Part shown: piece by piece, positions 1 to 64,000 of the stretch | Position numbering within the stretch: the first letter of the stretch is position 1 | Layout of the letters: the number at the start of each line of letters is the position of its first letter | Assembly (NCBI RefSeq): GCF_902652985.1 | Contig: NC_047024.1 | Coordinates: forward strand, 41,850,001-41,914,000 | Direction of reading: 5' to 3' | DNA length: 64,000 nucleotides | From: Pecten maximus | Taxonomy: Eukaryota | Notes under the pieces: model-generated | What the model saw: the letters and a program-made list of their open reading frames with translations, nothing else | Told to the model about the DNA's origin: nothing | The model's database searches: none | Position numbers and translations under genes: made by a program

Positions 1-217
1 TATTTTGATCACTTCGTTTCAAATAATTTACATATGATATGATGAACAGCATGTTTTTACTAATATGTTGAGAGATTTTTTTTTCTGAATTAAAGCGCTT
101 TAACATGTTTAATATTAGTTGATGACAAATTAAAAAGGTGTCTTCACATAAAGGGACATCAATACCAAATACTTGAGTTTACTCGTGAAATGAAGGAATT
201 GGAATAGCAAATCTCAC

Positions 218-3200
218 CTTGTGTGCAGTCTGGTTGATCATATCCGGCTGCGCATGTGCAATATCCGGTCACATGGTCACATGATATTGTATTATTTAAA
301 TGACAAGCACAAACAGATGAACATCCATCTCCGTAAAAACCGGAAGGACACACTTGGTAAAATAAATAATTTAGATATATTTCCATATGATATCGAATTA
401 GAAAACAGTTTTATACTCAAAAGAGATTCTAGCAGGATTTTATTCTTCTAGTGAATAAAGGAAAATTACAATTAAATTGAGTGAAATTTGTATTTAAAAT
501 GAAGACAATGCTGTCAATAAGTTTGAGCACACAAGAACATGTTCATGATTTATATACATATATATATGTACAACCATGTCCCAAAATACAATTGGCTATT
601 ATCCTTAACAATAGTAATGGACAGCTGTACTCGACACATCAACCATTTAAATATCCATTAGCTAGCATTCTTTGTAATACATGTACAAATATTGCTTCAA
701 AGGACAATATACTGTATTCTGAAATATTCGCGTTAAACACGATCGGATATATAAGATTTGAAAAAATGATGTTTTTGATCTGATATATTCATTAAAATTT
801 TATGTAAATATCTCAATAGATTTGATGAGATATATATTGATTTGAATGTAGTAAAAGTATACACTAAACATGATTAAGCAGCAAATGCGGATAATCAAGG
901 GTTGGTTTATGATAGGAATGATGTTGTTTTCAAAATCAGGCATTGACATCTCCACAAATATTTAAAACTATCTTAAGCTTAAGAAATTATATTGTTGATT
1001 ATACTCTGTTCTGTCGAAACTGCTGAATTTGAGCTAGGCTAACGTGACCATTTTTTGTTTTGCTTGTCACACATCAAAGCTCCTTATACGTAAATCGATA
1101 TACAGACTGTCTGTCAAATTCATATATTGATATCAATATCTAATTTTGATAGTTTACACTTTACCTTCAATGCAGTTTGTTCCGCTGTAACCCGGTTTAC
1201 ACACGCACGTGCCGTTAGAACTACAGGTGGCTGTATTGTTTCTGTCACATGTGCACGTTGAAACGCATCCAGCTCCGTACGTCCACAGAGGACAAGCTGT
1301 ACGGAAATAAATCAAAAGAAGTATAAAGGTCATTTGTGACCCTTCGGAACAGTACTACGTGAGGTTGCGATGCTATTGATATCATAGAATATTTCAAATG
1401 ATTTTGCACCAAACAAAACATGGTTCGGGAATATCAAGAGTATTTGTGTATGAAATGTCCCCACATGACTGAGGTAGCCTGAGCAATACACTAAAGACAC
1501 AGTATATCAAGTTTGAGGGAGGAAGGCATTCAAACGATTTAAATTCGCATCATTGTCAATTAGTCTATTCTTAAAGTATCTTACTTTCGTTACAGATAAG
1601 TCCAGTGTAGCCTGTAGTGCACGCACAACTCCCGTTCACATGACTACACGTGAGAGTGTTGTTTTGAATGCATGAACAGTTTTCAGTACATCCTGCTCCA
1701 TACGTATAACCAGAGCAAGCTGAAAATATGACAAAACGCCATTGGCATTATGTAACTCGGAGGAACGATACGCCAGGTTTATCTGTGTACTACGCATGCA
1801 TTAATCAAAATTCTAGCAATCACCATTAAACATTCTGTATTACACATGTGTCTGTCAATTATCAGTGTTGTAAATAAATGTAAGAATACCATATCTGTGG
1901 TTATAGAGATTAGTGTTTAATATATGATGAGTTTACGTCATACGAATACTTACCAGTTTCACAGTTAGTATCGATGTAGCCTGGCTTACACGTGCAGGCA
2001 CCGCTCATGTCGTTACATGTTTCGCTGTTGGCTTGGACACAAGTGCAATCATTTCCACAATCGTTCCCAAATTTCCAAGGAACACACGCTGAAAGAAATA
2101 CAAATCTTAATATATACATTGTGTATCAATTTAATAACCTTAAATATCACTCAAGTTCTGATTATAAGGTGCGTACTTTTTCTGGAAATGTTCCATCGTC
2201 TCGTTTTAGTTCCCGATAAATATTTCCCTCATAATTTTGCCCGTTTCACAACTGCCTTGCCAAATGATATGCTTAACAACCATGTGTTATTGTTTTTATT
2301 TACACCGCAGTGCTTAACCGTGTTCAAAACATTTGACCTCCAACTGTTCTGATGGACTAGCCTCTAGTTGGGACTTATCGGTGTTCGAGTCGTATGGAAT
2401 AAACTTTGGTGATGGTAAAATACACACAGAGATAAAATACATCGCATTGGTCATGACTTTTGGACCAAAACTGGTCATGATTTTCGATAAGTTGAGGACC
2501 TTGAATCATAGACCATTAAAGCAAATCACAAATATACGAAAAAAGGGTTAAAATAGTCACTGTCCCTAATTGTAGTGATTTGAAATATAGTCACGACATT
2601 TATAGGCCTGTGTCAATTCAGGCAAATATTGTCGTCAAAAGAACAAAATGAATAAAAACGAACTAATCATTCCATTTCCTTTGTTTAGCGAATTTATATT
2701 CCAAACACAAAAATACAAAAATTCGTTTTGGAACACTCGTCTCGTCGACAAACTAATTTGGTATTTCGTGTAAACATACTTTGAATACACACATTCATCA
2801 CCTTCAGGTCGGTTTCCGAAATATTTGTCAAAATGAATGGTTTCTTGAATAAAAACAATGATATCATACCTACTAAGTCAAGGGGTTATTGAAGTATCTT
2901 ACTGTGACGTTTGCTTGTGTGGTGTCGTCTGCATAAATATTTGCGCGGAGTAAATTTACAAGTGTTCTGTTAATAAAGCAAACAAACTGAATGGTTTACA
3001 TATTTTAAGATACTCCAATTTTCTCCAAAATCACATAATTTCCAAATATATTTCAATAGACATTTGTCGTTCATTCAATATAGATAATATACTTTTCTTC
3101 ATACGAACTATCTTTTGTCGCGTGGTGACTCGGTTTACCGTAATAAGTTGGTAGATTGGGGGAGTTTTAACATGAACCCCTACGTTTGACGGTTGTTTAC

Positions 3201-6200
3201 CAAGTTTATCTGATTTTCGTAGATAACAGTTAGCATTAGGAAAAGACACTCTAAATCTCGTGTTGTAAAATAACCGTGAGTTGTTTGGGAACCTCGTTTT
3301 GTCTCAACTTGAATATATCGAAACATAATAATCTTTATAAAATGATTCACAAATAAAAATAGCAAAGGGTATCGGTAATATAAGTGTGTATACTTACTCG
3401 ATTCACAGTTTGTCCCAAAATAACCAGAGTTGCATGCACACTCTCCGTCGATACTACTACAGGTCGCCGTGTTGGCCTGAATACACGTGCAATCACTGAC
3501 ACAACCAGATCCATATTTCCACTCACTGCACGCTAATACAAACGAAATTCTGTGTTATTGTATGTTACGTACCTCAAACTTTACTTATACAAATGTATAT
3601 AGAGACCAACCAACCACTTGATTTCCCATAGACTTTAGTGTTAACATTTTCGAGTATTTCATTCAAATTCTTGAATTCAATATGACAATTATGGTTTATA
3701 ACAAAAGTTTAGGGTCTGATATAACACCTAATCAAAAAAAAAGTTGGGTTCTTCAGCTCAAATTTTCTCCAGGGTAGCCATTTTGAAAATGGGTAAATTT
3801 CGCAGTAAAAATTCTCAAAAATCTTAAAAAATTACCTGTTAATTGTTATTACCTGAACTTTGGGGAAAAAAATCAATCGGACTTACGAAATTAATATCAA
3901 CATTTCTTATTGATAGTTACCTATCAGGCTACATATCTATTTTCTCGCTTCATAACATACTGGCCAATCAGTGGCTGCCAGACATTTTATCCTTAGCTCA
4001 ACTTTCTATACACAGGGGCTGTTTCAAAAATCTGTTTTTTCAATTGGTTGGTTGTTCCCTATAACATCCCTTCTTCTTCAACCTATGTGGAAACATGTTC
4101 TGCTTGTTTCGATAAGCAAGAACTTGCTCTCATCACTACGATTTCCGTGGTAAATGTCGACTACTCTACTCACCGAGAAGTTGACAATGCAATATTTTGG
4201 GGATGCATGTTGACAATAATCGTAGGAAAGGTTTATAGACGACAACATGATCGCCTTTGGACGTAGTCTTTTTTTTCTTGTGCGTTATGAAGGCAGACGC
4301 TTTGCGTGTTTGTTGATATGTCTAAGGTTCTATTGAAAACACCGTAGTTCTCATTTTTTGACAAAGTGACATCACCCGTATTTGGCATAGATTGTTTATG
4401 ACGGGTGTCGACGATAAACCTGAAGACACTTATTACTCTAAACACAGGGTTTTATTCTCATAGACATTTTTTTTTGCCTAAGGTCTTCATGCAAATTCGT
4501 TTGTTTTTTTAAATATTTGTTTGCCCTCTTTTTATCGATGTTTGATAATGTATCAGCATTATCTGTTATCTTTAATCAGAAACATGTTCAGCTTTAGCGG
4601 GAAAAATTGAAAATTCGAGAGACGAATTTAATATTTAAAACGATAAATACATTTTTTTTTTAAATTATGTGAGTGGTAAAATAATCCCCTCATACCCTTA
4701 CAATCGATGTCTGACTGTCTGAAGCAGTGAAAAGCGCTCTGGAAATGTACTGGAATACATTTTGTATTATACATATGTACCAAGCAGAATTGACGCAAGA
4801 TCGTTAAAAAACAAAAATATAAAATCAAAAACCATTAGCTTTATGAATCTCGTGTATACCAACCGGTGTCACAAGTAATTCCGGAGTATCCAGGGTTACA
4901 CAAACATTGCCCGTTTTCATTAATACAGCTGGCGGTGTTAGCCTGTACGCATGTACAGTCACTGCTACAACCATCACCATACTTCCAGGCGCTACATGCT
5001 AAAATGAATATTAAAACATTTATTGTTAAGTGAAACATGAACTAATAAAATGTTATCGGTTAATTATAAAAATAAGTGAATTTGCAATTCCTAATGTGTG
5101 TTAACATATGTATATATTTCTGTATTAAGGACTGGGAAATACACGTCCTCTAATCTATAGTCGCCTATCGTCACTCGTGTATTAAGGTGATCATTTAACT
5201 CAACATTTCGTCCCTCAGCTACCAACACACGGCATACCGTTCCTTCATATCGACAAAACAAGTGCTTCGGTGAGGGCTTGTATGTGAGAAAATTGCATGA
5301 AAGACTCAATAGATAGATGTAATATCTGCTAGTGAGATAGAGTAGAGCAAAAAATAAATAAATAGATAAATAAATAAATAAACCTGATCTCTTAGCTGTT
5401 TCATGGTAAAATTATAACGACACTCAATATGTCAACATCTTTTTGATAATTGTTGTGAGTTACATAGGTTGAGTCTAATTGTAGTGAAATCTATTGTTTT
5501 ACTAGAATCAATCCAACTGTATAAGACACTACTGACATAGTCCCATATAGTCACAATAAGGCAAAATTAGACACATACAGACACTTAAAGTCACATATAG
5601 TCACAGTTGAAAACACGTGGGCACGTACATACACCTATCGTCACACATAGTCACAATTAAACACAGATACATAAGGCTTTTGTAGTCAAACATACAATTT
5701 AGTCACAAAAAAACCCACCATAATCCATAAACAGACATGTATAGTCACACTTAGTCACACAATAACCACAGTAAGATACATACAGATAATTTTACTAACA
5801 TATAGTCACAGTAAGGTCAGTTAGGCACAAAAAGTCACATATAGACACAGACACAGAAAAAACATATGTACACACCGATATTCACAAATAAACAAAGGTA
5901 GGAAAGAAAAAGTACAGTTAGTCACATTTAGGCAGATATCCCTAGATGGGCACGGTTTCATAGTTGATAAAATCTTTATTCTATAATTACCATTTTCACA
6001 GTTCGTCCCAATGTAACCTGCACTACATGTACATGCACCGTTCACATTGTTACAAGATGCTGAGTTAGCTTGTACACATGCACAATCACTTCCGCAGCCG
6101 GATCCGTACTTCCAGTCGCTGCAACCTGAAACAAATATTGTAGTTGTTGGATGAAACATTCAACGCGCTCGTATCTAATGGCACAAGTGCTTGTAGACTG

Positions 6201-8101
6201 CAACATTGCCTGATTTCATATAATTCTCATTGTACTTTATCACTTCAGTCGAGAAAACAGTAATTAAATGAAAACCAATTGATCCAACTTACTAGATCCA
6301 CACGTATCACCCCTGTATCCATCTTTGCATTTACAAAAAGGGAGGCTATTCGTGTCACAGGACGCGGTGTTCTGTGAGTTACATACACCGCAAAAGTCAA
6401 CAGGGCCACCCGTCACGGTTCCACAATTGACGATGCAAACTGTGCAAAAAAAGAAGCGGAATCTTTTTTTAAGCACAAGTTCGTCTTTTTCGGATTTGGA
6501 TTTAAAAGAGTTGATTTAGAACAATTACCCTATGTCGTTTAAACATATTTTCAAATTTGTAGCATTGATATATTCATGTGTGAATAATTTCTCCATCTCC
6601 ATTATCAGTGAATTTTGTAAATGTTGATGTTTATATTAACACGGAAACCAAATACGTAAATACAGTTTGTCTTATGTCTATAATCATCTATATGCGGGGT
6701 TCAGGTATCATTCAGAGCTTACCAAACACTGAACTTAAATGATTGAATAATCAAAATTCCCTCAATACAGATAGAATGATGAGTTTTTCTTAATTCATTC
6801 CGTTGAAAAAAAATATGTAAATCAAAAGCGAAGTAACAAATAATGATGTCACTTTTATGATACGGCAGTGCTTGATTATACACAATTATATATATCATTT
6901 AACCATACCTATACCGCCGTCTCCAATTATTGACTCTGGGGCTGTAAATCAAAATTAAACGTCACTTTAAATTGCTCCAAACACGGACGAATATCAAAGT
7001 AAAAGGAATCTCTTCACTTATTTATTAAAAATATACCCTACCTCATACCATGTTGAAAAGGCAAGAAACATTGTCATTTGTTAATGTACAACATACATGT
7101 TTATACATGATATAATGAAGAATCATAATTTGGAGAATAAATGGGGTTTCTAAAACTGCAGACAGGCTCTTCATACGACCTTGGCTATTTCAATGACGTT
7201 TAATCCCTTGGAATGAGAATAATAAACTTATCGGATTAAAAGTGTTTTCTGACTTAAACATTACATTTCTAAGAGGATCATTCACTCTCATAATATTCTA
7301 AAATCATTGTTTCAGGAAACAACTCGCAATGGTAGTAATCTGAATTTCTGTTTGTCAATACACAGTACGTTTTTTTATCAGATATGTAAACACATGGTTG
7401 CATTTTTGTTGAATAATTATTACGGGCAATGCCATATTTCAAACTACATTCCATACGTGCAATGACTTAAATAAACGACACAGTGACACATACATAGTAT
7501 CAAACATGTAGAATTCAGTTAATCAAATGTATACTGAAAATAAATAAATACAAGTGTAATCAATGTTTCAGGATGTGTGTGTGTCAAATAACTTTACCAC
7601 TTCCGGTGAGATTTGCAGCAGGAACAGCTCCTGAAAATGACAAAACCATATTTCACTTATTTTTGCTTGTGAAGTCTATTCAAACAATCTTTTTATTTCA
7701 TTAAGATTGCAAAATTCAAATAAATTTACATATTATTGTATCTGATAGAGGTTTTTATTTTACTAACCACATGATTTAGAAAAAAAAAGAAAAAAAAGAT
7801 ATTGTTCACTATATTCAATTATTACGCATTGCATCATGCGTTACAGGGTGTTTGATACGAGCATGTTTTTCTTCAATGCATGCTGCTTATTTATTCTTAT
7901 CGAGAAGGAACAATTGTGATGTAATATACTATGGGAGCTTACGTTTTCCAAGATGAGTTTTACGTTTCTTTGAGCATGTACTTCCGCTCCATCCATATTT
8001 ACATCGACAACTTCCGGTCACATGGTCACAATAACGGGAATTTCCACGTATGCAGTTACACTTATGTGTACACCCAGACCCGTATGTCCACTCAGGGCAA
8101 G
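218..8101 (-). CDS. Gene A: partial multi-EGF (MEGF10/Draper/Nimrod-like) receptor, close paralog or allele of gene C. Exons 1-2 are missing at the gap and the 3' end runs off the window.
   Basis: GT-AG phase-1 exons in transcript order: 7943-8101, 7598-7630, 6909-6941, 6293-6439, 5991-6125, 4864-4998, 3398-3532, 1954-2088, 1585-1719, 1165-1296, 218-352. EGF exons are 132-159 nt, each with 8 Cys (e.g. CSDWKYGSGCGSDCACVQANSASCNNVNGACTCSAGYIGTNCEN). No stops seen. Collinear with 24535-33345. Confidence 0.85.
3602..4059. mobile_element. 458-bp MITE-like insertion in a gene A intron
   Basis: Imperfect ~20-bp TIRs (gagaccaaccaaccacttga / tcaattggttggttgttccc) flanked by TATA on both sides; absent at the homologous site in gene C (~29180). 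Confidence 0.8.
5525..5930. repeat. Degenerate low-complexity (agtcaca/acacata) intronic repeat; homolog at ~30570-31320
   Basis: Many agtcac(a) motifs. Confidence 0.7.
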
Positions 8102-8160
8102 CTAGATAACAAAACAGATAAGCGAGCAGTTCACATGCACATGTATGATCAGAACTGGAC

Positions 8161-8660
8161 NNNNNNNNNNNNNNNNNNNNNNNNNNNNNNNNNNNNNNNN
8201 NNNNNNNNNNNNNNNNNNNNNNNNNNNNNNNNNNNNNNNNNNNNNNNNNNNNNNNNNNNNNNNNNNNNNNNNNNNNNNNNNNNNNNNNNNNNNNNNNNNN
8301 NNNNNNNNNNNNNNNNNNNNNNNNNNNNNNNNNNNNNNNNNNNNNNNNNNNNNNNNNNNNNNNNNNNNNNNNNNNNNNNNNNNNNNNNNNNNNNNNNNNN
8401 NNNNNNNNNNNNNNNNNNNNNNNNNNNNNNNNNNNNNNNNNNNNNNNNNNNNNNNNNNNNNNNNNNNNNNNNNNNNNNNNNNNNNNNNNNNNNNNNNNNN
8501 NNNNNNNNNNNNNNNNNNNNNNNNNNNNNNNNNNNNNNNNNNNNNNNNNNNNNNNNNNNNNNNNNNNNNNNNNNNNNNNNNNNNNNNNNNNNNNNNNNNN
8601 NNNNNNNNNNNNNNNNNNNNNNNNNNNNNNNNNNNNNNNNNNNNNNNNNNNNNNNNNNNN
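8161..8660. other. Assembly gap (exactly 500 N, probably a placeholder size)
   Basis: Run of N. Confidence 0.99.
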
Positions 8661-9904
8661 TTGTAGTCTGAATGTGAAAATATTCTAATCAAAACTCTTT
8701 CCATCTAAAACTGTAATAAATGTATATTTTGCAAAAGTTCCCTATACAAAGGAAGTGAATATAAATTTGTTTAAATTTGATTATACTTTGTTAAAACTAT
8801 AATTTGAAAAACAATATCTATATGGTTTCTATATTCAAATATGTACCGATTCTAAAGCTGTATACACATGACATTCCTTACATTTGTTAATTGTTTTTGT
8901 TGATACTTTTGTAACTTTGTGTAAATAATTGTTTCACAGCTATATATGCAATATTTCTCATATCATAACCATCAAAGATATTTTAGTTTTTGTTGAAATC
9001 CTTACAATTATCTTCGCAAAACCTTTTGTATTCCTATAATATTAAAAACTTCAAATTCATGTTTACAATTTACCTCAATTGTTATTGTTGAAATCCTAAG
9101 ACTGTGCCAGTATTTTTATGTTAAAGCCATGTTTACAGTTTATACCATTCAATATGTTTGATAATTGTTGAAATCTTAAGACTGTGCCAATATCTAAGTA
9201 TTTTATGTGTCAAAGCCGTGTTTGCAGTAAAATGTAATAACTTAATGCTGATACATGTTACTAGTAAGTTGCATCTTTAACTAAATACTCTTTGAAATGT
9301 TTACTTTTAAGTAAATGTTGTATAGGTTGTTTGATATATATGTGTTTACAAGTTTTATGATTTAAAAATGTTTATAGTTCTCTGTCCAATATATGCAAAT
9401 ACTCAACTATACTATAGATGTTTTAGGTTTTATATACATGTGAAATACCTCATGGATAAGATGAAGCATTATTGATGTATTTTTTTTAAAGGACTGTGCT
9501 TCATCTGCTAAAAGTTTTACAAATACTTAATAAATGTTAAACTATGCAATGAGTTGTAAAACATTATGAATAGAAGTATTGTGTTGTTGTCTCTGTTCAT
9601 ACTCTTTGATGTTAATCAAGATTATAATTTGGTCTTTAGCTGGTCAAGGTGGATTCAGAAATCAGATCGGACATGGCCCTTGGCAGGATGGTTATCATTT
9701 TTTCACACTGTTGTGACCAAAGGTATTGATGTAAATGATTGGATGTGGTACAGTCATTTGTTACCTTGACAGGTAATGTCTAGAGGGTGATCGGTGTTGC
9801 TTAAATGTGTTACCTTTTAAATTTTTCTCTAATGTACTTGACAACTTAAAATGAAGCATAATTTTCTTATTGAAGTGAATGTTTATATAAAAAAAAGGTT
9901 AATA

Positions 9905-9965
9905 GGGAAAATTGAACCCTAGACCTTCAGGTTAATAGTTGAACGTTCTAACCTACTGTGACTGA
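9905..9965 (-). mobile_element. tRNA-derived SINE head or degenerate tRNA
   Basis: Minus strand cagtaggttagaacgttcaactattaacctgaaggtctagggttcaatt has D-arm, anticodon-arm and T-arm-like spacing but is degenerate. Confidence 0.4.
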
Positions 9966-10434
9966 TGCTTTGTAGATTGTGTATCGTTAGAGTACTGGTT
10001 ATTGGCCGTTCCTTCCCCACTGTTGCCGCTACACATACCCATTACATGTTGTGACTTGTTTATTAAAAAAGATCCCCCCTTCACTTTTCTAGACAGACAT
10101 ACATTCTTAGGCCGTACAAGGTTTACTTTCCTCATTGCATCATCTACGAGTATAGGTTGGGGTTATGGGGGGGGGGGGGAATTAAGCACTGGTTTGCATC
10201 CTACATTCCAAGCATACGTAGTCTAAGGTCTTTGCTCCTCCATTACGTTAAGGTATCTTGTGATGTTACACATTCCAGACTTGTCGTGACTTGTGCGACA
10301 TTTTCTAAATATAGGTACTGTGTATAGGTTGATATCAATTAACTCCTCCCTTTCTGACCGCGATTTATCAAATTCCATCAAGAGGATTTGACCTATGGCG
10401 CATTTTGACCATACCGTTCTGGGGGTGGTCCTCC

Positions 10435-10484
10435 CCTTAGGCTATAATCCTCCTACATAGGTAAAGGAGGATTATAGCCTAAGG
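10435..10484. repeat. Perfect 20-bp inverted repeat with 10-nt loop
   Basis: ccttaggctataatcctcct-acataggtaa-aggaggattatagcctaagg. Confidence 0.92.
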
Positions 10485-10611
10485 CTACACATTCCAGGCT
10501 ATTGCATCATCTGACCTTTGCACATTGCATCATCTGACCTTTGGCCATATGACCCGGTCAAGGTCAAATCCTCCGAGGATGGGAGGATGTGGCACCTGTA
10601 AAACCACCCTA

Positions 10612-10931
10612 CTATCGTGCCCTCTCAACACCTCATCTATATCGCATATCGTTCCTTCTCAACACCTTACTTATATCACATCTCGAGCCCTCTCACCACC
10701 TTACCTATATCACATATCGTGCCTTGTCAACACCTTACCTATATCACATATCGTGCCCTCTCAACACCTTATCTATATCACATCTCATTCCCTCTCTACA
10801 CCTTACCTATATCACATATCGTGCCCTCTCAACACCTTATCTATATTACATCTCGTGCCCTCTCTGCACCTTACCTATATCCCCTCTCGGGCCCTCTCAA
10901 AACCTTACCTATATCACATATCGGGCCCTCC
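10612..10931. repeat. 34-bp minisatellite, ~9 copies, derived from the exon/donor junction of gene B
   Basis: Unit gtgccctctcaacaccttacctatatcacatatc, recurring every ~34 bp from ~10621 to 10893. Confidence 0.95.
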
Positions 10932-13900
10932 CAGCCACGGTTACAGACACAGACACCTGTTGCCTTGTCACATAGGGTGGTGTGATCGGCCACACAGTCA
11001 CATAGTCCAATGCAAGCTATTCCGTACGTATCATCTGTACAAACTGTCAAAAATCTAAATACTATGTTATAGAAAGTTATGCATAATTTATCCCAATCAA
11101 TTGTTTAGAGTTGATTCTACTTCGGAGATATATCGTTCTTTATGAGGAAACTGTTTTATTATAGTTGAAATTCCCTACAGTTAATATTCCTTTCGGTTTC
11201 GTGATAAGGCAACTGAAGTCGTTTGATAGTTGTATCTTTCCAAAACTTGTCACAAATGATATATTCTAAAAAAAAAAAGTACAAATATGTTATAGATTTC
11301 GAAAAAAAAAGACGGAAAGATCTACTTAGCAAAGGATATAATTTATTATCTAATGCATGGACTTTCGATAATAACGATAACAGGGTTATCTTAGTGGGCG
11401 CAGTTTCCAATTGAATAATAAGAATGGGATTAAAAGTTGTCATCTTGCCCGATATCAATAAAAAAAAATTGATCACTGACACATCTGATGACGTAGAAAT
11501 AGAATATGATCTAAATATTTCTCATTTCGATGATTGATAAAGAGTATTAATTGTACATGTACATATCGATGTATATATATCTTACCAGTATCGCAAGTAT
11601 CACCTATATATCCCGGCTGGCAAGTGCATGTCCCAGTCACGTGATTGCACACTTTGTAGGCGTTCGGCGGACATGAACATGATTGTAAACACTGGCTGCC
11701 GTATTTTAAAGGACTGCAGACTGAGAAGAAAACAAACCATAATGATGCATTACTGAAATACTGTTTTAATGTCACTATGTTGGGTGGTGCGTTGTAAGGA
11801 CACACATATATGCTGCTTATGTTCGTCCAGTCATGAGAACACGAGCTTTAATCCCACAGTTAACGAACACATCCTGGCATGGACGAAGTTATAAATCAGA
11901 CAATGTTTACAAGTATTTATAAGTTAATATACACGTATCGAAAACATATTTGATTTGATATAGATTATTAAAAGCCGACAGTGCACGTTAAAGAGGTTTC
12001 AAACTAATATTACAAATATCTTCTGGCCTTTGTTTGTAAGTAAGAAGAATGGGAGCATCTCGCAGACAACTACAATTTTATTTTGATTTTCAAACTGCAT
12101 TTTTTTTAAACTGCATTGTTAGCTTTTAATTATAGATTTTATATTTAAATTAGCACAATGTCATACAGAGAAACAAAAACGTAAATGTCCACCTTTGTCA
12201 CACAAGGGTTGATCGTATCCCACAACACATGTACAGTTTCCGGATACGTGGTCACATGAAATGGAATTATTCACGTGGTAGGTGCATTCAGACGTACATC
12301 CGGAACCATGAAAACCGATAGGACACACTAGATAAACATGAATTCACAAAAATATAAAACAAAAAGTGAAAATAAACATATGTACGTACTTTTACTTCAA
12401 CGCGGCCTACTTTTGTTTCATTCATGTCCAGACGGTAATTTATGGAAATGAAATAGTGGTCTTACATATATTTCGCTGAAATTTAAATGAAATGTAAAAA
12501 TGTATAATAGTATAAACATTCAACAATTCTGAAAATGCAGAAAGCGAACATTCATCTTATATAAATGCAATAATAGAAACAATCAATGTATTTCAAAAGA
12601 TAGTTCTGCACGGTCTGAATGCAATTTTGAAACCTGTTACGCTTTGTAACATTTCCGAAAATGATAACGTGTAATATCTTATTAATTATTTGAAATACCT
12701 AAGTAGGAGTGAGGAGAATACCTCAACTTTATATCTATCACAACTACATTCTCATATGTACATGGTTTTGGTTCGTAGCGTCTAATTTACAATAAGAGTA
12801 CAATTACCTTCAGTACAGTTTGCGCCTGTGTAACCCGGTTTACAAATACACGAGCCGCTGAAATTATATGCATCCGTATTGTTTTTGTCACATGTACATG
12901 AAGAGACACATCCAGGTCGGTAAGTCCAAAGCGGACAAGCTATGAAGGTAACCAAAAGTAATACGTCCCTGATTGCCGTTCATTTTGATATCACGTGATC
13001 AAATATATAAAAAGTATATAGTGTTATGTACATAATCATGACAAATTAAAATAAATGAATATAAATAAATTTGTCAATAACTTGCACAAGTATCTATCTC
13101 AAAACATCTTGAACACATACAGTATTCATTTAGCATCGTTGTGATGCATTTTAACGGTCATGATCAGTCAAAGCAAAACCGTTAAAGTAAAGGAAGGAGC
13201 GGGGGGTCTTTAGTAGAAATATAAACCAATCAAATGTTTTTGTTTGATGTAGGCAAAAGTGTTATCATCAAAAAATGTTTAGACAAAGATAAATGGACTG
13301 CAATATGGAGGTAACCATTTTCTGCTTTGAATTTATTCTTTTCTAACAATCAAATTCTATATAATATCATCAACTCTGAAGCTTACATCATGCGAACCAT
13401 TTCACCTATCAGATAGGCATATATGTCGCATAACTAATGATGTTAAATAAACTGAACACGTGTTCTTCAATAATAATGATGATTTAGCGTATATATTATC
13501 ACAAATGGGATAAATGGGTCAAACTGACTTCCTCGCTGTTTGTTCAACTCAAGAACATCTTACTTTCGTTAAAGGAAACCCCAGTGTAGTTTTGCATGCA
13601 TGAGCATGTTCCGTTCACATAATTGCACGTCAAAGTGTTGTTTTGGACACACTGACAGATCTGTTTGCATCCCGTGCCAAAGGTATTATTGGCGCAAGCT
13701 GAAGAAAACATTTAAGTTACCGTAAATGTCATTCAATATGCGGAACAATTTACAATGACCAACCATAGTTTTAATTGTCATTATGATATGCATTAAATAC
13801 TGATGTTAGTCAAATTCAAATTAAGAATGAGTCACAGTTGGGTTCATTGCAAAAGAAGAAAAGATAACTCCTCATTAGATGTGTTGACTTACCAGTTTCA

Positions 13901-16900
13901 CATTTAGCACCGATATATCCCGGTTTACAAGTACAGGTTCCGTCTACGTTGTTACAGTTTTCGGTATTAGCTTGTACACATGTACACTCACTTCCGCAAC
14001 CGGCCCCGTATTTCCAGGTACTACATGCTAGAATAATGAAATAGTTGGGTTAGAAAGATACAAATCAATCACAGTTTTATTAGATATTCCTATATTATCT
14101 TTATATGTGTGTGGTTTTCATGAGCATGACTCTTTTTGCAATGAGCTGTGGATTTCCCGTCCGTATTTTTTCATTTACTTGCATTAGACAATTATGAGGT
14201 TGTTTATCCCATGTATTTGGTTCAATAGGAAATGTATCGGTATTTCAGTACATATTATTAACAACGCTCAGTATTTGTATACCGCGATCCGATTGGTCGA
14301 CAGTTTCACACATTTTCCAGTCGAATATTTACGAATTTTCAGTTCCAAATATAAAACATACACAATGTTACAAATGAAGAGAAACCGCCAAAAATAGACA
14401 GAAATCGATACTAAAGATACGACTAAGCAATATGATGAATTTCTCGTTCCAAACCAAGTACTGCATACCTTTAATAAAAGTACTTTAGATGAAATAGGCA
14501 CAAAACAATCAATGATATGTACACCTGATTTGTTTGGCATTTACATAAATATATTAATACTTTTAAATGATACTTAATCTGAATATTGTGAAAATCGATA
14601 AATGGCGCATGACTATTTATCGGTGTCATGGTCTTAACATAGCTGACTAAATTCGCTGAAGAATAATCATTACATTATTTTCATATTGAACTAAATCGAT
14701 TATGGGGAGGCACTTTGTTTACAAATCTCTGGCATGTTCTGCTGAAGGTGTTTCGAACACAATATAAACCAAATGTATATGCATCTTCTATAACTGTTTC
14801 GGTACTTCTGTCTCTTAGGTTACCGCTGATTGACATATCAAACAAAGGCAATCGCGATTGATAGTTATGTTTTAGTGATGCATTCTTAGTGATAATGATA
14901 AAAACCTATCTAACTTACTATTTTCACAAAGAGCCCCTTCATAGCCTGCCATACATACACAAAGCTATTTAGAACTTGCTCCACATGTCTCGGTGTTGGC
15001 AGATGTACATGACTTGCATATCGCGTCAAGATTAGGAACTGTCGGCGGAATCCCATCACAATTCACTATGCATACTGTGGAACAAGACAAAATGATGGAT
15101 TGAGTATGATATCGTGATTATAACATCATGTTTACCACGTTCACTATCCTCGATCATGGATCATTATATATATGTCAATGTAAGAAACAGTTTATAAAAA
15201 AGCAATATTAAAAACGATGCCAATGTACCCGATGCTTATGCTGTAAACATTTTCATAAAAATTACCGATACAAAAAGGATGAACTCTTTCGAATGATTGC
15301 ATTCATAACTGATATCTTGGCTGTGTTTGGTAACCGAATCATCCAACATGACAGTTATTACTATTTATGTAGCGAAGACATAATATCGTTAAAAATAGAC
15401 CATGTTGATTTAATATACAAGTACAGTGTGTAACCTGTAGAATTTTAAATCTAGGACTATACAGGCTGATAAAGATCCTCAGCTCAACTCGATTTATATT
15501 CACGAGGTAAGTAGTAGGTACAGCTAAACACAAGCTGTATAGTAATGATGATTAATTCAAAGTGTGAATTTTCCATTTCTAAATAGTAACTTCCCGCTTC
15601 ATCTTCCTACTGTAATCCAGTTGATTTTATAATCAAGGGCATGGCCATTAGCTATACATGATGTTATAGAACTTCTATAATAAAAATAATAATGTCATTA
15701 AATAATAATCAAAATCCAGTAATTATATTCATAAATTAACGTGACTAATTGTAAATACATTTAGACGTTGGGATACATACCTATACCACCGGAATCAATG
15801 ATTGGGACAGGGGCTATAACAGAATCATGAAATACCTACGTAATCTTACTTTGCGTAATATCGTTTAATATACAAAGCATCAATATTTGATTGATTCAAA
15901 GATTGCGCATATCTAATTGACAGAATATTATCGACCTTTAATTTCCTATCATAATTATATATCATTATTTTAAACATCTTCCTTTGCAGCTTAGTAAGCT
16001 CTAACTGCGAATAAATTAGCGTATACGCTGTGCAAAAAAAAAGGCTCAGCAAAATAATAAACGCGGGAATCGGTAACATAAGTATTGCATCGTCTATTTG
16101 TGACGCTACCGGAACGTCAACACGACGACGCCATTTTGATCTGACTGATCAAAGCAATGTTAGCTCCTGTTACCTGATTATCTCACAAAAAGATAATGTC
16201 AAGTGAGTATTTTGTCAAAAATTAAACTGAATATTGCAGAAATGGGTGAATATTGAACTTCTCCACGATGTAAACTAACAACAAATGGCTGAAGCGCACA
16301 GTTCTTAGAGAACACGTGACCACGTCACTATAAAACCTGTCAATATACGCTGTGTTTGACAACCATTGTTAATCTGAGACGGAAATTGTGGATTGTTGAT
16401 TGGGAATATGTCTGTTAATTAAAAACGTATTATTCAAAAATGTTGAGTTATTTCTTTTAATTGTGTTAGCATTACTAATGACTTCACATTGATTCCTTGG
16501 AACTCTTTTATCTTAGCCACCATGGTTGCCGTAGTTATCAACGCCGCAACATCGCTAACGAGCTAACAAAAGAAAATGTTCGTTGCTTCCTACTCTGTCA
16601 AAATTAGGTTTAATAATTAAACAATGTATACTAGTCTAATATGTCGTATAGTACATAGTTATAGTCCAGTGGTATGATAAAGATGAATACTTACATTTCC
16701 CAATCCAATCAAATCTGCATATATAATATAATCTAATTTATAACATTATTTGTATACAATTTAGATATTTTACAATTTCTATTATATTACCGTTATCAGC
16801 CGAAGGAATCGCGGGTGCCTCTCCTACAAATCAAATAGAAATTCAAATGTTTATTAGCAAACAAAACATACTTGGCAGACGAAACAACAATAACAACCAG

Positions 16901-19341
16901 AACATAAAGAGGCGTTTTTATTAATAAAATATCCAATTACCCTGCATTATGCATCCTATTACTCGGATATATTAAAGTACATATGGGAATACATTACTCA
17001 CATGTTGTTCCTCTCCAACCAGATGTACAGCGACAATGCCCAGTCACGTGATCACAAAACAGAGAGTTTGAACGTATACAGTTACATTGTTGTTTGCACA
17101 TAGCGCCATAAGTCCAGTTAGAACATGCTGCGGACATAAAGAAATATATCTTCAATCTAAAATCGCATGATGTGAAACTGATTCTAAATCTATTCCTTAA
17201 TATGCAGTTCTTGTATATAAAGAAAGCATTTGATGTAAAACATAATCAGGAAAGAAAGAAATGCATTCTATATATTGATATTACCGTCTGAAGAATGGTC
17301 TCTTCCTTTGAATGTCTGACGTAAATCGACAAAAATAAAATTGTATTTCAATATTATATTATTGGACAGTATTTGAAGATCATCTTACAATACTTTTAAT
17401 CTAGAATGGTAGATCAAGTCGTTCCTTTGAAATAGACCTAATCTAGTTTTGCATTTTGACCATGCTTCTCCTCTTTTACGTATATATGTTCCTGTTTGAG
17501 AAACACGTTCGTATCCGATATTTGCGATGCCCATTGATCATTTGTACTTTATCTACAGACTTATTTCTTTGTGAGACATTGTTGTCCAGTAAAGCTGCAT
17601 TTTTGATAGCAAACATATTTAGAACACCGTTACATTACGTTCGGACGCATGTATTAAAAGGGAGGAGCATGCACTTATTTACATTATGCATAAATGGATG
17701 TCTGTGACGTTTTAAATTATTGTTTTTATGTACGCAGTTTATTTTTTTCTGAGGAGTTAACAAGACCATTAAACATTATTATTTTTTTGTATCACAATCA
17801 AACAATTGTTGAATCATTAAATTGCAATTCAGTTATAGTTTACAATATCAAAATCACTGTTTTCAAATATTCGAGGTCAAATTTTGAGAGTGATACGTTG
17901 TTTCTGTTTGTTTACGATACGTATAAATGACGTTTATTCAAGTTTACATTACCCAGTGGTTTATATGTATTTACCTTCACAAAGCATTTCCTTTCCTTGC
18001 TGTCGATATCCGGAAGGACAGTTGAATTCCATCGAACTTACAGGAAATATATCACTGCTAGAACGATCAAAAAGGTAAACAATTACTACACGGGTGAATA
18101 CTTTATCGTAATAATAAAATATGGCGGTCAAAACGGTCCAGAGTGTGAACTGGTTTCTATTCCAACATTCAGAGGACGAAGTGACCCCCATGTGTAACCT
18201 GTGGTGAAATGCCGATTATTAATATACAAAACTGACAATAGATTGGTGTCACGAAACTAGACAAAGGAATGAAATCATCATTATATTTGTACAAATAGAT
18301 ACAGTTTACACCACACGTGGTGGTAATTATTAATTCCTTTCGGTTGAATCATAGGGTATAAATCTGTTATTATAATTTTGTTATGACTTTATAACAAATT
18401 GTCATATTTCCACACATTTCTGAAACCATCAGTTTTGTATATTATTAACGTATTTCACTTTAGGTCATATATTTGCACTCCAACTATGAAAAGAACACGC
18501 GTTAGGATGTCAATGTATCATCAAAATATTTCCCTAATGTGGTAAAAAAACAGGTAAAACAATATCGTGGTTGTTGAATATATTGCTCTTACCCTCGGTA
18601 GTTTTGTTTAACCGTTGGTGATCGTGTTTTATTTATAACATTTAAAAAAAAACTACTTTGGTTATATTAATATCATATTCAATGACCCCGAAGAGGTGTT
18701 GGAATTATTATGTATAAGTCCTAATTGATTTTCAAAACATTCGAAATATTCAAGAATATGCCAGCCCATGGTTGTTAGGCGTTTTTCATGTATGCAGTTG
18801 TGCATTTCATAAAACAATCACTGACTATATACACGCATGTATATATATGTACGTGACGAGCTACTCTTTGCTTCAACCAAATAGTAGAGTGTTGAGAGGG
18901 GGAAACATTCACAAATTATGTTCGAAACAAATTTAATTTTCTATCTTTGATAATTTTAATCAGGATTATAAAAAAGCATAGCAAGTTATAATATTACAAA
19001 CATCAAACTAGTATATACATTGTTTATAGAAATTATTATTAAAAGCAAATATTCTTTAAAACCTACACTGGTCAGATAATTTTCAAAGTATGAAGGGATG
19101 AATTAAACAAAGGCATTATCTGATTAACCTTACACACATATATATACCATAAAGTCAGAAATGATCCAGGAAATAACGATATACTAAAACTTCTTATTAC
19201 AGCTCACAGAGACCTGGCACGGTGTATGCATTACCTCACATCCTGTTTATGTGCTGAAGAGAAATTGAAAGCCAGTACAAATAGTATCCAAATAACATTA
19301 ATTATGTTATCATTTAAAATACATATCCCTGGAACGACCAT
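10909..19341 (-). pseudogene. Gene B: multi-EGF receptor paralog, probable pseudogene with no TM or tail exons found
   Basis: Exons: 19235-19341 (signal peptide MVVPGICILNDNIINVIWILFVLAFNFSSA), 17975-18057 (CPSGY), ~16999-17128, 16791-16823, 15781-15813, 14919-15074, 13893-14027, 13564-13698, 12808-12939, 12193-12327, 11586-11720, 10909-11043. Lesions: in-frame TAG at 14965-14967, TAA just after the last Cys-Glu of exon 3, and three conserved Cys lost (C>F, C>Y, C>Y). Confidence 0.75.
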
Positions 19342-21629
19342 ATAACATTCATACAGAGTATACAAAGCGTACATAATCTCAATGCATGTGTAATTTCCGT
19401 TGATATTGTTAGAACGCCTACGTCCTGCATCCTGATACAGGCCAACAAGCATGTGTACTGAAACATAATTCTAACAAATATATGTGTGCAATTGCGATTT
19501 TGTTGTGTTTGTATCTATTTTTAAATCAGATTAATTTCAAGATAGATATTTTTTTATAATACCAAAATAAGATGAATATAAAACACATGTATATAGTCAC
19601 ATGGCTTTGTGACTTTTATTAAGTGGTCAGAGGTATATAAAAACACCAAGGACACAACACACCATTAAACACCATTATCTTACCATTATTTGATTTATAA
19701 TGTATCCCCTAGGGACAGCTAACAACTCGATAAACAATACGTGATAGCCCTAGGTAACAATCTCTGCTTCTGTGAAATGTTGAAACTTATAATCGGTATC
19801 AATGGACTAATTGTAATAAAACAGTTTTGAGAACAAGTGCCATTTGAAGACGTAAAAATTACACCAAATATTTGTTTTGGAGCGATATGTATTGACAAAG
19901 ATCATGAGACCGTGTTCAGATCGTACTCAGGTCTGCTTGTGAAAAAGTCTTTATCTTTGTGACTTTGCAACCAATTTTTGTATTATTTTGATGATCTGGC
20001 TCGCTTGGCGATGACCTAAATTTCCATGGCTACCTTCGTCATTGAAGAAATAGACGTTAGTCCTCCAAGACCATATGATCTTATTTTTGTCTTTACTTGT
20101 GCAAAGGGCTGCCATTAAAAGCTGTATTTGTGCATATTTTGCCTCGAGGTATCTATTTAGAATTCGAAATACAATTTCGTTTTAGAGGCATTCTGTGCTT
20201 GCTTAAAGTCTTTCACCTTGAAAACGTATTTCAACTATTTTATCTGTTCGATATATTTTAATTTAGTGGCAGTACGGGTGAAATAGCAATAAAGAAAACA
20301 TGGATGCTCGATTGCCAAGCAATTCATTACATTTTGTATGAAGAAACACGAAACCAAAATCCATTTCAAATAAACATAAATTATCATTGTCAAAGTTCCT
20401 GACTTACCTTTACATACCTACAAATAGAACAAAGTGTTATTTGTAGAAAATATTAATTTCATTTATTTCTCAATATATATTGGGTACAATAATATGTGAT
20501 ATGATCTCAATGATTGACAACTCTTGAAGGCCGCAAATAGCAGCGCTGTGCAGAAATCAAAATTAGTATTATAATATTACTAAATATCGGAAACCTAATC
20601 ATATGTTACTATTGGTATACCAATGGTGTAACTAAAGACATTGAAGTCGTATTAACCACCATATGTTCATGCATATGTTTTACTAGTATATATGATACGC
20701 AACATTTTAGTACTGATTCTACTACATACTGTGTATAAAAGGAGGAAAGAAAATCAACGGAGAAAAGTATTGAGACGAACTTCATTATTCGATCACCAGA
20801 TAATATAAGATAGTATAGACAATATTAAGATATTATTTCTGAAGAACCCCAAATTCAAGTTACTACTCCGTTTAATATATAATTAATGATGAATTATTCT
20901 AGACTGGTAAATGCATCAAGCTTATACGTGAATTTTAAACAAATTCCCTCAAACGTATTTGTGTGCATAGTTATAGAACACGTGCAAACGAAACACAAAT
21001 ACCTCGATCGCAAATAAAACCCCACGTGAACTGTTTATGTATTGAAATCGCGAAAATGACCCCTTGCAAATAACTCTGTTTGCAGTATCATCGTCATGTA
21101 CATGTTTCTATTCACAAGGCCGTATTTATTACATTATACAAATTAAACAAAAATGACACTACAATAGCCAATTATAGAAATGTCATAATGAATTGATTCT
21201 CATTTAGTATGATCCCTAATTTGACATATTCACTACACGAACAAGTTTCTTTCACCACCACTTATACATGTATTTATAAGTAATATTTGAATTTTATCAT
21301 AGTGCAAATATTTACGTAACTCCTACGTTGCTTTTGCAGCAAACAGTGTAGCACATCATTAATTCTTATTTCTCCATTCACATACTGGGAACAAATCATC
21401 CAATCATCTAATACAGCAAGGACACTGTGTAGACAATAATATATTTGAATATTTTCCTACATTGTTGTATGTTTTATTATGTACATAAAAAAGTAACATA
21501 CGTAGCAGTTCGTTTAGCAAAGAAAATATTCTGATGATATGAATATCATTGATGTGGCAAATTTTAATTGCATGTGAATGACTGCATCATAAGCATTTTG
21601 AATCACGTCAGAGGTGCAAGGATAATATA

Positions 21630-22078
21630 CTAATCCAAATCAGCGTAAGTTTCCGAGACGCCTCTTCCTCCCAAACTCTCGTATTCTTCTTGTATACCAG
21701 CGTTTCCATACACTGGCTGTGCTTTAGTCTGCTGTACTGGGGGAAGTGGTAGCGGTGTTTTTGCAATTTTCGGATTTATTCTTGGACTCGAAGTAGCGGA
21801 ATTGGAACTGTAATTTTGATAAGTGGTCGCTGAAACATCCCCTTTTGGTTTGAGATCTTTACCGGCGTTACCAGCCGCTGCAGCAGAAATACCGTCTGTG
21901 TAGTAATACTCGTCCCCACTTGTGGGAACAGGTGGTGCCACCTGTGAACCATTCCCCGCCGGTGTGGACGAGTTGTTCAAAGTATCTCGGCCATAATATA
22001 CCCCGTCTTTATCATTCGGTAAGCCCTTTGCTGTAGGTGTCTTTTGATATCCTGTAGCTTTCGCGGCAACCCCTCCAG
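21630..22078 (-). CDS. Gene C terminal exon: cytoplasmic tail with YxN sites, a Pro-rich segment and YESL-x8-YADL
   Basis: ORF 21630-22094; acceptor AG at 22079-22080; phase matches the previous exon. Confidence 0.88.
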
Positions 22079-25000
22079 CTAAACAATGAATCAAAACCGT
22101 AGATTCATGATTATGACATGTACTATTTCATAAATAATAAAATTGCAGAATTGTTTTTCAAAAGGGTTCAAACTCAATTTTAAAACATGTTTTCACTATA
22201 TTGTTATAAACATATATATATTTTTTGTAAAATAATTACAAATGCATTGTAACATATACAGACAGTGTTTGAACAAAACAGTATCAATAAAAAACAAAAA
22301 GAAAGAAAAAGATAAAAGTTTCAAGATAAGCAGATGAAGCATAGCTAAATCGCCATCTTACGTCGAATATGATTGTTTTAATTGACGTTTAAGAGATTAT
22401 GTTACTACCTATAGGAGGCGCAGGTGCTTCGGGTACCTCAGAAAGCTCAATGAAATCTTTCTTTCGTCGAGACCGAGATTTCACCTCATGGCAGGAACAT
22501 CTATAATAAATACAAACAAGACTTTGTTTGAACAAAGGTGAATACGATTTTGCAATAGCTTTAACAAATGATATACAAATTCAATTACATAAATAAATAA
22601 ATACTTAGTATGCCAGAATATGAGAATGAGAATCATTGTTAGGTTTCAAGCTCTAAGCTAACTCTTGTTGTTCGCAATGATTTCTTCCTATTACAAAACA
22701 AAACTGCAGAGCGTATGCTATAAAACTGGCCTACCTGCACGCGCACCACAGAACGACAGCTATGATTACCACTAGGACAAATGCAGCCAGGAATCCTAGA
22801 ATACCAACCAGGGCCGGACTGCTAACCAAGGCAAATGCAGCAGCTAGGGACAGAAAGGCAAGCAAAACTATTGTTTTATGAGTTTATGTGATTCTAGGAA
22901 TATTTGTACTTATGTTATGAAGGCCATGCATGCTTTGGCACATTTGTACTGTGTTGACAAGGCAATGGGAAATGACTTCAATCAAAATTTATATGCATGT
23001 ATTATATTTGTTGATATAGAAGAAATACGGGCATTCGATGCTTGCAATGTCAGAGTATGACTTAAAATATATAATAATTTCTAGGTTTAATTACAGAATA
23101 AACTGAAGAGCAAAACATCTCTACTTGAACTTCCACATGTTCTTTCCCGTATGACACATGGTACCTTACCTAAAGCTTATTCAAAATATCCTTCAAATAC
23201 AATGTAGCATCCCTGGTGCCGTTTTGAAAATATAGAGTCACCTATCACAAAACCTGTATCATACCTCGCCAGCTACTGTTACATACATAGTCACGTGTAA
23301 CATTATCTTTATGACATCTGGTAGGTGTCTCACCACACAATGTTGCCCACACATGCTTTTGTCACCTTACCTGTATCACACCTAGTGCCCTCCCAGCCAC
23401 TGTTGCATGCACAGGCACCCGAAACCTTGTCACATAGGTTTGTGTGTTGAGCATCACAATCACAAATCCCAATACATGCTATTCCAAATGTATTGTCCGC
23501 ACAAACTGTCAAAAATAAAAGCAAGCTAACATTTTACCACATAACCTTTATGGTGGTAATAAGCCTTTTTAGCATCTTATCAGCTTTTGCTGTTAGTAAT
23601 TAAAACTGATGAAAATATCGTTAATGTTGCGCCTGAATTACTTTTGTGCAGTAGGTTTTTAAAATGTATGCCAAAATGAAGATTATATGAGATTTTGTGC
23701 CTACAAGTAAAGAAAGCAACGCCGAAATGGACGGGAAAATGATATTTCGTACACAAATACGGACGGTAATTAGTGATACTTCGGGTCAAACTGAGAGTTT
23801 TTACGATTATGATACATAAAACACTTTAGTTTCGATTGGAAGTAAAACTGCCGTATTAATTTAAAGATTGAAAAATTTACATCTTGGGAATAATACACAT
23901 TTCCCATTCAGTTTCAGCATTATATACTTTATTCAAATGAAGGAATTACCTTATAAAGAAGCATTCTTGTCAATGTTTCGATCTTGTGTTCCCTTCGTTT
24001 TTTTAATCGGTTGTAAGTTGTTGTTTTTTGTTTTTGTTATCGATTATCCGTTTGTGTATATAACTCACCACTATCACAGGTGTCACCGACATATCCCGGA
24101 CTACACGTGCACGCCCCTGTCACGTGATTACACACTGGGTATGCATTGGAGGGACAGGAACATGATTGTGAGCACTTATCACCGAACTTCAAAAGGCTGC
24201 AGACTAAATCAATCAAATATTTAATTTAGAGGGTCTAAGGTATCATTAAATTTCATCTTTTAAAGGTTCAAAAGTTTTTAAGCTTAATGAAGTAAATGGA
24301 GATATCATAACAAAATATATTTAGATCACTTCGTTTCAAATAATCTACATATGATATGATAAATAGCATGTTTTTATTAATATGTTGAAATATTTGTTTT
24401 TCTGAATTAAAGCGTTTTTACATGTTTAATATTATTTAATGAAAAATTTAAAAGGTATCTTCACATCAAAGGACATTGAAAAAAAATACTTGAGTGTACT
24501 CGTGAAATGAGGGAATTGGAATAGCAAATATCACCTTGTGTGCAGTCTGGTTGATCATATCCGACTGCGCATGTGCAATATCCGGTCACATGGTCACATG
24601 CTATTGTATTATTTAAATGACAGTCACAAACAGATGAACATCCATCTCCGTAAAAACCGGAAGGACACGCTAGGTAAAATAAATCATTTAGATATATGCC
24701 CATATGATATCGAAGTAGAAAACAGTTTTATACTCAAAAGAGATTCTAGCAGAATTTTATTCTCGTAGTTATTAAAGAAATATTGCATTTAAATCGAGTA
24801 AAATGTTTATAAAAAATGAAGGCAATGATGTAAATATGTCGAAAATGAAAATTTCAGCATAGAAGAACATGCTCATGACATAACCCCATGGATCAAATGT
24901 AACCATATCCCACAATACATAGAGGATATCTAACAGTGTCTTCAGTAATACACAATATATTTCACGAGTGGAGCTAGTATTTTGATATTTTTCACGAGTG

Positions 25001-28000
25001 CGCAGCACGAGTGAAAAATATCAAAATATTAGCTACACGATATTCTGTTTATTACATTCTTTATCAACGAAAAACCTACCCCGTATGCTAACTAGAACTA
25101 CAGCGACAATTAGTTAATAATTAATAATTAACTAAAAGTAGTTTCTAAAAGTAGTTTTATACAAACCTGACATTAATTTAAAAAAAAAAAAAAAAAAAAA
25201 CGTTGTCCCCATTTTTTTTCGAAACATCCGGAAAATGATTCTTTAATCAATACGATTTGAAAAAAGAGATGTTTTTGATATAGTATATCAATTGCAGTGT
25301 TATGCAAATATATCAATAGATTTGATGCGATATGTATTGATTTGAATGTAGTAAAAGTGTGCACTAAACATGATGAAGTAGCACATGCGGATAATCTGGG
25401 GTTGGTCTTTTATAGGAATTATGTCGCTTTCAAAATTTGACATTGACATCTCCTCAAATATCTAATACTATCTTACGCTTTAGAAATAATATTGTTGATT
25501 ATACTCTGTTCATTCAAAACTACTAAAATTGAGCTAGGCTAACGTGACCATTGTTTTGTTTTCCTTGTTTAACACATCAAAACGCATTCTACGTAAATCG
25601 ATATACAGACTGTCTATCAAATTCATATGCTGATATTAATATGTAATTTTGATAGTTTACATTTTACCTTCAATGCAGCTTATTCCGCTGTAACCTGGTT
25701 TACACACGCACGTGCCGTTAGAACTACAGGTGGCTGTATTGCTTTTGTCACATGTGCAGGTTGAAAAGCACCCAGCTCCGTACGTCCACAGAGGACAAGC
25801 TGTACGAAAAAATGCAAAAATAAAGTATAAGGTATTGTGTGACCCTTCGAAACAGTACTACGTGAGGTTGCGATGCTATTAATAGCATAGAATATATCAA
25901 ATGACTTTGCCTCAAACAAAACATGCATGATCATGGTGAATTCATTGCACGAATGAACAGTCAAACATAACTCAATCTGTACAGGGTTTAGGAATGTCAA
26001 GAGTATCTGTGTACGAAATGTCCCTACATGAGTGAGGTCGCAAGGGCTATATACTAAAGACAATTAAGTTTGAGGAAGAAAGACATTCAAAAGATTTAAA
26101 TTAGCATCATCATAAATTAGTCTGCTCTTAAAGCATCTTACTTTCGTTACAGATAAGTCCAGTGTAGCCTGTATTGCACGCGCAACTCCCGTTCACATGA
26201 CTGCACGTGAGAGTGTTGTTTGGGATACATGAACAGTTTTCAGTACATCCTGCTCCATACGTATAACCAGAGCAAGCTGAAAATATGACACAAAATCATT
26301 GACATCCTGTTACCCGGAAAAATGATACGTCTCTCAAGTACCAGAAAAAAAATCACATTTTGTGTTACAATTGTGTCTGTCAATTCCAACTGTTGTAGAT
26401 AAGTGTAAGAATGACATTTCTGTAGTTATAGATGTTTTATACTTTTTAATCACTTGCTGCATTACGTTCTCTTACCAGTTTCACAGTTAGTACCGATGTA
26501 ACCCGGCTTACACGTGCAGGCACCGCTCACGTCGTTACATGTTTCGCTGTTGGCTTGGACACATGTGCAATCATTTCCACAATCGTTCCCAAATTTCCAA
26601 GGAACACACGCTGAAAGAAATACAAATCCTAATTCATTTTGATTTTAAAATCTTGGTTCGTAGTTTTTATGAAAATGTATCTGTCCCATCGTCTCGATTT
26701 AGTTCCGATGCATAGTTTCTTCATAACTTAGGACCGTTTTACAACTGAAATGCCAAATGACATACTCCGTAACCTTGTTTTGATTTACACACCACAGTAC
26801 CTTACAGTTTTAAAATCATTTGACCTCCAACAGTTCTGACGGACTAGCCTCTATTCGGACTTATCGAGTCGTATGAATACGCGATTGAGATATATATCGC
26901 ATTGATCATGTTGTATTAACCAAAACTGACTGTGATGCGGTTAACAGTAATAGTTGCTACATTGGGCAAACATGATCCCAAACGTTGGACGGTTGTTTAC
27001 CAAGTGTATCTGACTCTCGTATTAGGAAATGAAACTTTTAACTCGTGTCTTTTCAATATTTGGAAAACTAATAACTCGGTTGTTGAACAACCATCAGTTG
27101 TTTTGGAACCTGTTTTCATCTCAATTTGAATATTTCGAAATATTACACATATTTCTAAAATGATTCTCAAATAAAAATAGCCCAGGGTATCAGTAATATA
27201 AGTGTTTATACTTACACGATTCACAGTTTGTCCCAAAATAACCAGAGTGACATGTACACTCTCCATTAGTACTACTACAGGTCGCCGTGTTGGCCTGGAC
27301 ACACGTGCAATCACTGACGCAGCCAGATCCATATTTCCAGCTGCTACAGGCTGCAAAATTAACGTTTAATTCTAGACAAACCGAACTCATATTTTTAATT
27401 ATAAGTCCACCATTCAGCTACATGTAAAACTGTCGTTGTGTTGTACTGTTTTCGCTTTTAGATTTTAAATTTAAATCTGGTTATATTTAGATTAGCTTGC
27501 TTGATGGATTAAGGTATAAACGTAGATGTATATACATTTTTGTCTACTGTAAACAAAATCATTAGTTTGTATTATTAAAATTCTACGAAAAGTTTAACAC
27601 CAAGTCAAACATTTTTCTCGTGGAAATTTTGAAACAAACCATAAACTTTAATGCTATTAACTATTCATTAAGTGTATTGGGCGTAGCTGTTATCAACTAG
27701 GTTCTGGTTTGATAACAGAGGAAGGGAGTGTGACATGCAGCATCCAAGGGTAAATATCATAATATATAAAGGGTATGCTATAATAGCTGTTGAATCTTTT
27801 GATATATGCCTACTTTAATCAGCTTTCGAATCATGTACAGTAAACCCCTTTTCAGAAAGCGACCGTCGATGAAGTCACCTACCTGTGTCACAGTTCGTCC
27901 CCGAGTAGCCCGGATTGCATGTGCAGGTTCCGTCTGCGCTATTACAGGCTACTGTGTTGGCCTGTAGACACATGCAATCACTCGCACAATTGACACCGTA

Positions 28001-31000
28001 TTTCCATGCGCTGCAAGCTGACATCAACATAATATTAACTATTTTGTATTCGAAAAGCTTATCCAAACGATGACTATACACTGTTACATAGGTTGCTCTA
28101 TATTGTGTGACAACCCGCAGTCACAAATAAAGTAGACGATATCACAACAGTGTCTGTAGGGTCAAATCAGACCTATAAAAATTTCCAGGCCAGTGACCAA
28201 TCTGCTATGATGTCGGTTGCAAATGAAAAAATTGCCTTTATACTAGTTTAAATCCTACTCCATTTGTTTGGTTTAAAACGAACGATTTTTCGCAATTAAT
28301 TTTCCCACCCTGTTGTATTTTTATTATTAAAATGAAAAAAATGTCAAATGCTTAAGAAAAGAAAAAAAATTAAATAAAAAATGAATAAATATAATAAATC
28401 AAAAGTGAATAAATAACAAATAATGTATCATACTGAGTTTGTAGCAAAAGTTAGATGGCATCCTTGCAGTTTCCGAAAACCAGCTCAAAACGGCGGAATG
28501 ATAATATCAATTATAAGAATACAAATTCAAATTACGTAAGAGACGGAACAATAATATCCATGGGGACATCATTAAAGATGATAAACCCAAGATAATGCGC
28601 TGCATTAGTAAGACGATTAACATGGCACTGTACCTGTTATGTTAGCATGGTATACTTACATGATTCACAATTATTTCCGGAGTAACCAAGATGACATGTG
28701 CAGTCTCCATTAACGCTGTTGCAGGTCACGGTGTTGGCTTGTACACATGTGCAGTCACTGACGCAACCAGACCCATATTTCCAGGCACTGCACGCTAATA
28801 CAAACAAAAAACGGGTTACTCCATGTTACGTAAATCTTAACGTATATATAATGCCATCCCTTCTTCATCTACCTATGTGGATACATGTTCCAGGCACTGC
28901 ACGCTTATACAAACAAAAAACGGGTTACTCTATGTTACGTAAATCTTAACGTATACATAATACCTTCCCTTCTTCCATTACCTATGTGGTTACATGTTCC
29001 TGGCACTGTACGCTAATACAAACAAAAAACGGATTACTCTATGTTACGTAAATCTTAACGTATATATAATACCATCCCTTCTTCCTCTACCTATGAGGAT
29101 ACATGTTCCAGGCACTGCACGCTAATACAAACAACAAACGGATTACTCTATGTTACTTACCTCGATATTCACTTATAGATAATAATATCCCTTCTTCCTC
29201 TACTTATGTGGATACATGTTCTACTTGATTCGACTATCAAAGAAAAATCACTATGATTTCTACGATAGATGACGACTTCTCACCGAGAAGTTAACAATGC
29301 AGGATTTGGGGGATGCGGGTTGATCATGATCGTAGGAAAGGTTTATAGACGACAACGTGATCGCCTTTTGACATACTCTTTTGTCTTGTGTGTATGCAGA
29401 CATACGTTTTTATTGCTTGCTGATATGTCGAGGTTCTATTAAAAACGCCATAGTTCTCTTTTTGAGGACGTGACATCACCCTTATTTTGCATAAAACTTA
29501 TTTATGACGAGTGTCGACGATAAGCTGAAGCCACTTATTACTCTAAACACATGGTTTTATTCTCATTGACTTTTCTTGCCACAGGTCTTAATGCAACTCG
29601 GTTTTTTAAATATGGTTTTGACCTCTTTTTATCGATTTTTGAATCTGTTACTTTCACTTATTAGCATTCTCTGTTGTCTTTAATCAGAAACATGTTCAGC
29701 ATAAGCGTTGGAACAATTAAGAATTCAATAGAGACAAATTAAATATTTAAAATGATAAATATATTTTTTTAATTATGTGGCAGGTAAAAGAATCCCCTCA
29801 TACCCTCATAATCTATGTTTGACAGACTTAACCAGTGAAAAGCGCTCTGGAAATGTACTCATATAAATTCTGTATTATACATACGTACACATCAGAATTG
29901 ACAAAAGGGTCGCTTAAATCAAAAATATGAAAACAAATAGCATTAACATTATGAATCTCTTGTAAACCTACCGGTGTCACAAATAATTCCGGAGTATCCA
30001 GGGTCACACAAACATTGCCCGTTTTCATTAATACAGCTAGCGGTGTTAGCCTGTACGCATGTACAGTCACTGCTACAACCATCACCATACTTCCAGGCGC
30101 TACATGCTAAAATGAATATTGAAACATTTATTGTTAAGTGAAACATGAACTAATAAAATGTTTTTGGTTAATTATGAAAATAAGTTACTTTGCCATTCAT
30201 TATGTGTACAAACATATGTATATATTTCTGTATTAAGGACTGGGCAATACACATCCTCTTATATTTCTTCGCGTATCGTCACTCGTGTATTAAGGCGAAA
30301 TTTTACCTGAACATTTCGGCATACCGTTCCTTGACACCGTCAAAACAAGTGCTTTGTTGAGGGTTTGCATGTGACAAAACTGGATGTAAGACTCAATAGA
30401 TAGATGTAATATCTCCTAGTGAGGTAGAGTTTAGAAAAAAAAACCCGATCCCTTAGCTGTTTCATGGTAAAATTATAACGACACTCGATATGTCAACACC
30501 TTTTTAATAATTGTTGTTTGTTACATAGGTTGAGTCTAATTATAGTGAAATCTGTTGTTTTACTAGCGGTCACGCATAGTCATAATTAAACACATACAGA
30601 CACTTGTAGTGACACATACAATTTAGTCACAATATAACCCAGTAAGACACAAACAGACACTTATAGTCACAGAAAGTAACAATGATATACAATTAGACAA
30701 GATCAGACATTTATAGTCACACATAGTCACAATATATAGAGGATTTCTAACATTGTCTTTAGTAATACCAAATATATTTCACGAGGGGGCTAATATTTTG
30801 ATATTTTTCACGAGTGCGCAGCTAAAATATTAGGCACACGAGTGAAATAAATTTGGTATTACTGAAGACACTGTTAGATATTCTGTTTATTACATTTGTT
30901 ATCAACGAAAAACCTACCCCGTATACTAACTAGGTCTACAGCGAAAGTTTACATAAATAGTACGTTTATAGTAGTTCCCCTTATCCAGGTGCTGACATAT

Positions 31001-34000
31001 ATGTCGGGCTTTCTGATTGGTCAATTATTTTGGTATTTTCTAATCATTAATTTCATTGGTCAAATCAGCAAAAATTTCACTTTTAAAAAATAAATATTTT
31101 TGATATTTCATTGGTAAAAATGTAATAAAACACGCGTATACATATATAGGTAATTACACCCTTTACATAGCCACAATAAACCACAGTTTGGCAAAGAAAG
31201 ACACATTTAGCCACAGATAGGCACATATATACATAGTTAGATACAGAAAAACATATTTACGCAAATATATCAAATACCGGCACAGTAAGGAACTGGAAAT
31301 GCACAACTAGTTACATTTAGGCCGTGATCAAATTAGATACCGATAAATAGTTAGATAATTCTTTTATAATTACCATTTTCACAGTTTGTCCCAATGTAAC
31401 CTGCACTACATGTACAGGCCCCGTTTACATTGTTACAAGATGCTGAGTTAGCTTGTACACATGTACAATCACTTCCGCAGCCGGATCCGTACTTCCAGTC
31501 GCTGCAACCTGAAACAAATATTGTAGCGGTTGGATGAAACATTCAACGCGCTCGTATCTGATGGCACAAATGCTAGTTGACTGCAACATTGCCTGATTTC
31601 CGACATATTTGGTTGTATTTTATCACTTCGGTCGACAAAATTAATTGAAAGAAAACAATTAATCCAACTTACTAGATCCACACGTTTCGTCCTGGTATCC
31701 ATCTTTGCATTTACAAAAGGGGAGACTACTCAAGTCACAGAACGCGGTGTTCCTTGAGTTACATACGTCACAAATGTCAATAGGGCCTCCCGTCACTATT
31801 CCACAATCGATGATGCAAACAAAGCAAAAAAGAAACAGAATAATCAAATTTCGCAAGCACAATTTAGTTTTTTTTTCAAATATGGATTTAAAAAATTTGA
31901 TTTAGAACAAATTCACTATGTTTAAATATATTTTTGCAACTTAATGTTCAAATTTGTAGCATTGATACACTCATGTGTGAATTTTTTCTCCATATGTCAG
32001 TGAGTTTTCGGTAAATGTTGATGTTTTAACAACAGGAACATCAAATACGTAAATACAGTTTGTCCTATGTCTATATTTATCCATATTTCATATTACATGC
32101 GGGATTTAGGCAACATCCAGAGCTTACCAAACACCGAACTTAAATGATTGAATAATCAAAATTTCTTAAATACAGATCGAATGATGACATTTTTTCTTAA
32201 CTCATTCAGTTGAAAAAATATGCATATCAAAAGTAACGTAATAAATAAAGACTTGATTATACACAATTTTATATCTCATATGATCATACCTATACCGCCG
32301 CCTCCAATTATTGACTCCGGGGCTGTAAATCAAAATTAAACGTCACTATAACTTGCTCCAAACACGGCCAAATACCAAATTAAAAGGAATCTAATAATAT
32401 ATATTAAAGTAATAAGCAAACGGTTTCACTTATTTATTAAAAATATACCCTACCCCATACCATGTTGAAAAGGCAAGAAACAATGTCATTTGTTAATGTA
32501 CAATGTTTATAAATATATAATGAGGAAACATGATAAGAACAATAAATGTGGTTTCTAAAACAGCAGGCAGTCTCTTCATATTACCCTGGCTATTTCAATG
32601 ACACATGAAATGAGAGAAATAAACTTCTTGACTTTTCTTACTAAAACATAACATTTCGAAGAGAATCAAATACTCTCTAAATATTCTAAAATCATTGTTT
32701 CATGATTCAACTCGCAATGATATTTATCTAACTTTCTGTGTGTCAATACACAAAAATGTTTTATCAAAGATGTCAACACCTTTTTGGTTCCATTTTTGTT
32801 GAATAATTAGTATGGGTAATGCCATATTTAAAACTACTACATTCCATATGTGCAATGGCTTGGAATAAACAACACAGAGAAACGTACATGGTATCAATAA
32901 AAATAATGTAGAATTCAGTTAATCAATTGTATACTAAAAATAATTAAATACAAGTGTAATCAATTATTCAGAGTGTATGTGTGTCAAATAACTTTACCAC
33001 TTCCGGTGAGATGTGCAGCAGGTACAGCTCCTGAAAATGTCATAACCATATCTCAATTAATTTTTGCTAGTAATTGTATTGTATATGATAGACGCTATTA
33101 AAATAATCATTAGTTTGTAAAAATAAAAATAATTTATTCTTATCTAGAAGGAAACAATAGCGATGTAATATAGTATAGGAGCTTACGTTTTCCAAGATGA
33201 GTTTTACGTTTCTTTGAGCATGTACTTCCGCTCCATCGATATTTACATCGACAACTTCCGGTCGCATGGTCACAATAACGGGAATTTCCACGTATGCAGT
33301 TACATTTATGTGTACACCCAGACCCGTATGTCCACTCAGGGCAAGCTAGATAACAAAACCGATAAGCGAGCAGTTCACATGCACATGTATGATCATAACT
33401 GGACTTGCCAAAAGTATATTTTACATTGATATCAGTATGTAGATGTAGATGTCAGACTTAACAGTTAAACGAGCAATATACTAACACTTTGTCATTTTTT
33501 TTCAAAATATTTCCTTACATTATTGTTAAAAAAATTAACTAAAAATCAAAGATATTATTTTATGAGTGTGGTTGGGTTTCAAACTAACAAAGCAGAAGTA
33601 ATTTAGGGTGATATTCTTCTGTACCATAAGGCAGTAGATTGTGTATAATATTTTAAAGAAAACAGGTTATTAACACATTTTCCCCCTTTTCCTGTTCGAT
33701 ATACACAGACTTTTATCCAATGTCAGAGATAGTGATCGGGAAAAATGGTTGCCATCATGAACGTATAGGAACATATCATATTTTCGTCCATGCAATCTAG
33801 ATTCTTACGAGTTCGAGTTTCCATTGAAATCTTTATTTTTGCTTCATAGTTTGCCCTCGTTTTTATCGCCTGTGACTTTTAATGCTGGTTTTGTTATTAT
33901 GTTATTATTCTTTGTTATTACTCTTTTGATCTAGAAATAATTATTGGTCGTCAAATTGAGGATACCACCAACATACTTACCTCTGCATTGCGTTTCCTCT

Positions 34001-34823
34001 TCGCCCCGCCAATATCCGATCGGACACTGGAGTTCCTCCGCATCAACAGTTTTTATTTCATTGCTAGAATATACCAATATAAAAAAAATAATAATGATAC
34101 TCTGGTCTCGAGAAATTAAGCCAGAACTGCTTTTTCTATAGTTTATAGCGAGATTTATTGACGACTAAGTCACATAGAGGATTATATTCGTCTAACGCGG
34201 TTTTAAATAGTGTCCTGGTTAGAGACAAAATCTATATCAAAATAGCCAAAACCAAATCAGATGAAAATACCATTGATATCATTCAGCCAATTATGTTTAA
34301 TTAAAGAAACAGGCTACTCTTCTTTCGTCATACATAGATATATAAAATACGGACAAAAATATCTTATTTACACCGAAACAATAGTTTTAACAATGCATTT
34401 ATCTACAGGTATATGAATCAAATACTATTTGATTATCACGAAATCAACCCAATTCAGAAAAAAAAACTTACTTTAGAATGATTACGATAACACGACGAGC
34501 GACAAACCTATTGTTTCGTACTTTAATCCTCAAAATCCGAAAACCTCATTGAACTGTCCTGATTGACATTGTTTTGAACAGGTAGCTATCACTTAGACCA
34601 CTTGAAGTGTTAGTTATATTTAGATACCATCGTTGATGTTTATACTCTTTCAAATAAGCGAAAACAATGTTTAAATAATATTAATAATAAAATGTAATTG
34701 ATTACATTACCTTTTCTGTTCTGTATTTGTTGTGAAGCAATTAAATCCCGGTTCTAACAGGAGGAAAATTGCTAGAAAAGCGATCATGATTACAAATGTT
34801 GATCTTCTAACATAATGTTTCAT
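21630..34823 (-). CDS. Gene C: complete multi-EGF type-I membrane receptor (MEGF10/CED-1/Draper-like), 20 exons, ~899 aa, 13 Cys modules, ITAM-like C-terminus
   Basis: Exons: 34711-34823 (signal peptide MKHYVRRSTFVIMIAFLAIFLLLEPG), 33981-34063, 33187-33345, 32998-33030, 32290-32322, 31673-31819 (acceptor mutated), 31374-31508, 29972-30106, 28660-28794, 27883-28017, 27216-27350, 26476-26610, 26142-26276, 25668-25799, 24535-24669, 24069-24203, 23371-23505, 22735-22843 (TM ALVGILGFLAAFVLVVIIAVVLW), 22409-22500, 21630-22078. Phases are all compatible and the total is 2700 nt. Confidence 0.88.
24918..25110. mobile_element. Unclassified interspersed repeat with internal palindrome (copy 1, truncated)
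   Basis: tagaggatatctaacagtgtcttcagtaata...tttttcacgagtgcgcagcacgagtgaaaaata; shared with 30735-31130; absent from gene A. Confidence 0.7.
28781..29220. repeat. 109-bp tandem repeat, 4 copies, containing the acceptor of gene C exon 28660-28794
   Basis: cc(a/t)ggcactg at 28781, 28890, 28999 and 29108. Confidence 0.93.
30735..31130. mobile_element. Unclassified interspersed repeat with long 5' palindrome (copy 2)
   Basis: ctaacattgtctttagtaataccaaat...atttggtattactgaagacactgttag; interrupts the agtcac-rich intron; absent from gene A. Confidence 0.72.
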
Positions 34824-36399
34824 ATACGAGTAAAATAGTTTAAAGCTGTTATTTTACTTGTGAAAAATATTTGTTATTTCCGCTCAAACTGAGAACAACC
34901 ACTTCCTGTATCCTGGTAGGGATGGACTTTCATGTGTACTATAACAATACCACCAGCTTGTTTTATTTAATATATACTAACATTAAACTATGCTACTATG
35001 TGAAATTAGTGTTTCGGCATTATAGTAACATTAACCAGGCTTTTTAGCAAATTAGTGTATAGTCAGCTTTGACTTCCAATGATGATATATATCTCTACTG
35101 ATCTGAAACGAAACATTTTATTTTAACTAACCTGAAAAGTAACTGTATACTTTTTATCTAAAATTTTTCATAACTTAACTAAATGTTTACGCTGATTATA
35201 CACTCAGAGATGTCGACCTTTATTAAGGATAGCACGTGTTTTGCCAGCCTCGATACTAAATTTGCTTTTTCATTGCCAAATTTTGCCTGATGAAATGTCT
35301 TTTTTTTTTGCAGGAACAGTCGATGTTAATATTTCAAAAACTGCAGAAAACAGTTCTAGTTGCTTCAAATTTAAGGTAAATGGGATGAGTTTCCTTATCA
35401 GCATTATACTTTGTATGTGTGAGCTAACAGCTTGTGTTTGGTCTTGATAGGGGAACGGTATTTGTATACTTGTACAGTGTTTTAACTTGAATCTGATTAG
35501 GTACTGTTTTAATAGGTAGCATCGCTTAACTCAAATTCAAAATATACATTTTATGGAGTTTGATCTTACTTCAAGACCTGATTATTTCGTTGTTTTTATT
35601 TATTTATTTTTTGGGGGGGGGGGGGGGGGGGGGGTGTTGTTTTTGTTTTACGTAATTACGTAACGTTATTTTAGTTTGCATCCTGTTGTTGTGAGCCGAA
35701 ATCTGATATATTTTGTACATTGAACATCAATATATTTTGTATCCTCAACATATTCCCATTAGCTTGTTATTAACCATACACAGATTTTTTTTCTTACATA
35801 CGGTAATGCCTTGACTGCTAGATCGGATACATCACTATCACACAAAGTAGGGAAAGAGAGCTGGACGCGCGAGGATGCCACTCACAATAGCGTATATATG
35901 TAACAGAACCACCTCTCTATTTTTTTTACGTCCTCAATATCGACGCAAATTATCTAGGTCATGAAAGATAACGCGATGAGAAGCTTTCACAAGCCTTACT
36001 CTTTGGTGCTGTATTTTCTAAGTACGAAAAAAATATTCAAATATGTCTCAACTCTCGTATAAGAGTTTGTTTGGCAATCCGCGTGCTGGCCATCCAAACT
36101 CTTCCGCTCGGGTTGAGATATCCTATCTACGGAACAGGCCCATTTAATAATATATTTGTTCTAAAAGATACCTCCCCCGTCTTTGTTCATTCTGTATACC
36201 CATAACATATCTGATCTTGTATGTATCATCCATATGTCTGCACACACACATGCGGATATTATACTCATCAAATTGTATATTGATTCCATTCCGGAAATAT
36301 CTGGCGAGTTTCCGTATCCGACATGTGCTGTCGAGAACTGAATAGAAATTATTATCAATTGATATTACTGTTGATAAGTATGATAAAAATCGTTACATA
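34824..36399. promoter_or_regulatory. Putative bidirectional promoter between gene C and gene D start codons (second copy 38245-39826)
   Basis: Divergent ATGs ~1.58 kb apart; ETS-like cores accacttcctg (~34898) and ccggaaat (~36291); GATA-like gataag near the D ATG. Confidence 0.5.
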
Positions 36400-36494
36400 A
36401 TGATACTTGGTAGTTCTTTACCCATATTATTTGGAGTTGTATGGCTGATGACGTCGATGAGTACAGGCAGTTTACAACCACAGAGGAATGATAG
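36400..36494 (+). CDS. Duplicate copy of gene D exon 1 (signal peptide MILGSSLPILFGVVWLMTSMSTG), orphan or alternative first exon
   Basis: Intact ATG and AG|gtatgt donor; 2 aa differ from 39827-39921; lies inside the 3.4-kb duplication. Confidence 0.55.
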
Positions 36495-37401
36495 GTATGT
36501 CTTTGATTGATATGTTTTTCATATTTTAGTTTCATTTAATTAATATCTTTCATTTCAAAGATAATATGCATAATTTGAAGAAAAACATTCTCTCATATAT
36601 AATATAATATTTTAGAAACACGTTTTTATTATATGTGCGTTACAAATACAGAAATTTATGGCATTTTTGAAAATTACATAAATATGGAACTTGTTATGAT
36701 GCAGAACTCGTTAATCTAAGCTCACATGATATATATATATGTTATCTTTATATATCATATATATCAACTGATGAATTCAAATGTTGAAAGGCATTTTCTA
36801 TATTCACTTATGATCATAACTGGACTTGCCAAAAGTATATTTTACATTGATATCAGTATGTAGATGTAGATGTCAGACTTAACAGTTAAACGAGCAATAT
36901 ACTAACACTTTGTCATTTTTTTTCAAAATATTTCCTTACATTATTGTTAAAAAAATTAACTAAAAATCAAAGATATTATTTTATGAGTGTGGTTGGGTTT
37001 CAAACTAACAAAGCAGAAGTAATTTAGGGTGATATTCTTCTGTACCATAAGGCAGTAGATTGTGTATAATATTTTAAAGAAAACAGGTTATTAACACATT
37101 TTCCCCCTTTTCCTGTTCGATATACACAGACTTTTATCCAATGTCAGAGATAGTGATCGGGAAAAATGGTTGCCATCATGAACGTATAGGAACATATCAT
37201 ATTTTCGTCCATGCAATCTAGATTCTTACGAGTTCGAGTTTCCATTGAAATCTTTATTTTTGCTTCATAGTTTGCCCTCGTTTTTATCGCGTGTGACTTT
37301 TAATGCTGGTTTTGTTATTATGTTATTATTCTTTGTTATTACTCTTTTGATCTAGAAATAATTATTGGTCGTCAAATTGAGGATACCACCAACATACTTA
37401 C

Positions 37402-38244
37402 CTCTGCATTGCGTTTCCTCTTCGCCCCGCCAATATCCGATCGGACACTGGAGTTCCTCCGCATCAACAGTTTTTATTTCATTGCTAGAATATACCAATA
37501 TAAAAAAGAATAATAATGATACTCTGGTCTCGAGAAATTAAGCCAGAACTGCTTTTTCTATAGTTTATAGCAAGATTAATTGACGACTAAGTCACATAAA
37601 GGATTATATTCGTCTAACGCGGTTTTAAATAGTGTCCTGGTTAGAGACAAAATCTATATCAAAATAGCCAAAACCAAATCAGATGAAAATACCATTGATA
37701 TCATTCAGCCAATTATGTTTAATTAAAGAAACAGGCTACTCTTCTTTCGTCATACATAGATATATAAAATACGGACAAAAATATCTTATTTACACCGAAA
37801 CAATAGTTTTAACAATGCATTTATCTACAGGTATATGAATCAAATACTATTTGATTATCACGAAATCAACCCAATTCAGAAAAAAAACTTACTTTAGAAT
37901 GCTTACGATAACACGACGAGCGACAAACCTATTGTTTCGTACTTTAATCCTCAAAATCCGAAAACCTCATTGAACTGTCCTGATTGACATTGTTTTGAAC
38001 TGGTAGCTATCACTTAGACCACTTGAAGTGTTAGTTATATTTAGATACCATCGTTGATGTTTATACTCTTTCAAATAAGCGAAAACAATGTTTAAATAAT
38101 ATTAATAATAAAATGTAATTGATTACATTACCTTTTCTGTTCTGCATTTGTTGTGAAGCAATTAAATCCCGGTTCTAACAGGAGGAAAATTGCTAGAAAA
38201 GCGATCATGATTACAAATGTTGATCTTCTAACATAATGTTTCAT
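37402..38244 (-). CDS. Duplicate copy of gene C exons 1-2 (38132-38244, 37402-37484), orphan, alternative or misplaced 5' end of gene A
   Basis: Nearly identical to 34711-34823 and 33981-34063 (one T>A amino-acid change seen); splice sites intact. Confidence 0.55.
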
Positions 38245-39826
38245 ATACGAGTAAAATAGTTTAAAGCTGTTATTTTACTTGTGAAAAATATTTGTTATTT
38301 CCGCTCAAACTGAGAACAACCACTTCCTGTATCCTGGTAGGGATGGACTTTCATGTGTACTATACGAATACCACCAGCTTGTTTTATTTAATATATACTA
38401 ACATTAAACTATGCTACTATGTGAAATTAGTGTTTCGGCATTACAATACCATGAACCATGCTTTTTAGACAAATTAATGTATAGTCAACTTTAACTTCCA
38501 ATGATGATATATATCTCTAATGATCTGAAACGAAACATTTGATTTTAACTAACCTGAAAAGTAACTGTATACTTTTTATCTAAAATTTTTCATAACTTAA
38601 ATAAATGTTTACGAACTGATTATACACTCAGAGATGTCGACCTTTATTAAGGATAGCACGTGTTTTGCCAGCCTCGATACTAAATTTGCTTTTTCATTGC
38701 CGAATTTACTTGATGAAATGTCTTTTTTTTTTTTGCAGGAACAGTCGATGTTAATATTTCAAAAATTGCAGAAAACAGTTCTAGTTGCTTCAAATTTAAG
38801 GTAAATGGGATAAGTTTCCTTATCAGCATTATACTTTGTAAGTGTGAGCTAACAGCTTGTGTTTGGTCGTTATAGGGGAACGGTATTTGTATACTTGTAT
38901 AGTTTTTAACTTGAATCTGATTAGGTACTGTTTTAATAGGTAACATTGCTAAACTCAAATTCAAAATATACATTTTATCGAGTTTGATCTTACTTCAAGA
39001 CCTGATTATTTCGTTGTTTTTAATTGTTTTTTTTTGGGGGGGGGGGGGGTGCGGAGGGGGAGTTGTTTTTGTTTTACGTAATATGTTATTTTAGTTTGCA
39101 TCTTGTTGTTGTGAGCCGAAATCTAATATATTTTGTACATTTAACATCAATCTATTTTGTATCCTCAACATATTCCCATCAGCTTGTTATTAACCATACA
39201 CATATACTTTTTTTCCCACATACTTCACAACGTGATGTCTTGATTGCTAGAAATGGGATAAATTACTATCACACAGAGCAGGGAAAGAGAGCTGACCACG
39301 CCATGATGCCACTCACAATAGAGTATATATGTAACAGAACCACCTCTCTATTTTTTTTACGTCCTCAATATCGACGCAAATTATCTAGGTCATGAAAGAT
39401 AACGCGATGAGAAGCTTTCACAAGCCTTACTCTTTGGTGCTGTATTTTCTAAGTACGAGAAAAAATTTCAAATATGTTTCAACTCTCGTGTAAGAGTTTG
39501 TTTGACAATCCTCGTGCTGACCAGCCAAACTCTTCCGCTCGTGTTGAGATATCTTATCTACGGAACAGGCCCATTTAATAATATATTTGTCTTAAAAGTT
39601 ACCACTCCCGTCTTTGTTCATTCGGTATCCCCATAACATATCTGATCTTGTATGTATCATCAATATGTCTGCACACATGCGGATATTATACTCATCCAAT
39701 TGTATATTTATTCCATTCCGGAAATATCTGGCGAGTTTCCGTCTCCGACATGTATTGTAGAGAACTGAATAGAAATTATTATCAATTAATATTACTGCTG
39801 ATAAGTATGATAAAAATCGTTGCATA

Positions 39827-42800
39827 ATGATACTTAGTAGTTTTTTACCCATATTATTTGGAGTTGTATGGCTGATGACGTCGATGAGTACAGGAAGTTT
39901 ACAACCACAGAGGAATGATAGGTATGTCTTTGGTTGATATGTTTTTCATAGTTTAGTTTCATTTTATTAATCTCGTTCATTTCAAAGATGATATACATAA
40001 TTTGAAAAAAATAAATTCTCAGATATAATATAATATTTCAGAAACACGTTTTATATGTGCGTTACAGAAATTTATGGCATTTTTGAAAATAACATCAATG
40101 CGGAAATTGTTATGATGTTGAACTCGTTAATCTAAGCTCACATATATATATATATGTATATTTATATATCATATATATTCAACTGATGAATTCAAATGTT
40201 GAAAGGCATTTTCTATATTCACTTCGTGTTTGTATTTTTGTTATCAGTTTAAACAATACAGACATAGACTATGCAATAGCTCGTGTAAATGGTGACGAGT
40301 TTGAGTGCAGTACGGGATATAGGCGAGTTGGAAAGGAAAGACGCTGTGAAGGTAATTAACTTCTATTTAGACACTGAAATCAATGAAAAAGATATATGCA
40401 CATTATAAGGGCACACGACACTTACACTTTGCATTGTCAGTGACAATGACAAGTACACTTATATGAAGTTTCCAGCTAGAGGGACCGCGGAACCAAATGA
40501 TTTCCCATAGACGGTAGTGTTAAAGTTTACCACTGTCCTACTTAAATGGAGTTTTCATCTCTGGTCCACTAACTATAATTTTGAATAATGACATCTCACA
40601 CACATGTAAATTAAATATTTGAAAATTCAAAAACTGCATTTCTTTCAAAGATGTACCATATCATTAACTCTATTAACTATGTTATTTTCAAAAAATATGA
40701 GGATTCGTGGATCGTCAATACCCAATACGATTATTTATATTGGCTATAAAAGTGTTATAATAAGGTATACAACAAATCTGAATTTAAATATATTTTCTTG
40801 ATAAAATCTAGGAAGCTACGGCGGCAGTGTATATTAAACATTGATTCTAACGATAGACAGAAATGTATAATGGAACAGGAACGAAAAAGAAGTTTTTGCT
40901 TAATCCGAATTATTCTGCAAAGATTGATCTTTTGATAGAAAACCATTTTTTTCATTAATAAGGCCATAGTTTGATTACCAGGTTAGACCTGAAAATGTCT
41001 TTTTTTTCTTGTCAAACACGTAATTTATCTTTATGATTACACCGTTGTTCCGTTCATCCTTAAAATACATATCTCGCAATAAATTATTGATTTTCAATAT
41101 TTTCTATTTTAAAGCTTGTTCGGGCTGGACATACGGAGACTCTTGTCGTCGAAAATGTAGCTGTGTTCGTAACAATACACGGACATGTGGACACTTGACC
41201 GGAGTCTGTGTTTGTCATCCACGCTGGACTGGGATAACATGCAGTCTCCCTGTGGCAATAAAGCGGGGGAAAAGTAGGAAAAAAATATTATTAATTGATG
41301 AACTGCTGAATCAGTTTCTGTTATTTTTCAATACAAAATCTAAAAATACGATTGAATTGTTACTCATGAAAAGAAAACGAGTTAAAATCATGCTCCATCA
41401 AGTTTGTTTCCAAAACTGAATAAGCTCTATTCCAGTTTATCAGAATTAAATATCAAATAAATGGAATACGAATTTTGACATGTTCCGCCACATGATACTT
41501 TCACAACGCTGTAAAGGCATTGGAAGTACAACGATGGCATACCTGAATAACTGAAAGATTGTTGGTGTCACCGCTACACGCTCTTAAAATAAATGTGATT
41601 TCTTTGAGGACCTTTCCAAAAATGAATTACTTTATTTTCATGTTTCAAACAAGCATTTATGTTGCATTAAATAGTTAAGATCTCATAACAAAAACAATTA
41701 TCGTTCTCTATATCTTGATTTCGATGGTTAAAAAAGCTGAGCAGTATTATTTCAACGGGGTAAATAAAGCAAACTAGTTATATTGACGTCATACCAATGT
41801 AGACAATTTTAAGTTATCATGGCATTCCTTATTACATTGATGAAAATAACTTTTAAGTTTTACTTTAGTCACAAAGTTTACTCAGTACTTTCTGCCAAAT
41901 CGCAGGTATTGAGAACTTTAAACTAGTGTCGGTAGTTTACATTCCAATGTATATACCATTGAAATGGTGAAAATGGCAATTTTGCTTGACATCGTTGGGG
42001 GGCATAAATTATAATATGCAATTGTTGTTTTTTTTTGTAGGATCAGGGGACTCTGGGGTCAAGGCTCTTGTACCAGAAAATCTTTCAGGTAAGCTTTGAT
42101 CTGTTTTATTCATAACGTTTTTTTAACCAAATTTCCTAGCTTCATTAATTGATGGTAATGATGTCATGTCATGTCGATTCCATGTTGTAACGCATTCTTA
42201 TCCATTAGAGATGCAAAACTGAATTTGAACAAAGAATAAGGAAGCATAATCCGGATACAATGTACACACATACTTCCAATTTGTATAGTTAGCCCATGAT
42301 GACTGTTTAAGGCATCAATGAACGCAATTGATGCAAGACATCAAGGAAATAATTTTTTCAACAACAGCGCCGCCAGATGATCAAGGTCGCGAGAGTCATA
42401 TATAAGGCATATTAAACATATTTTATCGAAAGCATACAGAAGCAACCAAACATTAGCATGGGCTTCGAGTTTACTCATACAGATATTGGGATCATTATGT
42501 TATGTTGTCATTTAAAATACCATGCCCTTTATAATTTCGCCTATAACATATGAAGACATACCGCGAAGAATTGCAGAACACAGTATTCATCCTCTTATTA
42601 TATGCAACAAATAGAGTTTTATGACTCAGATTTCTATGTTGTGTAAATATGATTATTAATAAAACGTCTTTCAGTGTGTCCTGCTTGGTTTTACGGAGTA
42701 AACTGTACGGAGATGTGTTCCTGTAACCAGACTACGTCTGTAAGCTGCAACTCTGCGAATGGGTCATGTATATGTACACCAGGACACACCGGGAATCAGT

Positions 42801-45800
42801 GTAACCAAGGTAAATTATCATACAAGGGGATTAAATGTAACAATTGCAAGGTAAATGTAACTAAGAACTTTTTTTTAGAAATATATGTTTCATACATGGA
42901 GTGTAAAGTCATTGGCAATATAACCATCAATAAAACCCAGTATAGACATTAATACTTTTCTTTTATTGAGCATTCTCTCCGTAGCGTTAATGTACTAAAG
43001 AATTGATTTGATAGCCATTGATGTACGTAATACACACACAAAAGCTAATTTGTCACCCAATAAGCAAAATAACATTTATTTTTCAAATTATAGCATATCC
43101 TGCATTGCCTTATAACCTATATATAAACAAGACATTTCATAATTCTAAAAATGTATTTTATATATGTATTTTCAAACAGCTTGCGATAGTAACACTTTCG
43201 GAGAAAACTGCAGCCAGACATGCAAATGTGATCCAATCAACAGCTTCGCCTGTAGTCACGTTGATGGAACATGTGATTGCTCCTCCGGATGGACAGGAAA
43301 TTTCTGCAACGAAAGTAAATTGATAAATATTTCATAAAGCATGACTGATTTATCGAGTTATGTTATAATTTGCTTCTAAATAGCCATGCTTACCTGGGTA
43401 TAGCATTTATAAGTTTTCATATGCGTAATTAACCTACAAACGATATTCTAGTAATTAAATAAATTTGCAGTACTGGTGAAATTAACTTTCTGGTAGTTTT
43501 GTAACCTACTAATATTGAGTGTGTGTATACTGATACCCGTATTTCATTTTTATGATTAGCCTGCAGTAAGTGTTCATAAATCTAGCGAGGAGTATGACAT
43601 ACTTTTTTTATCCTGTGGTGATTGTAAGTTAACATAGATATACATTTCCGGAATTATGTCTTTGACATTCAGTGATAGAACGGAGAGCCAGATATAATTA
43701 TGTTGTATTTAGTGTTCAGCCAGGATTGATTATAGGTGGAGCTTTTCTAATAGATGTTTGTATTATACGTTGGTGTGATTTTGGTATTGATTGTACGTAA
43801 AAGCAGATATTTTTGTTATAAATTTACGTGTAGCCTGCAGTGCTGGTACATATGGCGATCAGTGTAGAAATAACTGCTCTTGTCCAACCAACGCATCCCC
43901 AGTCTGTCACCATATCAATGGCTCATGTTCCTGTATCACGGATTATGTGATGGTCGGAGATACATGTCTTAAAATAGATACAGGTATAATATTCCTTATT
44001 ATATCAAATGCATATTTGAAATGGCCCTTTACTTTCAAATTTTGATCAGCCTTAGTTTACAGATGCATACGCCTAGATCAATGTAACACTGCAATTCGTA
44101 AATGACGTACTTCTTATTCATCAAAACAACACTTTGGTACTAATTATTTTTTCTTCATAACAGCACATACACGGGAAATGTGATAACGTTGGTAAACCCC
44201 TTTGACGTTCGATGGATCTGCCAATAGGAACTTAATATCCACATACCCTTGTCATTTGGAATTCAAAAATGTCACACAAACATGCTTTCATTGAAATTAG
44301 TATTCACTTAGAAAATATCAATTATTAGCAACAACTGTGCATCTAAAGCATTTTCCTTTCTTTCAGTTACAGTGACTGTGTCTCCACTGTCGGAATTCCT
44401 CGCCGTATTTGAAAATCCAGTCTATGTCTGTATTATCACTGTCGGATGTACTCTTCTTCTGGTCGCCATTATATTGTGCATCATGTGGATAGTCTGCAGG
44501 TATATTAAAATTATGAAAAAAATCCAACATTTGGGTCAATCTTGAGACTCATAATGCACTATCAGTTGAATTTATTAGGTCACCTGAGACGAATTCGATC
44601 GCCTTTTTGTCCGGCGTCATCCGTCATGCATCATTTCAAATCATTTTCTTCTCAATTACCAACATGCCCTGATACTTGATATCGTGTCTGTAGCATCTTG
44701 GGATAAAGGGCTACAAAGTTTGTTCAAATGGATGACCTTGACATTCATTAAAAGTCACAGGGTTAAATATGCTGACATATTGTAATGACATATTCTTGAT
44801 AACTCAAAAGACCCAAATACCCAATATTAGGTATGTAGCATGCTGGGATGAAGGGCTACGTAGTTTGTTCAAATGGACGACTTTAACCTTCATTCAAGGT
44901 CCCAGGGGTCAAATATGCTGAAATATATAAAAACCCGGGTAACTGTTAAGGGTATCTTGTTTGAAGAGAAATGATTTTGTCAATATTAATTGAATTTTAA
45001 TTCGTCGCAACATGTAACATCAGATTTAATGTTTTAACATTTTAAAACTTGTAAAAAGTAACTCTTTTTTCTTCAGATGCTCATGTGCTGAGGTCAGGAG
45101 CCGAAAACACTTGTTGAAATCACCGACATTGTTAGACAATGTCCCTACAGCTTACCCTAGACAGTTAATTGGTTCAGCTGCTGAACCAGCTAAAAAAGGT
45201 ATGCACAAAACAAATACCAAGAAGGGATTCTTCAAAACATTTGTATGATTCAACCTTTATGTGCATTCATAATTCGAATACACAATGTACAACTCTCAAT
45301 TGTTTAAAGTGTAAATCGCAGATACATCCCTATAGAATATACTGCAACACTTCTCATCCAACACAATGAGTTATGAAAATTAAATTGAGTAAAATGGCGC
45401 TTTCAGTTACGTTAAGCTTGAAAAACATAACTAACTATTCGATTATTTACAATAGTTAAATGTCGAATATTTTCTTCTTATACAACAGTGTCAAATATTC
45501 ATAATATAATGTGATCGTTAATTTTTCTAATCAACTACATAATTTCTCATTTCCTTAAAATGTAAACAAAAATAAATAAATATTGTTCACTCCAGCGTGG
45601 TTTGCTACATAAAATTTCTTAGGTCAAAACTGTAAACGAGGCCCAAGTTTTACGCCATCTTAATTATTTTATTGATAGATGCCATCGCTGCTTTGGCTAA
45701 TATCACAACGAAATCAATCAAACAAGAAGAGGAATTAGACGTCCATACATCTACAGTTTACGGGGCTTCCCTTGGTGTTACAGGACAACCTCCTATTACT

Positions 45801-46850
45801 GAAGGAGGAAGCTACTACTACAATGAAACTCTTCAGCAATCTTTTCCAAGTACAACACCCCTTTTAGATTCATCATCACAAGTGAATATAATCGATAATT
45901 TGTTGGATGGCAATGCATACTTCCAAAACACCAAAGCCTCATCCGTGTCAACATTCAAATTGAATGAGACAACAGATGAAAGCCCCCAGACGGTTAACAC
46001 TATCGGGGGTATGTATTATAATGTTGATGATTTGCAACAAGGAATCCTGAATAGAAAATTGGTGGCTTCACAGCCAAACCTGTCACAACAACCACGACCG
46101 AAGGACGTTACATTTAACGATGTCATCGCTGATATAGCGAAGAAGAAAGGATATCGAAATGGAAAAACTAATTTGAAAAAGATGAACTCCCGATCCCTCC
46201 CTAATATTAATCGTGTCAACGTTGAGCCAGACAGGGTTCGTCCAACATTTCATTTGTTCAAAAATTCCACGTCTGATCCCGATATGAAGCAGAAACAGTC
46301 TGGCAATAATATCAGCATTTATGAGGATACGGCGGTTTCGAATTCCAAGGAATCACGTGACGTTAACGCAGCTGCCACTACCCCTATGTTTATTGGTGCA
46401 AAAAAAGCCACACGCATTGCCCCAATACCGGTGGCGCCACCTCTTCTACCTCCGAAACCGAAAAATGTCGGTAATAGTGTCTTGGACTCCTCTGAATCAA
46501 AACCTTCTTCAGATCAACCGTCACCTCCTCCAATATCTAAAATTCCAACATACTCTAATATCAACCGTAATGGCATGCCAAGAGACGATACAAAATTGAA
46601 TTATTCAGCTTCTGACACCAATTTTCAAAATGTACCCGTGGCGCCCCCTTTTAGCAATATTCCACTTCAGAATCCGTCCTTTGTAAGAGGAGGAAATGAC
46701 TTAAGGAGCAATGCGACTGGTGGCGTTAATTATGATGACGTAGCTATTAGGTCGTTCACCAGACAAGAGTCTGAGGGTATTTACGATGATATAGACCAAG
46801 ATCCTGGTCGTGTCGAGACCAGACAGATTTGCATCTGGTATATATGCTGA
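39827..46850 (+). CDS. Gene D: complete short-ectodomain multi-EGF receptor, 10 exons, ~750 aa, 4 EGF modules, ~430-aa Tyr/Pro-rich tail
   Basis: Exons: 39827-39921 (signal peptide), 40248-40351 (CSTGY), 41115-41273, 42041-42088, 42675-42809, 43180-43314, 43834-43983, 44367-44499 (TM), 45077-45198, 45679-46850. Total 2253 nt, in frame. The extreme C-terminus is less certain. Confidence 0.87.
44572..44935. mobile_element. Degenerate non-autonomous Helentron/pearl-like element with ~145-bp internal tandem repeats
   Basis: Starts ttattaggtcacctgag; repeat gtagcat..gggat.aagggctac..agtttgttcaaatgga at ~44690 and ~44835. Resembles satellite-bearing elements of bivalves (family assigned from recall). 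Confidence 0.55.
45679..46850 (+). CDS. Gene D terminal exon: long cytoplasmic tail (VNYDDV, GIYDDI, PxxP motifs)
   Basis: 392-aa ORF 45672-46850; acceptor AG at 45677-45678; starts AIAALA like gene E AISAMA. Confidence 0.88.
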
Positions 46851-47597
46851 AATGGAATGAAAATGTACAGCCAATCATTTTATCTATATCCCTTTAATAC
46901 ATGTTCTCAATCATTTATGTATATTTTGTAGATCAGTTTTAAATCAGTTTTGAATAACACTAAAATTGTCTTACTTCAAACAAAAGTCAAATAGCACGTA
47001 ACTCGCATTGATGGTCAATAAAATGTGTTCCCACCTAGCGTTCACTTGTTTTCCGTACACATAGTCTATGTATTTTACAATAACTTGTGATTGTAGATAT
47101 ATATCAAATATATTTGTATATTATTTCCTTAATATCACAAGCATTTAAGTTGAAATGATTTTGTTGTTATTTTATTCCATGGTAATTTTTATTCAATTTC
47201 ATGATATGCTATATATATGTATTAGATGCAAAAATACTCTTTTAAACTTTAGTTCACAAAGATACATGTATATATGCTGCACGATTGGACACGATAAACC
47301 TGGTAGGCCAGAGCTGACCAACCATCCGACTCAAAGAATTGTGGAAGCAATCACTTTCTTTCAATACATATCTGGATAGTAATGCTCGTGGGGAATTGGT
47401 TTTGCTACATTAGATTTAAATCCCAGACAAAAAATACGCTTTCAATTAATATATCGTGTTTATACGCAAAAGTATGGGATAAATCGAGTTTAATGAAAAT
47501 ATAAAACACCATATTCATTTATTTTTAACAAGTTTGGGATGAAACAATTAGAATCGTCTAGCATTTTCTATACAGTGATTTAAAAGCTGTGGCTTCT

Positions 47598-47790
47598 GAT
47601 ATGTCAGCATTAAGGAAACAACATCCGGCCAACTGTCATCTACAGGAAGCAAAACCCTTTGGATAGACATTGGACCGGACACGATTCACTTCCGGTGTGT
47701 CACTTATAAAACAAATTATTCATATAAGAAGTCTTTGGCCGTTATCAGGATAAGGGAGCGAAACAAATATGCTGTTATTGGTATAGCATA
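47598..47790 (+). promoter_or_regulatory. Conserved proximal promoter/5'UTR of gene E (homolog 62777-62964 upstream of gene F)
   Basis: Non-coding block shared by E and F, with ETS-type motifs acatccgg, caggaagc and acttccgg/acatccgg retained in both. Confidence 0.55.
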
Positions 47791-50700
47791 ATGGCTTACC
47801 TGAAATATGTTGTCCTGGTGAGTCTAAGTCTTGGTGTATTAGGGGATGAAAAGGCGCTTTGTACAAAGAAAATAAGGTATGTAAACAAAGAAATGAAATA
47901 AACAATAACATAAATAAAAACAAAAATGCAGCCTTGACAGAAATAGTTGCATTTGTAAAACAAAATTCAGAGTAACTGAGATTATGTAGAAATGTTGTTT
48001 AAGAAAAAAATTAAATAAAAAGGAAATTGCTGTTCATAAGAAATTTTAAGACCTATGCTAAAATGCTTTTGTTAGACTATTTTTTCGTGTTTTTGATTTA
48101 ATGTGTATGATTTCATATACTCAAAACATAAAGAATAAGAATTGCATGACATATTGAAACATATTAGCATACGGGAGTATGTATGTAGGTAGTAAGTGTC
48201 AATTAAATCAAGATTCTTAACAAAAAAGATAATTATTTCTGTTTACAAAAACAGGTTCATTCTTTGTCACACATTGAAGATTTTAATTCGTACAGAACTT
48301 CACAGGGGTCAGAAGTGAGTTACAGGGAAGAGTTGGGATGCTGTGCCGGGTACACAGAGGTGACAGGCGATCAGCTTTGTAGAAGTAAGTTACTCTCTTC
48401 TACAGATGGAGTAGTTATCACCATAAATTAAAGTGACCTGTTCAAGATTTCTCTGCCACCCAAAGGATGACATATCTCTGTCAACCTGTAGATAAAGATG
48501 CATCGCACGTTCTTCCAATAATACGAAATTTCAAGGACGTCACGTTGTAATTCAATAACATCAGGTCAAATTGTGTAACATTGTAATATTTTTTTCCTTT
48601 TATTTTGAATATTGGAACGATTGTATCCTGCGTAACAAAAACGTGATGAGAGTAAAATAATAACCCCTAACTTGAAATATCGCTCCCTCAGGACGATATT
48701 CCTGGTTGTTTAGCTCTCGGCAGAGCCTCGGGTACGGTAGACAACCTATAATTTCATCCACTGCGTTGGAGATTTCTCCATCACACCTTCAACGTAGGAG
48801 AAATTTAACATAAATTTGCTACGAGTAGAATTGCATAGCAACATTCAGATTTTAGAAAACGTCTGATTATAAAAATGGTCAATGGTCCATCAGTACCATA
48901 AATAAATAATCAATGATTCATTTTTATTTCATACCTGTCAAGTACAAGCTCTCTGTCTACTTAGAATAAAAACAAGATGGTCCCGCTTCGCGGCTTTGTC
49001 GTAGGCGGAACTAAAATAGATTAAACCAATAAACGATAGTTATAACGTGTAGATACCAGAAACAAAGACATGTTACACATAGCTTATAAATTGACATTAA
49101 AGGTCTTAGACGTAATAAGACCCATAAATTACATAGCTAACAAAAAACAAATTCTCGCAATTCATCTTAATTCTACACTATAAATTACTTTTTACCCAAA
49201 CTGCATTATTGCATTTAATAGAGCTCTCCAACCTAATATTGTTATCACTACTCTCTAGTCATATTGTCAACGAATCAAAATATGAATGTTTTATTATAGA
49301 GTGTCCGATTTGGACGTTTGGTCTCTCCTGCAGACACAAATGCCGCTGTGATCGTAAAAACACCAAATATTGTGACCACATCACTGGAAGCTGTGAATGC
49401 CGGCGAGAATGGACAGGACAGACATGCGCTATACAATCCCATATATTTAAAGTGAAAAGTACGTGCGAAGTATTGATACACATCATTAAGAAAATGAATG
49501 TGTAATGATAGATGTGTCTTGTATATATGTCAATGGAATCGATATATCTTGTAAATGCTTCCTTTCTTCAATGCATCATTTTGCTTTATTCTAACTAAAT
49601 TGTGAAGTAAATACCAAGGAAAGTATAATGTGAGTATATACTTACAATATATATATATCAGCTTAAGATAATTTACAGCATATGCTTTTTTTAATCAAGA
49701 ATGATTAACAAGACATTCAATAAAGAGAGATAACTCCAAAGTAAAATATATTAGAAAATAAATTAAGATATATTCCCTGATGGTTTGTATCATATACGAT
49801 TTCGCTTATCGTTAGACAAATCTTTTTTTTTATTTTACAGGGCAAACCAACACCACATGTAAGTAAAGAAAGTGTACAATGACATTGGGACACATTATAT
49901 ATTCTATAATATCTTACAAGATCGTTTTCTTTGATGATTTTCTAAATGTATGTTTGTTTTCTCTTTTGTTTGTTTGTTTGTTTGTTGTTTTTTTTTTTAT
50001 GAATAACGGAAACTTATTTTCAGTCATAGTAAGTATTCAGAACAAAGATTTTGTTTTTGCTGCATATCGTTTCAATTAATGATATCCCCCCTAATTTCAA
50101 TCGCTAATAAATTCTGTATATAAAAAAGCGTGCATTGAAGCTCAATTTGTATGCGTTGCATAAAATGTCACAAGCGTTCCCTAACTCAAGGAAACTCGCC
50201 AATTTATATTCTGGTTGCGATTAAGTGTCTTATTTCTGCTCGAAGCTACACTTACTTATTCCCGTTTAATGTCCTTACACGATACAAACTCATTGCATAC
50301 ATACTGCATCTACTATGATGAAGGGACACCTCTACTATATAGGCACGGTGTAAAAAAAACTTATTATTTTAAACAAATAACCAAACGTTGCTACGACTTT
50401 AAATCGATATGATAAGTTCTGAATCACTATCCGTATTAATGGGAATGTATTTATAAATGTTGATCTCTGACCTAACGCTAAAAAGAATGTCAAAATAAAG
50501 ATCATTTTGAATTGATTCTGTTTCCATTCCAATCGTGACTTTTTTGCAGACCCGTATTTATCTAATTAAATATATATTTTCTGAATTTATAGATATAGAT
50601 TAATCAACTTGTCTCGAGAAACTAGTATCTGTTATATTTAGTCTAATTCAATGAAATATACAGTGCCTTCATTGTCGTAATTATAATCTATGGTAATTTA

Positions 50701-52955
50701 GCTTCTTTATAATGGCAACAAACATTCTAGTGGCACCGATGCATGTATTTTTTTTTTTTTTTTTTTTGTGATTATCTTTAGAATCCCAGAAAATGACTTC
50801 AAGAAACATAACTTTCCCACGTTGTCATCAATGCCCAGATTAAACTTAATGACTATATTTAACCATTGCTTAACCTCCTTTTCAAAGCATAAAATTAATA
50901 CAATACAATTATGGTCATATATTGTACGTTTATTATGAAGGTTTGTTTGTTTCAATGATTTAGAACCTTAGATCGCTTTGTCCCATGAATGCTTAGCAAA
51001 AGACCATTTAGACTGTAAACTTTTGAAATGATGCTCCTTATAAAAAAAAAGCGAAAGTATATTTCTGTTAGGATATGAAGCATTAATTATAAAAAGTAAA
51101 ATTTCGGGTCTTTCTAAACATAATATTATAAAACAGCGACTATAAAAAATTAAACAATATTCGTCAAAAATTAAAATTAGTAGATTGTCACGGAGACCAT
51201 TGTACAATTAGAATTAGCCCATGTGTTAAGAGGAAGTATGCATGTCTTCGACGAAATCCCATATACTGATCTAGGTCAAATCCGAATTAATTTACATTCT
51301 TAAAATGAGATAAATAGTAACGGCAATATTGCTGTTAGGCTTCTCACCAAGTGATGAATATATTTTACTTCATATCGCACAAAGAAATACAATAATTCCA
51401 ATTGAGGTCATCTTCTACATTATCTTCCTCTCTCGAAACCTTGAGTTGCTAAAGTAAATGTTTGGTTCTTCTCTTCCAGCATGTCCTTCGTTCTTCTATG
51501 GCCCTGACTGTGCCTTAAATTGTACATGCCGGGTGGGTACATCAAGCTCCTGTGATCCAGTGACTGGAGAGTGTACTTGTTTGTCTGGTTACACTGGCAG
51601 CAATTGTGAGCAAAGTAGGTTTGATTATATGCTGAGCTGTACATTGCAGTGTTAACCATTACTTGCTTATATGATTATGCTTACTTAATTTAGTAACAGT
51701 ATTGATTGAATTTAAGCTGTATTTGTAATTCAAACAAAGCAAAGCTGGAATCCCAACATCATCATAGTTATGACATTACGCAGGTTAGTATATAATAACT
51801 TCAGTAACTGACATACATACAGTGTAAATACTGAGAGCTGTTATTTTGTAGCATGCAGTCAGTTTACGTACGGCCAGAATTGTGCACAGAACTGTTCATG
51901 TGACGTAAACAACACAGTAGAATGTAATGCATTTTCCGGTGCGTGTTCATGTAAATATGGCTGGGAAGGAATCATCTGTGATGAAAGTAAGCATTACCGC
52001 TGATTAAAATTATCGTTATAGTGAAACGTCTACATAACAAGAACGATGCCGACGTTAACATTAACTGATCTTCTTTGATGAAAAATGTTATATGGTACAT
52101 ATATTAGCTCACCATTTCCTGGTATCTGATTGGTTGAAATCAAAATAGTCATCAGATTTTGTGCAAACTAAGTTTGAAGGTGTAGTTACAATGCTGTATG
52201 AGACTGCGTTCTTTTCCTAACAAAACTGTTTCAACAGAATAATTTCCATTTCCTGGTATTTGATTGGTTTAAAAAATGCGAGCATTTCTTTAAAAAAAAG
52301 GTGTCTGTAAATTAAACATCAGACAAGTATTATAAAAAATGTCAAATCATTGACTAATTAAAACTTGTTCATTTCTATTTTTGAGTATATATGTGGTATA
52401 TTGTCAAAACCGACTCCTGTCTAATCAGGATCCCTGTCTATGTCAGCTTTATTGCTTGGTCCCGCAATTTTCCTTCTTAAATTATAGCAATTAAAAGTTA
52501 TTTTTTTTTATTATTACTGATCTCTATAAACAGGAACCAAACTGTGTTAAGCGGCAAAACATTTTAATCCCGTTGGCATTTGGTTAAGACAAATTATACT
52601 GTACATAGATAATAGAAACCATGTTCACTTACAATTATTGGCGATCTTAAAACGAATATTTTGCACCTGCATGCAAATCTTTTGTATTGATCCTTTATAA
52701 AAAGGTGGTACAAACTTGTATCTATATTGTCTAAACCAATATTTCTTTTCATAATGATCTCGGGAGTCTGTTAATCATTGTTGGTTGTAGTTTGTTCCAA
52801 CTGGACTTACAGTAAATACTGTGACAAGTCCTGTGAATGTAATCAGACCAATACCGAAGTATGTCATCACGTGACCGGTGAATGCACCTGTAATCCAGGT
52901 TATCAAGGACAGGCATGTAACGAGGGTAAGAATCCAATCAGTTACCTGTTGTTTT

Positions 52956-52989
<34 letters not shown>

Positions 52990-55900
52990 GTTAGCATTTC
53001 AGTAAAATAAAAAACGCTTGTCTATTTGAAACACCAATAATGCAAACAACAAAAACGAGACCAGTTTTCCATTAAGCTTGGATTACCCTAACCTTGTCCC
53101 TCATCTGTATCAGACTTACCTTTACTATTACCCTTGCCCTACACCTTATACCAGAACCATTGGCGAAAACATCGAAACAGTCATGTACACACCAGTAGTC
53201 ATCACCATACGGTGATACATGATTGGTGAATCAGGGCTTTATGTTACATTGATATTTGTGGGTTATATTGGGTTTTTTTCCCCCATTTTACCAACAATAT
53301 TATAAAGTTCCATTTTACCATAATCTGCAAAGGACCAATTTTCGTAGTAATCCAAATATGTAATAAACTGTAATAAACTTCGTCTGAATGCGTATGATAC
53401 CGGGTCAAAGAATACTGACCGTAATTAATAACACATGTCTCATTAATTGATACCATATTTGTAGAAACTTAGAATTTGCTTTAAATGTATAAGTTTATAT
53501 TCACTATGACTTACGATCACATGAATCTGCTTTAGTTTGCCCGGCATATTTCTATGGTACGAAATGCCAGAGTGAATGCGCATGTGACAGAAATCTGTCA
53601 ACTTCCTGTGACCACGTGACCGGAGAGTGTAATTGTATCACTGGCTACGACAGACCAAACTGTAATACTAGTAAGTTACCATTTTTTTATATTTACTTAT
53701 TCATCTTTTAAAATATAAATATCACGAAATATTTTCTATTATTTATCGAAAGTAACAAACGATATGATTGTTTTCTTTATTGTTATGACAAGGAGTATAT
53801 GTAATATTAGAAATAAAAAAAAGATGGAAAATAAGATGAAGAAATAAAAATTAAAGTAAATAAAAACATTGTAACGAACTTTTATATTTCTTTGTAATTA
53901 ATGTGAGTGTTTTCTGTCCTGAACGAGTCTAGCATGTCCGAATGGCTTTTACGGAGACCTGTGTTCAAGTCAATGTGACTGTCCATCTACCGCATACGGA
54001 CTGTGTAATCACATCACGGGTGCCTGCACGTGTAAACCAGGATATGTGGGAGATGCATGTCAAACAGGTGAGACAAAAGTTAATAAAATACCAAAGCTGT
54101 ACGCGGAGTATTAATATGGAGGTTGTTATATTAATGGCGTGTTTTCATCTTTACTTAAGGTGTGTGAGCATCTATTCACTTAAATGTATACATTAACTTT
54201 TACTTTCATCATGTTTCTTTGGTTAAAGTGTGTGCATTTTCAATTTAACGTTCCGAAAAAAAAACATGTTTTATCTCGGGATTTTCGGAGATTATTATTA
54301 TTCTGATCAAGATGATTGACTCATCCAGTTTTCAAGATACTATTCAAATCAAGATCTACTTTTTATAAATACGCGACAGTATATTTCCATCGACATTACA
54401 ATTTCCTTTTTCAGAATGTCCTGATAATTCATATGGGGTAAATTGCTTAGGAGTATGTGACTGCCTGACTACTCATACCTCGTACTGTGACAAAAGAACA
54501 GGTTATTGTGTGTGTACTAGTGGCTGGGAGGGCACAAGGTGTGATACAGGTAGGTTAACAAAACAAATGTTTGATTTGCATATATTTCGGTTTGAGTAAA
54601 TGTGTTAATATGTTCATGTTTAAACATGTTTGTACCTTGCGAATATAACTTAAACATAGACAACAAACAAAGCAAATTATTGTTTTTTGGTTTGTTTGTT
54701 TTTTTTCTGTTTTTTTGTTTGTTTTGTTTTTGTTCTTTGGAAGGCAAACCGTACACAGTGCGTAAATAAATATATTTTTAAAATATTGTTTAAATAGAAA
54801 CTAATAAGATGTTATTTAGCAAAGGAGTTATTTAACCCTGTAGTCTTTTTAAATATCGACCAATGATGAAGCCTTTTCTTCATTTAGCCGTAGCTTACGA
54901 ATGTATAAGCAGAGCTTTGGTATATATCTACATCACATTGCGTGCAATGAAAATACAATGTGAGAAAAAAAGTGGCAACTACTTGCATATATGTTATTAA
55001 AGATTCTTAAAATCATATTAAGCATGATATTTTTGGTAGACAAAAATTTATCAAAAACGACTGTGTAACAAAGACATAATAATGTATCTGTGACAAAACA
55101 CAGCTTCATAATGCCTTGTGTATGTTCTAGTTGTAGCCAGTATCTCGGAGTCCCTGTTAACATCGCCTGTCATTGTTGGAGCAATCGTCGTAGCAGCTAC
55201 ATTATTGCTTGTGTTAATCATTTTGTTTATACTATGGAAAATTTGCAGGTAAGTCTAATTTCATTTACATTATAATACGAATATTATTTGATTCTGGATA
55301 TTTGTACTGTGCATTGATGTTGACTGATCGTCAGTGTACACAATATTTGGTAAATATAGACAGGTTTGAGAGTGCATCGCGAACATTATTAGGTTAATTG
55401 AATTTTCATTAACAACAATCCAAAACTAGAATGACGTATCTATCAATGATCCATGTGCTTTTATGAGTGATATTAACATTCTCACACTCTCCCAATGCCT
55501 AACAGGCGCCATTTTTTTATCTGTTACCCAAATAACATTGATAGTGACAATAAATACAATCTAGCAAGTGTTTAGATGTTCAAGAATGAGTGTTATAGGA
55601 TTATTTCAATCAATGAAAAAAATACCAGGAATAAGTATGTCAAACATAATGAAAACATCTTTTTTCAAACATGTATTCCTAAAATATCATCATTTTGACG
55701 TTTTAAGTATTTTACAATTTGAGGTGTTCTAGCCCATCATAAACTGACATTATGACATCATCACCGAAACCTGCGTGATAAAAAGAAACAACAACTATAA
55801 TCGAACGTTTAATTGACAGATGTTCCTGTACAGAAGTTAGACACCGGGCACATAAGGACAAAGGAGCAGTGCTATTGATGAACTCGCCAATTACTCCCGG

Positions 55901-56610
55901 ATCAAACAATGGTAAGTGTTACTATCTACTCAAACGTGCTAAAGGTTTGGACTCCCCTGAAACTGAAATCCACTTTCCTAAATAAAACTCTTTCGTTTAA
56001 TACTCGTTTTTTACTATCTCTTATTTCAGCTGCAATATCAGCAATGGCTACCACCACGACCCAGCTGAAGCATGACGGGATATATTACTACAACGCAGAC
56101 CTGAAGAAAGCTACCGAAGCTGTGGAAGATAACCCAGATCACTCTCAAAACAGTAAAGACATTGATACATATTACTACGGTGGCATTCAAGGTGCTCCTC
56201 CTCCAGCTAATGCCTCGAACACACCTTCTAAACGTCCTATAAACGAAACATACTATGATGATGGCGATGTTGGTGGAGTTGTTGAACCAGGCATAAATGA
56301 TGCAGAAAAGGGAAAAACCTCTTCAGCAACGAGTTCATATCAGAATGTTTCATCTCCTGCAAAAACTACAAATACACCCGTCCAGAAGGTCAATCGTCCA
56401 GCATTGCCGGCTCTTCCACGGTTTGGATCTGATCTTAATAAACCAACTGAGAGGATTTATAGAAATGAAACTGTCGAAACACCGTTCGGTTCAAAACCAA
56501 CCTATGGTAACACTGGGCGAAAGTTACCGGGGCTTGATGTCAATGATAAGTACGAAAGTTTAGATAGTAACACACGAGACACTTCTAGTGAATACGCCGA
56601 ATTAAAATAA
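47791..56610 (+). CDS. Gene E: complete multi-EGF receptor with N-terminal CCxGY (EMI/Nimrod-type) motif, 13 exons, ~650 aa, 7 EGF modules
   Basis: Exons: 47791-47876 (signal peptide MAYLKYVVLVSLSLGVLG), 48296-48384 (CCAGY), 49300-49458, 49841-49858, 51480-51614, 51852-51986, 52791-52925, 53536-53670, 53933-54067, 54415-54549, 55131-55248 (TM), 55820-55911, 56030-56610. Total 1953 nt, in frame. Confidence 0.9.
52957..52989. repeat. (CAA)11 microsatellite in a gene E intron
   Basis: Direct reading. Confidence 0.95.
56030..56610 (+). CDS. Gene E terminal exon: cytoplasmic tail ending YESL-x10-YAEL
   Basis: ORF 55909-56610; acceptor ttcag ending at 56029; motifs collinear with the gene C tail. 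Confidence 0.9.
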
Positions 56611-59534
56611 TGGAATCTAGATATGTGTATCCCAATCAAAATGCACAGTAATTATAGCTAATTACACACCACTATGTGAATTGGAAAACCAATGTATAGA
56701 ATGTCTTAGTGTTGGTTTACTGAAGTACACTGGGTAACTATCGTCCGCGTTCTTCTTTTCATTTAAAACAATGAGCCAGAACTCGAGAAAGAAGCAAGAC
56801 GGAAAAGAACGTAGGCTCTTCTTCATCAATATAAAACACCTACTTCTATAAGTTGTAGAAAATGCTGCAGTTGACAAGAACATTATTTATTATTAATATC
56901 AACATCTTATAAATTACGAAAAAAAATATGCCAATCGCCTTATATAAAGTGTTTTTTCTTTAATATATCCACGAACAATATTAAGTGTTACCACATCATC
57001 TATTTAAATGTAGAGTTTTATTTATTTTCATATCAAAGAAAACATATTATCTGAATATATTGACAATTTAAATATTTGTTTAATTACTTTAAATGCATTT
57101 TATAAACGGTCATACTTGCAATAATTGGTGACATTGTGGAAATACACTCGAAATACTTCAGGTGAATACGCCGCGTTAACATAAAAGCTGTTGGAACAAA
57201 ATGCTTATGGTCAAAATAATACATACCACTGTTTAATACATTGAAGTAAAAAGATGTTTCTTTAAATATTTATTTATTTGTGGATTTTACGTAATCGAAC
57301 AAAATCAATCGTGCAGTCTTTATATTAATAATTCGTTATATCACAACATGTCAGAAAAAGAAAAACAAATGTTTTAGTCTTGAAACTCGATATTGAATGG
57401 TTATATCGCCAAATAGCTAGAAAAGAACACCTGTACTTTTAAATACACGACAAATTGACAACCGAATTAAATTGTAGAAATTGTTCAAAACGACTAAAAC
57501 ATTCAGTTTGATGTCAGAGTTTGTCATTTGTTAAGCATTCAAAGTTATTCGAGAAAACAGTAAGATTTTCTTTCTTCTCTTAAATATCAAGTGCGCATAT
57601 GTGTTAATGCTGCATTATAAGTGAATAGAACACAAATCATTCAGTTTTAAAATAAATACATTATTCACTTAATTTCTCAACAGTTTTGTATTTTTTTACT
57701 AACGGATCTCAATGTTTAAAGTCCAACGTTCTTATCTGGATATATTCTTCCGTCTTCGTGTTCTCGCGTGGTCATATGACCGGCAAGAAAGACTACACAT
57801 TAACACTCGGTCGGTAAATATTACCAGAGCCTTCCATTAACGTTTTTTATCGTACAGCTAAACGTCATGCACCTGTTCATCGTGCTTAAAACGGGAGAAA
57901 AGTGCTGTACATGGTTCTCATTATTCACGTACATATATCAATCAGCGTATGAAACTGATATATATTGAAGAAGTACCAATGTATTCACTACCCCCTTAAT
58001 GAATGACGAAGCTTGACATTTTCATGAGAATGTACACCTCTATTGGCTTTCACGTACCCGAATGCCATTTTTGTTTCATAAGTATTGCTTCGGGGGGATA
58101 GGGTGCTCTACGATGATTTATAAAGCAAGTGTTCATGTTCATATTTCGGTATTAGAACCATTGAAGTCGGCATATAGAAACGAGCAAACGTTGATTCGTG
58201 AATTCAAAGGCCTGTTAATAAAAAAAAATATGTACATATGTTTCCGGTTGTGCATGTACGTTTGCAGATTCAAACTTCATTTTTTTTTCTTTTTTTTTTT
58301 CCTATTATTGTCATTTAATTAACACAAAACAACATTGCCTGTTTGTAAAGTAAAACGTATTAATTGTTTCAGCTTATAAAGAAAACAATTGTTTCATATA
58401 CATGTCGATCAAAACGTGAAAACTGGGTAGATCTCTAATGACAATGGGTTCGGTTAAATTTTGATTTTACGACCCGATGTTTTTTTTTTTTTTTTTTCTA
58501 GGTTCAAAAAATTTTATTCAAAAAAAGACAACATTTTACAAAAAAATTGTCCACACGCAGGAGGAGACTCATTCGCCATACACTATCAAAACACACTTAC
58601 ACATCATTATATTTGTTATTATTTTCTTCAATACTAATTATATTTTACCAGTAATATAAATAAAAATATTTCCGGATATCTGTTTTCTCTACTAGATTGT
58701 AGTATCATTCCGAGTCAAAAAAGTGTTTGAAGGATTCTAATCTGCGTTAGTAGGAGGTTTGCAGTTTGACCTATAACGGTGAATTTACAATGTAGTGAAT
58801 GTATTGAATGAAGCTGTTGAAAAGGAAAGAAAAACGACCAACAGATAGGATAACAGACCACACTCACAGAATCGACTTTCGTAGAGGTATTCTCTACATT
58901 CCTATAAACACACACTTGCACGTTTGGGGCATATGATCTTACCACAGGGACCCGTCTCTCCTTAGCGGCATGCCTAGCCTAAATAGCTACTAGTAGACAT
59001 ACCACTAAGACCAGACAAGCCCGTGTCATCTAATCGTATGTCCATGACAATATAGGCCTTCATATACGTTAGTATATTTATTCAAACTTCATTCATACCG
59101 TACCTAGTATTAAGTTTTTGTTGATGTTGTTGCATCAAATCTGATTACTTAAAACACTAATCGAAGCTTTCGGGTTAGGCAGTGGAGACACAACGCTGAA
59201 CCGGTAAATGATAAGAGGTGTTCGGAATGAAAAAAAAGTGTAACATTGCGTAATTCAATTTCATTTGTATTACTCGTTTTCATTGGTTTGATAATCAAGG
59301 TTACTCCGCATATACCAAAATAATGTACGTCCATTTTTATGATGTAATACACATATAACTACTTTTTGCGTTGTCTGCTTTACAGTCAATCATGGTAGTC
59401 AACGTCTATGAAGAATGCCCATTCGTTTTTTGTCAATGACTTCATGAACCCCCAAAAAAATAAGAATAATGCTGAAATACTACCACAAAAATTGATTCGA
59501 TTTCAAAGAAATCTCAATTGCATATTTCACCTAT

Positions 59535-59596
59535 ACAGACCAGGATTTGAACTTGGATCCCTCGGACACGAAGTCTGATAACTCTACATTAAGCTG
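59535..59596 (-). mobile_element. tRNA-derived SINE head or degenerate tRNA
   Basis: Minus strand agcttaatgtagagtatcagacttcgtgtccgagggatccaagttcaaatcctgg shows A-box-like and B-box-like motifs at tRNA spacing; no full cloverleaf. Confidence 0.45.
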
Positions 59597-60834
59597 CTTG
59601 TGTATCAAGTTCAAATGTATACACAATCGAAAGTTTTTTTTTATGTTAGTTATACATGAAGTTATTCAAACGTCAATGTTATCGTGATTGTCGGTCGCCA
59701 AAGAACATATTTGGTTGGAAATTAAAGCAAAATATTGATGGAGATAAAATTGCGCCCAACATAGAACTAACAAAAAACCATCATTGACAATGACGAAATT
59801 ATTGCGATTGGTTCGTACCTTCACCAGAGTTTAATTCCAGTTATCCTTAGACGCAGCGTGTGGTATCACTTATCAATACACTTCGTCTCATGTGGGTTAG
59901 AATTTTACTCATAACTAAATCCAGGATTGTTTAATTACTATACCGATGTTGATAACGTTCAGATAAAAAAAAAATCGTTGCCCTGTGCAGTCGTTAATTT
60001 TTTGTCTGCAAAAATCTCCTTCTCGAGCAAAACAACTTTTCAACCACTGTGATTATGATGCTATGAGATTTCTAGAATTGAATACATCTGTTTAATCCTT
60101 CCAGTTATCAAGATCTATGCCAGACATTTCCTCAAAACCCCTTTAGTTCGATGACGTACACCACCCACTGCTCACCAGTATTTCAAAAGTCAGTGAAGTT
60201 GCAGATGAACTCCGTCATATAATAATGCACTATTCTGGACACCTTAATGAAAGTGTTCAGCAAATAAAAAACGTGTCATCAGAAACATTTTGGCCCTGGT
60301 AACGAATCCAAACTGTAGAAATGATATATATCTATCCCAGTAGACCTAATTAAAATGGAGCATTTGTGTGCGCGGTCGAAAGCAACTTGCCTCTGTCAGC
60401 ATCGTTCCGCACATTGCCAATGGCATACGTGTCCTCAAATAGAAATATGTTGTCGTCTATAATGTTTCCATATTCTCCATTCAACAGCTGTGTGTTTCAT
60501 TTCCTTCAAATTAAACATAACAAACATAGATTATTTCAACAGAGTACCCCAGCTAAGCAATGTCCAATTCCAATGACCTGTTGCTATAGCTACCAACGTG
60601 ACCCGCGCGAACTGGATCAAACCGGCTCGTCACGACCTGTTTCGCGAGATATTCAAAAGCGGCACATTTTTTTCAAATAAATAAATAAATGGAGAATGTC
60701 TTATAAGAATCTAGTTCAGTTATTTAACTTAGATTACAAGCATTATTCTCAATTGAGCGTCTAAGAAAAAGAATGCCGATCAGTGGCGGGCGTAACATTT
60801 ACCCAGAGGCGTGTGAACAAAACACGTATCAACT

Positions 60835-61122
60835 TTTCTACCACAATACCCTGTGTTATTCAACTCTCAGACCATCAGTTAATCATTACAGCTGTTGATT
60901 AACAATCTGTTTATACCACACGTGGTATAAACTTTGTACGCATTTCGATTGGCTAACACGGTGAACTTTGACCCAAGCTGCAATTGTTATTTTGCAATTG
61001 TATTTTTTAAAATTTGCAAAAAACACTCGCTAAAGCTCGTGTCTTTTGTAACTTTTAAAAAATAACTTACTCGTGTGAAATAAATTCCATATCCAACAAC
61101 CACTCGTTGTGTAACCTCTATT
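60835..61122 (-). mobile_element. Probable interspersed repeat of similar design to 30735-31130, reverse orientation
   Basis: Reverse complement begins taaatagagg and contains atttatttcacacgag; central aacactcgctaaagctcgtgt palindrome-like core. Confidence 0.4.
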
Positions 61123-62407
61123 TAAACGCATGAATAATCTGAAAACTTAGGTTCCGAATGATTTCCAATATATTTGATAAAAAGCAATGTTGACATTAAA
61201 TGCAGAAATCGGTTAATTAAATGTAATATAACCCCATATCCAGCCAATAGCCCGAGGGATTCTTACATCTGGGTAAATCAGTTTGTGGTCATCTACCGGA
61301 GTGAGCTCACTATGATACTTTATGTTACGTAAATGTGGAAAAAGATGGATTACATGTTATTTGTTTCCTGGTTTACACACAACTGTCAAATACCAATAAT
61401 TATCCAAAAGAAGAAAACAGTCCATTGTTCAAAGCACACGTCTATAAAATACAATTCAGCCGTTTGGCTCATGAACATAAAATGTATAATACATTATGTG
61501 ATTTCAACATTGTAACTTATGTGTTTGCTACATGTAATACGTCGCCATAATTTACAAATCTACGCCAAGTTATATTGACTCAGCGTTTTATACAGAACAA
61601 TTAATCTGGTTACAAATATGTTTTATAAGACGTAGATTTGCATATAAATATACGATTATATGGTAAATATTTACATTATAAAATAGGCCCTGATATTATA
61701 TAATTTCATAATGATGTTATCAATTAAGTATATAACAGCCATCAAGTCATATTGATTGAAATTCAATGATCATACCATACAAATTAGTTGGTAATATTCG
61801 CGGCCATGCGATACACCGCGATAATAAATACATAACGAATATTAATAAGCTTACGCAAAATTTGATACTCGCGAACAAGGTCCGACTGAGACAACTGCAT
61901 ACAATAAGTCTCATCAGTAGTTTATCGTTAGTTTTGTTTTATTATTGGGATGACATTAAAAAGCTGTATCAACATTATAGTAAAATCGGCATATCTTAAA
62001 ATGCCGTAGTACTATGTGTTAGACAATAATAAAAAGTTTTTATCAATCTGGCATGCAGCATTTATTTGAAAGTTCTTGCATTTCTCTTTGTATGATTTCA
62101 ATGTCTTTGTACAACATTACATAATGCCACAGTGATGCCAAACAAATAATGGTAGGATAATGATGTCAAATTTAAAGACGAAATAGTGTTATATACCTGA
62201 TCCACTACAATATATTTACATTTGCTCCGCATTTTCCCATTGACACAATGCTAAGAGGCAGTTGCCACCATACGCCTATAATACCCAATGCCTCAGGCTA
62301 TAACACCCAGTGGGTCATGTGACTTTTAAAAAGGCGGTATTTTTTGAGTTGGTTTAGTGCTTTTCAAAGATGACGAAAATGGTAAGACAATGTAAATAGA
62401 AGTATTG

Positions 62408-62555
62408 AACAGTGGGTTTAATGTTGTTGTAGTCGATATTGCAGCAATATGTATGGTGTGCAAATGTAGCATGGAACCCTAACGAGTTCCCATGCCATTT
62501 GCCCACCATACATCTTGCTGCCATATCGACTATAACAACATTGAAATCACAGTTT
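62408..62555. repeat. Long imperfect hairpin (~70-bp arms), probably the core of a palindromic non-autonomous element
   Basis: aatgttgttgtagtcgatattgcagcaatatgtatggtg...caccatacatcttgctgccatatcgactataacaacatt. Confidence 0.85.
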
Positions 62556-62964
62556 ATTGTTTAAATGGCTGCATTACGTGTAGTCCTTTTAGCTACTTTG
62601 TAGCTAATACCTTGTACTTCTAGTCTTCCATATACATTGGTGATGGTAAGGTGCAATTACTATCATCACATAATATCACAGCTATGTACACCACGAGGAT
62701 TTGATTAATTACAAAAAATATTTGTTTTCATTTCTTCGTCATTCATTCACATGATACCACGTATGTAGTGGACACTGATATATCAGCATTAAGGAAACAT
62801 CTCAGTGACAACATCCGGGCAACTGTACGACTACAGGAAGCATATTTCTTCTGAAAGACATGGACCGGACACGATCTACATCCGGTATGCCACTTGTTAA
62901 TCAAAATATTCATAAAGTAGGTGTGTGGCCTATTGGCAGGACATATTGCTAATAATATAACAAG

Positions 62965-63908
62965 ATGTCTTACTTTCAATATGTTGTGCTGGTGTGTTTA
63001 GTCCTTTGTGTGAGGGGGAAGGAGGAGAAACTTCTGTGTACGAAAAGGACCAGGTATGTTGAGAAATAGGCAACCTGGGCGAGGAACAAGTTTAAATTGT
63101 TCTTTAAAGAGATTGATGGAAATAAAGCATTCCATATTTTAAAGAAAAGTGAAATGTATATTTTTTTTATTATTATTAATTAATTTAGAAAATTTGGTTT
63201 GCTTTGTTTTCATGTTTTCGTTATTTCAGTATTACTTGATTGTGGTTGTTATAAGGAAACCATACATTTAACATATATCAATAACAATTATCTGAACAGC
63301 AAACGTTTCGTAGATATTTTGATTGGCAAGATGCCTAAATATTGATGAGTCAAAGCATATTGAATTATCCAAAATCATTTTCACGGAAAAAGCAGGTAAA
63401 AAAATAATCTAAGTGAAGTTAATCAAACGAACGATTGTTGTAGGTCTGATTTGATATGTACTATATTAAGTTCATATAATTTTCAATATCCAATTTATTT
63501 GAATAAAAACTCCTATTTGTTACAAGAAAAGTTTCAGAAATCCCTTTGATATACAGAAAAAAATTCAAAACATTCACGAATATCGGTCAATAATTACACA
63601 ATTTTTTTACTCTGTATATGAAGACACATCTAATATCATTTTCATTATTTTCTATATTTCATAATAAATAAAGTAATATGTTTCAAAAACCTATAGCGTC
63701 AACCGCTTTTGACGTAAAATTTATCAATAATGAAATCATTGACAATATTTAAATCTTTGCTGTAAAGGATATCTACTACCTGAGACGAGTCTTTATATTA
63801 CACGCATGTATTCCTACAGATTTTCAAATGGATTGGAAATACGTTACAGGGAAGTGCGGGGTTGCTGTGCTGGGTACACAGAGGTGACAGGCGAGCAGTT
63901 ATGTATCA
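62965..63908 (+). CDS. Gene F: first two coding exons of a close paralog of gene E; continues beyond the window
   Basis: 62965-63053 (MSYFQYVVLVCLVLCVRGKEEKLLCTKRT) and 63820-63908 (FSNGLEIRYREVRGCCAGYTEVTGEQLCI). Same phases as gene E exons 1-2, with a homologous upstream region. Confidence 0.85.
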
Positions 63909-64000
63909 GTAAGTTACGCTCTTCTACAGAAATATATATATCTATATATATATATACCAAATAAGTAAAAGGTTTTTAAAAGATATCTTTGTCATCTTGA

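What the first reader, a model, noticed from the sequence alone, without database searches (positions are those of the whole stretch)
218..63908. Rapidly remodelling cluster of six multi-EGF receptors resembling a paired (activating/inhibitory) innate receptor family
Seen: six paralogs share one exon plan (signal peptide, C(C/P/S)xGY exon, EGF1, linker micro-exons, n EGF exons, TM, CSCxEV exon, Tyr-rich tail) but differ in module number (C 13, B 8, E 7, D 4), tail length and Tyr motifs. The cluster also has a pseudogene, a chimeric exon and a fresh duplication. Known: CED-1/Draper/MEGF10 and Nimrod proteins are EGF-repeat phagocytic receptors, and birth-and-death clusters with ITAM/ITIM partners typify recognition systems such as KIR, Siglec and Hydractinia Alr. 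Inference: a lineage-specific variable recognition-receptor locus (immunity or allorecognition), not a single MEGF10 orthologue.
Basis: partly seen in the sequence, partly recalled or inferred. Interest (0 to 1): 0.85.

Follow-up and report, generated by a model that had tools for sequence, protein, structure and literature searches.

The report
Scallop cluster of Draper-like EGF receptors
This stretch of the king scallop genome holds a tandem family of membrane receptors built from one-exon EGF modules, with a tail signalling motif like that of the cell-eating receptors Draper and MEGF10. It is a scallop-specific branch of a known receptor type, not a proven activating/inhibitory pair system.

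Summary
The window is Pecten maximus scaffold C10:41850001-41914000. It carries six paralogous multi-EGF single-pass receptor genes: A, B and C on the minus strand, D, E and F on the plus strand. A seventh gene, B', lies just outside.

- **Exon plan.** All share one plan: signal peptide, a short CCxGY (EMI-like) exon, 135-nt phase 1-1 EGF exons, a TM exon, a CSCxEV exon and a Tyr-rich last exon. Module counts are C 13, B 8, E 7 and D 4, as reported.
- **Pseudogene.** B has an in-frame stop and three lost cysteines. A satellite and a young transposon sit where its 3' exons should be.
- **Gap.** The N gap lies between that transposon and A's first EGF exon, so A's 5' exons are unseen.
- **Expression.** cDNA contigs confirm three splice joints; they come from gene A.
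- **Tails.** A, C, E and F end in a conserved tandem YxxL motif (ITAM); D has a looser version. ITIM matches are at chance level and no TM has a charged residue.
- **Selection.** dN/dS is about 0.2. Divergence between individuals equals the genome-wide level.
- **Range.** Tail homologues were found only in scallops.

Best reading: a Pectinidae-specific Draper/MEGF10-like receptor family that signals through its ITAM and evolves by exon-module gain/loss and gene birth-and-death. The "paired receptor" reading is only partly supported.

The parts
218..8101 (-). Gene A, cut by the window start and by the gap. In-window EGF exons: 7964-8101 (first EGF), 6293-6439 (8-Cys short-type EGF), 5991-6125, 4864-4998, 3398-3532 (chimeric), 1954-2088, 1585-1719, 1165-1296, 218-352. 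Two more EGF exons, the TM, CSC and ITAM tail lie left of the window (C10:41847359-41849884). Total 11 EGF modules.
   Evidence: The spliced cDNA contigs carry exactly the A-specific differences. Its product's 3' half is XP_033752374.1, 'uncharacterized protein'.
3398..3532 (-). Chimeric EGF exon of A. The body and downstream intron resemble C exon 27216-27350. The 5' end and upstream intron resemble C exon 28660-28794. A has two fewer WKYG-type modules than C.
8161..8660 (.). Assembly gap (500 N, length only estimated). It separates A's first EGF exon from a transposon. A's 5' exons and B's 3' exons may be hidden here or lost.
8661..10600 (.). Dispersed repeat (young transposable element), with 91-99% identical copies on at least 7 other scaffolds. 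It sits where B's TM, CSC and tail exons are expected.
10613..10930 (-). 34-bp satellite (9.4 copies) derived from the 3' end plus splice donor of B's last EGF exon. The same array is 1.1 kb long in B'.
10909..18020 (-). Gene B, a pseudogene. CPSGY (EMI-like) exon core 17979-18020; first EGF 17000-17125; short EGF with in-frame stop 14920-15012; 13893-14027; 13565-13696 (last Cys lost); 12809-12937 (Cys to Tyr); 12200-12325 (Cys to Tyr); 11586-11720; 10909-11043. No TM, CSC or tail exon.
19455..34787 (-). Gene C, 13 EGF modules. Exon 1 (ATG, signal peptide) 34711-34787; exon 2 (QCPIGY, EMI-like) 33981-34063; EGF 33208-33345; short EGF 31673-31795; then 31374-31508, 29972-30106, 28660-28794, 27883-28017, 27216-27350, 26476-26610, 26142-26276, 25668-25799, 24535-24669, 24072-24203, 23371-23505. 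TM exon 22735-22843; CSCHEV exon 22409-22500; last exon 22078 down to the stop at 21630-21632; 3'UTR to about 19455.
   Evidence: The last exon and 3'UTR are covered by 99-100% identical RNA contigs.
21636..21683 (-). C-terminal ITAM of C: YxxL, 8 residues, YxxL, then one residue and the stop.
   Evidence: 2.3% of shuffled tails contain a match
33388..40224 (.). Tandem duplication of a 3.4-kb unit (33388-36809 and 36809-40224). It carries C's exon 1 and exon 2 twice (second copies at about 38133-38208 and 37402-37484). The first 1.6 kb is 99.4% identical and the rest about 93%.
   Evidence: A real duplication and a retained haplotype could not be told apart.
40186..46850 (+). Gene D, 4 EGF modules. 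ECSTGY (EMI-like) exon ending at 40351 (5' start uncertain: ATG at 40186 or acceptor at 40246); EGF 41115-41243, 42675-42809, 43180-43314, 43834-43983; TM exon 44367-44499; CSCAEV exon 45077-45198; last exon 45679-46847 (389 aa, unique in the genome).
46731..46793 (+). D's loose tandem motif: YxxV, 13 residues, YxxI, near the C-terminus. It lies outside the strict ITAM spacing.
47791..56610 (+). Gene E, 7 EGF modules. Exon 1 (ATG, signal peptide, first Cys) 47791-47876; exon 2 (GCCAGY) 48296-48384; EGF 49300-49458, 51480-51614, 51852-51986, 52791-52925, 53536-53670, 53933-54067, 54415-54549; TM 55131-55248; CSCTEV exon 55820-55911; last exon 56030-56607 plus stop.
   Evidence: (only the exons are conserved with F)
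56551..56604 (+). ITAM-like motif of E: YxxL, 10 residues, YxxL, then one residue and the stop.
62965..63908 (+). Gene F, first two exons only: 62965-63053 (ATG, signal peptide) and 63820-63908 (GCCAGY). The rest runs to C10:41937960, with about 12 EGF modules and a tail read in three frames.

Best explanation
The window is part of a roughly 107-kb tandem cluster on Pecten maximus scaffold C10 (order B'-A-B-C, then D-E-F head-to-head with C). The genes encode single-pass type I membrane proteins of the Draper/CED-1/MEGF10 (Nimrod-superfamily) kind.

Shown from sequence:
- Each gene has a signal peptide, a shortened CCxGY/EMI-like element, 4-13 eight-cysteine EGF modules, one TM helix, a juxtamembrane Cys cluster (W-C-x-C-R-C-S-C) and a disordered Tyr/Pro-rich tail.
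- The tail carries six conserved Tyr motifs and ends in a tandem YxxL ITAM.
- Each EGF module is one symmetric phase 1-1 exon, so unequal crossing-over between exons adds or removes modules without breaking the frame. Examples are A versus C (2 modules, with a chimeric exon at the junction) and E versus F (about 5 modules).
- Whole genes duplicate and decay. B and B' are pseudogenes and F's tail is frameshifted.
- Surviving copies are under purifying selection.

Inferred, not shown:
- A ligand clusters the receptors.
- A Src-family kinase phosphorylates the tail.
- The doubly phosphorylated ITAM recruits a Syk/Shark-type kinase, and the YxN motifs recruit Grb2-type adaptors.
- This drives engulfment or scavenging by hemocytes or other phagocytic cells.
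- The juxtamembrane cysteines are probably palmitoylated.
For: Architecture and exon phases.

Splice joints: TM|EGF, EGF|EGF and CSC|tail were seen in cDNA contigs of two samples and not in a DNA run. The contigs are assigned to gene A by their 9+4 diagnostic differences.

EGF type:
- Weak Pfam EGF_laminin, EGF_Teneurin and Stabilin hits on single exons.
- EGF_laminin at 2.6e-09 on the Ylistrum homologue.
- PDB hits to the Tie2 EGF region (5e-17) and SCARF1 (2e-07).
- Atlas neighbours are MEGF10, MEGF11, Draper and SCARF1-like clusters, at 0.89-0.91.

ITAM:
- It sits at the extreme C-terminus of A, C, E and F, although the E-type and C-type tails are otherwise diverged.
- Only 2-3% of shuffled tails contain one.

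Bivalve precedent: ITAM-Syk signalling was shown experimentally in the oyster (PMC6994640).

Selection: dN/dS is 0.21 (A-C) and 0.19 (E-F), below 0.15 between the C module pairs whose dS could be estimated, and dS is saturated in the rest.

Lineage restriction and cluster extent.

Organism.
Against: - No ligand, cell type or tissue is known; the RNA runs are coded and unlabelled.
- The NPxY motif that binds CED-6/GULP in CED-1, Draper and MEGF10 is absent.
- Pfam does not detect an EMI domain on the two short exons, and PF23301 (EGF_PEAR1L) does not ring on these modules.
- The ITAM-Syk step rests on a motif match alone.
- D's motif has a 13-residue spacer and a Val.
- No phylogeny against MEGF10/11, PEAR1, SCARF, Draper or Nimrod could be built, because no reference sequences were obtainable and spliced proteins were not joined.
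Confidence: 0.6

Rival explanations
1. The locus is a paired activating/inhibitory, highly variable recognition system for immunity or allorecognition, comparable to KIR, Siglec or Hydractinia Alr.
For: - Tandem cluster with duplicates, pseudogenes and module-number variation.
- ITAM-bearing members A, C, E and F sit beside ITAM-less tails in B' and two orphan tail copies, where a frameshift removes the motif.
- D's tail is unique and has one ITIM-consensus match.
- An earlier scan note reports ITAM-bearing IgSF clusters in the same genome (not checked here).
Against: - The ITAM-less copies are degenerate. B has a stop, lost cysteines and a transposon. B' has three lost cysteines and a stop in the tail.
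- ITIM matches are at chance level.
- D keeps a loose tandem YxxV/I motif at the homologous position.
- No TM has a charged residue.
- dN/dS is about 0.2 and the modules are ancient.
- Divergence between individuals is at the genome-wide level, and the region is present in the second individual.
Confidence: 0.1
2. These are non-immune multi-EGF membrane proteins. They act in cell adhesion, tissue remodelling, neuronal or muscle development (as vertebrate MEGF10/11 do in satellite cells and retinal mosaics), or general scavenging. They are not pathogen or allo-recognition receptors.
For: - Purifying selection and ancient, well-conserved modules.
- Closest named neighbours include MEGF10/11, Tie2 and SCARF1, which have developmental and scavenger roles.
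- No immune expression data exist.
Against: - Lineage-restricted tandem expansion with pseudogenes is unusual for core developmental genes.
- The tail ends in an ITAM, as in engulfment and immune receptors.
Confidence: 0.2
3. Part of the apparent 'rapid remodelling' is an assembly artefact. This would cover the 3.4-kb tandem duplication, the 98%-identical block at A's 5' edge and the truncation of B. The cause would be retained haplotypes or misjoins around repeats and the two N gaps in a 1.7%-heterozygous genome.
For: - The duplication is exactly head-to-tail with 99.4% identity over 1.6 kb.
- The high-identity A/C block abuts the gap.
- The gap is flanked by a high-copy transposon.
- A second gap lies at a similar place, just downstream of B's paralogue B'.
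- The assembly is PacBio plus scaffolding of a heterozygous animal.
Against: - The distal 1.8 kb of the duplication is only about 93% identical with indels, which is more than typical allelic divergence.
- B's stop codon and lost cysteines are independent of any misjoin.
- The A/C, B/B' and E/F paralogy is at 70-87% identity, far from allelic.
Confidence: 0.3

Closest known systems
Draper (Drosophila) / CED-1 (C. elegans) / MEGF10, MEGF11, PEAR1-Jedi (vertebrates)
   Same: - Type I single-pass receptor.
- N-terminal CCxGY-containing element followed by a row of 8-Cys EGF modules.
- Tyr-rich tail with a tandem YxxL/I ITAM, as used by Draper to recruit Shark and by MEGF10/Jedi to recruit Syk (established knowledge; PMC6219719 listed).
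- The Atlas and NCBI's automatic naming put the scallop homologue with MEGF10.
   Different: - The EMI domain is reduced to about 50 residues over two exons and is not detected by Pfam.
- There is no NPxY motif.
- The ITAM sits at the very C-terminus.
- There is a juxtamembrane CxCRCSC cluster.
- The tail has no detectable homologue outside Pectinidae.
- It is present as a 7-gene tandem cluster with 4-13 modules rather than one conserved gene with 15-17.
Drosophila Nimrod gene cluster (NimA, NimB1-5, NimC1-4)
   Same: - Tandem cluster of CCxGY-motif, EGF/NIM-repeat proteins with variable repeat number.
- It evolves by gene duplication and repeat gain and loss.
   Different: - The modules here are 8-Cys MEGF/laminin-type rather than 6-Cys NIM repeats.
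- All intact members are transmembrane with an ITAM tail.
- The lineage is different (bivalve), so the expansion is independent.
SCARF1/SCARF2 (scavenger receptor class F) and the Tie2 EGF region
   Same: Best solved-structure sequence matches to the EGF modules are Tie2 at 5e-17 and SCARF1 at 2e-07. SCARF is also a single-pass protein with a long Ser/Pro-rich tail.
   Different: There are no Ig or FN3/kinase parts as in Tie2. SCARF tails lack the terminal ITAM and the CCxGY element.
Paired receptor clusters (KIR, LILR, Siglec) and Hydractinia Alr
   Same: Tandem birth-and-death cluster with pseudogenes, and ITAM-type motifs in the tails.
   Different: - The domain type is EGF, not Ig.
- There is no ITIM partner and no charged TM residue.
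- Selection is purifying and diversity is ordinary.

Membership tests
Draper/CED-1/MEGF10 (Draper-type Nimrod superfamily) | N-terminal EMI domain ending in a CCxGY motif | tested here: inconclusive
   GCCAGY is present in E and F. Degenerate forms (QCPIGY, NCPSGY, ECSTGY) occur in C, B and D. Pfam EMI was not detected on the exons or in the genome scan, but the genome scan also rang in no control. The element is about 50 aa with 4 Cys instead of about 70 aa with 7.
Draper/CED-1/MEGF10 (Draper-type Nimrod superfamily) | Row of 8-Cys (laminin/MEGF-type) EGF repeats in the ectodomain | tested here: met
   4-13 modules per gene with fixed Cys spacing. EGF_laminin hits. Tie2 and SCARF1 matches. 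PF23301 EGF_PEAR1L did not ring.
Draper/CED-1/MEGF10 (Draper-type Nimrod superfamily) | Single transmembrane helix, type I topology with signal peptide | tested here: met
   There is a hydrophobic 23-25-residue stretch in a dedicated exon. Exon 1 begins with ATG plus a hydrophobic leader in C, E and F. No predictor was run; this was judged from sequence.
Draper/CED-1/MEGF10 (Draper-type Nimrod superfamily) | Cytoplasmic NPxY motif (CED-6/GULP binding) | tested here: not met
   No NPxY occurs in any tail; D has only NPSF.
Draper/CED-1/MEGF10 (Draper-type Nimrod superfamily) | Cytoplasmic YxxL/I ITAM (Shark/Syk binding) | tested here: met
   YxxL-x8-YxxL in A and C; YxxL-x10-YxxL in E and F; a loose x13 version in D. 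Shuffle probability is 0.02-0.03. Binding itself is not testable here.
Draper/CED-1/MEGF10 (Draper-type Nimrod superfamily) | Orthology shown by phylogeny with MEGF10/11, PEAR1 and Draper | not tested
   Only Atlas feature neighbours are available.
Paired activating/inhibitory receptor cluster | Members with near-identical ectodomains but opposite tails (ITAM or adaptor-coupling versus ITIM) | tested here: not met
   All intact members keep the tandem Yxx(L/I/V) motif. The ITAM-less B and B' are pseudogenes. ITIM matches are at chance level.
Paired activating/inhibitory receptor cluster | Charged TM residue in activating members | tested here: not met
   The hydrophobic cores of the C, D and E TM segments have no charged residue.
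Paired activating/inhibitory receptor cluster | Diversifying selection and high polymorphism or copy-number variation | tested here: not met
   Pairwise dN/dS is 0.19-0.26. Divergence between individuals is about 1.1-1.7% against genome-wide 1.71%. Site-wise tests and copy-number variation across many individuals were not possible.

The most novel reading that the evidence does not exclude
The cluster is a scallop-specific set of ITAM-signalling opsonin receptors. The number and type of EGF modules would be tuned to the greatly expanded bivalve C1q-domain (or similar lectin-like) opsonins, by analogy with MEGF10 and SCARF1 as C1q receptors. It would then be a receptor arm co-expanding with a soluble recognition arm. 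D, with 4 modules and a unique 389-aa tail, would act as a modulatory member.
Probability: 0.12. Interest if true: 0.6.

Novelty: new member of a known kind. Interest (0 to 1): 0.35.

Why it matters
- **A defined system for bivalve innate immunity.** Bivalves lack adaptive immunity and rely on expanded innate repertoires. This is a small (7-gene), physically mapped family of Draper/MEGF10-like receptors with a clean C-terminal ITAM. It gives a concrete place to test whether ITAM-Syk engulfment signalling, so far shown in an oyster Ig receptor, also runs through EGF-repeat receptors in molluscs.
- **A textbook case of exon shuffling.** Symmetric phase-1 exons let a receptor change length by whole modules, and a recombinant exon is still visible in gene A.
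- **Annotation errors to fix.** NCBI calls the A product 'uncharacterized' and gives it a wrong N-terminus. No product of C, D or E came up in any protein search here, but those searches were limited by length band and word filter.

Tried and rejected
- A Pfam EMI scan of the whole genome gave nothing, but it also rang in no control genome, so it is uninformative.
- Pfam on the 28-29-aa EMI-like exons gave no hit.
- PF23301 (EGF_PEAR1L) rings only at three other loci (C2, C13, C17), not here.
- The search for homologous proteins with the whole Ylistrum protein returned only itself and P0001, probably because its poly-Ala run swamped the word filter.
- Restricting that search to the EGF part added only a sponge 'MEGF10' at 36% identity. 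These blanks are limited by the 0.55-1.75x length band.
- The look-up of encoding contigs for P0001: not on record.
- Two further tail-like ORFs (C10:41791075 and 41691273) have no EGF or TM exon nearby. One weak CSC-like fragment lies about 15 kb from the second. Both carry the same frameshift as B', and I treat them as orphan remnants.
- I first read the spliced RNA contigs as gene C. The 9+4 mismatches match gene A exactly, so I reassigned them.
- Runs X8 and X9 give identical numbers and are counted as one sample.
- The N gap was not filled or looked up.
- Literature searches found many bivalve transcriptome papers that list 'MEGF10-like' genes. None characterises this cluster, its exon plan or its ITAM.
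Full report
**Source and identity**

The window is AT-rich eukaryotic DNA (34% GC) with one run of 500 N at 8161-8660. The genome search places it at G000:C10:41850001-41914000. That genome has 918,306,378 bases in 3,983 scaffolds. The closest protein is XP_033752374.1 of Pecten maximus. The genome paper gives exactly these assembly figures, a 44,824,366-bp N50 scaffold and 1.71% heterozygosity (PMC7191990). The organism is therefore the king scallop.

**Checking the observation**

- A six-frame scan finds about 45 cysteine-rich EGF-type open segments. They lie on the minus strand from 162 to 33451 and on the plus strand from 41024 to 54596.
- Thirty-five fit a strict 8-Cys pattern. They have an AG acceptor and a GT donor that make them 135-nt (a few 129-159) exons entered and left in phase 1.
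- Self-comparison gives six genes.
  - A(-) runs from 8101 leftwards out of the window.
  - B(-) runs 18020->10909.
  - C(-) runs 34787->19455.
  - D(+) runs about 40186->46850.
  - E(+) runs 47791->56610.
  - F(+) shows only its first two exons (62965-63053, 63820-63908).
- Module counts C 13, B 8, E 7 and D 4 are reproduced. A has 11 modules and F about 12 once the flanks are read.

**Exon plan**

I read the plan base by base for C, D, E and F.

- Exon 1 holds the ATG, a hydrophobic leader and a first Cys, and ends in phase 2.
- Exon 2 carries the C(C/P/S)xGY motif and ends in phase 1.
- EGF exons follow, all phase 1-1.
- The TM exon goes from phase 1 to phase 2.
- The 92-nt (122-nt in D) CSCxEV exon follows.
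- A last exon holds the Tyr/Pro-rich tail.

I did not find 'linker micro-exons'. A, B and C instead have one short EGF exon after the first EGF. In A it is 147 nt with 8 Cys. In C the corresponding acceptor is lost, and the next in-frame AG gives 123 nt with 6 Cys. E has no such exon in the scans. Between E and F only the exons are conserved, so a sizeable hidden exon in E is unlikely.

**RNA evidence**

Contigs of two samples (X8 and X10; X9 duplicates X8) show joints at 24072|23506, 23371|22843 and 22409|22078. All have GT..AG ends on the minus strand, and none appears in the DNA run X4. These contigs differ from C at exactly the 9 and 4 positions where A differs from C. They are therefore transcripts of gene A laid on its paralogue. 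They prove the shared exon boundaries and show that A is expressed. C's own last exon and about 2.2 kb of 3'UTR are covered by 99-100% identical contigs, while its introns are not. Tissue is unknown.

**The gap**

- The left flank (7900-8160) is A's first EGF exon plus 59 nt of intron. It is 98% identical to C 33144-33404, whereas the rest of A/C is about 79% identical in introns.
- The right flank (8661-10600) is a dispersed repeat with 91-99% identical copies on many scaffolds.
- That repeat replaces the sequence which, in the paralogue B', holds the TM, CSC and tail exons.
- Continuity across the gap cannot be shown. A's first two exons and B's 3' end are either inside it or lost. I did not try to fill it.

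**Remodelling**

- B is a pseudogene. Its defects are a stop inside the short EGF exon (14920-15012), three modules with a lost Cys, a 34-bp satellite grown from its last exon-intron junction, and then the transposon.
- B', outside the window, also has three lost cysteines. Its tail has a stop and a frameshift that removes the ITAM.
- A and C are recent duplicates. dS is about 0.1 in the EGF cores, clearly below intron divergence, which hints at exon homogenisation.
- A lacks two of C's six WKYG-type modules. At that point exon 3398-3532 is recombinant.
- E and F are older duplicates (dS 0.85). E lacks about five of F's modules, and F's tail reads in three frames.
- The 3.4-kb tandem duplication carries C's exons 1-2 twice. 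It is a mosaic of 99.4% and about 93% identity. I could not rule out a retained haplotype.
- Module order is positionally conserved in all genes; the last three module types are shared. Number variation is concentrated in the middle of the array.
- Modules within C have saturated synonymous sites but only 11-27% non-synonymous differences. The array itself is old and conserved, so 'rapidly remodelling' applies to copy and module number, not to sequence.

**Tails**

- The C-type and E-type tails share six Tyr motifs. They end in YxxL-x8-YxxL (A, C) or YxxL-x10-YxxL (E, F), one residue before the stop.
- Only 2-3% of shuffled tails contain such a motif.
- D has a YxxV-x13-YxxI version at the same place.
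- No tail has NPxY.
- ITIM-like matches (0-2 per tail) are close to the shuffle mean of 0.3-0.7.
- TM cores carry no charge.
- A conserved W-C-x-C-R-C-S-C cluster straddles the TM and CSC exons. Palmitoylation there is my inference.

**Relatives**

- The C tail found only two relatives among 1.84 billion representative proteins: the P. maximus A product, and a Ylistrum balloti protein that NCBI names 'MEGF10, partial'.
- In the genome the tail types occur only in this cluster, apart from two orphan remnants. D's tail is unique.
- The module type is nearly confined to the cluster at E<=1e-6.
- The Ylistrum protein's nearest Atlas clusters are MEGF10, MEGF11, Draper and mollusc SCARF1-like. Its best solved relatives are the Tie2 EGF region and SCARF1.
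- Papers list 'MEGF10-like' genes in many bivalve expression studies. None describes this cluster.
- ITAM-Syk signalling has been shown in an oyster Ig receptor (PMC6994640).

**Verdict**

It is best read as a Pectinidae-specific tandem family of Draper/MEGF10-like, ITAM-bearing receptors that change length by whole-exon modules. The family undergoes gene birth and death under purifying selection. The activating/inhibitory pairing, hypervariability and immune or allorecognition role are not supported by what could be tested. They remain open only in the weak sense that expression and population data are missing.

That is the main limit on the family assignment.

Noticed in passing
window 10613-10930 (and C10:41833247-41834359 in B'): A 34-bp satellite whose unit is the last 12 nt of the final EGF exon plus the splice donor and about 20 nt of intron. 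It places 9 (B) to about 33 (B') tandem donor sites directly after the exon in the two B-type genes.
   Followed up: partly
window 23500-23930: The intron of gene C holds a very high-copy repeat. Summed contig depth reaches about 2,800 in a DNA run, against about 40-100 elsewhere, and many contigs break there.
   Followed up: no
window 28779-29221: A 109-bp tandem repeat (4 copies, 89% matches) lies in the C intron next to the module region that differs between A and C.
   Followed up: no
C10:41747905-41827093 (loci L017-L025), minus strand: A different short Cys-rich motif recurs at least 11 times at intervals of about 2-10 kb (one 34-kb break), left of the cluster. It looks like another tandem gene or repeat family. 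No regular EGF modules occur there.
   Followed up: no
window 5991-8101 versus 31374-33345 and other A/C exon pairs: Synonymous divergence of A/C exons (about 0.1) is well below the divergence of the introns between them (about 21% mismatches). Exons, and especially the 5' end, appear to be homogenised by gene conversion.
   Followed up: partly
C10:41791075-41791344 and C10:41691273-41691566 (L003, L004): These are orphan copies of the tail exon with no EGF or TM exon nearby. They share with B' the frameshift that removes the ITAM.
   Followed up: partly
C2:26795934-26796936 and C2:42096660-42096779: These are the only other loci with similar EGF modules or with a PF23301 (EGF_PEAR1L) hit above the cut-off. 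They are candidates for the conserved Draper/MEGF10 orthologue of the scallop.
   Followed up: no
window 21492-21605: A 109-112-nt deletion relative to the reference lies in C's 3'UTR. It is seen in both RNA contigs and a DNA run of another individual, so it is an indel polymorphism, not an intron.
   Followed up: partly

What the first reader, a model, noticed from the sequence alone, without database searches (positions are those of the whole stretch)
32998..33215. Conserved Lys-Arg processing site assembled across the exon 3/4 junction: the N-terminal head may be cleaved off
Seen: in A, C, D and E exon 3 is 159 nt and continues exactly 10 codons past the last Cys, ending in Lys. The split codon then always gives Arg: C and A SKKRKTHLGK|R-AVP, D SLPVAIKRGK|R-SGD (41273/42041), E AIQSHIFKVK|R-QTN (49458/49841). 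Flanking residues are unrelated, and only KR is kept. Known: RxKR (D) is the furin consensus, GKR (A, C, D) is the convertase plus amidation signal, and a new N-terminal Gln (E) can form pyroglutamate. Inference: the ~85-100-aa head (CxxGY module plus first EGF) is released as a soluble peptide or acts as a pro-domain or tethered ligand. I do not recall this for Draper/MEGF10-type receptors. It is invisible in the ORF track.
Basis: partly seen in the sequence, partly recalled or inferred. Interest (0 to 1): 0.85.

Follow-up and report, generated by a model that had tools for sequence, protein, structure and literature searches.

The report
Conserved Lys-Arg junction in scallop receptors
In a cluster of king-scallop cell-surface receptor genes, a Lys-Arg pair is always spelled across one splice junction just after the first EGF domain; it looks like a cutting site for a furin-type protease, but no cutting has been shown.

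Summary
The sequence observation holds and extends. The window is Pecten maximus scaffold C10:41.85-41.91 Mb. It carries a tandem cluster of type-I receptors: signal peptide, truncated EMI motif, laminin-type EGF repeats, TM segment and an ITAM-like tail.

- Exon 3 is exactly 159 nt in genes A, C, D and E, in F just outside the window, and in a Ylistrum balloti homologue.
- It runs 10 codons past the last Cys and ends AAA plus one split base (C or A).
- The best-scoring downstream micro-exon (18-48 nt, phase 1-1) always starts G[A/G], so the junction reads Lys|Arg (CGA, AGA or AGG).
- Lys is the only invariant tail residue.
- One RNA-derived contig breaks exactly at the predicted donor and reads through the rival donor. 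The acceptor was not seen.

The cleavage interpretation is plausible but unproven. D (RGKR) and F (RVKR) match the furin consensus and E (KVKR) nearly does. A, C, Z and Ylistrum have KR only. The genome encodes kexin-type convertases. None of 33 more distant EMI-bearing multi-EGF proteins has RxKR at this position, so the trait is scallop-specific. The GKR amidation and pyroglutamate ideas apply only to subsets. No annotated protein or proteomic evidence was reachable.

Overall this is a moderately interesting, testable hypothesis.

The parts
34711..34823 (-). Gene C exon 1 (113 nt): start codon and hydrophobic signal peptide, phase-2 donor AAAG|gtaatg
33981..34063 (-). Gene C exon 2 (83 nt): degenerate EMI C-terminal motif (QCPIGY...C)
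33187..33345 (-). Gene C exon 3 (159 nt): 8-Cys laminin-type EGF plus 10-residue basic tail ending in Lys, then split base C; donor gtaagc
   Evidence: the RNA contig break at 33186/33187 is
32998..33030 (-). Gene C exon 4 (33-nt micro-exon, phase 1-1): begins GA, completing CGA = Arg, then AVPAAHLTGS
   Evidence: homologous exons in A, Z and Ylistrum are
7943..8101 (-). Gene A exon 3 (159 nt), 96% identical to C, with the same tail and donor
7598..7630 (-). Gene A exon 4 (33 nt): Arg then AVPAANLTGS, which contains an NLT sequon
41115..41273 (+). Gene D exon 3 (159 nt): tail SLPVAIKRGK plus split base A; donor gtagga
42041..42088 (+). Gene D exon 4 (48 nt): begins GA, giving AGA = Arg, then SGDSGVKALVPENLS; the site reads RGKR|S
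47791..47876 (+). Gene E exon 1 (86 nt): signal peptide and first Cys of the truncated EMI
48296..48378 (+). Gene E exon 2 (83 nt): YREELGCCAGY..., the EMI C-terminal motif
49300..49458 (+). Gene E exon 3 (159 nt): tail AIQSHIFKVK plus split base A; donor gtacgt
49841..49858 (+). Gene E exon 4 (18 nt): begins GG, giving AGG = Arg, then QTNTT; the site reads KVKR|Q
17002..17127 (-). Gene B exon 3: the same EGF, but the 10-codon tail is removed by a 33-nt deletion relative to copy Z; the remaining donor T|gtgagt would give T|GA with a Z-type exon 4
21633..22082 (-). Gene C last coding exon: cytoplasmic tail with ITAM-like YESL-x8-YADL

Best explanation
These genes form a scallop-specific tandem family of type-I membrane receptors. 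Each has a signal peptide, a truncated EMI motif, one laminin-type EGF, a short basic tail, a low-complexity linker built from one or two phase 1-1 micro-exons, further EGF repeats, a TM helix and a cytoplasmic tail with an ITAM-like motif.

The tail ends in Lys. The phase-1 split codon across the exon 3/4 junction is always Arg. This places a dibasic K-R at the boundary between the folded head and the flexible linker.

The most likely role is a processing site for a kexin/furin-type proprotein convertase in the late secretory pathway. Cutting would split the receptor into an N-terminal head of about 90 aa (mini-EMI plus EGF1) and a membrane-anchored stalk.

What is shown: the gene structure, the KR junction, its conservation in paralogues and in a second genus, use of the donor in RNA, and the presence of convertase genes. 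What is inferred: that cleavage happens, which enzyme does it, and the fate of the head (released, retained non-covalently, or a pro-domain).
For: - Exon 3 is 159 nt with a 10-codon tail in A, C, D, E, F and Ylistrum.
- Lys is the only invariant tail residue.
- Arg is kept through synonymous codon changes: CGA, AGA and AGG. The exon's last base is never the splice-preferred G, which would give Gly. By contrast, most generic EGF exons of the same genes end in G.
- P4 is basic in D (RGKR), F (RVKR) and E (KVKR).
- Between P. maximus A/C and Ylistrum the tail differs by four synonymous and only two replacement changes. That pattern points to purifying selection.
- Micro-exon 4 is conserved across the two genera, including its splice sites.
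- An RNA contig breaks at the predicted donor.
- A signal peptide lies upstream, so the site is lumenal.
- At least five P-domain (PF01483) convertase loci exist in the genome.
- The tail has pLDDT below 50 in the only model made. This is weak evidence because the whole model was poor.
Against: - There is no proteomic or biochemical evidence of any kind.
- The acceptor side of the junction was not seen in RNA.
- No annotated protein containing the junction could be retrieved.
- A, C, Z and Ylistrum have KR without a basic P4 or P6 residue, so they fail the usual furin rule.
- Positions -3 and -2 of the donor and +1 of the acceptor are partly constrained by splicing. There are only about 4 independent lineages, so the conservation is statistically modest. 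My rough estimate is p between 0.005 and 0.05.
- N-glycosylation sequons lie close to the P' side: NLT in A and Ylistrum, NTT in E. These could hinder cleavage.
- None of 33 EMI-bearing multi-EGF relatives has RxKR at this position.
- Gene B lost the tail, although B looks defective.
Confidence: 0.4

Rival explanations
1. The tail is an uncleaved basic hinge. The 10-residue tail plus KR would be a positively charged linker motif, for example for binding glycosaminoglycans, anionic lipids or a ligand, or simply a spacer. It would stay intact in the mature receptor. Under this reading KR persists through common descent, splice-site constraint and selection for charge, not for proteolysis.
For: - The whole tail is basic, not only KR. 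A and C have 6 basic residues of 11 plus a His. Ylistrum has SKRRITHLGK.
- In the A/C/Ylistrum lineage the entire tail is conserved (8/10), which suggests a binding motif.
- The A, C, Z and Ylistrum sites fail the furin P4/P6 rule.
- AAA at donor positions -4 to -2 and G at acceptor position +1 fit splice consensus.
Against: - Between lineages every tail residue except the final Lys varies, and so do the number and position of the other basic residues. A pure charge function would not fix exactly P2 and P1.
- The non-consensus last exon base (C or A, never G) is what preserves Arg.
- D and F have evolved perfect RxKR motifs.
Confidence: 0.38
2. The KR junction is an artefact of gene prediction. 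The micro-exons would not be used, or would be used only in minor isoforms. Exon 3 would then splice directly to a later exon, or from an internal donor as in the Ylistrum database model, so most mature mRNAs encode no KR.
For: - The exon 4 candidates are only 18-48 nt and were predicted from sequence.
- The acceptor was not observed in RNA.
- The only database model of a homologue (P0026) skips the tail and the micro-exons.
- No annotated P. maximus protein with the junction was found.
Against: - The RNA contig uses the predicted donor. The first base after the break agrees with exon 4 beginning with G.
- Exon 4 was the top or only candidate in A, D, E and F.
- The 33-nt exon, with both splice sites and the NLTG codons, is conserved between P. 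maximus and Ylistrum despite synonymous changes.
- The P0026 splice removes the last two Cys of the EGF, so that model looks wrong.
Confidence: 0.1
3. The gene acts as a prohormone. The head would be released by neuroendocrine convertases and then C-terminally trimmed and amidated via GKR in A, C, D and Ylistrum. In E and F the stalk would gain an N-terminal pyroglutamate. The gene would then double as a peptide-hormone precursor.
For: - G-K-R precedes the junction in A, C, D and Ylistrum.
- Gln is at P1' in E and F.
Against: - Gly at P3 is absent in E, F and Z.
- Gln at P1' is absent in A, C, D, Z and Ylistrum. Neither feature is family-wide.
- A disulfide-rich head of about 90 aa on a large ITAM-bearing receptor is unlike known amidated peptide precursors.
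- There are no expression data.
Confidence: 0.05

Closest known systems
MEGF10 / Draper / CED-1 / PEAR1 family (EMI plus atypical EGF repeats, engulfment receptors)
   Same: - Type-I topology.
- An N-terminal CCxGY motif of the EMI type.
- Tandem 8-Cys laminin-type EGF repeats encoded by phase 1-1 exons.
- A tyrosine-motif cytoplasmic tail with an ITAM-like YxxL-x8-YxxL, as in Draper.
- The Ylistrum homologue is named MEGF10 by NCBI.
   Different: - The EMI is reduced to about 35-40 aa, and Pfam EMI was not detected.
- There is no PEAR1-type EGF after the EMI.
- No NPxY motif was seen in the tail examined.
- A basic tail, a KR and a micro-exon linker follow EGF1. This is absent from 33 EMI-bearing relatives.
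- I found no report of convertase cleavage for this family.
Convertase-processed type-I receptors (sortilin/SorLA propeptide, Notch S1, LRP1, insulin receptor). This comparison is from general knowledge and was not tested here.
   Same: - A lumenal basic motif ending in Arg, placed between structured modules.
- Proposed cleavage in the late secretory pathway that yields an N-terminal fragment and a membrane-bound chain.
- D and F carry the RxKR consensus.
   Different: - The domain content is unrelated.
- Here the site is created only by splicing across a phase-1 junction.
- Half of the copies lack the P4 Arg.
- Processing has not been demonstrated.
Membrane-anchored EGF-ligand precursors (pro-EGF, HB-EGF, Spitz). 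This comparison is from general knowledge.
   Same: An EGF-fold module that could be released from a transmembrane precursor by proteolysis.
   Different: - Those ligands have 6-Cys EGF domains and are released mainly by ADAM or rhomboid proteases next to the membrane.
- Here the EGF is of the 8-Cys laminin type and lies at the distal N-terminus of a long multi-EGF receptor.

Membership tests
MEGF10/Draper/CED-1-type engulfment receptors | N-terminal EMI domain | tested here: inconclusive
   Only the C-terminal CCxGY...C motif and a first Cys are present. E exon 2 aligns to residues 81-98 of a canonical member (P0012) at E = 4e-4 for a single comparison. Pfam gave no EMI hit on the 27-aa exon. 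In C the CC is QC.
MEGF10/Draper/CED-1-type engulfment receptors | Multiple tandem atypical (laminin-type, 8-Cys) EGF repeats | tested here: met
   Each gene has several to about 12 EGF exons. PF00053 passes its threshold on the Ylistrum homologue and falls just below it on single exons. There were 588 multi-EGF hits in the representative search.
MEGF10/Draper/CED-1-type engulfment receptors | Single TM helix and cytoplasmic NPxY and/or YxxL (ITAM) signalling motifs | tested here: met
   A TM stretch is present in P0026 and P0151 and in the matching window exons. YESL-x8-YADL is present in gene C. NPxY was not seen.
MEGF10/Draper/CED-1-type engulfment receptors | Engulfment or phagocytic function | not testable with these tools
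   No functional or expression data were reachable.
Furin/proprotein-convertase substrates | Basic motif R-X-[K/R]-R, or at least K/R-R at P2-P1 | tested here: met
   KR is at P2-P1 in all copies with an intact tail. RGKR is in D, RVKR in F and KVKR in E. LGKR is in A, C and Ylistrum, and FIKR is in Z. The full furin consensus is therefore met in only 2-3 of about 5 lineages.
Furin/proprotein-convertase substrates | Site exposed in the secretory-pathway lumen, in an accessible region | tested here: inconclusive
   A signal peptide lies upstream and the TM downstream, so the site is lumenal. The following linker is rich in Pro, Ala, Thr and Gly. The AlphaFold model of the exon-3 peptide was poor overall (mean pLDDT 49.6, tail below 50), so disorder is suggested but not shown.
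Furin/proprotein-convertase substrates | Convertase present in the organism | tested here: met
   Seven exon matches at about 5-6 loci to the P-domain PF01483, all over the cut-off.
Furin/proprotein-convertase substrates | Demonstrated cleavage | not testable with these tools
   This needs protein biochemistry or proteomics.

The most novel reading that the evidence does not exclude
The KR junction is a genuine convertase switch on an ITAM-bearing, Draper-like receptor. The mini-EMI plus EGF head would be a removable pro-domain or tethered (auto-inhibitory) ligand. In some paralogues it would be a secreted, C-terminally amidated EGF-fold peptide. One gene would then yield both a soluble factor and a primed phagocytic or signalling receptor. 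Paralogues would differ in cleavage efficiency (RxKR versus KR only) and in micro-exon use.
Probability: 0.12. Interest if true: 0.75.

Novelty: new variant of a known kind. Interest (0 to 1): 0.4.

Why it matters
Bivalves have large, poorly understood expansions of genes named MEGF10-like, and these are often reported as immune-responsive. If the head of one subfamily is removed by a convertase, the ligand-binding end of a Draper-like, ITAM-signalling receptor would be controlled by proteolysis. I found no report of such control for this receptor family, and it would change how these genes are interpreted.

There are also practical lessons for annotation:
- The motif exists only after splicing.
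- It depends on 18-48-nt micro-exons.
- Current database models miss these exons. The Ylistrum model skips them.

If the site is not cleaved, this is an ordinary lineage-specific linker.

Tried and rejected
- **Annotated or transcript-derived proteins containing the junction.** I ran three searches: exon-3 ORF with a region (nothing), P0026 whole (only P0026 and a partial P. maximus paralogue, P0151), and the P0026 head region (nothing). The blanks say little because of the length filter.
- **Representative-library search with the exon 3 peptide.** Results were dominated by long multi-EGF proteins. Only P0026 was a family member.
- **The look-up of encoding contigs for P0151.** Records of the window's own genome are withheld.
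- **RNA evidence.** Only small contig-type runs were available. The donor is supported, the acceptor is not shown, and the 12 loose letters were not printed.
- **An early idea of mine, rejected.** I thought the terminal Lys was a family-wide exon-end feature ('GK' after every EGF). One search showed that 'GK' is just the translated donor G|GTAAG. Generic EGF exons end 2 codons after the last Cys.
- **Intron-retention reading.** I considered that the head is a separate small gene ending in intron 3. I rejected this because the read-through ORFs are unconserved.
- **AlphaFold of the exon-3 peptide.** Confidence was too low to use.
- **Pfam on exon 2.** No EMI hit on 27 aa.
- ProP-like scoring of a full spliced protein and complex prediction were therefore not done. 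The N run at 8161-8660, just upstream of A's exon 3, was left unfilled, so A's exons 1-2 were not examined.

Full report
**What the window is.** The window is AT-rich eukaryotic DNA. Its assembly has 918,306,378 bp in 3,983 scaffolds, and the window lies on a 44,824,366-bp scaffold at C10:41,850,001-41,914,000. These figures match the published Pecten maximus assembly exactly (PMC7191990). A paralogous protein found in the database is labelled Pecten maximus. Six-frame inspection shows tandem genes made of 8-Cys EGF exons. Genes A, B and C are on the minus strand. D and E are on the plus strand. F starts inside the window (exons 1-2), but its exon 3 lies just outside. A degraded copy, Z, lies upstream of the window.

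**The observation.** In gene C, exon 1 (34823-34711) encodes a start codon and a hydrophobic signal peptide. Exon 2 (34063-33981, 83 nt) encodes a Cys-x-x-Gly-Tyr motif. Exon 3 (33345-33187) is 159 nt. It encodes one 8-Cys EGF and then exactly ten more residues ending in Lys, followed by a single split base and gtaagc.

A 33-nt exon at 33030-32998 has a cag acceptor and a gtaaag donor. It begins GA, so the split codon is CGA, Arg. The finding's coordinates therefore run from the last base of exon 4 into the tail of exon 3.

Exon 3 is 159 nt in each. I also found it in three more places:
- In F, with a 21-nt exon 4.
- In the degraded copy Z.
- In the Ylistrum balloti homologue. Its genomic locus (L043) has a 159-nt exon 3 with the tail SKRRITHLGK plus C|gtacgt, and a 33-nt exon 4 clearly homologous to that of A and C.

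**Is it more than chance?** In the alignment of six exon-3 peptides, the invariant columns are the eight Cys, a few EGF framework residues and the terminal Lys. No other tail position is invariant.

Generic EGF exons of the same genes end two codons after the last Cys, usually with G as the split base. My early idea that Lys is a general exon-end feature was wrong, because the 'GK' seen in ORF tracks is the translated donor. In exon 3 the last base is C or A in every copy, never the splice-preferred G, which would give Gly. The C/A difference is synonymous in context.

Donor positions -3 and -2 and acceptor position +1 are partly constrained by splicing, and there are only about four independent lineages (Z/B, A/C/Ylistrum, D, E/F). 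I therefore rate the conservation as real but modest, roughly p 0.005-0.05 by a back-of-envelope estimate.

Between P. maximus A/C and Ylistrum the tail shows four synonymous and two replacement differences. The NLTG codons of exon 4 are kept through three synonymous changes. This points to purifying selection on both the tail and the micro-exon.

**RNA.** Only small contig-type runs were available. Run X2 contains a contig joining 31374 to 30106, which is an exon-exon joint of gene C, so it holds cDNA.

Another 151-nt contig matches 33324-33186 and then has 12 letters that do not match. It carries two A-type variants but not the third. An unspliced A or C molecule would have matched at least nine more bases, so the contig leaves the genome exactly at the predicted donor. 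It reads straight through the alternative donor near 33207.

**What the proteins are.**
- Exon 2 of E and F carries YRE..GCCAGY....C. This aligns to the C-terminal end of the EMI region of a canonical MEGF10/PEAR1-like protein. Exon 1 supplies a first Cys. The 'CxxGY module' is therefore a truncated EMI.
- The EGF units are of the laminin type.
- The homologue P0026 and the paralogue P0151 show a TM helix. The last exon of gene C ends with YESL-x8-YADL, an ITAM-like motif as in Draper.

**Cleavage hypothesis.**
- The site is lumenal and sits at the start of a linker rich in Pro, Ala, Thr and Gly.
- D reads RGKR and F reads RVKR, both matching the furin consensus (from general knowledge). E reads KVKR.
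- A, C and Ylistrum read LGKR, and Z reads FIKR. These have KR only, with a separate basic cluster further upstream.
- The genome encodes several kexin-type convertases, shown by the P-domain PF01483.
- The AlphaFold model of the exon-3 peptide was poor. Its low-confidence tail is at best consistent with flexibility.
- Among 33 EMI-bearing multi-EGF proteins from other taxa, none has RxKR and one has KR within 140 residues of the CCxG motif. This feature therefore belongs to the scallop subfamily, not to the MEGF10 family at large.
- Literature searches found no report of convertase processing of MEGF10, Draper or CED-1.
- The GKR-amidation and pyroglutamate ideas each fit only a subset of the paralogues.

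My probabilities:
- About 0.4 that the KR is a real convertase site. This is higher for D, E and F and lower for A and C.
- About 0.38 that it is an uncleaved basic hinge.
- About 0.1 that the junction is not the dominant splice form.

Noticed in passing
window 17002-17127 (minus), compared with copy Z at window -9827..-9723 (outside the window, C10:41840173-41840277): Gene B lacks the 10-codon tail. Relative to Z, a 33-nt deletion joins the last Cys codon directly to gtgagtaatg. With a Z-type exon 4 the split codon would be T|GA, a stop. B may be a pseudogene or may be spliced differently. Z's exon 3 is itself disrupted in its 5' half by an in-frame stop.
   Followed up: partly
L043:2800-4400 (Ylistrum balloti, gene of P0026): The database model (NCBI 'MEGF10, partial') uses a GTAAGT that lies inside exon 3. 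It skips the last two Cys of the EGF, the basic tail and two 33-nt micro-exons. This is probably an annotation error. The genomic sequence keeps the full 159-nt exon and the KR junction.
   Followed up: yes
window 21633-21700 (minus): The C-terminus of gene C carries YESL-x8-YADL, an ITAM-like motif. Several other Tyr motifs (YYGRD, EYYYTDG, YQNY, VYGN) lie in the same exon.
   Followed up: partly
window 30676-31266: Contig depth was extremely high in all four runs laid (thousands-fold, against single digits elsewhere), with many heterogeneous joints. This is a high-copy interspersed repeat inside an intron of gene C.
   Followed up: no
Joined to exon 4, it would give SKK|R, which is again a KR. 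The RNA contig reads through it.
   Followed up: partly
P0151 (Pecten maximus LOC117336103, 287 aa): The N-terminal ~70 residues of this database protein look like out-of-frame translation of EGF exons. It matches gene C's 3' exons at only 80-92%, so it is a paralogue, probably the 3' part of gene A outside the window. Annotation of this cluster appears fragmentary.
   Followed up: partly
window 7598-7630 (minus), 49841-49858 (plus), 42041-42088 (plus): N-glycosylation sequons lie just downstream of the KR: NLT in A (conserved in Ylistrum, lost in C), NTT in E and NLS in D. Glycans close to a convertase site could modulate cutting.
   Followed up: no
window 8161-8660: A 500-N run lies directly upstream of gene A's exon 3. 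It may hide or separate A's exons 1-2.
   Followed up: no
window -10345 (Z), 15813 (B), L043:3880: There is a second conserved 33-nt phase 1-1 micro-exon, encoding roughly xPVPIIDxGGI, in the B/Z/Ylistrum lineage. No counterpart was found in A, C, D, E or F. Linker length therefore differs between paralogues.
   Followed up: partly
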